Shown here: positions 1 through 64,000 of the stretch, in pieces
Position numbering within the stretch: the stretch's first letter is position 1
Layout: every line of letters starts with the position of its first letter
NCBI RefSeq assembly: GCF_021028975.2
Contig: NC_059427.1
Coordinates: 121,582,001-121,646,000, forward strand
DNA from: Sphaerodactylus townsendi
Taxonomy: Eukaryota
DNA length: 64,000 bases
Direction of reading: 5' to 3'
The notes under the pieces: model-generated
What the model was told of the DNA's origin: nothing
The model's input: the letters and a program-made list of their open reading frames with translations, nothing else
Databases searched by the model: none
Program-made: the position numbers and the translations under genes

Positions 1-3000
1 TTCTGACCCTCCAATGCCAGCATCAAAATCTGATTTTCCACATTGGCTTGAATTCGCTTGGCCTCCACCTAGGAAAGATTAAAAAAGAATGAAGAAAGAT
101 GTTGGAGCATTCACATACCTCTTGCAGCATGTATCCTTGAGAATCTATAGTTGCGCAACTGGTTTGTGTTCCAACACATTATACTTTAATTTTTAAAAAA
201 CCTCGTTAAATCCAATTGCAAAATACCAAGCAAAAACTCCAATTGCAAAATACCAGGAAGAACAGAGCTAATGGAATGACGTAGTAAGGCTGTTATGTGC
301 TTGAATTTTCAAAACCGTTCCAGCTCAGCCATGAGCTGAATGTAACTGGATACGATGCTGCCTTCTACTGACCTCTTTGTTCCACTTGGAATAAAAGTTC
401 TCAGAAACATCTCAAAGAAAATCTCAACAAAGAATCACATCCAAAATATAAGAATAATAATCTTTATGTCAACCTCAGAATTAGCTGGTTCACAGCAGTC
501 ATGCCAGTGACGAGATGATGATCCAGATTGCAAGCAAATGATTCTGCCTGTATAATTATTCTGCTTTTTGATCAGTCTTTGTGCCCCCCCTGAAATCCTC
601 AGACTATTGTGAATAAATGCCTGACAAATTAAACTAATTTCACAAAGAACAATAGGCTAAAGAAAGATTGAAAGTTTTTACATTGGTTTGTGACTTCAAG
701 CTGCTCAACAGTTTACAAGTGTTTGAACGGGACAAAAAACAACTTTCTGAAAAGCACTTGATTAAAATGGCAAAAAATACCCAGGTCTGAATGCTACCTG
801 TCAATTTAATCTGCAACAAACAAAGGAACAAAAGCTTTGGGGAATCTTTCCTTAGCTGCCACTTCTATATTTATTGTAGCTGTTTGAACATGCATATATC
901 ACCGTACATATAGTCATAATCATTACATCAAATTCCATCATATCATCAAAAGCAAATGTACAAAAATAAAATTCTATGAGGATAAGTATTGTTGCAGTGC
1001 TTTCTTTCCATGTATCAACGGAGTTCTTTCTCTTTTTAACTTTTTATTGAATAGGAACAATAAAAGAACAAAGAAATCTATAACCACTGTTGGTGTCCCT
1101 TATTTTTAATGGTTATATTATCAAAAATATGAGAAAGATTACTATCATGGTGTTTTCTAATATATCTGCAAACTTGGACTGATGGGATGATGGCACAGAG
1201 ATCAACCCCACTTTTATGCTCCGGCTCCAACATAAACTCCAACAGCTCTTGTCATCTCTGCATTCCCCCACCCCATCATGGTTTTGTTACTGTTCACTTG
1301 ACCCCATACTCCTCATATACTTTCCTTTTCACTTCCAAGTGACAGGCCGACTTTACAACCACTTCTACTTCTATGTCCACTTCTCAGTCCCAGCCTGGCT
1401 AGACAATTAGATAGATCAGGTGAAAAACAAGCTGTAAACACTGTAACAATCTCTTGTTACTAATATGCTTACGCTTACTGCCAAGAGTTTAATGAGGCCT
1501 ACCATGAGTCTCTGGGACTACTACGCTTGGCAGGATCATATAACTGATGTCCAAACAATAAAGATCAGTTCCCTGGGGAAAAAATGGACACTTTGGAAAG
1601 CAAACTATGTGGCATTTTATCCTGAGGAGGTCACTGCCCTCCCCAAACCCTGTCCTTTTCAGGCTCCACTCCCCAATCTTCTAGGAATCAAAATATTAAC
1701 TGAATGCAAACGCTAGATAAAATAATAAATAAACCCAGAGGACCAGGAGTTATAAAGAAAATATGTGTGGTAAGAATGTGTTGTTGGGTAGCTTTATGAG
1801 ATGGTAGTTAGGGTAGTCTTCACAACTCATTCCTCTATTCTCAAAGTTGCCTTCCAGTGCATTGTCGAAGGCTTTCACAACAAGAATCAATTGGATGTTG
1901 TGGGTTTTCTGGGCTGAAGATGTGGGTGAAACACTATGAGCAAAATTACCAGAACTTGGCCCCCACAGCCCAAAAAACCCACAACAGCCAGTTGGCTTCG
2001 GTGGAATCCTCACGGTCAATGAATTGCGTGATACTCACGCAAAATATCCAGATTTCAGCAAGATTTCCCCACCGCTCAACCGCCCAACAAGGATTCATCC
2101 CGGTTCTTGGTGCTCCCGCTCCCCCTTATCGTGTGTTTTTTAAGAACCTGCATGGAAATGCACCTTTTGAAAAAACACATGCCGAACACAGATTGGTGGG
2201 GAGGTTCTAGATTTAATTTCCCACCATAGGGAGTGACATGGAGCCTTCCAGCCAATCAGAGCGCAGTGGAGTGTGCACAAAGCATGCGCAGCCCTTTTTT
2301 TTGTTTCACGTCAGCGGAGGCTACATTGAAACATGGCTATAAGATCTTCTGTGCCAACTGTAGAAGAAGAAGAGAATACCCCCCTTTCTCTCCTGTCAGG
2401 AGACTCAAAGGGGCTTACAATCTCACAGCAAACACCCTGTGAGGTGGGTGGGGCTGAGAGAGCTCCAAAGAGCTGTGACTAGCTCAAGGTCACCCAGCTG
2501 GCGTGTGTGGGAGTGCACAGGCTAATCTGAATTCCCCAGATAAGCCTCCATAGCTCAAGCGGCAGAGCGGGGAATCAAACCCGGCTCCTCCAGATTAGAA
2601 TGCACCTGCTCTTAACCAATATGCCGCTGCTGCTCCTGTAAACTGAAATTAGACTTTTGTGCCAGAGCAGCTGCGTGGGTAAAAAGTGCTGAAGCCGCGC
2701 ATAAACGTAGCTTAGTGCGAAAAACAGCTACCTATCTACACATCGTATCTACACATGCGTGTGATGACGTAGGTGCGCAAAAAAAAGTTTTAAAAATTCC
2801 CACCCCAATGCAGCACAACAGCCAATCAGGACGAGGAAGAGCCACTGAGAATATCGCGCATTCGATAGTGGCTCTTTCTTCCTTGTGGGGGAGTGCTGCA
2901 CTGTTTGAAAGTGTGATAGACATGGATGTCCTCATCACACATACACTGCAGTGGGGAGGGTGAAACTGTGATGAAAAGATGCCGTTGTTTTTTTTAAAAA

Positions 3001-3654
3001 ACCTGATTGTATCTGGATTTAATTTCTCAGTGGGAAAATGGTATTTAAATTTAGAATACTTACTTCTTTCTCGGCTCTCTCCTCCTTCATAGGGATGGCT
3101 TCATGATTCTTGTGCTCCTCCTGGACACACATCTGGCAGATGAAGTTGCCTTCCATTTTGCAGATCAGCTCCAACAACTTGCGATGCTTCAGGCACATAT
3201 TCGCCTTTAGGTCACTGAGAGGTTCTATCAGCTGATGGTTTTTGAAGGTCTTGTCTTCATAGTGGGACTGGATATGGTTTTGGCACAAGGCTGCCATGCA
3301 CTGCAGACAAGACTTGATAGCCTTGAGTTTCTTAGGGGAGCAGAAGTCACATGGGACATCCCGTGGACCTGCCAAGGGCGGCCTTCTTGACCCCTGAGCC
3401 TCATCTTGTTCAAACCTCAAGGCAATTTCTCCCAGGGTTATATTTTTGCGGAGGTGAGGCCTTGAGTTGAAGGGCTCCCGGCATTGAGGGCAGTAGGGGC
3501 ATTCCCCAATCAGAGCTTGATGATCCCAGTAATCCTGCAGACAATCCATGCAGAAGTTGTGCCCACAGGCTGTTGTGACAGGGTCTCTGAACACTTCAAG
3601 GCATATTGGACAAACAATGTTGTCCTCAAGGAAAAGAAAGCCAGACTTCTTCAT
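1..3654 (-). CDS. TRIM E3 ubiquitin ligase, TRIM16/25/47-like architecture (RING + B-box1 + B-box2 + start of coiled coil); 3'-partial; Trim80 candidate by position
   Basis: Coding exon 3654-3064 (197 codons, in-frame TGA upstream of the ATG, donor GAA|gtaagt). It encodes a C3HC4 RING (CPICLEVFRDPVTTACGHNFCMDC...CPQCR), B-box1 (CDFC...CLQCMAALCQNHIQSH) and B-box2 (CLKH...CQMCVQEEHKNH). The next exon starts at 68 (tttcctag|GTG; VEAKRIQANVENQILMLALEGQ) and leaves the window. Trim80 identity rests only on recalled mammalian synteny next to KCTD2. Confidence 0.9.
1860..2005. mobile_element. Penelope-like element fragment, palindromic
   Basis: ttgtcgaaggctttca...tgttgtgggttttctgggctg and inverted cagcccaaaaaacccacaaca; similar to the longer copy at 23745-24008. 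Confidence 0.55.
2362..2630 (-). mobile_element. tRNA-derived squamate SINE (Squam3-like)
   Basis: Reverse complement of the copy at 27875-28167; Pol III A/B-box-like head and (TCT)n tail. Confidence 0.75.
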
Positions 3655-4385
3655 AGAAGAACCTTTTTTGGGAGTGGGGATGTCAGGCAGAACTCAGCAA
3701 ATAAGTGTCGACCCTGCAATGCTCTAGAAAATGTTAGGAAAAGTACTGTAACTTCTTTAAAGGCATTCGAAGCAATTAATCATTGAGCATAAATTTACAT
3801 TCAAATAAAATAATAGCTTTGAAGGAAAATGTAATCTTTACATATATGTATGCAGCCAGTCCTGTTTTTAGAAGAGGCTTCCCTCCCTCTGTAAGAACAC
3901 AGGGGCAATGACATTTCTAAGATGGTGCCTACTCCCAGTTGCTGTTATAATGCAGAGATTAAAACTAATGTATTTTAAAGAAGTATTGCCTGATTATTTT
4001 AAACCCATCATAGGATTTTAACTGATTACTCTAGCCACTTAAATTGTTGAAGATGTAGTTAAAATACACAAATGTAATGGTCACACAAAAAGTTAACACT
4101 ATTCTATGGGAACAAGCTTATAACCGTTGAGGCCTTGTTGTGATGCATAAAACAAACACACATTTCCAGAGAATGATGATAACTGACCATATTCCAGAAA
4201 TAGTCATATCTGGATTTAGAATGAAGTCAGTAATCCAATTTGCATAATTCATTTAGATAGCAGTAATCAATACCTTGATAATGACAAGGGTGATGGGTGG
4301 TCAGAAGTGGGGCTTAATATGTTGGAACCTCAGTGACAAGAGCATATAAGGACTCTGCTCCATCAGATCCCAGCATCTATATAGC

Positions 4386-4545
4386 TGCTATTATTATTGT
4401 TATTGTTGTTGTAGATTTCACAGCTGCCAGATCTTTAGCTGGTTGTTGGCCTTCATTACAATTTGAGCCTCACCCAGAGGCCTAGGAAGTTGTAATGTAT
4501 TGGCGTATTTGTGCAGATCCCACGATCTGCAGATCTTGCAGTGCC
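4386..4545 (-). mobile_element. 3' end of an R4/Dong-like non-LTR retrotransposon (fragment)
   Basis: Minus strand reads ..GSAQIRQYITTS* followed by a short UTR and an (AAC/AAT)n tail; family assignment from recall. Confidence 0.35.
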
Positions 4546-7500
4546 CTGATCTTTCTTTGCAAGTCACACATGTACTTCATTTCCCCAGCCCTGATGGCCC
4601 TCTATTTTGATGATCTACGCTGCACCAACTGCAAATATTGGCTTACCTGTGAACAGCTCATTTTGTTCCCACTTGCACAGGTATGGTAGGTTTCTAAACA
4701 AGTTTCTAAACATTCCTCATTTTCTGAATTTTGGTGTGGTCCACCTTTTCATCCAGTTACTCAAGTCATGCCCTAACAATACCATCATGCATTATTTTCA
4801 CACTGAAAATATAACAATATAGGAATACCCCATCCATATATTAGAGGAGTTCTACCTTTTAGGGCGGAAAAGAGGCAGCCTTACTGCTGTTTGCTGCTTA
4901 AGACAGAAGTCTACGGTTTGTGTGCTCGCTGACATGAGGGGAAAGATAGCCTCAAGCCACTGAAAAAACACCTAAGATGAAAATACAGTTCACAAAATGG
5001 CTTGGAATGTTTGAGCAACTACTAGCAGGCAATGTGATGAGTAAGGGAGGAATGAATTGCATCGCTCATCATTAGTTTGTTAATTTGTTTACTGTGTTTA
5101 TAGACCACACTTCTCACAGAGTCAAAGTGAATTAGAGTATAAATTGATACCAGTCCATGCAAAGAGACATCTAATAAACACAGTGTAGGTCAATACAATC
5201 AAAATGAGGCGTAAATGAGCAACTGTTGTCCATGATACTTATGAAATTACCTTCCACTGGGCATTTGCTGTGACAAGGAATGCATATCTGAGGGAAACAT
5301 CACAATTTCCTATCACAGCACTTGCTCTGACAACACAGTGTCATGCAATCAAGGTGATGCCTGGAAAGAGAGTGTACAAACTCTGCGAGCAAATGAAAAT
5401 AAAATCTTTTTTTAATGTGCAAAGATGGATAACACAGACAGGCCCTCCATTTCTCTATTTATGGCACCTCAAAGCAGAAATTGGATCCAACGTTCCTGTT
5501 TTGTTAGCAGTGGAACCATTCTTCAACTCAAGGAGCCTTCCGCTGGTACAATAGGACAGGTTGGTGAAATATTCTTTACATTGGAGGGCTCCACCATTTA
5601 AAGAAAAGTAAGTGTTGGGTCTAACCCAGAGTATTTTTCAGATAGCTGAGCCACTTAAAAAAACAAACAATTGGATTAACACTGTATGCTTCCAACGTCC
5701 TTTTGGAGTATGTGATGGTAACAATCTGTCTTGAGAAGCCCACTCCATGTTTCTGCATGAGTCTCTGTTAAGGGCATGGAAGGCAGTCAACTCAAACCAG
5801 TGGCTCAGGCAGAGAAAGCAACCTCCTTTTAGGGTGAAGAAGTCTTCTGCACCTACCCATTAGGTGTAACTGAATCATCATGCAGATAGCAGACTGGAGA
5901 GAAGCAAGACTGATATGGTAAATCACACAGTTATTGCAGACAGCCTCTTCTGTGGGTGATTACTAATGGCTTGTAGAAGCCCATGTAATTATTTCCAATT
6001 TATTTCTCACCTTGTTTAGCCCAAGAAAATGAGTGTGCCCCAGCACATTGTTTTGGAATTACTAGCATATAGAAACAGGTTAACTAATTGGTCAAATCAG
6101 TACAAAGGGGGCAAGGTTAGGTTACATTCCTTCAAGACTTAAATGTTATGAGTTTATGTCAACTGCAGAATATTAATCAGTACTACAAATTATTTCTACT
6201 CACTTGGTCATCGGAGGTATACAGTCACACGTTGTCCCCAGCAACACCGAAAAAATTCTGGCAAATCAGCAACCAGTGAGCATTCCCAGAAAGCCAAAAC
6301 ACCCTAGCTGATCCACCCATCTCTTGATCATTCTCACTCCACTGACAAGCTATGTTCTTCTTGCTCAAAGAGTCTTTCACCCTGTTTGAAGACTTTCAAG
6401 GAGGGTCTAGCTTTGCTAGGTGACATCACAGTTCAAACTGCAAGAGAGGTTAGGCACTTTGGTTGTGATGTCATTGCACAGATAAATACATTAAGCTCCA
6501 CTCTGTAATGCATTTGGCTAAAGGTGGCAGGCTGTAGGCATCTCATACAAGTAATCTGGAAGTTTTGGCCAGTTGTTTAAAATATCCACTTAATGCATCC
6601 AGGTGATAATGAAAAAAAATATTGTCAACTGTAGGATTAAGTGGTCCTGAATACAGGAAATAGAATAAGATGTAATAATGTAAAATTAAAACTTAAGAGA
6701 TCAATCAAAATAGCAGTAAATGTGATTTTCCAAATTTTGCTAAACAGATTAATACCTGTAATGCTTGAAGAATCTTAGAGCATCCTTAAACTCTCAGGAA
6801 ACTTCAGCAAGAAATTGCTAAATGCATTCCTTGAGGCTTGGAGCTGGGATTCCTCTGTCATTATAGGTCTTTAAAATCACAGAATGTTCAGAGAATTAAA
6901 GCCTGCTTCCCACATTTCCAAGGTGCCAGTCCATTTTATGCTAAGTCTTTGCTTTTCAAAAACCTGTGATGCAAATATGCTTATGTTTTCGTAACTGGGT
7001 CGACAAAGGAAACCTTATAAACATTGTGTATTAGAAGTAGTATTATTCCTAGGAATAGAAGATTCACACATGATAGTATGTCAACATTCCCTCTTAGTTT
7101 CTGGTCTGTGCAAGTTACAGCCCAATTCAGATGGGAGGGAGAGATGGTGGCAGCTGGGGACAGCATGGGGGAGTTGCCACTGTGCTGCCTCCAATGGAGC
7201 TCCTGATGGGGCAGCAAGCATTGGGGAGGCCCCCCCCCCCCCCCGCTGCCTGGAAAAGCTCCATGGGAACAAATGACTTAACACTACTGTGGTGTAAGTC
7301 AGAGGACTGCACTGGAGCATTCCTGGATTAAGAGCCCAGTGGAAGCCAACGAGAATTGACTCCACCCCAGGAATGCTCTTTGCTTGCCCCAATGTGCCGG
7401 TGTGCTCCTGGATGCTGGCATAGCCTTCAAGTGGGAAGCCCTTCTGGGTTTGGACACCCAACAGCTCTGTGGCACACACTTGCTGGCGCATTTGCTCTCC

Positions 7501-7918
7501 CAACCAGTGTAGCTGCCCCTTACGTCGGCAGGTTGGGCAAACGCATCTGCGTAGCCCTGTGCTGTACCCACGGCCCATTCCACCCCCTCCATTTGGATTG
7601 GGCCATTAGGTTTGCAAACAGATATGTTTCTTCCTTTTTTTGCTGCTGCTTCTTCATTTGAGCAGTTTTTTTGGTCTGCTTCACAAGTCTGGTAAGACTT
7701 TTCATCAACAAAAGTTTGACTGCTAGAACCTGCTGCTTTATCTTTATTTGCATCTCAGTTAACTCTGAGAAAAGACTGAAAATACAAAGAAAAGCACCTG
7801 ACACCATTCATTGCTGTGGAGAAACTACATGTGAAACAGGCACAAAGATCTCTTAACATAAGAACTGGAACCAGTAACAAAAAAAAAACAGATCAAACTC
7901 TCAAGTCATGTCAGAATC

Positions 7919-7924
7919 TTTATT
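7919..7924 (-). terminator. Likely KCTD2 polyadenylation signal (3' UTR about 3.6 kb)
   Basis: AATAAA on minus followed about 30 nt downstream by a U/GU-rich tract (7876-7891). Confidence 0.55.
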
Positions 7925-10900
7925 GGAAAAAAAATCACAGCATCTCCATTATTATTCAAACACATTTAATAAACAAAGAGAAACAGTAGCAAAGGGCACT
8001 GACATGTGACAAACTGTACAAAACCTCTAGGTCTGCAGGCAAAACCTGAGGGTGAGGAGCCCACGGCCCAGCTGCAGGGGTCCGAGGAGCCACCCCCAGC
8101 CCTTTCGTGGGCAACCCCCTCCCCTCGGACCACTCAGTCACCCCTGAGAAAATTGATTAAAAATGTGCAGAAACAAAGACACTTTTATAAGAGGTTAGCT
8201 CCAACCTTGGTATAATGGGACAACTGACCACTGGGAAACTGGACCTGCTACTGATCCCCAGGGGCTAGCTAACGTTTTCAACAAAACCTTTCTAAGAGAT
8301 GCAAAATCACCCAAATCCATATCTATCTTACCATTTGCTTCTCCCCTCCCTCCCCCCCACCCCCACCCTGACTGCCTTTCACAGGGAAAACACGACTTTT
8401 AATGATTTTCCAACTTTACAGCTTAGGAGAGAACATTTTGACGACTATAAAGGCAAATGGAAGGGAAAGCCCTGTTGCTATAAAAGGCAAAGGTGCAACT
8501 GGAGGAGAAAATGGAAGCCAGTTGAGACTAGCAGGACCTGAAAGTGACCTGCTGTAGCAGGGAAAGACGAGAATATCATGAGCGGATGACCTGGAACAGT
8601 GTCTTGCCGTAGCTGGATTTCAAGCCCTTATACTGGGAAAGCCAACAGCTTTTCCAATCTCTAATACTGTTTCTTGCTCCAACCAAATGGCGTGCCATTC
8701 CAGGGAGGGTTCCAACAAGTTTATTTACTTTAGTTGAAAGTGTTTAAGCAGGAAGGGTAAAGAGGAGGCAACTGTATTCCAGTGAAGAACTAAATCCACT
8801 ATAAATCTCTCACTGGTTTTCAGTATTAGAGTGCAGTGGATAGGATAGGTCTGCCCCACTTATCAGATAGAAACACACAGGACTACAGGATGGTCACAGA
8901 GAAGGTCAGCTCCAACCTTAGTACAAGAAATCAATCTCCAGTCTTGCTGCCAGGACAACTGCAGCTCATCCCCCTTCTAGAGCTGTTCCCAATGGCACAG
9001 TGGTGTGGGCAAAAGACTGAGACTCCTTTTATTCAGACTGCTATCCTGCCATCAGCACTCTTTGAACAGGGCTTCTCCATGGACAATGTTTTTGGTGGCC
9101 ACAAATTAAATAAAGCAATGAGGTATTTGTTTTGATCAACTAAAGCTACACAACAATGTCTCCTTCCAAGTACACCTAACACTGCTATGTGCACAGCAAG
9201 GTGGGGAATGAGTTGGGTTAGGCCACGTCAAAAACGGCAGCTACTCGTCACATTATCAGCCTGTTCCTTCTTCCAGTTAACACTTCCCCCCACTCCCCCC
9301 CGGGGAAAAAGGAGAGATAATGAGAATACACACGAATGTCATACATCTGTGGTTCTTGTACGGTCTAACAGTATGCACACATCTGGTTATTTCTCAGTTG
9401 TGGACGTACACCGACAACGGCTGATACTCAGATTTATATACACATCACAGTGTTAAGTTAGATCCAGCCAAGACATACAGTCTAATTGAGCCAATACTAA
9501 CACATCATAAACGGGAAGGTCAGGGCAGGATAGGAACGTTTGTTTAATCCAACACAGTATGGAGCCAGATGAGTTTCAGCAGCCTGTCGCTGACACAGAG
9601 TCTCAAGACCTTTGGCACAGTCTATGGTTACAGAGACTAAATCAGTCATTGTTAATCAAACCCTAACCCTCCAAAACATAAATGGAGGGGTAATGGCAAA
9701 AGTGGTGGGGAAGCTCACTGATATATGCACAGGAAAACTGAAGAGCAGGGGACGGAGTGGGGCAGGGAGGACTGGGTGCCACACCTAGCCTCTTTGGCTG
9801 CATCCATGAGGAGATCCTTCCATGCCCTTTAGCAGCACTCCTGTCCCTGCCCTCCCCACTCCTCCCCTCAAGGAACAAGTAGAATGGGAAGCCTTGTGAC
9901 CCTACACCATAAAACATTAAGGAGACAAGGTGCCCGGAATCCCTTGGTGGGAAATTCCAAGCACCCCAATTAGAATATTGGGCCTTCTGATCACAGGCTA
10001 ATATGGGAGGTTCCATTATTGCCTGGGGGAGACCAAAGCATTATTTTGTTTTAATCTGAAACTTTGGTTTAGTATGTTTGGGGTTTAAGTCAGAGGCCCA
10101 AAGCCAAGATGACTAGCAAGGAACAAAGACAGGATGTGAGAGGGAAGTATCATGCAGCATACGCTTAAGGGATTCAATTTACCAACAACTAGAAGGGGAC
10201 CTTTCACTGATTAGGGATGGCACAAATTCACTGACAAGATCAGCGAGTCCCTTTTGGCTAAGATTAGAATTCAAGAGAGGCACGACATTTTCACGTCCAT
10301 TCAAGGCATTCCAAAGGAAAAGAAAAGTTCACAGAAAAGTTAACACACCACTGGACACTGAACATCACAACAGTTTGGCAACTTTCAACACCACCCCTCC
10401 CCTCCCCCCGCCCAAATCTGTGCAATGCCCTTTAGTTATTTTGGGTAAGATGACATAATAAAGGAAGCAGGGAACTGCAGGTGTAGAACCACCAAGTGTA
10501 AATATGGGACCCTCCATCCCCCAGGTGTATTGGATAAGAACGGTTACAGCCTACCAAATTAACTATAGTACAAAAGAAAAGTTGCTTTTATGCAGGACAG
10601 CAAGAGAACAAGGCGGTCACTTCATGCTGTTGGAGACAAGACAAGGCAAAGCTGAACTTGGCAGGAACAAATCTGCCAGATAAAAGAGTCATTTTAAATT
10701 AAACCAAGGGACTATATTCAAGGCTCTGGCAGGCAGGACAAATGGGACATACTCTCCATTGCTGTTATTCTTAGACACTGAGAGAATAAAAGATGACACA
10801 ACTGAATCTGAAGATTGGGGGCAGGTGATCACACATTTGTAAAGATGAGTGACAACCAAACTACATTGTAAGGAATGCCTGGCGTTCCTATTTTAGTGTT

Positions 10901-11515
10901 ATCAGAAGAAAAATCTTCAGCCAAGGCCCCATGGTAGATATAATCCCCCATTAGATGTCCTAACAAGTATGAGAGTCAGTAACCGATATAAAACATGAAC
11001 AAAAGTTGAGGAGACACCCCCCCCCAAAAAAACAAATACTAAGGAAAGTTTTCCTTTTAGACACCCCCAAATCTATTTTCATTACATTTGGGTGAATCTA
11101 ACTGGGAGAAATTTCCTAGCTTCGGTATAAGAAATGGCACTTTTCAACCAATGCTCTCTATTGTTAACTACAGACTAATGATGCATGGACACTTTTTCAC
11201 AATAAAATAGAAATAAAACCACCTATTGTTAGGGGGGGGGGGAATTATATCAATGCCGAGGAGAAAAAGGCAAAACAGAAAGGGGGCTACCAGGCTAGAA
11301 GAGCCTCTTTTTCCCCCATTTTGCTTTCTGCAACAGGGGTGACACAAGCTTTTGGATTTTACCAGGATTAATTCTCCACTGGCGGGACAGGCTCAGCTTT
11401 GCTTTGTGTTATTTTGATTATTGTACATAAGCAAGGTTGGACTGCAGGAGAAATGCTCTGCCCAGCTAGATCGCCCTTTTGACCTCTGGGAGTTCTAAAG
11501 CATTGGATGCTCAGT

Positions 11516-14500
11516 TCACATCCGGGATCCTCGCTCCTGAAGAATCTGAGAAAAGAGAAGCGCCAACAGAACAACAGTTAGCGTGGATTTAACTTCTGCT
11601 GCGCTTTCTTGCAGTAAGGAAAAAAAGGAATAGGAAAATAAGATCCTTTCCCAAAATTCACCCTTAAATACCAATATAAAGTGTAGCAACGAAGACAACA
11701 AATTAATGGTCTGCGTAAACATGAACATGCTCACTGCTGATACTTATAGAAGGGGGGGGGGTAAGCAGGACAGGAGGGGCTGTGGTCCAGAAAGAGAGCA
11801 CCTGCTTGATATGCAGAAGGTCCCAGGCTCACACCCCAGTGTCTCCCACTAAAAGAATAGAGTGATGTGAAAGACCCCCACCTGAGACTCTGGAGAACTG
11901 CCACAAGTCTGAATAGACAATACTGACATTGAGGGACTAATGAACTGATTCACTATAAAGCAGCTTCATGTGTTCAGTTTAAAAAACTGAAGCCCTCAAC
12001 TTTTACTCTCAGAAAATCGAAGCAGGAAGAGAAGTTTTCTTCTCTTAATGCCAGTCTGAGGAGTACACTGAGTACTCAGGACGGCTGATTGATGTACTAG
12101 GAAATATCAGCCTCCACCACTCTGCATTCCTGTCTCTTTTCCTTCAGGTTCGTTAGCAGGCTCAGTGCAATTCTGGGATAATGGACACTCTTTGCAACGT
12201 CCTACAATACAGAGATGTGCAGGATTTGCACTCTTCATAGTATTCAAAGCTGTTACTTCACTCTAGGTGTAAAGATAAATGATTACGCTTCTTAGAAAGT
12301 CCATTCCCAAAAGGGTTCCTCACCTTTGCCTTCTCACTAGGTTCTATGACGATGCCATTGGTAGAGTTATTGAGCTCTCGGGATACAACACAGAGAAATT
12401 CTGCTTGGTCCTCATTTCCATAGTTGTAGGAAGATCCAATACTGATCAGCTGATGACAAGGAAAGCAGCACAGATAATGTATGCGTTAAAAGAGTGTATG
12501 CAAGGAACAGCCAGTAAAATCAACTAATATTTCACCTAGCATAGGCCGTTTCAAGAAGATGCCCATTAATCGACGGCCTGGGGGCGCTTTAAAAAATTTG
12601 CCTTCCAGGTCATTGCTCAAGACAGGCGCTGCTGCTGCAACGCGAGCAGCGTGACCTGACTCCGCCTTCTTCCTTCCAGGGCGGCCTTGTCCGCTTCTGC
12701 GGCAAAACAACAACCCTTTTAAAGCGGTTGTTGTTGGGGAGGAAGCGCTTTCCCCGGGCGGCGCGCTGCGAACCGGAAGCCGTACTGGGAAGCAGCTACT
12801 TGACCACGGAATACCTAAAGCAAAGCGTACTCGTTGGCGCCGAGTTCCCGCTATCAATACCGTCCTCCCACTTCCAGGGGTCGGAGGGCAGCGTATGGGC
12901 CACTTCCAGCAGGCGACCTTTTACGACGCAGGACATTGTGAAAGTGGGGGCTTAGAAAGGAGAAGAGTATGCTGTCTACGCGGAGCCGCCTTCGTCGTGG
13001 CCTGTCGGCAAAATTAGTCTGCTTATCTCGCTCAAGATGCTTTACGCGACCGGAAAGCCTACTTCATCGCTTCGCTGTAGAACTTCTTGGCGGGCGCAAT
13101 AATGGCTTACCGAGGCCGTATGAAACGCCATAGGTACCATTTCTCCAACAGAAGTCAGCTCCAAACACCACAGGAAGAAGCATCCGACAGCATGCAGTCA
13201 TGAAAAGCACGATGCCCTTCTGCCTTCCAAGTTTTCAGACAGCTTAAGGGAATATCCAAATTTTTGTTTCTTAAGTCCTTAGGTGGATTTTGCGTGGGCC
13301 AAAAACAGCAGTGTGAAAATGGCATAAAAGGGTTTAAAACCATTTAACACTGTTTTCACACCGCTGTTTTTGGCCCATGTGGAATCCCCCCTAGAAATGA
13401 TGTGATTCTCTGAAACTATCAGGTTTTGGGGTATATTTTCCCAGAGTGTATCATTGAGCACCAGCTATAGTGGGAGCGGTGACTGCCTTTAACACCCACT
13501 TTGTGTAAGCCACAGTGAGCAAGCATTCAGAAGTTAGGTCATGCAGGGAACAGGATGCTGGACTAAATGGGTTTCTCTGATACGTTACTTTGATGGACAA
13601 ATGAATTTTCTTTTGTATTTTCAATCAACTTTATGTATACACCACCATTCTTCCCCAATGGAACCCTAAAGCAGCTTATACTGTTATCCAAAGAACATGT
13701 GATTGGGCCAAGATCAGTCAGCAAACTTTTATGGCAGAATGAGCATTTGAACTATGGTCTTCCAGGGTCTTATTCTGACTCAAACCACTATGCAATGCTG
13801 GCTCTGTATTAGGGAATGTCACAGGTCTACCTGTTATCTTGAACTGGAATTCAGATTGGGTGCTTTTAGGATTACAGTGTACTGATCAGAGATGCTAGTA
13901 TAAACGACCTTGTGCAATGGAAATCATCAAGAAATGTATGATCCAAAATACCAAAGGCGCTGCATATAAATACTGTAATGGCAATTGTGCAATGTATTAA
14001 ATTAATCCATATGCCAGACAAATATTCCCACTAAATGTGCTAGACTATTTACAATATTTTCCAATATTTTCTAATTACAATAAATTACATATATACATTT
14101 TAATTCATTTAACAATTCATTCAAAACCCATAGGTCGTGTATTTCCTTTTTAGCCACTTCAACACTGCGATGAATCTTTTATCAGTACACCTGAATTATC
14201 AAGACTACCACAGTTATATCATTTTGGAAAAATGGATCATGGAAGTTTTTAGAGAACAAAACCCAGTAAAGCAGCATCTCTTAAACTGGGGCCCAGAGAC
14301 CTAAGGGTCTACATTACAATCCCTCCAAAATCCACCTGGTTAATATGAAAATAGACTCCTCATTTTCTATAAAGGGTTGCAGAAATTCTCTGGGTCAGGA
14401 GATGGAATCAGGTTCCTCTTCTTTCAAGGCTAGAGGGTCATAAAGTCACCACCATTTGTGGTAACAGATCTTCCAGATCTCCTCAGAGCATCAGTCAGAA

Positions 14501-17500
14501 AATGTGTTGACTGCCCAAATCCAACAACAGCTTTGATCTAGAATGCAATTTGCCTGAGAGATGCCAAGGATGTACAGTTCTAATAAATTTCTAATACAGT
14601 ACTAATAATTGCAACATAAAAACGAATCGCCAATTACTGATGGCATAAAAATCAAACTCTCATGGAACAGAGCATTTCAGTTTACAAACACAGACTACAC
14701 TGCATCTACAGAAAACAGCAGTCAATGGCAGCTTCCAACAACACCAGAAATGTAGGTTTTGTGTGACACTGGCCTTTTATTTCTATGAGCAGAAAAAAAT
14801 ATTTTCTCACCCTCTTCCTTTCCTCATCCTACCACCCTCTAGAGCTGGAAGTCTCAGCCAACAAAGAAAGTTCTCACTTTCGTAGGGGCATGATGGATTA
14901 AAACTTGGGTCAGGGATTTTTGAGCTGTACCCTTATAGAATCAACTGAGACTTTACCTTATAGGCCCGTGGTGGCGAACCTTTGGCACTCCAGATGTTAT
15001 GGACTACAATTCCCATCAGCCCCTGCCAGCATGGCCAATGGGCCATGCTGGCAAGGGCTGATGGGAACTGTAGTCCATAACATCTGGAGTGCCAAAGGTT
15101 CGCCACCACTGTGGGCTATGTATATAGACCATACAAATGTTTAAAGTTGCTTTTCAAGTGTATCTGATCTGGTTTTCATTGTATTATTTGGAGGACACAA
15201 GGTCTTCACGGTGCACCGAGGCTTGCCACCATCTTTCAAAGGGTGTTGCACAGCACACAGCAGGCACATCACAGGGAGGAATGGAGATTCCACAGGCTGC
15301 TAAATGTTGAGACCTGCTTCTCTTAAGCTTATGAACAACCTGAGCATAAGGATTAGTTCAATGATTTCATTCAGTGAACACATTCATGTGAAATAGACTT
15401 TACTGTGTTCTGCGCCCTCTCGTGAAGTGCATCAGGGCAGGTGGGTAATTCTGAAGCAGTGAGTACACTGGCTTGATTTCTGCTATCCAGAGTGGCCAGG
15501 CAGCATTTGCGCAGGTTTCTTCCCAGACACAGATTTCCAGAATCAATGCTGGAAACTCACCCTATGTGGGTGGCTGACCTGAGCTGAACAATACCCCGGG
15601 GGGGGGCGGGGGGGGGGCGGTTACTTACTTTTCCTGAAGAAAGCATTTGCAAATGAGTTCTACAATTTCCTAACCAGGGAGTGTGGGAAGTTGTCATCTG
15701 GTCATACCCTAATAGTGGCAAATGTCTTGGAGAAAAGTCTCAGAGTTCTACAGAGTCCCCTAATGGTGACTAAATGTAATAACAAATACCAATTTGGGAA
15801 AAAATTGAGAATTCCAGTTCATTCAGAGAAAACCTGTTGGCCATGCTGCACAAAACTAAGTCTCAATCCAAAGCCACTTATCTGAGAATAACAGAACGTG
15901 TTAGCGAAAGGGAATTCTGTAAAAGCCTCCCACAGGGATGAGACTGGGCTCACTCCAGAGATCCTCAGCAAGTAGCATGCCCACTGCTGAACGTAAAACC
16001 ACCATCACTGAACAGATGGCGAGCTTCACAGAGGTGATTAGCTGATATGGCTGGGGGGCAGGGACGGGCGGGGGAGATGAAAACGCAGGAAGCAGAGCCT
16101 GGAATCAGGCTTCTCTAACAGAGAACATTGTTGTACGTTCAGAAATCGTATCTCTCCTTACATTAGAAGAATGGCCACAACAGCAGATTAAGTATAGTAC
16201 TTGTAATATTTGCAAAGGTTGCAGTGAAAATATACACCAATATTCATGCTTTACTAGTTTGGCATTTCCCTTCAGGCGGCGGATCCTTCCCTCCTACCCT
16301 AATCTGGGGGTTGGTCGCCCCAGACGGTGACTCTTCCAACTGGCCCGAGGAGCCAAGAAACAACCGCGCCCACAGGGCGCCTGGTGTACACGGCAGCTCT
16401 TGCCCACCCCACCCTTCTCCTAGCAGGTCTCTCTGCCCTCCTTCCCCTGGCTGACCTGAGAGTTTGCACTCTCTCTCCCTCTCTCTCCCTTGCTGCTTCA
16501 AGGGAGAGGAGTTTCTAGGGGTTTGCCTCTCCCCTGTAGCCTCACAGGGAGAGGAGGTTTCCAGCCTGTGTGAAAGGTTCCCACCCTGTTACTTCACAGA
16601 GTTGGGACCAGCCTAAACAGTGCTCTAGGTTCTGGCAGCGGTTCTTGGCTACAGGGTCCTCTTCCCTCCTTTCTACTTCCTACCACTGAGCTGTCCCTTT
16701 CCCTAGCCTTTTCACACCACCACCCACATTCCCTGCTGCTGCGGCAGCTCCTGTCTCTCCCTTTCCCACTTCCTTATATCCCTTCTGCCCTCTCATTTCT
16801 CTCCCTCATCCCAGCTGCTTCCCCAGCCCATCTCCCAAATCTGCCTCAGCTGTGGGTGGGCGAGCCAAGCTGCTTCTCCAGCCCATCTCCCACATCCGCC
16901 CCAGCTGTGGGCGGGCAGGTCCTGCAGGGCCTAAAACTCCTCTCTCCCTTGCCTTCCTCTTTGAACAAGGCCTCTAAGGCCTCCACAGCTGCTGCAAGAG
17001 ACTCCTCTGCAGCCTTACCTGCCCTGCAGTGCCGGCCCGCATGTGACCCAGTGGGGCGAGTCCGGGCGCCACGGCAATCTCTGCGGCTGAGCTCGGATAA
17101 CTAGGCTGCTGTCATTCTTCTTTCCCTGCTCATCAAGGGCATATACTGAGACTGTGGCAGGGCCAGGTGGCAGTGGCACATCAAAGTCGGACTTTGGGGG
17201 CTGGCTAGAGCCAGCTGTTGTGCCATTCTTGCCCTCATGCTGAGGGCCAAGTTGGCATCAGCATGCACATGCCATTCATGCCTCCATCCTGCCCTTGCCA
17301 AGGCCAGACAGCTGACCAGAGATGGGTTTCTTCAAAATAGGCAATCTCCTAGTGCCTGTTGCTGCGGCTGCTGCCCTTCCACCCTCAGCCAGGGTTTCAG
17401 AAAGCACCTGATTTACCAGCCTTCCCTTGCTTGCGGCCTCTAATCTCTAGCTATGTCGTGTTGGGCCCAAGTCCTAATATAAGGCCAGAGAACTGGGGGC

Positions 17501-20500
17501 AATCCCACACAAATGGCCCCCTTGTTTTGGAGAAGAAAATATTCATTAGCGCTGGATACCTGTTCAAATTTCCAGCCATCAGACATAGTAGACACCATCT
17601 GGGTGAGCTCTTCCTCTTGACACTGCAGGACTCTATACACATGCTTGACAGGTCCCTGAAACACAAGAGGCAAAACAGCACACAAGTCATAACCTTGTAG
17701 CTAAGTACTTAAAGTTCCAAATGGTTGTTTTAAAATGAAATGCAGCTATGATTTTGCATCATCAAAATAAACAGCAACATACTGTATTAAAGCTTGTGCA
17801 TATTTAAAAATGCAAAGGTGTCACAGGTACAACCACAAAGGATTAAAAGTTCCATGGGGAAACCTGGAGAACCAGTCCACCATTCTCTCCTGCATTCCTA
17901 ACTGGTTATACTCTCCAAAAGCCAGCAACATGGAATTTCTGATCACAGCACAAATCCCATTTTTCCCTTCTGAACATGGGCACAGCCAGAGAGAGTGGCA
18001 TGTTTAGGTGCCTTAAAATAACACAACTGAGCATAAACTTCATTTAGAATTCATGCTTACATGAATTTCTCTTGGTTGCACATGGCTACATACCTCTTGC
18101 CACCAGAGTTACCGTCTTACCGTTCCTTCCTCTTGAAAGAAAATATACCTTAAATTCTCAATATATTATTAGAAAGCTTGAAAACTAAACATTCACAAAG
18201 GTACATATTTTATTCCTGCAGTATGACTCCAGTCTTCTAACTCTGTAGCAACACTGGAGATTTTGGACACGGTATCATTAAAAAGGAGCTGTGGCACAGA
18301 GAGGTAAGCTGCAGTACTGCAGGCAAAATTCCGCTTACAACCTGAGTTCAATCCTGACAGAAGTCGGTTTCAAGTAGCTGGATCTAAGTTAGCTCAGTCT
18401 TCCATCTTTCCAAGGTCAGTAAAATGACTACTCACCATGCTGGGGGTGAAGTATAGACAACTAAGGAAGGCAATGCCAAATCACCCCACAAACAAAGTCT
18501 GCCCAGTAAATGTTGCAATGTGGCAACATTTGTGACCCTATAGGGTAGTAATGACCCAGTGCTTGCACAGGGAACTATCTTTATCTTGCAAATCTGAATT
18601 CTGAATCAGATTCCAAAAATCCACTCACTTGCTAACAGCCAGTTCTCCTCCCCACCCTGGTGAGTGTCTCTCCCAGCACCCCTACAAAGATCCTTTCGCT
18701 ACACAGAGCGTTTTATGAACTGCTGAGTTCTTGGTGGAAGACAACCTGCAGGGAGAGAAAATGTTCCTCCCCCTTCTTAAGAACATGAAAAGATCCCTGC
18801 TGGATGAGACTAGTGGTCCATCTAGTCCAGGGGTCCCCAAACTTTTTAAACAGGGGGCCAGTTCACTGTCCCTCAGACTGTTGGAGGGCCGGACTAAAAA
18901 AAACTATGAACAAATTCCTATGCACAAATGATTGTAAAATGTTTGATTTCACCTTTCAGCCTTTCTGTCATGGTCTGTTTTTAGAACAGTGACCAAAGTA
19001 TGTCAAGTACAGAGTGGGTTCCAAATATTATTGGGGAGGCTGTGGAATACCTTCCCCTGTAAAAAAAAAAAAACAGAACTTTCCCAATGAAGCATTCCAT
19101 CTAACCCAGGATCAGGTATCTTCCTCCCTAGCAGCGAGCGATTCGCCAGCCTGGCTGATGCCAATGGGAGAGGTGGAACAGAAAGCCTGAGAGCAACACA
19201 TGGAGTAGCCGAGAGGGAAGGGCGGAGAAGGCGTTGCCACATGTAAGGTTTCCAACTCTGGGTCAGAAAATTCATGGAGATTTGGGGGTGCCATCATGTA
19301 ACTGCAATCAACAGCCGTTGGGGCCGGGTTCCTCTCTCCCTTGAGCCACTGCACAATAATACGAATACCGGAGCCATGTACGCCTGTCGCCATACCTGGC
19401 GGGCCGGATAAATGCCTTCAGGGGGCCACATTTGGCCCCCGGGCCGTAGTTTGGGGACCCCTGATCTAGTCCAATAACCTGTTTCAGAAACCAGCAACCA
19501 GTTATTCTGGAGGACGAAAAAAATAGGGCACAAGGGCCGAGCCCTTCCCCTGAAAATGCCTGGTATTTTTGTAGTCCGTAGATAAATTATGGATGCTGTT
19601 TAATCTATGTACACTGCATTTACTTGGTTTTAGTTATTATTTTAATGTTATAGAGCTATATTTATTATATATTTGTAATTTTGTTTTTGCTCTTCCTGTA
19701 CGTTGTGTTTTCCTCTATGTTGTACAGCGCCCAGAGCCCTCCGGGGGTGGGAGGTTTATAAAACGAATAAATAATAATAATTTTTTAAAAATTAGCAGAG
19801 TGAAGAAACAATATTCTCTCTTCTCAGTGGACCTTCCCAGGAGGTGCTCACAATTCCTGGAAAGGCCCACTGCAAAAGAAGAGGAAACCATCCCCCTTCC
19901 CTTCACAGAGACCTTACAATGCAATCCTATTCAGTTACTCCTGTTTGAGATAAATTATTTCAAACAACACCGTGGACTTCTGTAGAAGGTCCTCATCTGT
20001 TCATCCAAATGAACATGCCTCAGGACCCAGGAAAGTAAGGGTTTAGTGGCAAGACATTATGGTTATTAACTTCCCCCTTCTACTGTCTTTTAGCATGCAT
20101 TACTTGAGAAGTTCTGCTTTCATTGTCTCGTATTCGCTCCTTCACAAGTCGTACTAGAGATGCAATGTTGTAAAATTCAGCTTCCTCCAGAACACCTAGG
20201 AATGAGAATAAAACGAGCTGTTATGGAATTATTCCAATCTTCAGAAAGAGGACAGAAAACCAACTCCTAAAATCTCCCACACTCTTGATGTTTTCCTATA
20301 TTCAGATGTATCAAATCTGCAGACCAACTAAGCTGTGGAAATCTCATTTTGTTAGGAACAAATAATGAAGCAAAAGAACACAGTAACAGTACTGAAACCA
20401 GGACTGGTCCCTGGCCTTTCGCAACTTGGGGCAGAGAGTGACCAGAGGCTCCCTCCCCTCCCATATCTACCACTAGGTCTTCCTCCTTGTGGTTCTCTTC

Positions 20501-23500
20501 CTGCCCACCCACCTGAATGATCACCAGACCTGTGCTTCCTCACCTGCTTGCAAACTCACTCACTATCTGCTCTTTTACTGATGATGTGGGACAGAGGTGC
20601 AGATGAAAGAGCTGCTACCATGGCTACCAGAACTGCTGTCACCACTGTGCACCACCTGCATGCCCTTCCCTGGGGGCACTGGGCTGCATATTCACCCAGG
20701 AGTACCAAGCACTCACTGGAGGAGTGCTTGTGAATGGAGGGGGAAGGGTGCATGGGTAAGTGGCAGAGAAACAACTTGGGCAGGAAATTTACTGGCTGGG
20801 TGCCCTGGCAGAGGTCCTCAGAGTATGCTGACACTGCCCCTGCTAGAAACACCTGAAGACATTTCTATTCACAATTTAATATATTCTCACCACAGAAAAC
20901 CAGAACAATAGACTAGGACTCTAGCAGAGAAGTATCCCCCCTTCTGAAGATTTTCCCAGGAAGTTTGCTTTCTCAGACCCTTCTCTAATAGAAAACAAAA
21001 TCAAATATAAAAAAGTCACCAATTGTTGATAGAATGCCTTGGACTAAATCAAAATGTGCCACAGAAATAAATACAAGCTGCTACAAACAACAAAACTGGT
21101 TTTGTACTAATCCTCGGTGGATCTCGTTATGATAAACCACACATTCTGATAATAGAATATGCGGACTGTGGCCTCACTCCAGCGTGAAGATGGAGACACT
21201 AAACTCTGGTGAAATTTGTGTACTTAAACACAATGAATTCTGGCCTACTTCCATCCAAGTCCCTTTGATTATTCATATGCGTAACATAGCAAGAATATCA
21301 AGCACAACAATCCTTCCTGCTTACCTTCTTCTGCTAGCTCCTTATTTATTATGAGTTTTCCATGTCGGAGGTAGTTCAGGATCGGACCAAAATACGTGGG
21401 ATCCCTATCAATGAGATATGCTCCCGTCTCATCCTGTCAAGGATACATCAGCGTCAGATTCTGATGCCACAATGGACAATTCAATGTAACTAGGATATTT
21501 GGCTGTGGGACAAATGGGAATTTGGTTTCCTTCTATAACTCTGTATTCTTTTCAATAAATCAAGTGGGTTCTTTTTGAATGAATGAAATCTATCCTGAAT
21601 CACCCAGCCAAATGGAATGGAGTCCTTAAGTCACAACAATTTCTAGACTAGCCATTTTGACCAGCCCGCTTCTTAAATAAAACTTGGGTCAACTCATTGC
21701 AGAAGTATTTAAGACAGTAACTTAAACTTTTATTAACTGAGACTTAGGATCAATACTAATTGTCATGAAAGTTGTTAGTGAAATTCAATTCAGAATTGTT
21801 TTTAATCAGTTATTACTCATAGTAAACAATAACATCCAAATGCATATTAGTGAAACAATGGATTACCAGTTTCTGGCCTTTATTTGGAAGGCAGGAATAC
21901 CCCATTTTAAGGATTTTAAGCAAATTAGAGACAGACTGGAAATTTTGCTGTGGTTAGAGTGTGAGATTTCTAATGGAATCAGGGAAATGGAATGGATGTG
22001 CATGTGTGTTCCTAAGCTCCTGCAAGCAATCCTGCTTTTAGAATCAGATGACACACTGGTGCAGTTTTAAAAAGTAGGCCACTGCCTTCATAAAGGCATT
22101 CTGCTTAATTACTTAATCTTATTCTTACGCTTGAAATAAACTGATGATGTCTGATTAGAGGCAACATCTTAAAACTCGTGATACTTCAGAGGACACAACT
22201 GTAAATCCTCTGGCATGTAAGACACGAAAGTCCTTGGGAGGCGGTGCAGCAGTGGTTCCATCAACAGTTGCCAGGGGCTTGTGGATTGGACTGCTCATTT
22301 CTGTATGACTTACTTTCTCTAGAACATATGTTGCCTTTTTTCCCTGAGCTAAGCATGTCCACAGTTTTTCAATTAAAATTCCACTGTATAGGATCATATA
22401 ATTGCAGTCACATTTCACAGTATTTCAAAATTATCACTCACGACACTCCTAAAGAAGTTATCCAATTTAGACAGATTTTATTCTGGGACATCGTTTTAAG
22501 TTTTTAAAACAGCACACAAGCTGCCTCAGAATATAGCTTCTGAGTTTTCTTATGGGTTTCCACATTACTCCAAGATTGGTATCTTCATCACTGACCACAG
22601 TTGTGACAAAGTTAGACCTGGCATGCAGAATTTGGTATTAGGTTTGGTGTGCTAACTTTGATAGCACATAACACTGCTTGTGCCCCAAAGACCGGGTTCA
22701 TATTCTGGTACATTTTTCAGTCCTCTTTGCGCCCATTCTTAAGCAGACGTGAATTTAATATTTTTGCATAAGAGAGAGCAGGCAATTGTGGCAAAACATA
22801 ATTGGATATTTTTGGTCAATATTTTCACTAGAAAGGTATGAATTATCATATTATAGTAAATGTCATGATTATAATTACTGGCTCACAGTGATGTGAAAGT
22901 GGTTAACTGACTTGGAGGAAAAGAGAATACTGATCTGATGCCAAAAAGGTTGTGAGTGGGTACTACTAATGCTATTTTCAAGGAAGAACTGTGCTTTGCC
23001 TGTTATGTGGTATGGATACAACAATCCTGTGAATTTTCAAAAAGGAGGCATGCATTTGCATGCAACAAGATGCGTAGTTATGTGTAGACACACACAACTG
23101 ATTAACTTAAAAAATGAAACAAAACATAATTGGACTTTGCAGAACTCTACTTTTTTTTGTAGAATGAGCTGTGGTAGTTGGGAGAGTTCTTTGCTCGTTA
23201 TGTTAGTTTAATATTAATAGCTAACATTCTCCTCTGGTTAGAAAACTGTAGTACATTAATTCCAACAAGAAATTTAATAAACTGTCTAAAAATACTAAAA
23301 AATGAGATAGACAACTGCAAATTTTCTTTTGGGTTTTTGGACACATAATCAAGCTCATGCTCATTTAAACATGTTTACACAATTCCCCAGATAGCTGAAT
23401 ATCTGCATGCTAAGTTACTGGAAATATTTTAATAGTATGATTTCGTGTGAATCCAAATAACTATTATTTTACCTCACCTACCAGGTGGTCAACTACACAC

Positions 23501-24520
23501 CACTTCTTAAGCAGGCTCTGAGTACAATGCATTTCACATCAAATGTGTGGGACACAGAAGAACTATTGGTAAAGGTACACACAGCACTTTCACATATGAC
23601 TCCAGTGTAAGCTACTGAAAGTTTACACAGGCCTACATTTCAGCAGCCTGTTGTGTATGTATGAAGCTCCTCCTGCCCATTTCCTTTTGCTACAACGGAG
23701 GCTCCTACCACAGCCTCAGGTAGCTAGAGAGCTGTATAGAGCTTGTTCTGGCGGGTTTTCCGGGCTGTGTGGCCGTGGTCTGGTGGATTTTGTTCGTAAC
23801 ATTTCACCTGCATCTGTGGCTGGCATCTTCAGAGGTGTATCACAGAGAAACTGTGCGAAACAGACTTTTCTCTGTGATACACCTCTGAAGATGCCAGCCA
23901 CAGATGCAGGCAAAACGTTAGGAACAAAATCCACCAGACCACGGCCACACAGCCCAGAAAACCCACCAGAACCAATTGAATCTGGCCATGAAAGCTTTCG
24001 ACAATACATTGTATAGCTTGCTTGATCTCGCCTTACGTAAACAGATCTACTCCATTACAGCAGCAGAGGCCCTAATACATTCCAACGGACATTTGGCCTC
24101 ACCCTCTTCGGTCTGTCTCCATCAGGAGGCAAAGAAGGAGGAGGGAGCGGAGACGCGTCACGCTTTCATGCCGCGAGTAGGGAGAACGAGGCGGCTGTGC
24201 AGGGCAGGCGCTTCGCCACCGCTCACCTTGTCAGAGCCTAGTTCGGGCCCCTCCTGGCAGCAGAGGCGGCAAAGGAAAGACTTGGGCTCGCGGCAGAGCG
24301 TCTGGCGGGTGCTGACGAAGTAGGTACCTCCCACGTTGAGCCGGACCCACTTCGAGCCTCCGCCGCCTCCCGGCACGGCTTTCTCGGCCGCCGACGGCTC
24401 CGGGCTGCGCGGCGGGCAAGTGGGAGCCCCGGCCGGGCGAGGACTGGGCGGCCCGGTCAGAGGTAGCGGGCTAGGAGTGCGGCCCCGCGGCGGCCCCTCC
24501 CCGGCCGCCAGCTCCGCCAT
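11516..24520 (-). CDS. KCTD2: BTB/POZ domain protein KCTD2 (CUL3 adaptor, KCTD2/5/17 clade), 248 aa
   Basis: Exons 24520-24227, 21433-21325, 20195-20104, 17655-17560, 12449-12324, 11545-11516 (294+109+92+96+126+30=747 nt), all GT-AG and in frame. Motifs [75 protein letters not shown]. Head-to-head with ATP5PD. Confidence 0.96.
11776..11975 (+). mobile_element. tRNA(Ala)-derived SINE (Squam2-like), decayed
   Basis: Head ggggctgtgg...agagcacctgcttgatatgcagaaggtcccagg and tail cagcttcatgtgttc. Confidence 0.6.
12543..13128. mobile_element. CpG-rich non-autonomous DNA transposon (Harbinger-like)
   Basis: Imperfect termini ggccgtttca / tgaaacgcc; CpG-rich body unlike the flanking intron. Confidence 0.45.
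13281..13391. mobile_element. Palindromic MITE
   Basis: tgggccaaaaacagcagtgtgaaaa ... ttttcacaccgctgtttttggccca inverted arms. Confidence 0.6.
14966..15111. mobile_element. Palindromic hAT MITE (URR1-like)
   Basis: Near-perfect hairpin of about 70-bp arms, gtggtggcgaacc...ggttcgccaccac; relatives at 28514-28656 and 52204-52303. Confidence 0.8.
16170..17160 (-). mobile_element. LTR-like insertion in KCTD2 intron 4 (boundaries uncertain)
   Basis: GC-rich, strand-biased block with a minus-strand TATA-like motif (near 16775), AGTAAA (near 16250) and an internal direct repeat of about 55 bp (16812-16920); no clean TSD found. Confidence 0.3.
18284..18587 (+). mobile_element. Sauria SINE (Squam1)
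   Basis: Core ctcagtcttccatctttccaaggtcagtaaaatgactac and RTE-type tail gaaggcaatgccaaa. Confidence 0.7.
18828..19463. mobile_element. Non-autonomous hAT, OposCharlie1/OC1-like, nested in a short CR1 3' fragment
   Basis: 16-bp TIR caggggtccccaaact / agtttggggacccctg; perfect 8-bp TSD atctagtc (18820-18827, 19464-19471). Confidence 0.85.
23745..24008. mobile_element. Penelope-like inverted terminal-repeat relic with hammerhead-ribozyme-like cores
   Basis: Inverted arms of about 105 bp (23745-23972), each with CTGAAGA-stem-(G/A)AAA; tail gaaagctttcgacaataca. Confidence 0.75.
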
Positions 24521-25240
24521 CCTCGACTACGGGCTCTCCCTGGGCGTCAGACAGGCAGGCCCCAACCGCTCTCGCTCAACGGCCGGGATGGAGAGACGGG
24601 AGGTGCACTCGACAGGGCTCGACAGCCATCTCCCTGGCCCCCGCTGACAGGGGAGAGCCGGACTTCCGGGATGAAAAACCACTTCCGGGTCGCCGACCGT
24701 TTTCCTAGACAAAGTTCCGATCTTTCTTTCCTATAACTTGGTTTATCATAATGGACCTCAGAGGAAGCCGATATAGGCAGATGATTTTTAAAGTAAATGT
24801 CTGAAGTAGACGGGAAGTATAATTTTGGAAATAAGAGACAAAAAATCAATATGTTCGTAGAACACCGGAAGAAATCGGAGCATAGAGTCCTGAACTTGAC
24901 TGGCAAGAGAGAACTTCCGGTAAAAACTGAAAATCTTCCATAGCCCCCGAGTTTCTGTGCGTTCACAGTGGTGCCGCTCTAGGCTTAGGCATCTCTATAA
25001 TTGATGCGTTTGGCCTGCTTACTAATAGCGTAAAAATCGTTTGGATCTAATCCTGAAACGCTGATAAGGTGTGGAAGGCGCGATTGTATTTCGGTTCTAT
25101 GATAGCCATGTCTTTTTTATAGAGTGTGGGTTTGTTTTACGTTTATGGTTTTGTGGAGGAGTGCTTCCGGGAACCTTTGTTCTGATTGGTCACTCTCTTG
25201 GACCTTTCCGGAAGAGGCAAGGAGTAAAGGATTGTTGAAG
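24140..25240. promoter_or_regulatory. CpG island and bidirectional KCTD2/ATP5PD promoter
   Basis: High CpG at 24140-24720; ETS/GABP-type (C)CGGAAG motifs near 24662, 24681, 24864, 24913, 25163 and 25208; CCAAT box (ctgattgg) near 25182; no TATA. Confidence 0.8.
25200..25240 (+). other. ATP5PD: Probable non-coding first exon of ATP5PD (second possible donor after 25274)
   Basis: Donor AAG|gtgagt at 25240/25241; second donor TCG|gtgagt at 25274/25275; acceptor at 25940/25941, 9 nt before the ATG. Confidence 0.65.
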
Positions 25241-25949
25241 GTGAGTGAAGAATACCCAGATCTTCTAGTTCTCGGTGAGTAAATCTCTTATGCTGCATTT
25301 CTTCTTCCTTTTTTTAGCGTCTGGGTACTGAGTATTATTTAAAATGAGTGGATCTCACTCCATGGGGTTTCCAGCTATTCTGTCTTGGCACTGACCAGAC
25401 TCCGGTTTTTCTAGTACATTCAAAATGCTGAACTATATACTTCCTTGTCTTTCTGTGGATCACTCTCCTGCATTTTGCTGGCGTTTCGTTATATTGGGTG
25501 ACGGCAGGCATGTTGTGGTCAACTATTGATTTGTCTCTGCCTTTAGTTTTAGGAATAGTGTACTGGCACCATGCAAGGAAGTTAATCATGTCTTTAGTTC
25601 TGCGTGTATTGCCCTTTGAATATGTGTGAACTGTTATAGGAACAATATGATGATGCTTAACACTTTTGACTTAATATTTTGAATGAACAATTTCTTATTT
25701 TATTGGGTAAGCCTTGAAAAGTATATAATACAATTCTAAACTTTACAATTACACCATAAATAGGCCTACTTGAAGTGAATGTTACGTAGTTCATGAGGTT
25801 TATGGTAGATTTAGTTTAATCTATTTTTAAGGGTTGGGATACTTTTTTGAATTTTGCAGGATGTAAAATTATTGTGGCACAAACTACTGTAGCCTTGCTC
25901 TCCCTATTGCACAGTTTACTTTCTTCTCCTGATTTTGTAGATTGCAGCA

Positions 25950-28900
25950 ATGGCTGGTCGAAGAGCTACTTTGAAAGCAATAGATTGGATGGCATTTGCT
26001 GAACGAGTGCCTCCCAATCAGAAACCTATGTTCAATGCCCTGAAAACACGCAGTGATGCACTTTCAGCCAAGTGAGTATTTTCTAAGTGTAAGAAGTGCA
26101 CCGTGTGGGAGGAAGACCTTTTTCCTGACAAATGCTTCTTTCTATTTGGGGCAGGAGGTTTCAAGCTTTGCCTTATTTGTGGTATTAATTTTTGCTAGAA
26201 AGAATTATGTTTTGTAGAGATTCCTTTGACTACAGCAGTGTTCAATGGATCTAAATCTCATATTTCGCAAAATATTTAGTTTAAGATGTGGGCTCCATTT
26301 TTTGTTCATGAAGTAGTTGGTTGACTTACTGAAATGGACAGATGTAAATAAGAGTACTGTCTTTTGTTCTCTTTGGCAACTTCATTATACCCTTTCTTTG
26401 GCTTAAACACCTATATGCTCCCCATAGTTGTGATAAAACTGGTCTTAATGAAATATTAATGACCTGTGTAACCAATTTGGTATCTTAAAGCTATGGGGTT
26501 GCTATAAGTCAGGTGTGACTGGATAGCACTTTACACACACATGTTAAAGCTGCATTCTGAAAACTATGATTGAAATACAGCATATTATATGTGCTTTTCC
26601 TTTATAGCTACTGAAGTTCAATTATTTGTTTTACATTTTAACTTAAAGTCCTTTAGCACAGTTGTCCTCTTTTTTTGAGACAGTTAGCTAAATGCAAGCT
26701 CATTTGTTTAGTTAAAATATTTATGTCTTGCTGTTCCTGTTTAGCACAAGGCAGATTACAAACATAACCTCGAAGCCAAGCACTAGTCTTATGCCTTCAC
26801 CTTTCTTTTTTTTTTCTTGGAGCCTCCATTTGGAGACATATTCTTGAGAAGCCTATGACAACTTATGCCTGTTGGAAAAGGGCAGTCTTGTGTACCTTAA
26901 GAAAAAGCCATCAAATGATGCCTTACAAACTACTAGCAGAACACTCTTTCAGATTTTTATTTTACGTCATTTATACCCTGCCTTTTTCCCAATGGGGGCC
27001 CAAAGTGGTTTACATAATTTTATTTTTCTCATGATAACTTTGTGATGTAGCTTAGTCTGAGAGTGTGTGACTGGCTTCAGATTATCTAGCAAACTTCCAA
27101 GACAGAGGGGGGTTTCAGACCTTGGTCACCCAGATCCTAGTTTGACATCCTTATCACCATGCTGGTTGACTTTCCAGAGCAATGTTCAGAAAAACACCGG
27201 AATGTACCACATTTGGTTGTGTGTGAAAAATTAAATCTTAGCTGCTCACTACTTGTTGATTATTTCAAGCAGGTCCTTACAAAGTTCACTCGTGACTTGT
27301 TGAATATCTGGCAGCGTTAGCAACTTTAACTAGCTACTGTTAGGATGTGTTACAAGAATGGCGATTAGGTGCAGAACTAAAAATAGCCTAAAATTTCTAA
27401 CAGTAAAGTGTACTTTTCCTATTAACAGGCTTACTACTTTGCCAGAATCTCCTCCAGCCATAGACTGGGCTTTTTACAAAACTGCAATAGCCAGACCTGG
27501 CATGGTGGATGAATTTGAGCAGAAGGTGAGCCTGTGTTGTAATATTTGATTGCTTTAAATGTTCGAGAATCTCATTGAGGGCTGTTTGTGCATGAATCAA
27601 GTCCAGAATTCACACTGATTGGAATGCTATTTTCCAGCAGGGTTATGTACTTGTGGGAAATGTCCTGTAGCGTTTTGTTTCCGGCCATAGGCACCAGAGG
27701 ATTCTCTTGTGTTAAAATGTTCTGTCCATCCTCAGCACTGTGCCTGTTGTTACGGGAAGGGAATGTAGTTATGCACCCTTTCGTGTTCTTCTAAGACTAG
27801 AGTTATACAACTTTTAAACTTTTTTAAATTAAAAAATTATTAATTTTCCACCCAAAAACAACAAAAAACCCTTTGCAGTGATGCAGTGGTTAAGAGCAGG
27901 TGCGTTCTAATCTGGAGGAACCGGGTTTGATCCCGCACTCTGTTGCTTGACCTGTGGAGGCTTATCTGGGGAATTCAGATTAGCCTGTGCACTCCCACAC
28001 ACATCAGCTGGGTGACCTTGGGCTAGTCACAGCTTTTCAGAGCTCTTTCAGCCCCACCCACCTCACAGGGTGTTTGTTGTGAGGGGGGAAGGGCAAGGAG
28101 ATTGTAAGCCCCTTTGAGTCTTCTACAGGAGAGAAAGGGGGGATATAAATCCAAACTCTTCTTCTTTCAGAATACAAATCTAGAAACAATATAACAAAAC
28201 AAAACAAAATTACATAAAGTTGAAACAGGGTATTGACAAAGGGCTTGGTATTGAACACACTCCCATTTATCTTAATCACAGATAAGAGAGGAATTCATTA
28301 ATGGCATTAGGGATTTAAACAAACACTTTATGTATTTAAGGAACGTCAGGATGATTTGTTACAAGGGCTGGATATGATCTAAATGTAACTTGATTGGTCT
28401 GGGGCTAATGAGCCCCCAGTAGGCTTGTCGACCACAGTATGGTCATCAGCTCAGAACAGCACTGGGGGAGGTGGTCAGCACTGGAGGGGGGTGGCTGCCT
28501 GAGCTGGTGAACTCAGTGGTGGTGAACCTATGGCACTCCAGATGTTCATGCACTACAATTCCCATCAGCCCCTGACCACCAATTGGCCATGCTGTCAGGG
28601 GCTGATGGGAATTGTAGTGCATGAACATCTGGAGTGCCATAGGTTCACCCCCACGGGGCTCGATCATGACTGGGAAGAATTGGTCAGCACGTGGGGAGGG
28701 AGCTGCCTCAGCCTGGTGAGCCCACAGCAGCCTCGCTAGCCCAGATCAGCAGGGGTGAGATGGCATGGGGGGAGAAGGCCACCACAGCTGGAAGTCCCAC
28801 AGCAGAAACACCAGGCCAGGCGCATATGGGGAAGGTGGTCAGTATGGAGGGTGGGGGGGAGATTGCCTTAGCTTAGTTGGTGAGCTCATAGCAGGCTTGT

Positions 28901-31326
28901 GAGTCCAGATCAGCATTGGGAGAGTGGCTGCCTCAGCTGGCGAGCTTGCTGCGAACTTCCCAGCTCAGATTGCTGTGGAGCGTGGCTCACCAAACCAAAT
29001 CGGGGGTGGGGTTGGTGCCTGAACTTATTGTCTGGATCTTATTATTAATCTTTATTGTTGCTTTTTTTCTTTTTAAACTATCACTGGTGGTTTGAAAGTT
29101 GTAACTTAGGTGCTGTTAAAGTGTCTTTAATATTACCAGTAAATCTCTATGTGCAATGTACATTAATGATCGAAACTGTACCTCCCTTATATCTGGGTGT
29201 TTCTTACCACATACCTAGTAAAAAACAGCTTATATATTTGAAGTTTGGTTAGCCAGGGGAGGATTGCTGAATGAGCAATTATTGTTTCTATACTAATACA
29301 ATTCTAAGGTGTTTCTAACTTGCTTTCACGATACAAGTTAACAGCGAAACAACAGATCTTGTCTCCTTTTATAAATAAATCCACATGATTTTGTCTAAGG
29401 TTATTGCCTGGCTAGCCTTAATAGTTTAGTTTAGATTTCAAGTTCCTAGTCTCATGGCTGGTTTGACAATGAGCCACTAAGTGCAGCTTAGATGAAGTTT
29501 GGTTCATGTATTAGGGCCGTGGTGGTGAACTGTACTAGGGTGAGCAATCCTCGCATTTTCCGTCTTGGATCTTCAGGTTTAATGACTGTATCTGGAACTG
29601 TACTCTATAATATTAATAGATGAGTTGCTTGAGAAAAGCTAACTCATGGCAAGTATCTCTGATCTCTCTTCTTACAGTATAAGGCAGTCAAGGTTCCTGA
29701 GCCTGTGGATAATCAGACAGCTAAAATCGAAGCCCAAGAACAAGAGGCTGTAAGTAGTTTTGCCCAGCTGTGTGGCATTTCTTGAGTATATGCAGATGAC
29801 TTGCACAGTAAAGGGAACTACTAGAAAGCTGTATTGAGCTATAACTTTTGGTTACAATTTTCTGTACATTGCATCGTGGGAGAACAGCTTGGGCATAATT
29901 GTCAGCTCATAGTTTGTCATAATCTGTTAGTTGTGGGAGAGAAAATATGTGGACTTTTTTTGACCAGTGCTAAATTCTCTGGAAATGTAAAGTTACAAAT
30001 TGAGTATGTTTTTGTTGGAGAAAATAGTAGAGACCTCTCACTATCTTCCGACGAACCTCACATCATTTGATAAAGCTAATTAGGGTGGGTAGAAGGAAGA
30101 AAGCTAAGTGCTCTACAACCATTTGAAATTGGCAAAAAGCAGCAACAAAAATTCAATGACTACAGCCCACTATAATACTTGAAATGGCTGTAACACTCCA
30201 ATTACACACAAGGTTCAGCAGTGATAGAAAGAGACCCAGTAAAACCCACAGACTAGAAAGCCTGACTTGAAAACAATTTACAGGTTTAACCCTCTTCAAA
30301 GGCCCATTGGAAGGCTTTACTGGCTTCCTAAGGCCATCACTGAAAAGACATTAGTTCTGGAATATTTACTGTATTCATTGTAATATTGAATGTAATATTG
30401 AATGTGTATCCCTGATACCTTCACTATATGGAATTTGCAGATATTAAAGGCTGCAGTTTTGCAAGTGAGTTTATCTGGCTTACTGCAGCTTGTTTTCTTA
30501 ATTGTTCATCAAAAATGTCATGGTGAAATCTGAACCAAAGTTCAGCCTCCTTGGCATCTTCAGCATTCTAGAGTTTTATCAATATGCTGACTGGATAATT
30601 TACTTCCTTACAGAACAAGAGTGCTGCTTCCTATACAGAAGCCTCAAAAGCTCGTATTGTGCAGTATGAAAAGGAGGTACGCTGGTGGTTTTCATGATAC
30701 AAACAGGCTGCTGCATAAGTTTGTGCTGTCTTTCTGCCAGTGGGAATGGATCCAGCAATCTGTCAGCAAAAATTGCTGGTGGATGGGGATCTGCACTGCA
30801 CTCCTTCACATACATACACACACCAAGAAGCCCCTTTGGTCTCCAGAAAAGTTAATTAATTGGGGCTGCAGGACCTGAACAAATGGACAAATCTGCTGCT
30901 GGTCAGAAGGTGCACTATGGAGGGAAAAGAGGCTAAAACTGCCCCCTCTTTCCTCTTCTGGTGGTAGAGTTTGTGTGTGTGTGTGAATGGGGAGGGGGAT
31001 TTTGCTTTCTTCCCCCTCCTCAGTTTTTAACCCCAGCTTGTGCAGCTGTTAATATATGTGGCTCCCACTGAGAGAATGCAGCAAACATCTGCACTTCCTG
31101 TACCTGGGCATCACTGGATCCAATCAAATAAGTTACGTGTTTAGTATTTGTCTTTATGAACTAATGGCTTGTTGTTCTTTCTTCTTCTTTCAAGCTCCGT
31201 AAGTTAAAAAGCATGATTCCTTTTGACCAGATGACATTTGAGGATTACAATGAGGCATTTCCTGAAACTAAACTGGATAAAGAAAAATATCCATATTGGC
31301 CACACAGACCCATTGCGGACTTGTGA
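25950..31326 (+). CDS. ATP5PD: Mitochondrial ATP synthase peripheral stalk subunit d, 161 aa
   Basis: Exons 25950-26071, 27429-27525, 29678-29749, 30614-30676, 31195-31326 (122+97+72+63+132=486 nt), all GT-AG. Protein MAGRRATLKAIDWMAFAERVPPNQK...LPESPPAIDWAFYK...MIPFDQMT...KYPYWPHRPIADL*; AATAAA at 31380-31385. Confidence 0.97.
27875..28167 (+). mobile_element. tRNA-derived squamate SINE (Squam3-like)
   Basis: A box gcagtggttaagag, B box gggtttgatccc, tail tcttcttct; matches 2362-2630. Confidence 0.78.
28514..28656. mobile_element. Palindromic hAT MITE (URR1-like)
   Basis: Hairpin, same family as 14966-15111. Confidence 0.8.
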
Positions 31327-31899
31327 AACCTTTGTGTCTGGAAGCACTCTGTGATGATGGTCAGATATAGAATCTGTTAAATAAAATAATTGTATTGGAG
31401 TATTTGTATCTTTCCGTATTCTATCCACTACACCCCAAGTGATCTTCCCTCCCAGAGCCTCATCCAAAGGTGGTGGTGGGGAATCTGCCTGTGGGAGCAG
31501 AGTGGTACTGCACTGGTGGATTTGTACTTCCTGGGGCACTTGCCCCAGTAGAGGGGGCTGATTTGCTGATGTGCCGCCGCTGTGGCTCTCCTCAGTGGTG
31601 GGATGCAGTGCTGGATGCTGCATCAGCATCCCTGCATCCCTACCACTGGTGTAGCGGGATGGTCTGGGGCATGGCTGGGGAGTAGCCAACAATAGTTGGC
31701 TTCCTCCTGGCCATTTGCCCCATAGTGCTGGCAGCCAGGGCTGCCGACCTACACTGCCAAAAAGGTAGCTTAATTCTATTAATTCCAACAGAGACTTCCT
31801 GGTGGCAGGGAGGCCTTTTGGCATTTTAAGCCTCCCTGTGCCACTGGGAAGCCTCTGTGGGAGCACCAGCTCAGCACAACTGTGACTCCACAGCCAGGA

Positions 31900-32235
31900 G
31901 CCTAGCATCTTGAATGGGGTTGTCAGTTTCTACCAGTTCAGCCTTCATCAGGATGTATTTAAACCTGGGACTAACATGCCGCTGTGGATCACCTTACACT
32001 TAACCACATCAAACTTAGCTACTACACTTCTCACCCCACCCATCAAATTCCAAATCATTTTTGAAAAAATTAGAGACTGTGTCCTAATACTGAACCTTGC
32101 GGGTAACCCTTCTCATTTTCCTTCAGTGTAAGAACTGTCCATTTATTCTTACTCCCAAATTTCTGCTAGTTAATAAGTTTTTAATCCATAAAAGGAGCTT
32201 TTGGAATAGTACCTTGTCAAAAGCCTTCTGTGAAA
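31900..32235 (-). mobile_element. Old CR1 reverse-transcriptase fragment
   Basis: accttgtcaaaagccttctg (QKAFDKV on minus) and aaacttagctactacacttctcacccc align with the young CR1 at 61150-61410. Confidence 0.6.
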
Positions 32236-33589
32236 GATTGGTGAGGCAGGAGTTTCATAGAGGGTGAGCTGATTTTTCCTTGAAATCTCTTGGTATGAGT
32301 CTGGAAAAGAAATACACAGAAGCAGCCAAAAGAACACACCATCCTTATCTTTCCTTTTTAGAGATTTCAAGCCACCTAAAAGTTCATTGCTGATAGTGTA
32401 ATGTGGGAAATGTTACAGATGTCAGAGGGATTCCAAGACACAAAGTAATTTCTCCAGCCAACTATACATTGGTGCTCTGCCCCACAGTGAAGATATGTTT
32501 CCTTCAGGGCAGAGTTTTGATTGTAGACATGCTCATTCTTACTGTGTGGCAGATCCCAGAAGCCCCGCAATTCCTGAGAGCAGGAAAACTCCAGTGTTTT
32601 CCCTGGCTTCAGGGTTTCTGCTACTCTCTATCTTCCCCTGTGCACTCCTTGCAAGGCATTTCCAGGAAACTGATGGGCAGCTTTTTTAAAAACAACAACT
32701 ACTAAAATTAATGTTAACGTGCCATTGTAGCAGGGATGGCACAATAGAATGATTTTAAAAATTAAAGGATTTTTTTTGGGGGAAAGTGGGAATCTAGCAA
32801 GTAACTGGAAATGACCCGGAAGTGGGAGCAGGCAAAATGACTGCAAGTTGCACAGTAGGCAGTGGGATACTTCCTTGTGTGTAAACAGAGAAATGCAAGG
32901 AGACCAATTATGAGCTAAAAGCTTTAGGGAAATGCATAATGGGCCTCCATTTCTAAGTACTGATGTGGAGAGAAAAAAATAAATGTAAAACAAATTCTCT
33001 AACCCTCCTAAATTATATGGTAAAAATGACCCATACCTCAAACAAGCCCAAAGTTAGTTATCACCTGCAAAGTTTCTACTTGCAAAAAAGGAGATAAATA
33101 AAAGGGGCACAATCCACCCAAAGTTAAGTACATATAAGTCTTATTGATTTCATGTCACCTCAGTGGGACATAAAAACTCTGCTTTGGCCAGGATTGTGAC
33201 CTTTTCCCCTCTTCATAATTGACGTTGAGAGACAAGTTAGTCAAGGATGTTTGTTTACTTACCACTTCCATGCTTTAGATCAGAGTGAAATCCAACTTGA
33301 CTTCTAAAGGTTCTTTCCATTTCTTCTCAGGTCTGGTATATAAAAGGAGTTTATTGCCATTAGAAATGTTCAAACGTTGAGCCTCATAGAGTTATATGCA
33401 GTTTTGTTCCAGAACAGTCCTGGTAAAGTATAAAATGAAAAGAAGAGATGTTATCCCAACCACTGCAGTCAGTACTATCTACTTTCCACCTCCTATTGGT
33501 GGCAAAATATGAACTAAAAATAATTGGCCTCTTTTCACAGACTAACCACCCTTGTTCCATCATTATGGAAAAGTAACCTGCTTTTGCCC

Positions 33590-33801
33590 GGAACCAATTC
33601 AGTTTGTCCTAACCTGGATGGCCCAGGACACAGGATTGGCCCTGGATAGTAATTGGATGGGAGACCACCAAGGCATACCAGAGTCTCTATGCAAAGGAAG
33701 GCAATGGCAAACCACCTCTGTCCATCTCTTGCCTTGAAAACCATACAGGGTCACCGTAAATTGGTTGTGACTTGAAAGCACTTTACACACACACACACAC
33801 A
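33590..33801 (+). mobile_element. 5S-rRNA-derived SINE with RTE/BovB-type tail
   Basis: 5S-like tggatgggagacc; tail gaaggcaatggcaaaccacctc...ttgccttgaaaacc and (CA)n. Confidence 0.65.
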
Positions 33802-33822
33802 ATTTCAGTTGAGCAGCATATT

Positions 33823-34063
33823 TAAAAGGCTTGGACAGATTTATGGAGGAGAAGTCGACCTATAGCTACCAATCTTGATCCTCCTTGATCTGAGACTGCA
33901 AATGCCTTGGCAGACCAGGTGCTCAGGAGCAGCAGCAGCAGAAGGCCCTTGCTTTCACATCCTGCATGTGAGCTCCCAAAGGCATCTGGTGGGCCACTGC
34001 GAGTAGCAGAATGCTGGACTAGATGGACTCTGGTCTGATCCAGCAGACTTTCTTATGTTCTTA
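33823..34063 (+). mobile_element. 5'-truncated CR1 3' end
   Basis: Near-identical to the reverse complement of 59836-60080; ends ttcttatgttcttat. Confidence 0.85.
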
Positions 34064-35257
34064 TATTTGCTTAAGAACAAACTACTGTGAATCTTATCTG
34101 AAAACAGAGCAAAAAATATACAAGAGATGAAAGATTTCCAGATTTCTTCTTCTACGCTTGAGAAATTTAAAAAAACCTACTAGCATCTCTCTCTGGAGTG
34201 TCTGATAGAGAACAGCAGTGGACTGGGTTGCAGAGATCAGGCGTACTTAGGATATGGTCAGCATCAAGCATCATGGCAACAACCCACCCCTTTCAAACTC
34301 TTTCATGCTTACTCAGAAGTCCAATAATGGAAAGTAAAGTAGTTCTAAGCATTTTTTTCTCTTTGTGGCAGAAAGGAGATACATGTTCCAAATAATTATT
34401 ACCCTTTCTTCTGTGTCTTCTCAAAAGTTCAGCTGTTTTCATGTACTCTATTCCATTTGCTTGCTTGATCTATTACTTGCGGTAAAACTAAATCACAGAA
34501 GAGAAGGAGCAGGAAAAAGCCAAGAACAGAAGACAGCCTGGGTTGGCAGAACCCCATGTCCCTAATGGAACATTTATGATCCCTCCCAGATCTGACTGCT
34601 TGCGTTTCTGGTGCTGCCATTAATGATTAGAACTGCGCATTATTAATATGAATCTCAAAAAATGCATTATGCTCTCAACGTCTGAGGTTCCCCAGATGAT
34701 AGATAATGGAGAAGGGATGTTACACTTTAGTAAATGTGTGGAAGAAAGTTGGATAAAGTTGCTTAAAGTTGATTTCCTAAAGTTAATTACCTCACATTTA
34801 AAGGCCCAAACAGTCATTTGCATGGTCACATCCTGAAGAGTTACAGGAATTCTGTACAGGAGGATATTTTCTGTGATTTTTCTTGTGGCATTCTGTGGGT
34901 CATCGTAGCCCACTTGATACCATACTTTCTCCTGCATATCTCCTCCTCAGGTCCTGTGGATATCTTCGCTGTGAGTCAAAACAGAATATCATTTGCTTTG
35001 ACAAGTCAGAAGAGATGGTGGGAAACGGTGGTGGAATTCAGCAGATTTGCAGAACCGGTAGTTAAAATTGTGCTTGTAAACAACCAGTTGTTAAATTATT
35101 TGAATCCCACCAACGGAACCGGTTGTTAAATTATTTGAGTCCCAACACTGAATAGCACCAACTCTTCTGACATTCCCCCATCCCCCAAGAGTATCCGTGG
35201 AGGCAGCAGTGATTCTAGAAGGTTCCTTCTGTTCTCGAGCCAATCTACATATACTAG

Positions 35258-35398
35258 GGCTCATTCCACACATGCAGAATAATGCACTTTCAAACTGCTT
35301 TCAGTGCTCTTTGAAGCTGTGCGGAATGGCAAAATCCACTTGCAAACAGTTGTGAAAGTGGTTTGAAAACGTATTATTTTGCGTGTGCGGAAGGGGCC
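35258..35398. mobile_element. Harbinger-like MITE
   Basis: Termini ggctcattcc / ggaaggggcc; a near-identical inverted copy lies at 48698-48838. Confidence 0.7.
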
Positions 35399-36426
35399 TC
35401 AGGGAAATTACATTAAATTAGGCTTGGCAACCTCCAGGTGGAGCCAGGATTACAGAGATGCTTCCATTTTTGTCTTATTCCTCCCAAAATACCAAGGGAG
35501 CAACCTGTTATCATCATTTTAAATGTGCATAACTTTTCTCAGCATTCTGCACAGTCCAACTACATACAAAGTGAGACCTCAAGACTATGGCTTAGGACAT
35601 TTTTCTCCCACACCCTTTCTTCAAAACAATTAACATAGTGAAGACTTCTGGAGAACTCCAACACTGTTTTGCGTCATTTTAACTGGTCTTGATAAGAAGT
35701 ATTATTAAAGGTAGTTTTAATTTGCTTTGAATAAATGTGGTTTCCTGCAATCACTTTGAAGGCAAGATGGTTGCTAGGAGGATAAATAATTAGAACATGG
35801 AGGCCAATGCGTTCAGTTTGCCATAATGCATCATTTTTATTTTCTTTATTACATATTTTCTCATGTCATACATCTAGCATGTTTTTGCAAGTAATTAGGT
35901 TTCTTAAAAGCTTTATTAGGTTCAAAAAGCCCATGCCAAAATTAATTATTGTCCCTTTTAATATCTAATTACTGATTAAAGTTAGACTACTTTTTATATT
36001 CATTTCCCACCTGGGGGGAATCAAATGCAAGACAGCAAAGGGCTCCTGAGCTGTGTCGAAAGGAAAGCTGTGAGGGTGCAGTTTCTGCAGGAGGTTAAGA
36101 GAATAACACCTGCTAAAAAGTGGGCTTTCTTCACAGTAGGATCAATAGCTGAATCTTCCAGTTACTCCTTTCCACTGGGGCAAGATTCCGAATAGAAAAG
36201 AATTGTTGGATATGACCAGGCAGCTTTATTTGTGTTTGCTGCAACTCCAGGGATTGAGGATTGCTTTGGGTTGACTGACACAATATAAGTTTCATGCAGT
36301 TAGGGCTGCTGGTGGGGGGAATAGGGGTACAAAATGCAAGGGTCCTGGTTATCCTGGGGGGTCAGGAAAGGTGCCACTGGAGGCTAGAGATTACAGCTCT
36401 GCATCCAGTGTTTTTTTGCTAGCAAT

Positions 36427-39400
36427 TTATTGTCTCCACTTTATAACAATAAATGTTAAAAAACAGATGGATAAAACCAAACGGGTATAATTTAGTCCCT
36501 TCTGCACACACTGTACAGTTTTATCCTGGAGGACTGGTTCATCCTGGTGTCCTTCTAAAACCAGATGTTTTCTGATCTGCTGCAGTTCCACACTCAGTCG
36601 TTTTAGAAGCACCAAGCTGTTTGCATTATCTGTTTCTGGCAAGGTACCTTCATTGATCTGCTTGTTCTCCATGGATGTCTCATCTGTCACATTTCCTGCT
36701 GGAATGAGGAAAATAAGGGCATTCATTATTTCTGATCTCCATACAGTGGGTTGGCTTCAGTGCAGTGTTCCATAGCTGAAAATATTGGCTGTGGAACACA
36801 ACTTTTGCTGTGCTTCATAGCAATCTGAAATACCCCCTGGAATTCTGTTTCTGAAGAAGGTGGGTCCCCAAAGAACAGGATTTACCTGGAATAATCACAG
36901 GGTCCACTGTTTTCTTTCTCCAGAACCTGCTCATACATTTCCTGTCCTTGAAGAAAAGGAAAGTTGGTTTCTTCTCATTGAGATACATCATCAGGAAGTT
37001 CTCCAGGATTCCAAGCACCATAAACATGAATATGCCAGTGAAATACATCACTACACAGATGAAAAAAACAGTGTGGCAAAAAATGGGCTTCACAGGCAGT
37101 TTTTTTAATGACCTCAGAGCCAAGCTGTTTATTCAAGGAGGATCATCATCATCAATAATTTAATTTTAGCATAAAAAGTGACCAACAGTGGCAGAAATTC
37201 ACAAATACATGTCATAACCACTGAAAACAAATTATGAAGTAGAATTGCTTGATTTTGTGTGTGGCTGGGGTAAGTAGAGTAGAAAGTAGGTTGAGCACCA
37301 TAAAATTGAAACACCTCAAAAAGGGTGATGGAAAGAGCTTTTGCTAGTGGTAAATTAAGGTGTCTTAAATCTAACTAATGGAAATAGGGTGTGGAATAGT
37401 TCAGCAGAATCTCAAGGAGCCATATGGAGACCATACCAAGTTGCAGCTGGGATCAATTACCACCTGTAAATTGTGGGTCATGCTGAGACATTAACACCTA
37501 CAGTATGTGAGGAAACTGAAGTCAAGTCTGGTCATTCTTGTATTTGTTAATTGACTATGTTTGAAGTATGTTTGAAGTACTTGATACTTAATTGAGTGTG
37601 TTTGATGCTACACTTCACAGTGTGGAGGAGGGGCTTAAGAAGATCTTTTCCATTCTCTTAACTCATGTAGGAATCACTGGGTGGACCCAGTGTTTGCTGG
37701 CCCTTTACTCTTAGCTCAACTGAACAATGAATTGAGAGCTGTCACAGCTAAGATATCTGCAAGACCCTGATGCAAAGAAAGCTCTGCTATTAATTCATAA
37801 GATGACCTTAGGCAAGTTATTCAACCTGAGTCCCCCATAATACAGGCCTATCTTACTGGGACATTGTAAGTACAGCAAGATAATATACATGAAGAAGTCC
37901 TTTGACTGTTTTAGGACGCTACCTAAATGCTTAATTTCAGTTTGACATAGTGTGAACTAATCTCTGGGACCTTCACAGATGGTATGACAGGCCCTAAATG
38001 CCACATGAAAACAAATCCACAGAAGCAAGGCATTTACCTATAACAGGTGGGTCATCTGATGTAGCTGGCAGCATTTCATTAAGGATCAATGACAGGACAG
38101 AAGTTTCCAGGATCAGTGTGACTTTGAAGGCAATCATATCTCCAGGAGAAACAACTGTAAAAGAAATAGCCGTATCTAGCAAAAAGAGAGTGAAGGTTGG
38201 TACGATCAGAACTAGCACGTGAAAAATCGACCTCCTTTTCATTGAAATCTGTCAAAAAAAGAGAGCAAAGATTATTACAGAGCATAATCTCTTTGGTCAT
38301 TCCTAACAAGAGCCTAAATTCTCAGCACACTTACAGTGCCAGCAAAGTTGTTACACCTTTCTAAGATGACTGAAGTCAATGGGTATAACCCTGATTAGGA
38401 TGGCACAATGGAATGCAAGGTCATAGTACTCTTGTTCCTAAAATTTTCCTTAATTCTCAGTTTAGCATGTTGTGGGGAAATCATGGAGCCACTGCCAAGC
38501 CTTAAGTAGGAACCGTAGGTAGAATTGACAAATCCAATGTGAAATTCCTGGAGATAGGGGCAGTGCTTAGACAGGGCAGTGTTGGTGGTGGGGCAGTGGG
38601 AGCTCTGCAAAAATGTGATTAGGCTTGCTAAGTAGATGTTGGAAAATTTCTGAAGATTTGGGGGTGGAACTGGGGATGATGCAACATGGGGAAGAGAGGG
38701 AACTCAGTGGAATATAAGGCCATGGAATCTGCCCACCAAAGCAGACATTTTCTCCACAGGAACCTTATCTCTGAAATCTGGAGATCAGTTGTAATTACAT
38801 CCAGATCAAAGCCCAGCCCTTCAGCTGTTCCTTTTCTTCAGAGGTCTTTCCCTCAGCAATCTTAAATTTAAAACGTATATTTCCTGCCTTGTATCACTCA
38901 ACCTGAAAAAACTCTGAAAACTGCCTCCAGGGTTTTCAGTCCCATAAGATACATCAGCCAACAGCAATCCTGTCCCTCTCTAAACTCCCACCTGGTCTCT
39001 GGCCTTTATTGTCTGTATATGTGAATCTTTATGGTCTACTGTAAGAGAAATGAAAGTCCCAGAGTATCCACTATGTCTAGGCACTTTAGGACTTCCATTT
39101 CTCCTAGGTTTTATGATTTCTCCAGATTTAAGAGATTCCATGAGAAGTCTAAGCCCCAACCATATCAGTAGAGCTTTTGGGAAGAGTCTAAAGTGGCTTC
39201 CCAGCACTGGGGTGATGCTCTGCCTGAGGTCTGTGGCTGTGAATAGATTTTCTCTTTTTTTTCTAACAGAGCTGCCCTTCTCTATGACATGGTAACCCAG
39301 CACGCAAAAAAAGTCAACAAGCGAAGTTCCCTACCACTGCAGCAGCTGATATTAGAAAAAGATACACTGTGAAATTATAACCTGTCATGTAGCTGCAGAA

Positions 39401-42400
39401 AGCACACAAACCCTGTCGGAAAAACAAAGAGAGAACGATGGCCATTTTATCTGCAAACGTTTTTTTCCAGCCACTTTTTATGTTGTTGACAGGACTTAGC
39501 TAGGGTTGCCAGGTCCCCCAGGCCACTGAAGGGGGACGAGGAGATAGATTTGCCCGATCCAGGCTGGGAAAAAACTCTCCAGGAGATTCGGGAGATGGAG
39601 CTTGGGAAAGGTAGGTACCTCAATGCCATTTAGGTGGCACAATGCCATAAACCCCCCAAAGACATAGATTTTCTTCAGAGGAGCGGATCTCTGTACTCTG
39701 GAGATGAGTTATACTTCTGAGCATCAGGCTCTTTAACACCATCAGCAGCACCTGGTATTCCAAAGGGAGATGGCTGAAAGATGAGGCTCATCTGCTTTTA
39801 CTAAGGAGCTTCTTTCAAGCCCAATCTACCCATTGAAGGAAAATGAAGTAAAGAGATTCTGAGATGATAAAGTGAGCTGTACTGCTTCAGCATGTAGGTG
39901 GGGAAATCTGTATTTTTAATGTTCTTTTCTGGAACAACATCCTGCACAATAAAAAAAATAGAACATTAGGGAGAAAGGTTCCAACCTAGATCTTCATATG
40001 CTGTGCCAATTTCCCATTTACAGTAGAACATTTGTAAATAGTGTAATCCCTCGTCTGCAGTCTGAAGCAGTGCAGTTCATTCTGCCACCTCATTACCACC
40101 CTTATCTTCTACATGTCTATATGTGCTTTGGACCCACTAAATAACAGTGTTCAGGTAGTATCTCTTCCAGTCCAGATTTCAATAATAATATTACCAGACT
40201 CAATGCATATTTACTTGGAAATAAATTTCAATGTGTTACACAGCTTTTCCTCCTATTTAAATACATACAGAATAACAGTCCCAAAGGTGTTGCCTGCTTT
40301 GATTGACATTGGGAGAAAGATGGTTAGAACTGACATAAATGAATAAATATGCCACTTAAACAATTATTTAGGATAAAAATGCACAACTGTAACATAATTA
40401 ACATAGGTTTTTAGAATGAGATGATCCCTTTTTTCTTTACTTCACAAAGTAGTGTGATTACCCTTTATTTAATAAATGGTGATACAAGTCTGCAAAGATA
40501 ACACAACTCAAATTTATACAGGGATAGTTTCTGTGTTATTCCTATATTTCCAGCATAAGAAAGCATTTGTAATGAATACCTCATATGTGACTGTACTGAA
40601 GTTCATCTTATAAGGAATTGTTTCCTCCACGATGCTCAGTTTTTCAAATTTCCATTCACCCTTTATGAGGTAATTCTCACGACTATCTTGGTTTGTCTTT
40701 TTGGAACTTTTAATGTTCTTCATTAATATTTGCTTATCTAAAATCAACAGAGGACACAAGTTTGCCACTTTAAGGACAAATGCCTATCATGTGCATCCTG
40801 AATGTGTAAAATGTTTGTAGAAAGTAAAATTCATAGAGATGTATTCTAGTCACAATTCTTTTTCAGTAGCTGCTCAAATTGCATGGTGTGAGATCATAGT
40901 AAGACCATAAGAACATAAGAAAGAGCCTGCTGGATCAGACCAGAGTCCATCTAGTCCAGCACTCTGCTACTCGCAGTGGCCCACCAGATGCCTTTGGGAG
41001 CTCACATGCAAGATGTGAAAGCAATGGCCTTCTGCTGCTGCTGCTCCTGAGCACCTGGTCTGCTAAGGCATTTGCAATCTCAGATCAAGGAGGATCAAGA
41101 TTGGTAGCCATAGATCAGGTGTCAGCAACCTTTAACACCCAAAGAGCCATTTGGACCCGTTTTCCATGGAAAAGAAAACACTTGGAGCCGCACTGATTTA
41201 TAGTGGCTAATAACCCATGGCAGCAACTAATTTTAGAGGTTCCTAACTCTTGAGACACTAGGGTATGTGAATGAAGGAGCAAAAATGTACAAGGAACAGC
41301 AGTCATATGGAGAATGGAAGAAAGCATGTAGGTGTTGAAGAAAGTGGATAGACCATGAAGGATGCACACAAGATGCGGGGGCTGCAGACGTAAGTGAGAA
41401 AGGGATGAAATCTGAAGATGAACATAAATCAAATGGCGTACATGATAGAGGGAATATTCAAAAATATTTTAGGTGGATGGGGAGAAGAAAATCCTAGCTG
41501 AAAAAATATGACCATGTTTAGCTGGGTTACCTGAATGCATCGAAGACATCAAAGTTAAATTGCATTTTTGTTCATCGAAAGGAAATGCATGGACATCCAG
41601 ATTGCAAGTTGAGGTGAGTCGATATACTTGGAATGCACAAACAGTACCATTGTATGACAAGTCAACATAGGGGCTGGATGTGAATTTGTCTTCATCAGCC
41701 CTAAAGACATGGGATTTTAATCAGGCAGGGGTTGTATTTTGCACATATTAGACAATCTAGGACTTTGGCATCTATGTGAACTTTCTCCATATCTATGCAA
41801 TCATCAGCTGATTCTGCACAACCAAAATAAGATGTCCTAGGGTCGTCTTAAAAAAAAGTATCCTCATTTTTTGTCTGGAGAGGACAAAAATGAAGCGTCT
41901 GAGGAGAGAGCAGTTTTTCCCCCCACCCCAAACTGCAAGCTCTCACTTTTGTTTTCTTCGGTTAGCCATTTTGTGAGACTTGGATCCTCCATGCTGCCCG
42001 CCATTTGATGAAGTTGCCTTAGGACATTTTCTCTGTAGGCATCTTGGCTGATCTTTTCAGTGAATACAGTTCAGGAATTGACTCTTTTTTTCCTGCTGAT
42101 TCCAGCAATATATAGTTTTCAATTAAAAAAAACTTTGATGAAGTGTCTTTGAAGCCATGATATATGAGAGTGACTATGATTCTCATATCGTGTCATTGTG
42201 GCTTTGAAGACACCTCATCAAAAATATTTTAAAATCCTGAAAACTACATATTGCTGGAATCAACAGGAAAGGCTGAGTTGATGCATATACTTTATTCACT
42301 GAAATGATGCCCAGCTGAAATGCCTGCAGAGCAAGGGACCCAGGGCAACTTCACCAAATCGTGGGCGGCATGGAGGATTCAAATCTCACAAAATGGCCAG

Positions 42401-43344
42401 CGGGACAAAACAACCGTGAGAGCTTGCAGTTTGAGAAGGAGAAATATCACCTATCCTGAGCTCTGCCCAGCAAGCAGGAGATGACTTGTAGCTGACTTGG
42501 GGAAAAAGATACCTAGTTTAGCATCCTCAAAATACACTGGCTTGAGCAGGAAAAAAAACAATCTGAGGGCTTCTTCCTCCCCAAGACCCTGTTTTTTCCC
42601 ATCTTCAGGCTGTTTTATTTGTGCTGTGCCGAATGGGTCATTAATAAAGGATATATATACATAGTAAGAGACTTAATAAATTATGTTTCTGGTAGGAGAA
42701 CTGTTAATTTAACCAAGTCCTTGTGGATTCTTTAAGTTTTGATTTTTAACAATTTTCATGGAATATGCCTGCTGTTACAGAACATGTCTGAGACTACTCA
42801 GTATCAAAAGTGCACTTTATTCTGATGCTGAAATGCTACATCACTTAAATGTCTAAAAGTCTAACTATATTGTACAAGTTGACAATGATAAAATAAGAAT
42901 TTGAGTAGTAAAATGAATTTGAGATTCCCCTTAAACTGAAATTTCACTTCAATTTGAAATTTTGGTTCACATCAACTACTTGGATGCGGGGAGTTGCCAT
43001 GAACTGAGTCTGAAAATAATGAGAAAATGGAAAGAAAGCCACCTTACCGTTCATCTATGTAGACGTCAGGCATCCAGAAAAGGTTTACAGGAAGGCTGAT
43101 TCTGGTAATATTACAGAAATCTGAGGGATTCCAGGAAACAAACTCATTGTTCCAAATCTAGTGGAGGTGAAAATTAGGTAAATCATTAGCTTGAGAAGTT
43201 TAGTTTGAGTTCTCTTGGAGGATGGATCTGATTGTCATATACAGAGGAAGAAAAAAGCGTGCCTTACCAGATTGAGCCAAAAATAGAATGTGACCACTTG
43301 CAATTTTTCATTCTGGAAGGATGAATGAAAATAAGAATATATCT

Positions 43345-43387
<43 letters not shown>

Positions 43388-44061
43388 ACTAAATAGGGAC
43401 AAAGTAGATGAAATTATTCAAAAATTATTTATCCTCCCTTGGGTGGCAAAGTGGCACTGCTAGACTTTGAGAGCTGCAAGTGTGGCTGATGAACAAGTAA
43501 ATGAGCATTCTGCATCCTGACAGCTTACATATTTAATAGAGTTCCCACCACTAGCAACTATTTTGCCCTTTTGTTGTTCTCTAATATTTAAGCTGGTTCC
43601 ATTATAAACAAGAGAGTGACATGTTTCTCTTACTACAGAAAGGATGGAAACCAGGGTGAACTCCAGACCAACTTCCAAAGGTTCTTTCCAGTTCCTCTTG
43701 GGTATGGTGTATGAGAAAAGTTCCTTATTAGCAGACAGGTTCAGGTGCTTAGCCACATCATAATAACTACAGATCTCCTCTGGTGTGGTTTCTGAGTGGA
43801 AAGAAAACAATAGCAAGATTCAGTACCGTTTCATAAAAAGCAAAATCACATACCTCTTCTTCACCTGCTTCTTCACCTACTTTGCTGTTCACAATCATAT
43901 TGAAAGCTAGTGGATGGGGAAAATTGCTGGTCTTCACTCCACTGTGAATCTACGATCATTGTTGATTTGGTTGCTGTGTGGAAGGATAAGAAGTTGCTTC
44001 AACCTGTCTTACCTGGCACACAGAAATAGAATAGAAAAGTGATTACAGCAGCTCTCCACAT
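36427..44061 (-). CDS. Orphan pentameric ligand-gated ion channel subunit, 5-HT3 receptor/ZAC-family-like, copy A (444 aa)
   Basis: Exons 44061-44013, 43791-43634, 43312-43268, 43157-43048, 41700-41531, 40737-40580, 38248-38038, 37050-36886, 36695-36427 (49,158,45,110,170,158,211,165,269 = 1335 nt), all GT-AG, open frame. Signal peptide, WMPD, Cys-loop C-NLDVHAFPFDEQK-C, GEW, M1-M3, MA helix and M4. Confidence 0.92.
40907..41116 (-). mobile_element. CR1 3' fragment in intron 5, shared with copy B (54530-54840)
   Basis: Same insertion site (gagatcatagtaag) in both paralogues, so it predates the duplication or a conversion event. Confidence 0.85.
43349..43383. repeat. (AG)n microsatellite in intron 2; paralogous longer tract at 58087-58139
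   Basis: Direct reading. Confidence 0.95.
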
Positions 44062-44923
44062 TCTTCTGCTATTTTACAGATTTAGGAGAAGATACAGAGC
44101 AGGATGCTTTTTCAGGTGCATTTGTGTGGGTCTGCTGCCAAGAAAGAGTAGGATGCAAAACTGCTGGACTGCCCAACTTATTGAGGCAAGGAAATGGTAA
44201 CGTTTTTGCATTAAGCTGAATTCCCACTCAGCTGTGGGATAATGCATTTCATATCTATGCCTGTTGCTTTCACTTCTAAGCATTCAACCTAGCTACTGGC
44301 TCTGGAATGCCTCCATTTTTGCCTGCTGGTTTGTCTTTCTCAGAAATGCTTCCTCTTGTTCTTAATTTCAAAGCTGCTATATACTTTAATATGCATTACT
44401 TACTTTGCTTTCCAAACAATAACCACTCCACTTAATTCACTTTGCAAATCCTCTGTGATAGATATTGTGACTGATTGTGGGTACTGCGCTCTTTGCAAAT
44501 ATGATGGTTTTGGCTTGGTAAATACATCACTGATAAGATTTGGCTTGGTAAATACATTACTGATATGGCTATGCCTCATATATCCATTTTATGGCAGAAT
44601 AAAAAGGGGGTACCACATATTACTCAATAAAAAGTGATAAGTGTCATCCCCCCCCCCCCCAAGGTTCTCACCATTGGCAGTGGAGGATGGGCAGTGGAAG
44701 TGGAGGTATGGAGTTTTAGGAGGGTTGGCACAGGACAGCAGTGCTGCTTTAGTGGGACACAGGGAGAGGAGGGTGCTGACAATTATAATTTTTCTGAGTG
44801 AAATGGCTGTTTGCAAAGAGGTGATGTGTTTGTAGACTTTTAAAACTAAAGGCCTTTTTGTTAGCATGCTTTTGGAGGACAACAAAGGGGCGATGGTCAG
44901 GATTCTAGGGGGTAGGATACCTG

Positions 44924-45326
44924 CAGAGGTGTAGCTAGGCCAGAGTGCGCCTGGGGCACACACTGGCTTTTTCACCCCCCTGCTCCCCCACCTCTCCGCG
45001 GCAGCCCCTCCCAAAGCACCCCATTCCACTTACTTTTAGGAAAGGAGCAGGCCGAAGAAGCCTTCCTGCGTTGCCTGGGCCTGGTGGGAACTACATTTCC
45101 CAGGAGCCCATGGTAAACGTAGTTCCCACCAGGCCCAGGCAACGCAGGCAGGCTTCTTCGCTGGGATGTTCCATTCCTAAAAGTAAGTGGGAGGGCGGTG
45201 CGCTGTGGGAGGGCGGGGGGGCACCGCGGAAGGGGGGCCATGGGGATTTTTCCATCCCCCACGTGACCAGAATCGGTGCCCCCGGTGCATTGCGCACCCC
45301 CCTGTCCCCTGGTGGCTTCGCCACTG
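44924..45326. mobile_element. Non-autonomous hAT upstream of copy A only
   Basis: Termini cagaggtgtagc / gcttcgccactg; TSD gatacctg/gatacctt; internal inverted repeat; empty site at about 59661 in copy B. Confidence 0.8.
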
Positions 45327-45842
45327 GATACCTTTCACTTTTTATTGACTGATGTGTAGCACCAACTTCTTCTTATGCAATTTCATTAACTAACTTCCAT
45401 TAAACTGGGGATGTTTGTTTGGTGTTGGTCAGAATTCTAGGTTGAGGAGCTCTACTAGCTCCCCATCATATTGTGTCTAGAAAGTGTGTACCTGAACCTT
45501 CTATATTATATATAAATAAAGCCCAAAGCTTTTATTGGCACAATTTCCTGTATGCAAGGTTACAGCAACTTTGAAAAGGGCTTAATTCCAGGGTCCCAGG
45601 TGAGAGACAGGAGAATTAAATCACTTTGGCTGGTTAGAACTGGCAGGAAGATTCTTTGGAGAGAGGGAATCAGTATTAGTCCTAGTTAATCTTTAAAAGA
45701 AAGCCATGCAATTTAAACCTCAAGCTAGACATTAAAGCTACATTTGATATAGGAGACATCCTGATACTAGCATTCCTTTGGTCAGATTATTAGTTGAGAT
45801 CCTACCTCTGTCTAGAATGGCTAATTGATAAATTAAATATCT

Positions 45843-46010
45843 NNNNNNNNNNNNNNNNNNNNNNNNNNNNNNNNNNNNNNNNNNNNNNNNNNNNNNNNNN
45901 NNNNNNNNNNNNNNNNNNNNNNNNNNNNNNNNNNNNNNNNNNNNNNNNNNNNNNNNNNNNNNNNNNNNNNNNNNNNNNNNNNNNNNNNNNNNNNNNNNNN
46001 NNNNNNNNNN
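45843..46010. other. Assembly gap (168 N)
   Basis: Run of N. Confidence 1.
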
Positions 46011-46744
46011 CTTTCAACAGCATTTTTCAGCTGCCAGTCACCACTGCTTGAGTCTCTGTATGACCTACATATATAATTTGCATATTTAGCAAAGGCTCAT
46101 GGATATGTTGTTGAAATGCACACTACAACTGGAAAAGACAGTCCAAGGCAGGACTGGGCCTGCTAAAAAAAGGACCTCCTTGAAGACCAGGAGGCGGGGC
46201 TCAGGGGTTGGGCGCTCCGGCTTGCCTACATGGAGCGGGGTGGGGGGTGCTGCCCCTCAGCTGCACCCCTTGGCCTGCACAGAAATTGGGGGTGTGGCCC
46301 CACCCCCTTCTCCTCTGTGCTTTTAAAAGCTCTGGCTTGGTGGCTGCAGCACATTGCATTTGGTCACGTGGGGGGGATGCCTGGAACCCCCCACATGACC
46401 AAAAGGCATGCACCCAGGGACAGGGGTGACCCCATATCCCCAGGCAGATATGCCACTGCTTCCTCCCACCTGGTTCTGAATGCTGCCTCCTGACCCAATA
46501 CAATGTATACCCTACACATCTGTGCAGGCGCTTGCTCTTTCCCTCAAGACCGCTACCCTGCCTCCAGACTGTTCTTCCTCTATTTGGGTTGTACTTCTAT
46601 GTGCTTGGAAAATGGGCTGCTTAAAGAGCACCAGGGGAAGGGATGTGCTCTACAAATGCACCTCCACGTGACTTTTAAAAGTGGCGCTCAGAGCATGAGA
46701 CCCCTCCCATACCCCCAAGATACACCTGTGCTTACACTATAGTT

Positions 46745-47257
46745 CAGTGGTGGCGAACCTATGGCACGGGTGCCAGAGGTGGCACTCAGAGCCCTCTCTG
46801 TGGGCACGCGCAGAGTCGCCCCCCTCCCCCACACATCTAGGCTGGCCTGGGCCGCTGGGATTGATTATTAGCATTAAACTTAAGACCTAGTTTTGGGGAA
46901 GCAGTGTAGGTAACCCTGTTAAGTGCTGTTAAACCCCACTGAATTTCATGCAAAGAACTAAAGCTTGATCCTTTACCTGGGAGTAAGCTCGGTTGCTGTC
47001 AATGGGGCTTGCCTCTGAGTAAACCCTCCTAGGGTCTTGATTCACCCATTGGAAGAGTTGCATGGTTGCTTCAAAGCAAAGCCACAGACTACCACCAATC
47101 TTACTCCCGAGTAATGCACGCCTCGGAGCCAACCGTTTTTTTTCTAAACTGAAACCTCAGTATTCAGGTTAAATTGCCATGTTGGCACTTTGCGATAAAT
47201 AAGTGGGTTTTGGGTTGCAATTTGGGCACTTGGTCTCGAAAAGGTTCACCATCACTG
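46745..47257. mobile_element. Non-autonomous hAT (CAGTG.TGGCGAACC-type TIR)
   Basis: TIR cagtggtggcgaacct / aggttcaccatcactg; perfect 8-bp TSD ctatagtt. Confidence 0.85.
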
Positions 47258-48066
47258 CTATAGTTCCTAGTGGATTTCCCGCCTGTTGCAGGATACCACC
47301 TATCCCTTCTTTTTCTGAACGTCAAGCTTCAACTTCCAAAAGAGCACAGAATATTCTAAAACTATTTCCCCTATGAGCCAGCTGCTGTCAGTTCATGTTA
47401 CAGACCTGAGGAAGGGGTGGGTGGAGATCCTGCCCTCCCACACTCATTCCACACACACACACGCGCGCACGCACGCACGCACGCACGCACACACATAAAT
47501 GACTCTGGGGAAATATTCTGAGATTTGTAACGTCAGTGAGCTGCTTCCATTTTTGTCTTCTTCCTCCCCAAAAGCCAAGGGAGCAACCTGTTATCATTTT
47601 AAATGCGTATAACTTCTCGGCATTCTGCGCAGGCCAATTACATACAAGTTGAGACCTTAAGACCATGGCTTAGGACATTTTTCTCCCACATCCTTTCTTC
47701 AACACAACCAACATAGTGAAGACTTCTGGAGAACTCCAACACTGTTTTGTGTCATTTTAACTGGTCTTAATAAAAAGTATTATTAAGGGTAGCTTTAATT
47801 TGCTTTGAACCAATGTGATTGCCTGCAATCACTTTATAGCTAAGATGTTTGCTAGGAGGATGAATAAACTGAGGCCAATGCTTTCAGTTTGCCATAATGC
47901 ATCATCTTTATTTTCTTTATTACCTATTTTCTCATGTCATACAACTAGCATGTTTCTGACAGTAATTATATTTTTAAAAAGCTTTATTAGGTTCAAAAAG
48001 CCCATGCCTAAATTAATTATTGTTCCTTTTAATATCTAATTACTGATTAAAGTTAAGACTACTTCT

Positions 48067-48483
48067 TGATGTGATTTGGCAAGTGCCAGTCACACAATCC
48101 AGTAATGAAGGAGTTAATGTTGTGCATGCAAATTAGTTAGTTAGGTCAGAAGTCAGTGACCAAGTAATCGACCCCTATTGGTCAAGCAGACCCGGCATGA
48201 GATACATGCAAGTCTGCACGTAGACAATAGGTATATAATCTTTGTTACTCTCTGCTCATGCTCTCTAGTAGCTCTTTAGCAATGTGATAGCCAAAGTAGA
48301 AGCTAGCTGATGAAGCTAGCCAGATAGAAAGATATTTTATTGTTTTGCTCCCAAGTTTATCTTTCCCTTCTTTTATAGATAGTAAACTCTAGTTTCAGTA
48401 AGCAACTGTTTCTGCCTCTTTATTGTGCAAACTCTGCATATCTAAGAAGTGTGATATAATTATCACAACTGAGAATCACTTCA
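48067..48483 (+). mobile_element. Solo LTR downstream of the copy B stop codon
   Basis: TG...CA termini (tgatgtga / tcacttca); 5-bp TSD cttct; TATA near 48232 and AGTAAA near 48381; absent at the matching site in copy A (about 35990). Confidence 0.85.
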
Positions 48484-48697
48484 CTTCTCATATTAATTTC
48501 CCCCCTGGGGTGGTCAAATGCAAGACAGCAAAGGGCTCCTGAGTTGTGTCAAAGTGAAAGCTGTGATGTGCGTAGTTTCTGTCACCAAAGTGGCAGAAGG
48601 ATAGGAGAATAACGCCTGCTAAAAGGTGGCCTTTCTTCACAATAGGATCAATAGCTGGATCTTCCAGTTACTCCTTTCCACTGGGGCAAGATTCCTA

Positions 48698-48838
48698 GGC
48701 CCCTTCCGCACACGCAAAATAATGCGTTTTCAAACCACTTTCACAACTGTTTGCAAGTGGGTTTTGCTATTCCGCACAGCTTCAAAGAGCACTGAAAGCA
48801 GTTTGAAAGTGCATTATTCTGCATGTGCGGAATGAGCC
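48698..48838. mobile_element. Harbinger-like MITE (copy B 3' region only)
   Basis: Inverted copy of 35258-35398; empty site near 36190 in copy A. Confidence 0.7.
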
Positions 48839-49053
48839 TAATATTGAACCAGGCAGCTTTCTTTGTGTTTGCTGCAACTGCAACTCCAGTGATTGATGAT
48901 TGCTTTGGGTTGATTGACCCAATATAAGTTTCATGCAGTTAGGGCTGTTAGTGGGAGGAATAGGGGTATGAAATGCAAGGGTCCTGGTTATCCTGGGAGG
49001 TCAGGAAAGGTGATAGAGTACAGCTCTGCATCCAGTGTTTTTTTGCTAGCAAT

Positions 49054-52000
49054 TTATTGTCTCCACTTTATAACAATAAATGTTAAAAAACAGATGGATA
49101 AAACCAAACGGGTATAATTTAGTCCCTTCTGCACAAAGAATACAGTTTTATCCTCGAGGATTGGTTCATCCTGGTGTCCTTCTAAAACCAGATGTTTTCT
49201 GATCTGCTGCAGTTCCACACTCAGTTGTTTCAGAAGCACCAAGCTGTTTGCATTATCTGTTTCTGGCAAAATACCTTCATTGACCTTTTTGTTCTCCATG
49301 GATGTCTCATCTGTCACATTTCCTGCTGTATGGAAGAAAATAAGGGCATTCATTTTTTTCTGACCTGCATGCAGTGGGTTGGCTTCAGTGCAGTGTTCCC
49401 ATAGCTGAAGGTATTGTCTGTGGAACACAACTTTTGCTGTCCCTCATGGCAGTCTGAAATGCCCTCTGAAATTCTGTATCTGAAGAAGGTGGGTCTCTTA
49501 AGAACAGGATTTCAAGGGATATTTCATGCCGATGCGGAAGTGGGAACTGACAGAATCATGCTCCGCAGGTTCTTGCGCCCACATAAATGCTTTGCTGGAT
49601 TTAACTCATTGTTTCCCATACTGAAAACTGTATCAAAATTTTACCTGGAATAATCACAGGGTCCACTGTTTTCTTTCTCCAGAACCTGCTCATACATTTC
49701 CTGTCCTTGAAGAAAAGAAGGTTTGGTTTCGTCTCATTGAGATACATCATCAGGAAGTTCTCCAGGATTCCAAGCACCATAAACATGAATATGCCAGTGA
49801 AATACATCACTATACAGAAGAAAAAAACAGTGTGGCAAAAAATGGGCTTCACAGGCAGTTTTTTTAATGACCTCAGAGCCAAGCTGTTTATTCAAGGAGG
49901 ATCATCACTATCATCATCAATAATTTAATTTTAGCATCAAAAGTGACTAACGGTGGCAGAAATACACAAATACATGTCATAACCACTGAAAACAAATTAT
50001 GAAGTAGAATTGCTTGGTTTAGTGTGTGGCTGGGGTAAGTTGAGTAGAAAGTAGGTTGAGCACCATAAAATTGAAACACCTCAAAAAGGGTGATAGAAAG
50101 AGCCTTTGCTAGTGGCAATTTAAGGTGTCTTAAATCTAACTAATGGAAATAGGGTGTGGAATAGTTAAGCAGACTCTCATGGAGCATTATGGAGACATAT
50201 CAGGTTGCAGCTTGAATCAATTAGCACCTGTAAATTGTGGGTCATGCTGAGACATTAACACCTACAGTATGTGAGGAAACTGAAGTCAAGTCTGGTCATT
50301 CTTGTATTTGTTAATTGACTATGTTTGAAGTATGTTTGAAGTACTTGATACTTAATTGAGTATGTTTGATGCTACACTTCACAGTAAGGAGGAGGGGCTT
50401 AAGAAGATCTTTGCCATTCTCTTAACTCATGTAGGAATCACTGGGTGGACCAAATGTTTGCTGGCCCCTTACTCTTAGCTCAACTGAACAATGAATTGAG
50501 AGCTGTCACAGCTCAGATATCTGCAAGACCCTGATGCAAAGAAAGCTCTGCCATTAATTCATAAGATGACCTTAGGCAAGTTATTCAACCTGAGTCCCCT
50601 ATAATACAGGCCTATCTTACTGGGACATTGTAAGTACAGCAAGATAATATACATGAAGAAGTCCTTTGACTGTTTTAAGACACTACATAAATGCTTAATT
50701 TCAGTTTGACTTAGAGTGTGAATGGATCTCTGGGACCTTCCCAAATGATATGACAGGCCCTAAATGCCACATGAAAACAAATCCATAGAAGTAAGGCATT
50801 TACCTATAACTGGTGGGTCATCTGATGTTGCTGGCAGCATTTCATTAAGGATCAATGACAGGACAGAGATTTCCAGGATCAGTGTGACTTTGAAGGCAAT
50901 CATCTCTCCCGCAGACACAACTGCAAAAGAAATAGCCATATCCAGCAAAAAGAGAGTGAGGGTTGGTACGATCAGAACTAGCACGTGAAAAATCGACCTC
51001 CTTTTCATTGAAATCTGTCAAAAAAAAGAGAGCAAAGATTATTACAGAGCATTAATCTTTTTGGTCATTCCTAACAAGAGCCTAAATTCTTAGCACTCTT
51101 ACAGTGTCAGCAAAGTTGTTACACCTTTCTAAGATGACTAAAGTCAATCAGTATAGCCAGTGGCGGGATCCAAAAATTTTAGTAACAGGTTCCCATGGGG
51201 GTGGGATTCAAACTGTGGCGTAGCGCCAATGGGGCTGGGCGGGGCATTCCGGGGGCGTGGCCGGGCATTCCGGGGGCGGGGCATTCCTGGGCGGGGCTGT
51301 GGCAAGGATGCAGCCGCTGCACCGGTCCTTGGGCGGGAAACTAATGCACGCAGGGGCAGGCTGCCACGCACACCGGTGCACCTCCTGCTAGACTGCTTCA
51401 AGTTCTGCGCGCTGCTGCTGAGAGGAGGGGCGTAACTAAGGCAAAAATCACATGGCAAAATCACCCATTAGTAACCCCCTCTCGGCACACACAAATAATT
51501 AGTAACCTACTCTCGGGAACCTGTGAGAACCTGCTGGATCCCACCTCTAAGTATAGCTCTGATTAGAATGGCATTTAATGGAATGCAAGGCCATAGTGAT
51601 CTTTTTCCTGACATTTTCCCTAATTCTCATATTGTGGGGAAATAATGGAGCCACTGCCAAGCCTTAGGTGGGAACAATAGGTAGGGCTGACAAATCCAGT
51701 GTGAAATTCCTGGAGATAGGGGCAGTGCTTAGACAGGGCAGTGTTGGTGGTGGGGCAGTGGGAGCTCTGCAAAAATGTGATTAGGCTTGCTAAGTAGATG
51801 TTGGAAAATTTCTGAAGATTTGGGGGTGGAACTGGGGATGATGGAACTTGGGGAAGAGAGGAAACTCGGTAGACTATCAGGCCAAGGAATCTGCCCACCA
51901 AAGCAGCCATTTTCTCCACAGGAACTGATCTCTGAAATCTGGAGATCAGTTGTAATTACATCCAGATCAAAGCCCAGCCCTTCAGCTGTCCCTTTTCTTA

Positions 52001-55000
52001 AGAGGTCTTTCCCTCAGCAATCTTAAATTTAAAACGTATATTTCCTGCCTGGTATCACTCAACCTGAAAAAGCTCTGAAAACTGCCTCCAGGGTTTTCAG
52101 TCCCATAAGATACATCAGCCAACAGCAATCCTGTCCCTCTCTAAACTTCCACCTGGTCTCTGGCCTTTATTGTCTGTATATGTGAATCTTTATGGTCTAC
52201 TGCACAGGTGTCAAACTCGCGGCCCTCCATATGTTATGGACTACAGTTCCCATCATCCCCTGCCAGTATGATGCTGGCAGGGGATGATGGGAACTGTAGT
52301 CCACAAACCCCCACCCCCACCCCCAACATAGATTTTCTTCAGGGGAGCAGATCTCTGTACTCTGGAGATGGGTTATAATTCTGGAGGATCCTCAGAGCTC
52401 ACCAGGAAGTTAGCATTTTTAGTCTAAAATGAAAGATTCTGTTTTAACCAACACCATGTATAAAATACTAACAGTATTCACTCAGACACATGCTTATTGA
52501 TGAACATACTTATTTCCAAGGAAGTACGTTTAGGATTATAGCCTTAATTATACTGCACATCATACTTAGTTAAACCCAAGAAATAACACCATCCTCATTA
52601 TTTAGTGTGGCACCCAAATAGATTTGAGATCTGAGGAGATGCCTTCATCAATCACAGCTCCCACAGCATCTTCAACAGCCAGCACCACCAAAAGTTCAGA
52701 AATCTGGCAGTCATTGATGCTACGTGACCAGTGCAGCAGCAGTAGCGGCAAGAGCACCTAGAGGTTTGGGAAGTGGACTCTGAAGACCATCCGGCCCCAT
52801 ATTTCCAATGACAGCTGCTCAGGAAAAACAGAATCAGGAGGAGCTGCAGCATTTGAGCATCAGCGTAGGCTTTTTAACACCATCAGCAGCTCCAAAGGGA
52901 GATGAGGCTCATCTGCCTTTAGTAAGGAGCTTCTTTCAAGCCCAATCTACTCATGCAGAAGAATGAAGCAAATGGGATTCTGAAATGATAAAATGAGCTG
53001 TACTATTTCAGAATGCATGTGGGGAAATCCGTATTTTTAATATTATTGTTTGGAAAAAACTTCCTGCACAATAAAAATTAGAACGTTAGGGAGAAAGGTT
53101 CTAGCCTAGACCTTCATATGCTGTGCCAATTTCCCATTTACAGTAGAACATTTGTTAACAGTGTAATTGATGTGAATCTTAGTTGTGATAATTATATCAC
53201 GCTTCTTATAAATGCAGAGTTTGCACAATAGAGTGGCAGAGGCAATTGCTTACTGAAAATAAAGTTTACTGACTATAAAAGAAGGGAAGGGTAAACTTGG
53301 ATACAAAACAAGAAAATATCTTTCTAACTGGCTAGCTCCATTAGCTAGCTTGTGCCTGGCTATCACATGGCTAATAAGCTACTAGAGAGCAGGTGCAGAA
53401 AGTAACAAAGGATATATACCCATTGCTTACATACAGATCTGCATGTAGACTTGGCTGACCAATGGGGGTCAATTACCAGGTCACTAACTTCTGACCTCAC
53501 TAACTAATTAGCATGCACGATATTAACTTCTTCATTATTGGATTGGGTGAATGGCACTTGCAACAGTAATCCCTCGCCTGCTTCTGTTCATTCTGCCACC
53601 TTGGTATTCTGCCCCTCTCATTGCCACCTTGATCTTCCACATGTCTAGAACGTGTTTGAGACCCGCTAGATAACAGTGTTCAGGTAGTATCTCTTCAAGT
53701 CCACTGAAACACTTCAAAAGGCTTATCCATTTCAGGACAATATTGTCTACCTATTGAGTGATTTTATTATTGTGAATAACTTTGAGAGCTATTGTGGCTA
53801 AAAAGTGGTATGCGAGTATTATAAACCTACCAGCCATCACCTATTTCAATAATAATATAACCAGACTCAATGCATGTTTACTTAGAGGTCAATATGTATA
53901 GAATAACAGTCCCAAAGGTGTTGCCTGCTTTGATTGACATTGGGAGAAAGATGGTTAGAAATGACATAAATGAATAAATTTGCCACTTAAACAATTATTT
54001 AGGATAAAAATGCACATATAATTTAGCATAGGTTTTTAGAATGAGATGATCATTTTTTCTTCAGAAAGTAGTATGTTTAGAAAAAACCCTATATTTAATA
54101 AATGGTGATACAAATCTGCAAAGATAACACAACTCAAATTTATGCAGAGATAGTTTCTATGTTATTCCCATATTTCCAACATAAGCAAGCAAGCATTTGT
54201 AATGAATACCTCATATACAACTGTACTGTAGTTATCATCGTAAGGGACTATTTCCTCCGTGATCCTCAATTTTTCAAATTTCCATTCACCCTTTATGAGG
54301 TAATTCTCACGACTATCTTGGTTTGTCTTTTTGGAGCTTTTCATGTTCTTCATTAACATTTGCTTATCTAGAATCAACAGAGGACACAAGTTTGCTACTT
54401 TGGGGACAAATGACTATCATGTGCATCATGGACATGCAAAATGTTTGTAGAAAGTAAAATTCATAGAGATGTATTCTGGTCACAATTCTTTTTCAGTAGC
54501 CGCTCAAATTGCATGGTGTGAGATCATAGTAAGAACATAAGAACATAAGAAAGAGCCTGCTGGATCAGACCAGAGTCCATCTAGTCCAGCACTCTGCTAC
54601 TCGCAGTGGCCCACCAGATGCCTTGGGGAGCTCACATGCAGGATGTGAAAGCAATGGCCTTCTGCTGCTGCTGCTGCTCCCAAGCACCTGGTCTGCTAAG
54701 GCATTTGCAATCTCAGATCAAGGAGGATCAAGATTGGTAGCCAGAGATCGACATAGATCTATGGTAGACATAGATCCTCCCTAAATCTGTCCAAGCTCCC
54801 TTTAAAGCTATACAGGTTAGCGGTCAATTGTATCCAGGTTAGTGGCCATTTGTAAAATTTGTATCAATAGTAAACTGATTTATAGTGGTTAATAACCTGT
54901 GGCAGCAACTAATTTTGGAGGGACACTAGGGTATGTAGGTGAAAGAGCAAAAATGTACAAGGAACAGCAGTAATATGGAGAATGGAGGAAAGCGTGTAGT

Positions 55001-58000
55001 TGCTGAAGGAAAAAGGAAAGTGGATAGAGGATGAAGGATGCACACAGGATCATGCAGAGGCTGCAGACATAGGTGAGAAAGGGATGGAATTTAGAGATGA
55101 ACATAAATCAAATGGGGTACATGATAGAGGCAATATTCGAAAATATTTTAGGTGGATGGGGAGAAGAAAATCCTAGCTGAAAAATTTCACCATGCTTAGC
55201 TGGGTTCAAAGGCGTAGCAAGGGGGAGAAGCGCCCAGTGACCAATGTGTCCTCCGCCCTGTCCCACCCCGCCAGGCCCCCGCCCCGGAACGCCCCCACCA
55301 TGCCCTTGCCACACTCCCACATGGGCGAACACCAAGTGCGTTGCGCCCCCCCCTGCCCCACCTCCCACTTGAAGCTACGCCTCTGGCTGGGTTACCTGAA
55401 TGCAAACTAGATGTGAAAGTTAAATTGCATTTTTGTTCATCGAAAGGAAATGCATGGACATCCAGGTTGCAAGTTGAGGTGAGTCGATATATTTGGTGTA
55501 CAAAAACAGAACCATCGTATGACAATTCAACATAGGGGCTGGATGTGAATTTGTCTTCATCAGCCCTAAAGACATGGGATTATAATCAGGCAGGGGTTGT
55601 ATTTTGCACATATTAGGCAATCTAGGACTTTGGCATCTATGTGAGCATTCTCCATATCTATACAATCATCGGCTGATTCCGCATAACCAAAATAAGATGT
55701 CCTGGGGAACCTGTCTCCTCATTTTTTGTCTGGAGAGGACAAAAACGAAGCGTCTGAGGAGAGAGCAGTTTCCCCCCCCCAGCCCAAACTGCAAGCTCTC
55801 ACTTTCATTTTCTTCAGTTAGCCATTTTGTGAGACTTGGATCCTCCATGCCGCCTGCCATTTGATGAAGTTGCCTTAGGACATTTTCTCTGTAGGCATCT
55901 TGGCTGGGCATCTTTTCAGTGAATAAAGTACAGGAATTGACTCTTCTTTTCCTGCTGATTCCAGCAATATATAGTCTTCAATTTTTTTCAAAAAAACCTG
56001 AATCTCCCACCCTTCAGCTTCAGTAACAAAAGTGTACTTTATTCGGATACTGAAATGAAACATCACTTAAATGTCTAACCATATTGTACACATTAACAAT
56101 GACAAAATAAGAATTTGAGTGGTAAAATAAATTTGAGATTCACCTTGAACTGAAATTTCACTTCAATTTGAATTTTTTTTTAACACCAACTACTTGGATG
56201 CAGGGAATTGCCATGAAAATGTTTGTATTGAAATTCAGTACTTGAATCTGAGCTGTGAATTTACTCAGGTTTTATCCCCACTTGAAATTTGCACGCAGAT
56301 CCAAACCTGTTTGTTGTGAAACCGTGTCCTCTTCATCAGAGTTTCTCCCTCCCCACTGCAGCGAGCACACAGCAGACACACCCCGGTTGCAGAACTCTTA
56401 GCAATCCCCACTACCAGGCGAGCTTGCTTCGCCATTCTCCCCTGATTGGCTGGCATGCCTTGATGGGGTGGGACCTTTTCCCACTGTGGAAACGTACATT
56501 GTAGGGGCGTGATAAAAAAACCAGCATGTAAAAGTTTAATGTTTAACTGTTTAACTGTATAAACAGTTAATCATTACCTGTGTAAACCATTAACAATTCA
56601 AAGTTACTCGTTTGACTATTTAACATTTGCATACCCTTCACAAAAGCGGAAATGAAACCAAGGAAAGGCTGCGCACGCATCTCAGCGCTGATTGGTTGCC
56701 CGAATTACATGTCACACTCCAGGGTGGGAAACGAGTCAGGGTTTCAACTCTCATCCCTCCCCTCGGATCAGCTCTGAACCGTGTTAATGGGGTCTATGCC
56801 ACTTGCAACTAGGTCCTGCCGAAACGCGGATTAACTGGGAGAACGAGCGCCAGAAACGGAATCTGCCACCCAAGCAATGGGGAGGTCGTCCCTCAAACCT
56901 GGTTAGTTTGTGTTCTGAAACCTGGCTAAGACGCTAGTGGGGATTCGACCTCAGATTGATTCCTATTTTGTAGAAGAAGAACTGAAGAGGAGATAGCAAT
57001 TTGAGTAGATCCTTTCCAATTTATCCTTAGCTCAGCTGACATTTAAACTGAGGTCCAAGTTCAGCATGCAATCTGTTGCCTGCAAAACATGTGGCCACCA
57101 ACCAGAATACAGACCACCAGTCATGTACTATGATGACCTGCCAAGTACTTCATATTTCCCACCCCAGGGTTACCAGTCCTATGAAGGCAATAAAAAGAAG
57201 GTGAGCCAAGAAATGGCCTGAGGGACTGCCGTTGTCTTCATGGAGAGCAAAATATTCAGTCCTACTCTGTCCTAGTTCTTTGATATCTGATTTCTTCTAC
57301 TAAGGGGCACCCCATACTTCTATGATACATCTTACAAATCTGAATATGTGTGCTTTTGTGTCAGTAGTATCAATGGGGCAGAATACTGATTTTTCTTGTA
57401 AAAAGGTTTGGAATAGAAGAGAAAGAAAATTCAAGCTACCTTTTAAGGTTGATATTTGGATTGCATTTCAGGCAAGTTAGCTCTAATGTTTTTTAACTAA
57501 CCACCACATACTGGTAGATCAATTTTTCTTTTTCCAAGCATATGTCAGGTGCTCCAAAAAAAAGGTCAACCCTTGGAGCAAAATTCACAGGAACTTCCAA
57601 TTTATCTCCTGTATTTATACTAATCTCATGACCCAGCATTCTTAAACCTCTGCCTATGATTTTAGGGTTTTCAGTGTCTGGACATGAGAATGGTAATTTG
57701 AACTTACTTTATATGGTTGCAGTAGGGAAAGCAATCACATGAACAGAGTCTGAAAATAATGAGAAAATGGAAAGAAAGCCACCTTACCGTTCATCTATGT
57801 AGACGTCAGGCATCCAGAAAAGGTTTACAGGAAGGCTGATGCTGGTAATATTACAGAAATCTGAGGGATTCCAGGAAACAAACTCATTGTTCCAGATCTA
57901 GTGGAGGTGAAAATTAGGTAAATCAATTAGCTTGAGTTTAGTTTGAGTTCTCTTGGAGGATGGATCTGATTGTCATAAAAAGAGGAAGAAAAAAGCATGC

Positions 58001-58083
58001 CTTACCAGATTGAGCCAAAAATAGAATGTGACCACTTGCAATTTTTCATTCTGGAAGGATGAATGAAAATATGAATATATCTT

Positions 58084-58141
<58 letters not shown>

Positions 58142-58802
58142 TTGCACTAAATAGGGACAAAGTAGATGAAATTATTCAAAAACTATTTACCCTCCCTTGG
58201 GTGGAAAAGTGGCACTGCTAGACTTTGAGAGCTGCAAGTGTGGCTGATGAACAAGTAAATGAGCGTTCTGCATCCTGACAGCTTACATATCTAATAGAGT
58301 TCCCACCACTAGCAACTATTTTGCCCTTTTGTTGTTCTCTAATATTTAAGCTAGTTCCATTATAAACAAGAGAGTGACATGTTTCTCTTACTACAGAAAG
58401 GATGGAAACCAGGGTGAACTCCAGACCAACTTCCAAAGGTTCTTTCCAGTTCCTCTTGGGTATGGTGTATGAGAAAAGTTCCTTATTAGCAGACAGGTTC
58501 AGATGCTTAGCCACATCATAATATCTACAGATCTCCTCTGGTGTGATTTCTGAGTGAAAGGAGAACAATAGCAAGATTCAGTACCGTTTCATAAAAAGCA
58601 AAATCACATACCTCATTCTTCTTCACCTGCTTAGCTGTTCACAATCATATTGAAAGCTAGTGGAAAATTGCTGGTCTTCACTCCTCGGTGAATCTATGAT
58701 CATTCTTGATTTGGTTGCTGTGTGGAAGGATAAGAAGTTGCTTCAACCTGTCTTACCTGACACAGAAAAGATTAGAAAAATAATTGCAGCAGCTCTCCAC
58801 AT
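49054..58802 (-). CDS. Orphan pentameric ligand-gated ion channel subunit, 5-HT3 receptor/ZAC-family-like, copy B (443 aa)
   Basis: Exons 58802-58757, 58549-58392, 58050-58006, 57897-57788, 55565-55396, 54367-54210, 51014-50804, 49809-49645, 49322-49054 (46,158,45,110,170,158,211,165,269 = 1332 nt), GT-AG, open frame. About 40 amino-acid differences from copy A outside the signal peptide. Confidence 0.92.
51158..51549. mobile_element. Non-autonomous hAT in copy B intron 6
   Basis: Termini cagtggcgggatcc / ggatcccacctcta; perfect TSD agtatagc; empty site near 38381 in copy A. Confidence 0.85.
53168..53565 (-). mobile_element. Solo LTR, same family as 48067-48483, opposite orientation
   Basis: TG...CA termini; 5-bp TSD gtaat; empty site near 40042 in copy A. 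Confidence 0.85.
55207..55385. mobile_element. hAT MITE beside the copy B exon 5 donor
   Basis: Termini caaaggcgtagc / gctacgcctctg; perfect TSD gctgggtt. Confidence 0.85.
56268..56950. mobile_element. Harbinger-like non-autonomous element in copy B intron 4
   Basis: Imperfect TIR ggttttatccccact / agtggggattcgacc flanked by a 3-bp tca repeat. Confidence 0.55.
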
Positions 58803-59835
58803 TCTTCTGCTATTTTACAGATTTAGGAGAAGATATAAAGTAGGATGCCAAACTGTTGGGCTGCCCCAACTGATTGAGGCAAGTTTTCACATTAAACTGA
58901 ATTCCCACTCAGCTGTGCGATAATGGTTTTCATATCTGTGATTGTTTCTTTCACTTCTAAGCATTCAACCTAGCTACTGGCTCTGGAATGCCTCCATTTT
59001 TGCCTGCTGGTTTGTCTTTCTCAGAAATGTTTCCTCTTGTGCTTGATTTCAGAGCTGCTATATACTTTAATATGCATAACATACTTTGCTTTCCAGACAG
59101 TAACCACTCCATTTAATTGACTTTGCAAATCCTCTTTGATAGATATTGTGATTGATTGTGGGTACTGCACTCTTTGCAAATATGATGGGTTTGGCTTGGT
59201 AAATGGAACACTGGAATATGGCTATATTATTTATTTATTTGTATCCCGCCCTATTCCCTCAGGGCTCAGGGTTGGTCACAATATAAAATCAGTTACACAA
59301 TCACTAAAATCAGTACCATAAAAACAAATCTAATATTACCCCATGTATCCATTTTTTTGTTCGAAAAAAGGGGGTATCACACATTACTCAATAAAAAGTG
59401 ATAGGTGCCTTGCCTCCCCTAAGGTTCTCACCATTGGTAGTGGAGGATGGGCTTTAGGATAGTTGGCACAGGACAGCAGTACTGCTTCAGTGGGACAAGG
59501 GGACAGGAGGCTGCTGACAGTTATAATTTTTCTGAGTGAAATGGCTGTTATATGTATTAGCAAAGAGGTGATGTTTGTAGACTTTTTAAATTAAAGACGT
59601 TTTTGTTAGCATGCTTTTGGAAGACAACAAAGGGGCAGTGGTCAGGATCCTAGGGGGTAGGACACCTGTCACTTTTTATTGACTGATGTGTAGTACCAAC
59701 TTCTTCTTATGCAATTCATTACCTAACCCCCAATATCCTGGGGATTTTTGTTTGGTGGTGGTCAGAATTCCCAGTTGAGGAGCTCTACTAGCACCCCATC
59801 ATACTGTGTCAAGAGATGGGCATCCTTGTATGAAC

Positions 59836-62800
59836 GTAAGAACATAAGAACTAGCCTGCTGGATCAGACCAGAGTCCATCTAGTCCAGCACTCTGCTACT
59901 CGCAGTGGCCCACCAGGTGCCTTTGGGAGCTCACGTGCAGGATGTGAAAGCAGTGGCCTTCTGCTGCTGCTGCTCCTGAGCACCTGGTCTGCTAAGGCAT
60001 TTGCAATCTGAGATCAAGGAGGATCAAGATTGGTAGCCATAGATCGACTTCTCCTCCATAAATCTGTCCAAGCCCTTTTTAAAGCTATCCAGGTTAGTGG
60101 CCATCACCACCTCCTGTGGCCGCATATTCCAAACACCAATCACACGTGTGAAGAAGTGTTTCCTTTTATTAGTCCTAATTCTTCCCCCCAGCATTTTCAA
60201 TGAATGCCCCCTGGTTCTAGTATTGTGAGAAAGAGAGAAAAATTTATCTCTGTCAACATTTTCTACCCCATGCATAATTTTATAGACTTCAATCATATCC
60301 CCTCTCAGATGCCTCCTCTCCAAACTAAAGAGTCCCAAACGCTGCAGCCTCTCCTCATAAGGAAGGTGCTCCAATCCTTCAATCATCCTCATTGCCCTTC
60401 TCTGCACTTTTTCTATCTCTTCGATATCCTTTTTGAGATGTGGCGACCAGAACTGAACACAGTACTCCAAGTGCGGTCACCCAAATCCCTTTCCTGGTCT
60501 GTGACTGATAGCACTGACCCTTGTAGCGTGTATGTGAAGTTTGGATTTTTTGCCCCTGTAGTCGACCCACGCGGTCAGCGTAAGAACGAGACGAGACGCG
60601 GAGATAACATCTGGTGGAGATCGCCAGCAGCGGGAGACCGGAGGTCCGTGTTCCTAGCGAATCTCCCGTCTGCCGGTTCCTGGCACCTTTTATTGTTACT
60701 CTATCGGGGGCGTGTAGGAGGGAGGACCGGGGGGAGTTCCGGGAGAACGGGAGGCGGGAGGTCGGGAGATCATCATGTGATGTATGATCTCATCTGGCTA
60801 CGTGCGGAGAGGAGCGTACGCGTCTGAGCCTAATCCTCACCTGGGGGCGAGACCATTGTCCCTGCGCCCGGTGATTGAGCCAGACAGTTCATGACCCGTG
60901 ACTCATGGGGGGATGAGGAGTGGGGGTGCGATGCGACCGGCAAGGCCGCGGGTCCGTTGGCGTCCCAACGTTCTACCACGGCGCTGCTGGGTCGGCAGTG
61001 CACTACTACAGCCCCTATGTGCATAACTTTGCATTTTGCTACATTGAACTGCATTTGCCATTTCTTAGCCCAATCACCTAATTTATTAAGGTCCGCTTGG
61101 AGCTCTTCGCAATCCTTTGTGGTTCTCACCACCCTACACAATTTGGTATCATCTGCAAACTTGGCCACTACGCTACCCACCCCTACTTCCAGGTCATTTA
61201 TGAATAAGTTAAAGAGCACTGGTCCCAATACGGATCCTTGGGGGACACCACTCCCTACATCTCTCCATTGTGAGAACTTCCCATTTATACCCACCCTTTG
61301 TTTCCTGTTCCTCAACCAGTTTTTAATCCATAGGAGGACTTCCCCTCTTATTCCTTCATTGCTGAGTTTTCTCAACAGTCTCTGGTAAGGAACTTTGTCA
61401 AAAGCCTTTTGGAAATCCAAGTAGACAATGTCCACTGGTTCCCCCTTATCCACATGCCTGTTTACACCCTCAAAGAACTCTAGTAAGTTTGTAAGACAGG
61501 ACTTGCCTCTGCAAAAGCCATGCTGACTCTTCCTCAGCAGGTCTTGCTTTTCTACATGTTTAATAATTTTATCTTTAATGATAGATTCTACTAATTTACC
61601 AGGAACAGATGTCAAACTGACTGGTCTGTAATTTCCTGGGTCCCCCCTAGACCCTTTCTTAAAGATTGGGGTGACATTGGCCATTTTCCAGTCTTCAGGG
61701 ATGGAGGCAGCTTTGAGGGATAAGTTGCATATTAAAGTGAGAACATCAGCAATTTCATGCTTGAGCTCTTTAAGAACTCTTGGATGAATGCAATCTGGGC
61801 CAGGGGATTTGGTAGCATTTAGTTTATCAATGGCTGCCAGAACTTCTTCCTTGTCTACCACTATCTTTGCTAGTTCCTCGGATTCACCTACTAAGAAGCT
61901 TGGTTCAGGTGTGGGAATTTTCCTCATCTCCTCTTGGGTGAAGACAGATGCAAAGAATTCATTCAGCTTCTCTGCAATCTCCCTGTCATCTTTTAGCACA
62001 CCTTTTGTTCCTTCATCATCTAACGGGCCTACCGCTTCCCTAGCTGGCTTCCTGCTTTTGATGTACTTGAAGAACTGTTTGTTGCTGGTCTTGATGTTCG
62101 CAGCCATGCGTTCCTCATAATCCTTTTTTGCCTCCCTTACAGCTAACTTGCTTCTCTTTTGCCACCATTTGTGTTCTCTCTGGTATTCTTCATCAGTTTA
62201 GTTGGACTTCCATTTTCTAAAAGACATCTTTTTTCCCTAATAATTTCCTCAACCTCCCTTGTTAACCATGGTGGCTTTCTTTTGGACTGGGCGCTGCCTT
62301 TCCTAACCTGTGGAACACATTCCAGCTGAGCTTTTAAGACTGTGTTTTTAAATAACCTCCAAGCATCTTGGATAGTTTTGACTCTCTTGATTTTCCCTTT
62401 CAGCTTCCTGCACACTATCCCCCTCATCTTTGAGAAGTTTCCCTTTCTGAAGGCAAATGTAACTACATTAGTAGTTGTCACTTGTTCGCATGCAGAGATA
62501 CCGAATCTGACAGCATTGTGGTCGCTGTTCCCTATTGGCTCAACAACACTGACTTCCTGCACCAGGTCCTGGGTACCACATAGAATTAGATCTAGGATCA
62601 CCTCTCCCCTGGTTGGTTCTACAACCATCTGCTCTAAGCCACAGTTATTTAGCATATCCAGGGATGTACTCTCCTTACTATGACCTGAACATGCATTTTT
62701 CCAGTTTATATGGGGATAGTTAAAATCGCCCATTACCACTACATTTTTGCTTTTGTTGGCCTCTCTAATTTCTTTTTCCATCTCAGAATCCTCTTGTGCA

Positions 62801-63290
62801 CTTTGGTCAGGGGGACGATAATATATTCCTAATGTTAAACTATGCTTCACCCCTGGTATTGATATCCACAGTGCTTCTGTAGAGGAATCAGCTACCCTTG
62901 CATTGTCTATTTTATGTGACACTATGCTCTCTTTGATGTAGAGGGCCACCCCACCCCCAATACGCCCTGTCCTATCCTTCCTGTAGAGCCTGTAACCTGG
63001 GATAACAGCATCCCACTGGTTCTCCTCATTCCACCATGTCTCTGTGATGCCCACTATATCAATGTCCTCCTTCAAAACTCTGTACTCCAGCTCCCCCATT
63101 TTAGGTCGAATGCTTCTACTATTAGCATAAAGACACTTGTATACTCTGTCTCTGTCCCTAACCTGGGATTTATGTGTTTTGCCCTCTAGCCTTTTGTAGA
63201 CACTATCACTTATCACATTGCTATGCTCCTCGCGATTACACCTAGCATTGGATTTGTGTTTGGTCAAACCATAAAACTTGAAACAACATC
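59836..63290 (-). mobile_element. CR1 LINE, near-complete but inactivated ORF2 (APE endonuclease + RT) with 3' UTR
   Basis: Endonuclease motifs LYANSRS, GITETWW, MGDFNYP, SDH; RT motifs YRPVSLTS, DFQKAFDKV, GVPQGSVLGP, FADD; C-terminus EYCVQFWSPH. Frameshift near 62230, deletion near 60480, solo-LTR insertion, (TTCTTATG)n tail. Confidence 0.95.
60557..61010 (-). mobile_element. Young CpG-rich solo LTR nested in the CR1 RT domain
   Basis: Inverted termini tgtagt / actaca; 5-bp TSD gcccc (60552-60556, 61011-61015); AATAAA on minus near 60690; CR1 sequence rejoins across it. Confidence 0.88.
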
Positions 63291-64000
63291 CTGGTAGATG
63301 AATAAGTGTCACAGAGTTCTGACATCCAAGGCCAGTGAGTGTCTTATATGTAAGAAACTTCCTTTCCTGACATGTCCCCTGGAAAGTGTTGTGCTCTGCT
63401 AATAACAACTTACTTGCGTCCTTGGCCAAAGAAGCATTCAGCTGTCCTCAACTAGGGCCAGGTTCTTTTCAAGCTGGCCCTGGCCTGGCGGAATGCTTTC
63501 TCAAATGAGACCAGGGCTGTGCAGAACCTATCCCGGTTCTGCAGTGCCTGCAAGATGAAGCTTTTCAACCACACCTATAGTTGAGTGCAGCAATGGGAGT
63601 GATAATATCTTGCTGACCTCCCTTCTCCCTTTCCCTCCTCTTTTCTTATAAATTGGGGAGGGGGTGTCATCCCACCCTTAGACATGTTTTAGTGCCATAG
63701 GCTAATAATTTTATAGATTCTGAAATTGATATTTGAGACAAGGGAATTAAATCACTTTGGCTGGTTAGAATAACTGGCAGGAAGATTCTCTGGAGAGAGG
63801 GAATGAGTATTAGTCCTAGTTAATCTTTAAAAGATAGCCATGCAATTTAAGCCCCAAGCTAGATGTTAAACCTACATTTTAATATAGGAGACATCCTGAT
63901 ACTAGCATTCCTTTGGTCAGATTATTAGTTGAGATCCAACCTCTATCTAGAATTGCTAACTGATAAATTAAATATCTTTCCCACTACTACTACTTTTTCT

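What the first reader, a model, noticed from the sequence alone, without database searches (positions are those of the whole stretch)
32349..58802. Tandem birth-and-death cluster of orphan 5-HT3/ZAC-like Cys-loop channels next to ATP5PD
Seen: two intact 9-exon genes plus an older pseudogene, all in tandem on the minus strand. Known (recalled): the 45/110/170/211-nt exons match HTR3A gene structure, and in human/mouse ATP5PD is followed by MRPL58 with no such channel between them. Inference: this is a reptile-retained or lineage-expanded pLGIC subfamily with copy turnover and non-serotonergic binding sites. Such turnover is atypical of synaptic receptors and resembles Cys-loop receptors co-opted for sensing, such as cephalopod chemotactile receptors derived from nAChRs.
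Basis: partly seen in the sequence, partly recalled or inferred. Interest (0 to 1): 0.85.

Follow-up and report, generated by a model that had tools for sequence, protein, structure and literature searches.

The report
Duplicated 5-HT3-like channel genes, gecko
Two recently duplicated, intact genes for a serotonin-receptor-like ion channel subunit, plus a dead fragment of an older sister gene, sit beside ATP5PD in a gecko; the family occurs in the same place in birds, turtles and amphibians, no mammalian member turned up, and nobody has tested what it does.

Summary
The minus strand carries two intact 9-exon Cys-loop channel genes. Copy A is 36427-44061 (445 aa) and copy B is 49054-58802 (444 aa). 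There is also a two-exon relic at 32379-33451. The N gap (45843-46010) lies between the two genes and touches no exon.

The window is Sphaerodactylus townsendi. Copy A is already in RefSeq as a partial "5-HT receptor 3A-like" model. I found no protein record for copy B.

The genes are not orphans and are not reptile-specific. They belong to an orthogroup found between MRPL58 and ATP5PD in a macaw, next to ATP5PD in a turtle and a caecilian, and next to MRPL58 in a leopard gecko. No mammalian member turned up.

- **Duplication:** A and B are a gecko-lineage duplication: 90% aa identity, dS 0.08, dN/dS 0.65.
- **Relic:** it best matches a second, older squamate paralogue.
- **Closest structure:** 5-HT3A (about 36% identity by eye, 179 bits for the leopard-gecko orthologue). 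ZAC is far weaker.
- **Pore and binding site:** the pore is cation-type. The loop-B tryptophan needed for amine binding is serine.

I could not test function or expression. This is a new member of a known kind, of moderate interest.

The parts
49054..58802 (-). Copy B: intact 9-exon 5-HT3-like Cys-loop subunit gene (444 aa). No protein record was found for it.
   Evidence: Exons 58802-58757, 58549-58392, 58050-58006, 57897-57788, 55565-55396, 54367-54210, 51014-50804, 49809-49645, 49325-49054. All introns are AG/GT. Pfam LBD in exons 4 and 5. No S. townsendi protein other than the copy A model appears.
36427..44061 (-). Copy A: intact 9-exon paralogue (445 aa). It is 100% identical over 332 aa to RefSeq XP_048343367.1.
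   Evidence: Exons 44061-44013, 43791-43634, 43312-43268, 43157-43048, 41700-41531, 40737-40580, 38248-38038, 37050-36886, 36698-36427. Identity to P0002.
33239..33451 (-). Pseudogene relic, exon-2-like, with two in-frame stops.
   Evidence: tblastn. Best hits are the squamate clade b proteins P0176 (66.2 bits), P0011 (65.5) and P0173 (58.2). Clade a scores 45-50 bits.
32379..32462 (-). Pseudogene relic, exon-4-like, ending in a premature stop. Exons 5-9 are absent.
   Evidence: Only about 1 kb remains between this piece and the ATP5PD stop codon.
45843..46010 (.). Assembly gap (168 N) in the spacer between copy A and copy B.
   Evidence: No exon lies within 1.7 kb. Not filled.
35455..45842 (.). 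Duplicated unit A.
   Evidence: Self-blastn. Collinear with the single-copy Eublepharis locus L002.
47538..59814 (.). Duplicated unit B. Its upstream continues to at least 63977 with extra insertions.
43114..43892 (.). Low-divergence tract (2-3%) over exons 2-4. Probable gene conversion.
   Evidence: Sliding-window divergence. Flanks and the exon 5-6 region are at 8-12%.
36880..38379 (.). Low-divergence tract (3-6%) over exons 7-8. Probable gene conversion.
25941..31323 (+). ATP5PD, converging on the channel cluster.
   Evidence: Motif scan. Pfam Mt_ATP-synt_D on three exons, E 2e-11 to 1.7e-14.
24158..24520 (-). First coding exon of a KCTD2-like BTB gene, head to head with ATP5PD.
   Evidence: ORF. 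Pfam BTB_2. Same gene order in macaw and turtle.

Best explanation
What it is (shown). The window is the MRPL58-side flank of ATP5PD in the gecko Sphaerodactylus townsendi.

- It holds two tandem paralogues (A, B) of a conserved non-mammalian vertebrate gene for a Cys-loop, cation-type pentameric channel subunit of the 5-HT3 branch.
- It also holds the decayed 5' remnant of a second, older squamate paralogue (clade b).
- A and B arose by a roughly 12-kb tandem duplication within the sphaerodactylid lineage, after its split from the Eublepharis and Heteronotia lineages.
- Both reading frames have been kept open by selection.
- Gene conversion has homogenised exons 2-4 and 7-8. The exon 5-6 block, which encodes binding loops E, B, F and C, keeps the full divergence and changes its amino acids at nearly the neutral rate.

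How it most likely works (inferred).

- Each protein is a subunit with a signal peptide, a ligand-binding domain with a 15-residue Cys-loop carrying FPFD, M1-M4, a -1' Glu/Asp, a 9' Leu gate and a 20' Glu. That is the make-up of a cation channel.
- It cannot bind an amine agonist on its own principal face in the canonical way, because the loop-B aromatic (Trp in 5-HT3A and alpha7) is Ser.
- My preferred mechanism, at about 40%, is an accessory subunit. It would supply the pore and a complementary face (the loop-D Trp is kept) in heteromers with another 5-HT3-type subunit, as mammalian 5-HT3B-E do.
- The confidence given below covers the identity and evolutionary statement, not this mechanism.
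For: - **Gene models and selection on the frames:** both models are intact. Under neutral change at the observed divergence, both frames, splice sites and start/stop codons survive in fewer than 0.2% of simulations.
- **Species and annotation:** copy A is 100% identical over 332 aa to XP_048343367.1 of S. townsendi.
- **Tree** (73 rows, alpha7 outgroup): A+B are sisters (100*), inside the geckos (100*), inside squamate clade a (100*). Separate from these are squamate clade b, a crocodile, birds+turtles and caecilians. Frogs fall in several places, and the fish form their own clade.
- **Synteny:**
  - macaw: MRPL58(RF-1) > gene > ATP5PD < KCTD2;
  - turtle: pLGIC > pLGIC > ATP5PD < KCTD2;
  - caecilian: gene > ATP5PD;
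  - leopard gecko: MRPL58 > gene;
  - Hemicordylus: a > b adjacent;
  - a Phrynocephalus gene prediction fuses the channel with an RF-1 domain.
- **Closest solved structure:** 5-HT3A at 179 bits, against alpha7 at 114. ZAC is below the best 60. For exon 7 alone the scores are 39.4, 34.8 and 22.7 bits.
- **Selection:** A-B dN/dS is 0.65 overall, 0.94 in exons 5-6 and 0.31 in M1-M3. Against Eublepharis the values are 0.47-0.51 overall, 0.23-0.41 in the scaffold and 0.70-0.96 in exons 5-6.
- **Key residues:** loop-B Ser, kept loop-D Trp, pore residues.
- **Conservation across squamates:** binding loops are 46-48% identical, against 71-86% for the scaffold.
- **Conversion mosaic:**
- **Relic assignment:**
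Against:
- The only RefSeq model of copy A is an odd isoform without exons 1-3 and M4. This could mean poor or aberrant expression.
- Overall dN/dS of 0.5-0.65 is high for a receptor under strong constraint.
- No canonical HTR3A-E or ZACN sequence could be obtained. The position of the orthogroup relative to those genes therefore rests on PDB scores alone.
- The accessory-subunit mechanism is inference. Amphibian and fish relatives keep an aromatic at loop B, and birds keep Phe there but lose the loop-D Trp. The family is not uniformly 'accessory-like'.
- Adjacency of A and B crosses an unread gap.
Confidence: 0.75

Rival explanations
1. The subunits form channels (homomers or A/B heteromers) gated by something other than serotonin, such as a metal ion, protons, another small molecule or a peptide. 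The tandem copies would then be diversifying their ligand range, as sensory receptor families do.
For: - The loop-B aromatic is lost in all squamates and the crocodile, while the channel scaffold is conserved.
- Binding loops E, B and C are the most variable parts, and dN/dS there is near 1.
- Tandem turnover occurs in several lineages.
- The Ser at loop B is kept through a TCN-to-AGY codon switch.
- Zebrafish htr3a-like transcripts are reported enriched in lateral-line hair cells (bioRxiv 10.1101/2022.08.31.505989). One such gene is the top marker of a gill cell cluster that the authors call neurons (PMC9203529).
Against: - dN/dS near 1 fits relaxed constraint just as well, and no site test for positive selection was run.
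- Part of the excess divergence in exons 5-6 comes from conversion elsewhere in the gene.
- The zebrafish genes were not shown to be orthologues.
- There are no ligand or expression data for any member.
Confidence: 0.3
2. They are ordinary serotonin-gated 5-HT3 receptors (functional equivalents of HTR3A) with a tolerated binding-site variant.
For: 5-HT3A is the closest solved structure. The loop-A Glu, the loop-D Trp and a loop-C aromatic are kept. The automated annotation calls them 3A-like.
Against: - Identity to 5-HT3A is only about 36% (my estimate by eye from the alignment printed).
- Loop-B Trp is Ser, and the loop-E Tyr positions and loop-D Arg are replaced.
- The locus is conserved from caecilian to bird and, from memory, is not the HTR3B-HTR3A locus.
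- Evolution is fast.
Confidence: 0.1
3. One or both copies are no longer functional: young unprocessed pseudogenes that have not yet picked up a disabling mutation, or transcribed only as aberrant RNAs.
For: dN/dS is 0.65 between the copies. The RefSeq isoform of copy A lacks M4 and exons 1-3. Copy B has no protein record. Clade b has already died at this locus.
Against: - Neutral simulation gives less than 0.2% (at a total A-B divergence of 0.03) and fewer than 1 in 20,000 (at 0.05 or more) for both copies staying fully intact.
- The only indels in 1.3 kb of coding sequence are two insertions in copy A's exon 1 (1 nt and 2 nt). Together they keep the frame.
- M1-M3 and exons 2-4 show dN/dS of 0.3-0.4.
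- Nonsynonymous to synonymous counts are similar on both branches (19/7 and 25/10).
Confidence: 0.1
4. The tandem duplicate is an assembly artefact, such as a haplotig placed beside its allele across the gap.
For: A gap sits exactly between the two units.
Against: The units differ by 2-12% in aligned sequence, with different large insertions in introns 4-6 and 8. This is far above allelic variation. There are 45 amino-acid differences.
Confidence: 0.03

Closest known systems
5-HT3A receptor subunit (HTR3A; e.g. PDB 4PIR, 6BE1, 8BL8)
   Same: It is the best-scoring solved structure. Both have nine coding exons (from memory for HTR3A). Shared features are the Cys-loop with FPFD, -1' Glu, 9' Leu, an acidic 20' residue, no vicinal Cys in loop C, an MA-type helix before M4 and a very short tail after M4.
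   Different: - Identity is only about 36% over the binding domain to M3 (by eye).
- Loop-B Trp is Ser, loop-D Arg is Asn, the loop-E Tyr positions are Glu and His/Phe, and loop C is shorter.
- The three MA-helix Arg that limit conductance are not kept. This is by eye, where that stretch did not score significantly.
- The chromosomal locus is different.
5-HT3B-E accessory subunits of mammals
   Same: From general knowledge: divergent 5-HT3-branch subunits that need 5-HT3A to form working receptors, evolve fast, and (HTR3C-E) sit in a tandem cluster with lineage-specific loss. This is the working model I prefer for how the gecko proteins act.
   Different: No sequence of 3B-E could be obtained, so neither relatedness nor shared residues were tested. 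The gecko genes lie at MRPL58-ATP5PD, not at the HTR3B-HTR3A or HTR3C-E loci (from memory).
Zinc-activated channel (ZAC/ZACN; PDB 8WGE)
   Same: A cationic Cys-loop channel with a non-amine agonist. From memory, human ZACN lies in 17q25.1, about 1 Mb from ATP5PD. A fish relative of the gecko genes lies beside a TSEN54-like gene, which from memory is another 17q25.1 marker.
   Different: Sequence similarity is much weaker than to 5-HT3A or to nicotinic subunits.
Unnamed '5-hydroxytryptamine receptor 3A-like' genes of sauropsids and amphibians (e.g. XP_048343367.1, and P0165 of Eublepharis)
   Same: The gecko genes belong to this orthogroup. They share the locus and the clade, at 45-73% identity within sauropsids.
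   Different: Here the gene is duplicated and the second squamate paralogue is dead. I found no paper that describes the group.
Cephalopod chemotactile receptors (nicotinic-derived sensory pLGICs)
   Same: Analogy only: tandem expansion and loss of the canonical agonist-binding aromatic.
   Different: They are not related beyond the superfamily. There is no evidence here for sensory expression or for hydrophobic ligands.

Membership tests
Cys-loop pentameric ligand-gated ion channel superfamily | Extracellular ligand-binding domain (Pfam Neur_chan_LBD) | tested here: met
   Exon 5 of both copies scores 40-41 bits (cut-off 26). Exon 4 scores 26.7 bits.
Cys-loop pentameric ligand-gated ion channel superfamily | Two Cys 13 residues apart with the FPFD motif | tested here: met
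   Read directly in both models. Invariant across the family alignment.
Cys-loop pentameric ligand-gated ion channel superfamily | Four membrane helices M1-M4 (Pfam Neur_chan_memb) | tested here: met
   M1-M2 are in exon 7, M3 in exon 8 and M4 in exon 9. The exon-7 Pfam hit is below cut-off when searched alone (21.2 and 17.7 bits against 28.1). Full-length orthologues carry PF02932.
Cation-selective branch (5-HT3 / nicotinic / ZAC) | Acidic -1' residue without a -2' Pro insertion, 9' Leu, acidic 20' | tested here: met
   M2 alignment. Glu (B) or Asp (A) at -1', Leu at 9', Glu at 20'.
HTR3A orthologue | Loop-B Trp that makes the cation-pi contact with serotonin | tested here: not met
   Ser in A (TCG), B (AGT) and Eublepharis (TCT).
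HTR3A orthologue | Groups with canonical HTR3A in a tree, to the exclusion of other HTR3 genes | not tested
   No canonical HTR3A-E sequence could be obtained as a tool reference. As a proxy, there is only 179 bits to the solved 5-HT3A (about 36% identity by eye), while the family has its own orthologues back to caecilians.
HTR3A orthologue | Conserved position beside HTR3B | tested here: inconclusive
   The gene sits between MRPL58 and ATP5PD in the macaw, and next to ATP5PD in the gecko window, a turtle and a caecilian. No pLGIC other than family members is nearby. That HTR3A lies elsewhere is from memory only.
ZAC (ZACN) orthologue | Closest similarity to ZAC among Cys-loop receptors | tested here: not met
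   ZAC scores 22.7 bits against 39.4 for 5-HT3A on exon 7. ZAC is not among the best 60 PDB hits of the orthologue P0165, all of which score 85 bits or more.
MRPL58-ATP5PD '5-HT3A-like' orthogroup (unnamed) | Same flanking genes and orientation | tested here: met
   ATP5PD and KCTD2 are in the window. The neighbours match in other species. MRPL58 itself is not inside the window.
MRPL58-ATP5PD '5-HT3A-like' orthogroup (unnamed) | Monophyly with the sauropsid and caecilian members | tested here: met
   quick IQ-TREE with SH-aLRT support only. Squamate clade a 100*. A 48-row group (all amniote rows, both caecilians and one frog) 99*.
Birth-and-death multigene cluster | Lineage-specific duplicates together with pseudogenised members | tested here: met
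   The A/B duplication is gecko-specific. Separate duplicates occur in lacertids and turtles.
Birth-and-death multigene cluster | Copies diverge independently (no concerted evolution) | tested here: not met
   Two tracts of 2-6% divergence lie within units otherwise 8-12% diverged. This points to gene conversion.

The most novel reading that the evidence does not exclude
The MRPL58-ATP5PD genes are a distinct, ancient class of vertebrate Cys-loop channel that mammals lost. In squamates, which replaced the loop-B aromatic, the channel would be gated by a non-amine cue. The tandem copies would be diversifying their binding loops, making this a vertebrate counterpart of sensory pLGIC expansions.
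Probability: 0.2. Interest if true: 0.7.

Novelty: new member of a known kind. Interest (0 to 1): 0.42.

Why it matters
The pharmacology of vertebrate Cys-loop receptors is built on the mammalian gene set. Here is a conserved subunit gene with a fixed address (between MRPL58 and ATP5PD) in birds, turtles, squamates and caecilians. No mammalian member was found, and no functional study was found either.

In squamates it lacks the tryptophan that every characterised amine-gated member uses. The gecko locus gives two natural variants that differ mainly in the binding loops, a ready-made pair for expression studies. If the subunits modify 5-HT3 receptors, 5-HT3 pharmacology in non-mammals differs from the mammalian model. 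If they have their own ligand, a new vertebrate channel class opens up.

On present evidence it remains an uncharacterised member of a well-known superfamily.

Tried and rejected
- **A possible transcript.** A Logan contig that looked like one (P0003/L007) is genomic DNA of another gecko, because its match runs into the introns. It is not expression evidence.
- **A possible promoter.** An apparent conserved upstream element (61148-61421 against Eublepharis) also occurs at 32046-32202. It is a repeat, not a promoter.
- **MRPL58.** Its exons were not found in 59-64 kb of the window.
- **Canonical references.**
  - The one representative search returned only hits that score above where mouse 5-HT3A would fall.
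  - The three homologue searches returned only family members and alpha7.
  - I could therefore bring no canonical HTR3A-E or ZACN sequence into the session by reference.
- **The joined model.**
  - The spliced proteins were not sent to any search, fold or database tool. Those searches were made exon by exon by reference, or with the full-length leopard-gecko orthologue P0165 as a stand-in.
  - The exons were joined only inside local scripts that read window.fa, for translation, local BLAST, dN/dS and the tree.
- **Intron alignment.** Global MAFFT alignment of introns overstated divergence where large insertions differ. I replaced it with the sliding-window profile.
- **Neighbours of clade b.** Flanks fetched for Hemicordylus and Eublepharis did not reach ATP5PD, and no clade b relic was seen in the 10 kb downstream of the Eublepharis gene.
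- **Fish and frog synteny.** Sturgeon and Bombina look-ups gave no neighbours.
- **Literature.** Seven full-text searches found no description of this clade.

Full report
**1. The observation**

A self-comparison of the window shows two collinear units, 35455-45481 and 47538-59814, at 79-95% identity. Stop-free segments on the minus strand repeat in both units.

Using AG/GT boundaries and reading phase, I built two complete 9-exon models. Copy B is 58802 to 49054, 1335 nt, 444 aa. Copy A is 44061 to 36427, 1338 nt, 445 aa. Exon lengths are 46 (49 in A), 158, 45, 110, 170, 158, 211, 165 and 272 nt. Pfam recognises Neur_chan_LBD in exons 4 and 5, and Neur_chan_memb in exon 7, the latter below cut-off when searched alone.

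ATP5PD is on the + strand at 25941-31323. A KCTD2-like first exon lies head to head with it at 24158-24520.

**2. The gap**

The 168 N (45843-46010) lie in the spacer between the genes. They are 1.78 kb upstream of copy A's start codon and 3.04 kb downstream of copy B's stop, so no exon or frame crosses them.

The left flank matches copy B's far upstream (63735-63977, 92%). It also matches the homologous place in the leopard-gecko locus. The right flank has no counterpart inside the window.

Continuity is therefore plausible but unproven. Only the physical adjacency of A and B depends on it.

**3. How the searches were run**

Database searches used single exons by reference, or the full-length leopard-gecko orthologue. 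The exons were joined only inside local scripts that read window.fa.

**4. Species and annotation**

An exon-7 search of the representative library and a cluster look-up led to XP_048343367.1, [quoted passage not shown]. It is 100% identical to copy A over 332 residues. The window is therefore from that gecko, and copy A is already in RefSeq.

That model is odd:
- It starts in an alternative exon inside intron 1 (43898-43854) and skips exons 1-3.
- It leaves exon 9 at an internal donor (36517/36516) for a 4-codon exon at 34487, so it lacks M4.

Such junctions look transcript-derived, but I could not check this. No protein matching copy B turned up.

**5. The family**

Homologue searches returned relatives from many groups: squamates, a crocodile, turtles, birds, caecilians, frogs and fish. 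Nearly all are auto-named "5-HT receptor 3A-like". None is mammalian.

A 73-row tree rooted on alpha7 (quick IQ-TREE, SH-aLRT support only) gives this placement:
- A and B are sisters (100*).
- They sit inside the geckos Eublepharis and Heteronotia (100*).
- These sit inside a 19-row squamate clade a (100*) that roughly follows the species tree.
- A second squamate clade b (Hemicordylus, Podarcis, Lerista), the crocodile, a bird+turtle clade and the caecilians follow. Frogs fall in several places, and the fish form their own clade.
- Turtles and lacertids have their own duplicates.

**6. Synteny**

- Macaw: MRPL58 (RF-1) > gene > ATP5PD < KCTD2.
- Turtle: pLGIC > pLGIC > ATP5PD < KCTD2.
- Caecilian: gene > ATP5PD.
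- Leopard gecko: MRPL58 > gene.
- Hemicordylus: a > b adjacent.
- A Phrynocephalus prediction even fuses the channel with an RF-1 domain.

The gene thus has a fixed address across tetrapods. It agrees with the lack of mammalian hits.

**7. The pseudogene**

Only two pieces survive. The exon-2-like piece (33451-33239) has two stops. The exon-4-like piece (32462-32379) ends in a stop.

The exon-2 piece scores best with clade b proteins (58-66 bits) and lower with clade a (45-50 bits). It shares a short signature seen only in clade b. It also occupies the position that gene b holds in Hemicordylus, downstream of a and toward ATP5PD.

I read it, at about 70%, as the remnant of the ancient b paralogue and not an old copy of A/B. 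Exons 5-9 are deleted.

**8. Relation to known receptors**

The leopard-gecko orthologue is 73% identical to A and B. Its PDB scores are 179 bits to 5-HT3A, 125 bits to an invertebrate acetylcholine receptor and 114 bits to alpha7. ZAC is not among the best 60. Exon 7 of copy B alone gives 39.4, 34.8 and 22.7 bits for 5-HT3A, alpha7 and ZAC.

The family therefore belongs to the 5-HT3 branch, at roughly 36% identity to 5-HT3A (my estimate by eye from the alignment). It is not ZAC-like.

I could not place it relative to HTR3B-E, because no such sequence was obtainable by reference.

**9. Residues**

From the alignments:
- **Pore:** Glu/Asp at -1', Leu at 9', Glu at 20'. This is a cation-type pore with the usual gate.
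- **0':** Met in geckos and Hemicordylus. It is Lys or Arg in nearly all other members, including every outgroup row.
- **10':** Glu. This is shared with the crocodile, clade b and several clade a lizards, so it is not gecko-specific.
- **Kept binding-site residues:** the loop-D Trp, the loop-A Glu and a loop-C aromatic.
- **Replaced binding-site residues:** the loop-D Arg, the two loop-E Tyr and, most importantly, the loop-B Trp.
- **Loop B across the family:** Ser in A (TCG), B (AGT) and Eublepharis (TCT). It is Ser, Thr, Ala or Pro across squamates and Thr in the crocodile. Birds have Phe. Turtles are mixed (Phe, Ile, Val, Asp). Several frogs, one caecilian and one fish have Tyr, and the other caecilian has Trp.
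- **Inference:** squamate subunits lack the aromatic that makes the cation-pi contact with amine agonists in 5-HT3A and nicotinic receptors (established knowledge of those families).

**10. Selection**

- **A against B:** 90% amino-acid identity, dN 0.055, dS 0.084, ratio 0.65. By region the ratio is 0.39 in exons 2-4, 0.31 in M1-M3 and 0.94 in exons 5-6.
- **Against Eublepharis:** the ratio is 0.47-0.51 overall, 0.23-0.41 in the scaffold, and 0.70-0.96 in exons 5-6.
- **Branches:** both carry similar nonsynonymous to synonymous counts (19/7 and 25/10).
- **Across squamates:** loops E, B and C are 46-48% identical, against 71-86% for the Cys-loop, M1-M3 and exons 2-4.
- **Neutral simulation:**
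  - It used the observed divergence with an intron-derived indel rate.
  - Both copies stay fully intact in 0.17% of runs at a total divergence of 0.03.
  - None of 20,000 runs stays intact at 0.05 or more.
  - The frames are therefore being maintained.

The divergence profile is a mosaic. It is 2-3% over exons 2-4 and 3-6% over exons 7-8. It is 8-12% in both flanks and around exons 5-6, introns included. Gene conversion has probably homogenised two tracts. The extra divergence of the binding-loop exons is therefore partly regional, not proof of positive selection.

**11. Interpretation**

With good confidence, these are two maintained, recently duplicated members of a conserved non-mammalian 5-HT3-like orthogroup, beside the dead b paralogue.

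The mechanism is inferred. They are cation-channel subunits that cannot form a canonical amine site on their own principal face.

| Reading | Weight |
|---|---|
| Accessory subunit in heteromers, after the precedent of 5-HT3B-E | about 40% |
| Channel with a different ligand | about 30% |
| Ordinary serotonin gating | about 10% |
| Loss of function | about 10% |
| Other readings | the remainder |

Two papers report fish htr3a-like transcripts. They are enriched in lateral-line hair cells (bioRxiv 10.1101/2022.08.31.505989), and one is the top marker of a gill cell cluster that the authors call neurons (PMC9203529). Orthology to this family was not shown, so these are leads only.

**12. Novelty**

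The genes are new members of a known superfamily. One copy is already auto-annotated. Copy B, the relic, the conserved locus and the loop-B loss appear undescribed in the literature I could search.

The scan's other notes on this stretch agree with what I measured. They cover loop-B Ser codons, M2 residues and divergence in exons 5-6. My one qualification is the conversion mosaic.

Noticed in passing
window 43854-43898, 36516-36525 and 34473-34489: The RefSeq model of copy A (XP_048343367.1) uses an alternative first exon inside intron 1 joined to exon 4. It also uses an internal donor in exon 9 joined to a 4-codon terminal exon 2 kb downstream. The predicted protein therefore lacks exons 1-3 and M4.
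   Followed up: partly
window 33821-34067, 40893-41116, 54523-54826, 59822-60103: Four copies of a repeat of about 220-300 bp at 85-95% identity, inside and around the channel genes. Probably a young interspersed element.
   Followed up: no
window 2379-2621 and 27887-28142; L002 at several places: A second short repeat, about 86% identical within the window and 81-92% identical to copies in the leopard-gecko locus. It is a repeat family shared by both geckos.
   Followed up: no
window 61187-61421 and 32046-32202: A segment that at first looked like a conserved upstream element shared with Eublepharis also occurs near the pseudogene, so it is a repeat.
   Followed up: yes
window 58080-58150 and 43340-43400: A (CT)n/(GA)n microsatellite in intron 2 of both copies, just upstream of the 45-nt exon.
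   Followed up: no
L004 (Mauremys reevesii) 3875-4060: A second ATP5PD exon-2-like fragment lies between the turtle's two tandem channel genes. The turtle duplication may have carried part of ATP5PD along.
   Followed up: no
L008 (Plectropomus leopardus) and L009 (Gambusia affinis): A fish '3C-like' relative lies beside a TSEN54-like gene (tRNA_int_end_N2). From memory, TSEN54 is another human 17q25.1 marker. Gambusia has three family genes in a row.
   Followed up: no
window 24158-25941: The KCTD2-like and ATP5PD first coding exons are head to head, about 1.4 kb apart, in a GC-richer stretch. This is a likely shared bidirectional promoter, and the same arrangement is seen in macaw and turtle.
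   Followed up: partly
window 44900-45350, 46100-46500, 51150-51470, 55100-55400: GC-rich stretches with long spurious ORFs on both strands, in the spacer and in introns 5 and 6 of copy B. They may be copies of one element, but I did not compare them.
   Followed up: no

Follow-up and report, generated by a model that had tools for sequence, protein, structure and literature searches.

The window, by which we mean the whole 64,000-nucleotide stretch of Sphaerodactylus townsendi DNA analyzed here, carries two 5-HT3-like subunit genes as tandem neighbors on the minus strand, which we call copy A and copy B. Both were located by tblastn and are already annotated as genes; each has an open frame over 9 exons with all introns GT-AG, and exon 1 of each copy was positioned by motif. 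The features referred to below are as follows:

36427..44061, minus strand: copy A, whole 5-HT3-like subunit gene, 9 exons, 445 amino acids
44061-44013, 43791-43634, 43312-43268, 43157-43048, 41700-41531, 40737-40580, 38248-38038, 37050-36886, 36698-36427, minus strand: exons 1 to 9 of copy A
41531..41700, minus strand: copy A exon 5, with loop E (7 amino acid changes from copy B), the Cys-loop (no change) and loop B (3 changes and the serine codon switch)
41541..41543, minus strand: Ser174 codon TCG of copy A, in loop B, at the position of W183 of 5-HT3A
40580..40737, minus strand: copy A exon 6, with loops F and C (loop C with 7 amino acid changes from copy B)
49054..58802, minus strand: copy B, whole paralog of copy A, 9 exons, 444 amino acids
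58802-58757, 58549-58392, 58050-58006, 57897-57788, 55565-55396, 54367-54210, 51014-50804, 49809-49645, 49325-49054, minus strand: exons 1 to 9 of copy B
55396..55565, minus strand: copy B exon 5
55406..55408, minus strand: serine codon AGT of copy B at the equivalent position, which recurs in organism B and in a second sample
54210..54367, minus strand: copy B exon 6

The copies are identical at 94.5% of coding positions (from codon 17 onward) and 90% of protein positions, in agreement with the first-pass annotation of this DNA, which had put them at about 90% or more. In all, 54 codons differ, and the residue is changed at 40 of 429 codons; the introns are mismatched at 262 of 4366 aligned columns (approximately 6%). 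An S. townsendi record named 5-HT3A-like has exactly the exon-5 peptide found in copy A. PF02931 and PF02932, the ligand-binding domain with the Cys-loop and the four-helix membrane domain, were found by Pfam on a copy-A-type record, a domain content that puts this predicted protein in the Cys-loop pentameric ligand-gated ion channel family.

Elsewhere in the window, a TRIM-type gene has its first coding exon, which encodes RING and B-box domains, downstream of the receptor cluster (3022-3693, minus strand). Upstream of copy B are LINE remains whose endonuclease and reverse transcriptase are read in two different frames (60830-63447, minus strand). The 168-N assembly gap between copies A and B (45843-46010) may hide further copies. 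Palindromic MITE-like elements occur at 13282-13390, 14968-15109, 23745-23972, 28516-28654, 41929-42433, and 45006-45213. A GC-rich insertion, a repeat at 55206-55385, is present in copy B alone, roughly 10 bases from the start of intron 5, and is shared with organism B (see below). Of a broken third family member (32379..33454, minus strand), two exons remain in part, with in-frame stops in the first of them; nearest to it is a sister squamate subfamily with Pro at the loop-B tryptophan position.

Our reading of loop B bears out the peptides reported earlier, CNLTLMSSMH in copy A (41564-41535, minus strand) and CNLTFTSSLH in copy B (55429-55400, minus strand); the positions given for them had been shifted by four bases and ran to the exon end. 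The second Ser of each peptide aligns on the Trp of solved 5-HT3A, and its codons, TCG in A and AGT in B, are mismatched at all three bases, both as had been described. The codon difference is nevertheless less singular than was stated at the time: among the 54 differing codons there are 2 with no base in common, the second being Q418F, and runs of four mismatches number 2 in the coding alignment versus 0 in the introns. In a second sample with the same species label (run X3), one contig is identical to copy B across the serine codon, and one A-type contig has 7 differences, the number that separates A from B there. Since both codons recur in this second sample, TCG and AGT are real and not an assembly error. 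Q418F lies beside C419F in the last exon, ahead of the final membrane helix (36513-36508 and 49140-49135, minus strand).

In a quick tree of 76 proteins, picked from roughly 225, copies A and B fall in a 19-row squamate clade within a 32-row tetrapod clade, itself within a 54-row clade (support 100) whose proteins come from fish, amphibians, reptiles, and birds. The other 22 rows include HTR3A, HTR3B, and HTR3E; the single rows named HTR3B and HTR3E sit in the clade opposite A and B with support 100. An AU test on 22 rows, in which two Trp-bearing HTR3A-type rows represented HTR3A, rejected the grouping of A and B with these rows (p-AU 3e-53), as well as that of 11 tetrapod rows with them (p-AU 6e-51). 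These trees place copies A and B in an old sister family and not among HTR3A orthologs. No mammal was named among the 62 and 97 matches of two word-limited searches, which also missed lizard HTR3A. No chain named ZAC appeared among the best 60 of 91 profile matches or among the fold matches listed, and the tree holds no ZAC row; the cluster names returned by an atlas search were solely 5-HT3A-like and nicotinic. We found no paper describing the 54-row clade in the literature searched, most subscription journals being outside its reach. Passages of a 2026 preprint report that HTR3 genes are enriched for positive selection among one-to-one orthologs, and these passages make no mention of the clade (10.64898/2026.04.08.717291). 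Of additional note, a Phrynocephalus record (P0026) has an RF-1 domain, named as a mitoribosomal protein, fused to the receptor, probably by a gene-model merge with the neighboring gene; that RF-1 gene lies in the same human region as ZACN.

Passages of PMC9977066 describe the loop-B Trp as conserved in chordate 5-HT3A homologs. In the 54-row clade, Trp occupies this position in 3 rows, all caecilian. Of 37 squamate records examined, which include isoforms and records from the same species, 29 have loop B: 19 with Ser, 5 with Pro, 4 with Thr, 1 with Ala, and none with Trp. Trp is likewise absent from the one crocodile record (Thr) and the four bird-type records (Phe), and the two frog records have Ala and Phe. 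Since no squamate, crocodile, or bird record of the clade has Trp, it was absent long before copies A and B split. Three of 4 caecilians have Trp, which may have been either kept or regained there. The nearest lizard records in the tree, from Heteronotia, Eublepharis, and Hemicordylus, have Ser, and the Leu-Met-Ser-Ser of copy A is the same as in Heteronotia. These tip states, from which we also read the polarity of changes at codon 174, suggest that Ser was present in the gecko ancestor, and we infer that it may already have been present in the ancestor of the squamate subfamily to which A and B belong.

The first-pass annotation had considered two separate arrivals at Ser, one per copy, with the Trp of a serotonin receptor as the starting point. 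The three caecilian members with Trp would fit such an origin, and TCG is one base from TGG. The copies are only about 6% apart in their introns, however, while Heteronotia, Eublepharis, and Hemicordylus already have Ser and every other squamate, crocodile, and bird record lacks Trp; with HTR3A orthology rejected for both copies as well, we regard two independent Trp-to-Ser changes as extremely improbable. The nearness of TCG to TGG is a coincidence, since A and B belong to a clade with Trp in 3 of 54 rows and in 0 of 29 squamate records. A Ser-to-Trp change in A or B would not be a revertant.

How TCG and AGT came to differ can be followed in relatives. Seven sequencing runs were compared, from organisms coded A to F (letters distinct from those of the copies); their codons were taken from contig difference tables by a listing rule inferred from the rows, every listed row having its contig at least 31 letters from the contig end, and the findings hold among the rows listed. 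Run X10 leaves the exon uncovered. The A-type loop B is present in organisms B, C, and D. Copy B of the window has AGT-TTG after Phe-Thr. In organism B, copy B has AGT-ATG, that is, the same Ser codon with Met for Leu at the next codon (record 9, about 50 letters from the ends), and in organism E (record 20), a B-type loop reads Phe-Thr-Ser followed by GCT (Ala) and ATG (Met). In the B-type contig of organism C, T is visible at the third base alone of the Ser codon. With GCT-ATG in organism E, AGT-ATG in organism B, and AGT-TTG in the window, the run of four mismatched bases formed in two or more steps. The T that ends AGT is common to the Ala codon GCT of organism E, and the site tolerates small residues.

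Switches between the TCN and AGY islands of serine codons are the same kind of change, ordinary and already described. Passages of PMC7954308 give serine island jumps as the commonest inferred multi-base changes, and the commonest three-base change on short branches; both mechanisms, stepwise and simultaneous change, are argued in PMC7954308 and PMC6872785. The difference here is that the site is not an invariant Ser, so stepwise routes are open. We consider it rather probable that in the B lineage TCN gave way to AGT by way of Ala or Thr, small residues that are tolerated at this site. The earlier suggestion of passage through other residues gains in part from GCT on the B-type loop of organism E and from Thr, Ala, and Pro in other squamates, although the intermediate is seen in a side lineage and not on the path to AGT. 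For the codon by itself, one instantaneous double mutation from TC to AG along the B lineage, Ser being retained throughout, perhaps copied from an inverted-repeat template in the exon, with the Ala of organism E as a side branch, is somewhat unlikely. It would agree with the prominence of serine island jumps noted above (PMC7954308), and the introns hold 24 two- or three-mismatch runs among 230 runs. As for the template, the loop-B segment of copy B matches the reverse complement of the start of the Cys-loop at 12 of 14 bases, which in a post hoc shuffle test was equaled in 2 of 400 shuffles on the inverted strand and 8 of 400 on either; such a template would give an Arg codon, however, and not AGT. 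The changes it would explain also differ in age, Phe-Thr being found in organism E, AGT in organism B, and Leu solely in the window species. A single template switch as sole cause was rejected, the loop-B changes having arisen at separate times across these organisms.

The changes between A and B are focused on the binding loops. The loop limits follow those of 5-HT3A, mapped via a sturgeon sequence and set after the clustering was noticed; within them, the residue is changed at 18 of 81 codons, and outside them at 5 of the remaining 136 extracellular codons (P = 4e-5). By loop, the changes number 7 in E (of 17 codons), 3 in B, 7 in C, 1 in F, and none in A or D. Across the six loops, non-synonymous sites differ at a rate of 0.136, roughly double the 0.060 of the introns (P = 6e-5) and above the 0.076 of all synonymous sites (P = 0.026); in the rest of the protein the non-synonymous rate is 0.029. 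Among eight contigs of relatives, the residue is altered in 36 of 40 listed exon-5 codon differences, which are not independent of one another. A loop-E contig of organism D (run X7, record 20, on 55444-55622, depth 3.7) has 19 differences, with 9 of 10 changed codons non-synonymous. The pocket is thus likely to be under diversifying selection, and such a concentration of amino acid change in the predicted pocket of paralogs is what would be expected of a chemosensory channel family that works like the chemotactile receptors discussed below.

The synonymous rate inside the loops (46 sites) is 0.135, equal to the non-synonymous 0.136 and partly due to multi-base codons. Passages of PMC7954308 indicate that multi-base mutations can inflate selection tests of this kind. 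The equal rates also fit an older divergence that escaped conversion. In organism C there is one loop-E contig (depth 77.7) and two loop-B contigs (39.2 and 42.4), and in organism E the reverse; this species-specific collapse of contigs, read from depth, suggests gene conversion, which would move loops between copies. If conversion homogenized most of both genes, the loops might retain older neutral divergence with no selection at all. The equal loop rates, the opposite collapse patterns of organisms C and E, and the reach of B-type loop residues to the most distant organism covered would all accord with this idea. The Cys-loop, however, lies between loops E and B and has no amino acid change, and the flanking introns 4 and 5 differ by just 0.068 and 0.073. 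Since the divergence is confined to the binding loops, selection is needed to keep it there, and we consider an account free of selection very unlikely.

It could also be supposed that A and B are accessory subunits like 5-HT3E, which would assemble with a true 5-HT3A and contribute the complementary face only, leaving loop B relaxed. The Trp of loop D is kept in both copies, and marmoset 5-HT3E also lacks the loop-B Trp (Phe). Yet it is the complementary loop E that varies most, at 7 of 17 codons, the loops change faster than the introns, an excess that relaxation by itself would not produce, and A and B fall outside the 5-HT3E clade; an accessory role is accordingly quite unlikely. Diversifying selection on the pocket remains our preferred reading of the loops.

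Against the 11 ligand-binding residues of 5-HT3A listed in section 18 of PMC9977066, copy A keeps 2 (loop D Trp and loop A Glu) and copy B keeps 4 (the same two with loop B Phe and loop C Tyr), and A and B differ from each other at 5 of the 11 positions. The aromatic cage and the acidic residues that make up the serotonin site are not intact in either predicted protein. According to a passage of PMC2599823, 5-HT3A with W183A still responds, its EC50 moving from 0.24 to 39.8 μM, an approximately 170-fold lower potency of serotonin. Since loss of Trp alone lowers potency without abolishing the response, it is the pocket as a whole that argues for another ligand, and the weak serotonin response that is likely for A and B would not follow from the loss of Trp alone. 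A ligand other than serotonin is likely for both copies. Counting against this reading, Trp of loop D and Glu of loop A are kept, and loops A and D are unchanged between copies.

In the pore, the acidic residue at -1' and Leu at 9' are kept, in the prime numbering of M2, and so a cation channel is predicted. The M2 0' residue, encoded by codon 268 in exon 7 of copy A, is Met in Hemicordylus as well as in the gecko records; 5-HT3A has Arg there and most relatives have Lys. M2 10' is Glu or Gln in squamates and crocodile. The predicted model of the relative from Eublepharis (mean pLDDT 75) matches 5-HT3A best, with TM up to 0.72. In an RNA run of a relative there are 7 reads, 4 of which span the splice junction of exons 5 and 6 and carry the A-type codon. 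The reading we choose as likely is that of an orphan cation channel whose pocket is diversifying, and the most likely driver of the diversification would be an external ligand.

Taking these together, we propose, with a probability of roughly 0.68, that copies A and B are intact tandem paralogs of an old 5-HT3-like family, separate from HTR3A and with no loop-B Trp in the squamate records checked, in which TCG and AGT likely arose stepwise in a pocket that diversifying selection has probably shaped for some ligand other than serotonin. Of this, the gene structure, the clade placement, the distribution of residues, and the way the changes cluster in loops E, B, and C are observed. In the mechanism we envisage, Ser would have been present already in the ancestor of the squamate subfamily, and loops would be swapped between copies by gene conversion. 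Each product would form a pentameric cation channel gated by ligand binding at the subunit interfaces, and the molecules to which A and B respond would differ, most likely being external or variable in nature.

This scheme can be set beside known systems. 5-HT3A is the best sequence and fold match among solved structures and shares the Cys-loop, loop A Glu, loop D Trp, and acidic -1' residue, although A and B are not its orthologs, have 24-30% identity over the fold, keep the 2 or 4 of 11 binding residues given above, and have Met for Arg at M2 0'. 5-HT3C/D/E are arranged in tandem, as A and B are. They too are 5-HT3-family paralogs without the loop-B Trp (Phe in the 5-HT3E record), but they form a separate clade, and A and B carry a small residue there, not an aromatic one. 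ZAC is described in passages of PMC10513076 as a vertebrate Cys-loop cation channel that is not gated by classical transmitters, a type to which A and B may also belong. Our working analogy is with the cephalopod chemotactile receptors, an expanded set of descendants of neurotransmitter channels whose pocket sites are under diversifying selection, according to passages of PMC11526382; these have a nicotinic origin, demonstrated ligands, and sensory expression, whereas the gecko pair is known from sequence.

By this analogy, A and B could belong to an overlooked family of ionotropic chemoreceptors derived from the 5-HT3 lineage in fish, amphibians, reptiles, and birds, whose tandem copies would diversify and swap pocket loops for environmental, dietary, or microbial molecules, a vertebrate parallel to the octopus chemotactile receptors. 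We hold this to be unlikely as it stands. Many reptile, amphibian, and fish records named "5-HT3A-like" form a separate clade without the serotonin cage and should therefore not be read as serotonin receptors. The gene neighborhood and family are more interesting than the Ser codon itself: if the pocket-focused diversification holds, the A/B pair, 90% identical and different at 5 of 11 pocket positions, would be well suited to a search for what activates this orphan family of vertebrate channels.

What the first reader, a model, noticed from the sequence alone, without database searches (positions are those of the whole stretch)
40580..55565. Paralogue divergence is concentrated in ligand-binding loops E, B and C (exons 5-6)
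Hand count of A vs B amino-acid changes: exon2 2, exon3 0, exon4 1, exon5 10, exon6 10, exon7 6, exon8 3, exon9 8. Half fall in about a quarter of the protein. Exon 5 has only one simple synonymous change. Loop E is DLSYNGTVCAFQV vs ELSYDGSVFVHQI (A has an NGT sequon and an extra Cys). Loop B is LMSSM vs FTSSL. Loop C is SIVEETIPYKMNFSTVT vs RITEEIVPYDDNYSTVV, a KM to DD charge reversal at the loop tip. The Cys-loop and GEW core are invariant. Inference: diversifying selection on ligand specificity; the His and Asp-Asp gains in B could form a metal/proton or cationic-ligand site.
Basis: partly seen in the sequence, partly recalled or inferred. Interest (0 to 1): 0.85.

Follow-up and report, generated by a model that had tools for sequence, protein, structure and literature searches.

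The report
Gecko receptor twins differ in binding loops
Two young neighbouring copies of an unstudied serotonin-receptor-like channel gene in a gecko differ mostly in the loops that would hold the ligand, but these loops drift at about the neutral rate in all lizards and snakes, so adaptive change is not shown.

Summary
Copy A (44061-36427) and copy B (58802-49054), both on the minus strand, are intact nine-exon genes of an orphan 5-HT3-like Cys-loop subunit in Sphaerodactylus townsendi. The amino-acid differences per exon 2-9 are exactly 2, 0, 1, 10, 10, 6, 3, 8. Twenty of the 40 fall in 109 of 428 codons (P = 0.0004). The excess survives weighting by family-wide site variability and by local non-coding divergence (P = 0.001-0.02). 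The N gap is intergenic, 1.8 kb upstream of A's start codon, and touches no exon.

Diversifying selection is not shown. dN/dS between the copies is 0.94 in exons 5-6 and 0.44 elsewhere. No Fisher test gives dN above dS. Across 11 squamate sequences the same loops run at omega 0.9-1.0. A foreground omega of 3-4 on the A and B branches disappears when eight multi-nucleotide codons are masked. Exons 2-4 lie in an 800-bp stretch of only 2% divergence, probably gene conversion, which exaggerates the contrast.

The first Asp and the NGS sequon are ancestral. A gained Lys-Met and the extra Cys. B lost the sequon and gained His, Phe and Thr.

Both copies keep their reading frames (about 15 disabling changes expected, none seen), and B evolves faster. 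This is a new member of a known kind, of modest interest.

The parts
36427..44061 (-). Copy A, a complete nine-exon gene. Exon 1 is 44061-44013. Exons 2-9 are 43791-43634, 43312-43268, 43157-43048, 41700-41531, 40737-40580, 38248-38038, 37050-36886 and 36698-36427 (stop included).
   Evidence: Sequence read and splice sites checked. Exon 1 found. Pfam Neur_chan_LBD and Neur_chan_memb hits. P0002 (XP_048343367.1, 5-HT3A-like, Sphaerodactylus townsendi) is 100% identical over exons 4-9.
49054..58802 (-). Copy B, a complete nine-exon gene. Exon 1 is 58802-58757. Exons 2-9 are 58549-58392, 58050-58006, 57897-57788, 55565-55396, 54367-54210, 51014-50804, 49809-49645 and 49325-49054.
   Evidence: Colinear with A, all AG/GT junctions present, no stop or frameshift. 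No protein of this copy turned up in the protein collection. DNA contigs of two related organisms span its own 180-nt insert after exon 5.
41625..41663 (-). Loop E patch of copy A. The matching patch in B is 55490-55528. Seven of 13 residues differ.
   Evidence: ungapped alignment to 5-HT3A YVYVHHRGEVQNYKP.
41538..41552 (-). Loop B patch of copy A (LMSSM). The matching patch in B is 55403-55417 (FTSSL). Seven to eight of 15 bases differ, including the TCG/AGT serine switch. The loop-B Trp of 5-HT3A is Ser in both copies.
40586..40636 (-). Loop C patch of copy A. The matching patch in B is 54216-54266. Eight of 17 residues differ. Both copies lack one codon that all nine outgroups have.
43005..43800 (-). 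Stretch of about 2% A/B divergence that includes exons 2-4 and their introns. The matching stretch in B is roughly 57745-58560. Probably a gene-conversion tract.
   Evidence: 22 mismatches in 648 non-coding sites, against a locus mean of 7.5% (P = 2e-5). Introns 2 and 3 have K = 0.025-0.029 against 0.126 in intron 5.
45843..46010 (.). Assembly gap, intergenic between B's 3' end and A's promoter.
   Evidence: for its position. A/B homology runs up to its edge (45604-45842 matches 63735-63977). No exon is near it.
60027..63447 (-). LINE element (endonuclease plus reverse transcriptase) inserted about 1.2 kb upstream of B's ATG and absent from A.
   Evidence: Pfam Exo_endo_phos and RVT_1 hits. 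It breaks the A/B homology.
32388..33418 (-). Copy C, a pseudogene remnant. It has an exon 2-like piece (33418-33278, with an in-frame stop) and an exon 4-like piece (32456-32388). It belongs to the older second squamate paralogue.
   Evidence: tblastn. The best match of the exon 2 piece is Hemicordylus paralogue 2 (P0011, 67%), and the stop is visible.

Best explanation
A and B are young tandem duplicates of an orphan 5-HT3-like Cys-loop receptor subunit gene. The duplication is specific to the Sphaerodactylus lineage. The gene sits between MRPL58 and a KCTD gene.

Both copies are kept as working genes. The scaffold, Cys-loop and pore are under purifying selection (omega 0.3-0.45). The three loops that would form the agonist pocket (E, B, C) are the least constrained part of this receptor family in all squamates (omega about 1). 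After the duplication these loops therefore changed at roughly the neutral rate, and about twice as fast or more in B.

Two further things sharpen the contrast. Gene conversion between the copies has wiped out divergence around exons 2-4. Several differences are clustered multi-nucleotide events, some of which read better as paired small indels that restore the frame.

Shown here: the gene models, the counts, the clustering, the omega values, the direction of change, the upkeep of the reading frames and the low-divergence tract. Inferred: that the loops are unconstrained rather than adaptively driven, and that the low-divergence tract is gene conversion.
For: - The counts and the clustering are reproduced.
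- Pairwise dN/dS between A and B is 0.94 in exons 5-6 and 0.44 elsewhere. Between the single-copy geckos Heteronotia and Eublepharis it is 0.53 and 0.31, so the raised rate in exons 5-6 is a property of the family.
- Sites where A and B differ are the family's most variable sites. Outgroup entropy is 1.52 against 0.79 (P = 1e-8).
- ML omega over 11 sequences is 0.97 in the loops, 0.48 outside the loops and 0.34 in exon 7. With a free rate multiplier the loops give r = 1.5 and omega 0.9, not different from 1.
- No Fisher test for pN above pS is significant.
- The foreground omega of 3-4 on the A and B branches falls to 1.5 or 0.75 (2dlnL 1.2 or 0.1) once the 8 multi-hit codons are masked. Outside the loops the foreground omega is 0.3.
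- About 10.6 frameshifts and 4.3 stops are expected under neutrality, and none is seen.
- B changes faster. With Heteronotia as outgroup, B has 42 unique bases against 20 in A, and 25 against 6 in exons 5-6.
- Exons 2-4 lie in a tract of 2% divergence (P = 2e-5).
- Heteronotia and Eublepharis each have a single copy at the same place.
Against: - The excess in exons 5-6 is not fully explained by site variability and local divergence: 20 differences seen against 11-14 expected (P = 0.001-0.02).
- If the gene-wide synonymous rate is imposed, the loops give a pooled omega of 1.5 (2dlnL = 14). Of 18 sites with omega above 1, 11 lie in the 38 loop codons.
- Loop pN/pS between A and B is 1.7.
- The eight multi-hit codons could also be repeated selected substitutions.
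- No expression or functional data exist.
Confidence: 0.55

Rival explanations
1. Positive or diversifying selection on ligand specificity. After the duplication the pocket loops, chiefly of copy B, were remodelled by selection for a new or shifted ligand. This may continue a family-wide arms-race-like turnover of the pocket.
For: - The clustering goes beyond site variability and local neutral divergence.
- Loop pN/pS is 1.7.
- Eleven of 38 loop codons have omega above 1 against the gene-wide synonymous rate, and five sites reach P <= 0.001.
- Foreground omega is 3-4 on A+B and 4-6 on B.
- Exons 5-6 are strongly asymmetric, 25 unique bases in B against 6 in A.
- Both reading frames are maintained, with purifying selection elsewhere.
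- B's loop B moved to F-T-S-x-L-H, the 5-HT3A motif apart from the Trp.
Against: - The Fisher tests are not significant.
- Omega is 0.9 once the loops get their own rate.
- The foreground signal vanishes when multi-hit codons are masked. This is the known artefact described in the preprint 10.1101/165969 (found; only its title and abstract start were seen).
- The loops were picked because A and B differ there, so the foreground test is circular.
- Synonymous divergence is also raised in the loops (pS 0.18 against 0.066).
Confidence: 0.3
2. Mosaic history. Either the exon 5-intron 5-exon 6 segment escaped the A/B gene conversion that homogenised the rest of the unit, or it was overwritten in B from a more diverged paralogue outside the window. 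On this reading it is simply older sequence.
For: - Non-coding divergence ranges from 3% to 16% along the unit. Intron 5 has K = 0.126 (0.16 in its middle) against 0.03-0.07 in most other introns. The edges of the unit are at 0.10-0.13.
- Synonymous divergence is raised in exons 5-6 (0.125 against 0.067).
- If K = 0.126 is taken as the neutral rate, the loop changes are no longer above the neutral expectation (P = 0.46).
Against: - The 200-300 bp directly flanking exons 5 and 6 diverge by only 5.6-8.5%.
- There is no donor in the window, because copy C lacks exons 5-9.
- The differences are tight patches of 15-50 bases rather than one tract.
- B's derived residues do not match the second paralogue, apart from one Tyr.
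Confidence: 0.1
3. Copy B is a redundant duplicate on its way to becoming a pseudogene, and the loop changes are the first decay.
For: - B evolves about twice as fast as A.
- B has a LINE 1.2 kb upstream of its ATG.
- No protein model of B turned up in the protein collection.
- No RNA run is on record.
Against: - B has no stop, no frameshift and no lost splice site, although about 15 disabling changes are expected for the pair under neutrality.
- Outside the loops the foreground omega is 0.3.
- B-type sequence with its private insert is present in two related organisms.
Confidence: 0.05

Closest known systems
5-HT3A receptor subunit (HTR3A; solved structures such as 4PIR, 6W1J, 8BL8)
   Same: It is the best solved relative. 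Exon 5 scores E = 3e-7, and the Hemicordylus orthologue scores E = 4e-53 over ECD-M3. Shared features are the Cys-loop C-x13-C, the GEW motif, the loop D Trp, the M1-M3 layout, and nine exons whose pieces of 45, 110 and 170 nt I recall as HTR3A-like (from my own memory, not tested here).
   Different: Identity is only about 37%. The loop-B Trp that holds serotonin is Ser in A, in B and in all but three of the nine squamate orthologues compared; those three have Thr or a gap there. The residue matching loop D Arg is Asn. The M3-M4 loop and M4 are short. The chromosomal place is different, between MRPL58 and a KCTD gene. The ligand is unknown.
Mammalian HTR3C/D/E tandem cluster and other lineage-specific Cys-loop expansions
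   Same: It shows the same tandem birth-and-death pattern of 5-HT3-like subunits, with young copies, pseudogene remnants and independent duplications. Podarcis has its own tandem pair, and copy C is a remnant.
   Different: It is not orthologous, being a different locus and clade. I know of no functional data for this squamate and amphibian clade, and the paper search found none.
Zinc-activated channel (ZACN)
   Same: It is an orphan-like cationic Cys-loop channel. By my own recollection the human gene lies on 17q25, the region that also holds MRPL58 and KCTD2.
   Different: No ZAC chain appears among the 60 best solved-structure matches, which are all 5-HT3A and nicotinic subunits. I did not verify that the bank copy holds a ZAC chain.

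Membership tests
Cys-loop pentameric ligand-gated ion channel superfamily | Extracellular ligand-binding domain (Pfam Neur_chan_LBD) with a C-x13-C Cys-loop | tested here: met
   PF02931 hits on exon 5 of both copies, E = 2e-11. The motif CNLDVHAFPFDEQKC is identical in A and B.
Cys-loop pentameric ligand-gated ion channel superfamily | Transmembrane helices M1-M4 | tested here: met
   Exon 7 aligns to M1-M2 of 5-HT3A and alpha7. M3 aligns through the orthologue. A short hydrophobic C-terminal M4 ending IKWRQ is conserved in the geckos. Pfam Neur_chan_memb scores below its cut-off on the single exon but is recorded for the full-length orthologues.
5-HT3 receptor clade | Closest to 5-HT3 subunits rather than to nicotinic, GABA or glycine subunits | tested here: met
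   The top 16 solved matches are all 5-HT3A, at 184 bits against 130 bits for alpha7. Source databases name the family '5-HT3A-like'.
Serotonin-gated 5-HT3A-type subunit (principal face) | Loop-B tryptophan (TrpB of the aromatic box) | tested here: not met
   The residue aligned to the Trp of TFTSWLHT is Ser in A (TCG) and in B (AGT), and Ser, Thr or a gap in the nine orthologues. The role of TrpB is described in PMC4006026.
Serotonin-gated 5-HT3A-type subunit (complementary face) | Loop D Trp and Arg (W-x-R) | tested here: inconclusive
   Exon 3 reads FYFWLNL against YIWYRQ. The Trp is kept and the Arg is replaced by Asn. I made this alignment by eye.
Gene pair under positive (diversifying) selection | dN significantly above dS, or above the neutral rate, at the sites claimed | tested here: not met
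   One-sided Fisher P = 0.16-0.63. Loop omega is 0.9-0.97 when the loops' own rate is fitted. The foreground signal is lost when multi-hit codons are masked. The excess over neutral depends on the K assumed: P = 0.0008 at 0.075 and 0.46 at 0.126.
Functional duplicate, not a pseudogene | Reading frame and splice sites kept, and purifying selection outside the variable loops | tested here: met
   No stops or frameshifts against about 15 expected. All junctions are AG/GT. Foreground omega outside the loops is 0.3. Expression could not be tested, because no RNA run is on record.

The most novel reading that the evidence does not exclude
The agonist pocket of this orphan squamate and amphibian 5-HT3-like receptor clade is under recurrent diversifying selection, like a chemosensory or toxin-facing receptor rather than a neurotransmitter receptor. 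In Sphaerodactylus the B copy has then been retuned to a new ligand after a lineage-specific duplication.
Probability: 0.2. Interest if true: 0.6.

Novelty: new member of a known kind. Interest (0 to 1): 0.3.

Why it matters
If the loop changes were adaptive, this pair would be a compact natural experiment. Two receptors that are 91% identical would differ almost only in the pocket, which would suit loop-swap work to find the ligand of an orphan vertebrate Cys-loop clade that mammals lack.

On the present evidence it is an ordinary case. A weakly constrained receptor family has its binding loops drifting, and the contrast is exaggerated by gene conversion and by multi-nucleotide changes. It is also a worked example of how a convincing-looking cluster in the binding loops fails codon-level tests.

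Tried and rejected
Searches used single exons by reference, or database proteins by id. The joined frame was used only inside local scripts to count substitutions. For the same reason there is no structure prediction, pentamer model or pocket mapping of A and B themselves. Loop assignment rests on sequence alignment to 5-HT3A. Exon 6 alone found no solved relative.
Direction of change rests on the site-by-site comparison with outgroups made earlier and on likelihoods that sum over unobserved states.
- Global MAFFT alignments of introns 4 and 6 were spoiled by transposon insertions. I replaced them with chained local alignments.
- RNA evidence: no RNA run is on record. The one read-laying run gave only short DNA unitigs. 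It showed B-type sequence in two related organisms and cross-laid A-type unitigs, but no readable loop states.
- Donor search for micro gene conversion: the only other family member in the window (copy C) lacks exons 5-9. The rest of the genome could not be searched.
- Pseudogene reading of B: rejected on frame upkeep.
- ZAC membership: not supported.
- The paper search found nothing on this clade.
Full report
**What is there.** A self-comparison shows a tandem duplication of about 10-18 kb, with 80-97% DNA identity through exons and introns.

I read the sequence and fixed the exon limits by frame and splice sites. Exons 2-9 of copy A are 43791-43634, 43312-43268, 43157-43048, 41700-41531, 40737-40580, 38248-38038, 37050-36886 and 36698-36427. 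Those of copy B are 58549-58392, 58050-58006, 57897-57788, 55565-55396, 54367-54210, 51014-50804, 49809-49645 and 49325-49054.

Every junction is AG/GT. The copies are colinear, with no indel and no stop. Exon 1 encodes a signal peptide (MWRAA...) and ends in phase 1 with a GTAAGA donor. It lies at 44061-44013 in A and 58802-58757 in B. It matches the N-terminus of the Hemicordylus orthologue.

**The gap.** The N run at 45843-46010 lies 1781 bp upstream of A's ATG and about 3 kb downstream of B's stop. It is intergenic, no exon or frame crosses it, and A/B homology runs up to its edge. Whether the scaffold join is right cannot be told from the window, so the adjacency of A and B rests on that join.

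**What the gene is.** Exon 5 of both copies hits Pfam Neur_chan_LBD. Exon 7 hits Neur_chan_memb weakly. The best solved relatives are 5-HT3A chains.

A search with exon 7 alone, by reference, found P0002. This is XP_048343367.1, '5-hydroxytryptamine receptor 3A-like' of Sphaerodactylus townsendi, and it is 100% identical to copy A over exons 4-9. The search also found a set of unnamed '5-HT3A-like' proteins of lizards, snakes, caecilians and frogs.

The full-length Hemicordylus orthologue scores 184 bits to 5-HT3A against 130 bits to alpha7. No ZAC chain is among the best 60 matches.

The loop-B Trp of 5-HT3A is Ser in both copies. So this is an orphan member of the 5-HT3 clade, not a canonical serotonin-binding subunit.

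In Heteronotia and Eublepharis the gene is single-copy and sits just downstream of an RF-1-domain gene (MRPL58-like). In the window a BTB_2 (KCTD-type) gene follows on the same strand.

A third, degenerate copy lies at 33418-32388. It has an in-frame stop and keeps only exon 2-like and exon 4-like pieces. Its exon 2 piece is closest to the second, older squamate paralogue.

**The observation.** That is 40 of 428 codons, or 90.7% identity.
- Exons 5-6 hold 20 differences in 109 codons (hypergeometric P = 0.0004).
- An all-exon permutation gives P = 0.019.
- Fine-scale clumping gives P = 0.0005.
- Fourteen codons differ at two or three bases, against 3.7 expected.

The patches align without gaps to loop E (YVYVHHRGEVQNYKP) and loop B (TFTSWLHT) of 5-HT3A. 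Through the orthologue they also align to loop C. The Cys-loop and GEW are identical in the two copies.

**Nuisance factors.**

(a) Non-coding divergence is uneven. The locus mean is 7.5%. It is about 2% over 800 bp around exons 2-4 (P = 2e-5), 12.6% in intron 5 and 3-5% in intron 7. The low tract is most simply gene conversion between the copies. Exons 2-4 are therefore a poor baseline.

(b) The sites where A and B differ are the family's hypervariable sites. Outgroup entropy is 1.52 against 0.79 (P = 1e-8).

When sites are weighted by entropy and by local non-coding divergence, exons 5-6 still hold 20 differences against 11-14 expected (P = 0.001-0.02). The clustering is therefore real, but modest: about 1.5-1.8 fold.

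**Direction of change.** I compared each differing site with two geckos at codon level and with eight further squamate proteins. About 23 replacements are B-derived, 13 are A-derived and 4 are ambiguous. Synonymous changes split 6 to 6.

- Y-D is ancestral at the loop C tip, so A changed Asp to Lys. The second Asp may be ancestral too, since Eublepharis has YDTD.
- N-G-S is an ancestral sequon. A keeps it as NGT, and B lost it.
- LTLMSS is the ancestral loop B. B gained Phe and Thr.
- A gained the extra Cys.
- B gained the His.

Both copies share a one-codon loss in loop C relative to all nine outgroups.

A Tajima relative-rate count with Heteronotia as outgroup gives 20 unique bases in A against 42 in B (P = 0.005). 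In exons 5-6 it is 6 against 25. With Eublepharis as outgroup the asymmetry is weaker, 26 against 35.

**Selection tests.**
- Nei-Gojobori dN/dS between A and B is 0.64 overall, 0.94 in exons 5-6 and 0.44 elsewhere. Exon 5 alone gives 1.97 on only two synonymous changes.
- One-sided Fisher tests for pN above pS give P = 0.16 (loops), 0.29 (exon 5) and 0.63 (exons 5+6). Loop pS is itself raised, 0.18 against 0.066.
- Between the single-copy geckos, exons 5-6 also run higher than the rest, 0.53 against 0.31.

I built an 11-sequence codon alignment exon by exon from fetched loci. The nucleotide tree follows the species tree. Under GY94+F3X4, omega is 0.53 for the whole gene, 0.97 for the 38 loop codons, 0.48 outside the loops and 0.34 in exon 7.

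I also wrote my own pruning likelihood. With gene-wide branch lengths it gives a pooled loop omega of 1.5 (2dlnL = 14 against omega 1). Of 18 sites with omega above 1, 11 lie in the loops. Once the loops get their own rate multiplier (r = 1.5, 2dlnL = 7.9), omega is 0.9 and not different from 1.

On the A and B branches the loops give omega 3-4 (2dlnL = 21-36). Three things undercut this:
- The loops were chosen because A and B differ there.
- The branch lengths come partly from homogenised exons.
- Masking the eight multi-hit loop codons drops omega to 1.5 or 0.75 (2dlnL = 1.2 or 0.1).

That is the behaviour described for multi-nucleotide mutations in the preprint 10.1101/165969 (found; I saw only its title and the start of its abstract).

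Some multi-hit patches also read better as paired small indels that restore the frame. The exon 8 T-F/N-L difference is a clear case, and the loop C tip is a possible one.

In a post hoc window simulation, the loop changes exceed full neutrality at K = 0.075 (P = 0.0008) but not at the intron 5 value of 0.126 (P = 0.46).

**Both copies are kept.** Non-coding DNA shows 74 indels in 6.9 kb. That predicts about 10.6 frameshifts and 4.3 stops in the coding sequence of the pair. None is seen. Outside the loops the foreground omega is 0.3.

DNA unitigs of two related organisms lie across B's private 180-nt insert after exon 5. So B predates those splits. No RNA run is on record.

**Verdict.** The differences are in the pocket loops and omega is not uniform, but diversifying selection is not shown, and two of the three claimed 'gains in B' run the other way.

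The most likely reading (about 0.55) is near-neutral turnover of loops that are unconstrained across the whole family, faster in B, with the contrast sharpened by gene conversion and multi-nucleotide events. Adaptive retuning of B (about 0.3) is not excluded. A mosaic history of the exon 5-6 segment (about 0.1) and decay of B (about 0.05) are less likely.

**Limits.** The rest of the genome could not be searched for a conversion donor.

Noticed in passing
window 32388-33418 (minus strand): A third family member survives only as an exon 2-like piece with an in-frame stop and a truncated exon 4-like piece. The exon 2 piece is closest to the second, older squamate paralogue (Hemicordylus P0011, 67%); the short exon 4 piece matches several relatives about equally. 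The cluster therefore shows birth and death of copies.
   Followed up: partly
window 60027-63447 (minus strand): A LINE with endonuclease and reverse-transcriptase ORFs sits about 1.2 kb upstream of B's start codon, in the same orientation. It is absent from A and might alter B's promoter.
   Followed up: partly
window 36427-44061, against P0002 (XP_048343367.1): The only database protein for this locus starts in intron 1 (MIVNSKVGEEAGEEE), skips exons 1-3, and leaves exon 9 early, ending in FYRK. It thereby loses beta strands 1-2 and M4. Copy B has no protein model in the collection.
   Followed up: partly
window 36945-36975 and 49704-49734; 40590-40622 and 54220-54252: Two patches of multi-codon differences align better with a paired insertion and deletion a few bases apart than with substitutions. 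These are exon 8 (T-F against N-L) and the loop C tip (K-M against D-D). They look like compensated frameshifts or single complex events.
   Followed up: partly
L001 (Heteronotia binoei) 9915 and 20612: The Heteronotia orthologue has AA instead of AG at the exon 2 acceptor and no GT at the exon 8 donor. Its database protein reads through into the intron. The gene may be damaged in that gecko.
   Followed up: no
L005 (Podarcis muralis) 2001-13052: Podarcis has its own tandem pair of this gene (proteins of 446 and 495 residues, head to tail). Duplication at this locus is therefore recurrent in squamates.
   Followed up: no
window 20083-24526 (minus strand): A BTB_2 (KCTD-type) gene follows the receptor cluster. 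In two other geckos an RF-1 (MRPL58-like) gene precedes the receptor gene. By my recollection, mammals have MRPL58 and KCTD2 as neighbours with no receptor gene between them.
   Followed up: partly
window 55206-55386 (minus strand, intron 5 of B): A GC-rich insert of about 180 nt lies right after B's exon 5. It is absent from A but present in contigs of two related organisms.
   Followed up: partly
window 43350-43395 and 58090-58150: Intron 2 holds a (CT)n microsatellite in both copies, longer in B.
   Followed up: no
window 38038-38248 and 50804-51014 (exon 7): At the inner mouth of the pore, A has Asp where B has Glu before the M2 helix. B also changes a Pro that is invariant in all outgroups (SPGD to SAGE).
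   Followed up: no
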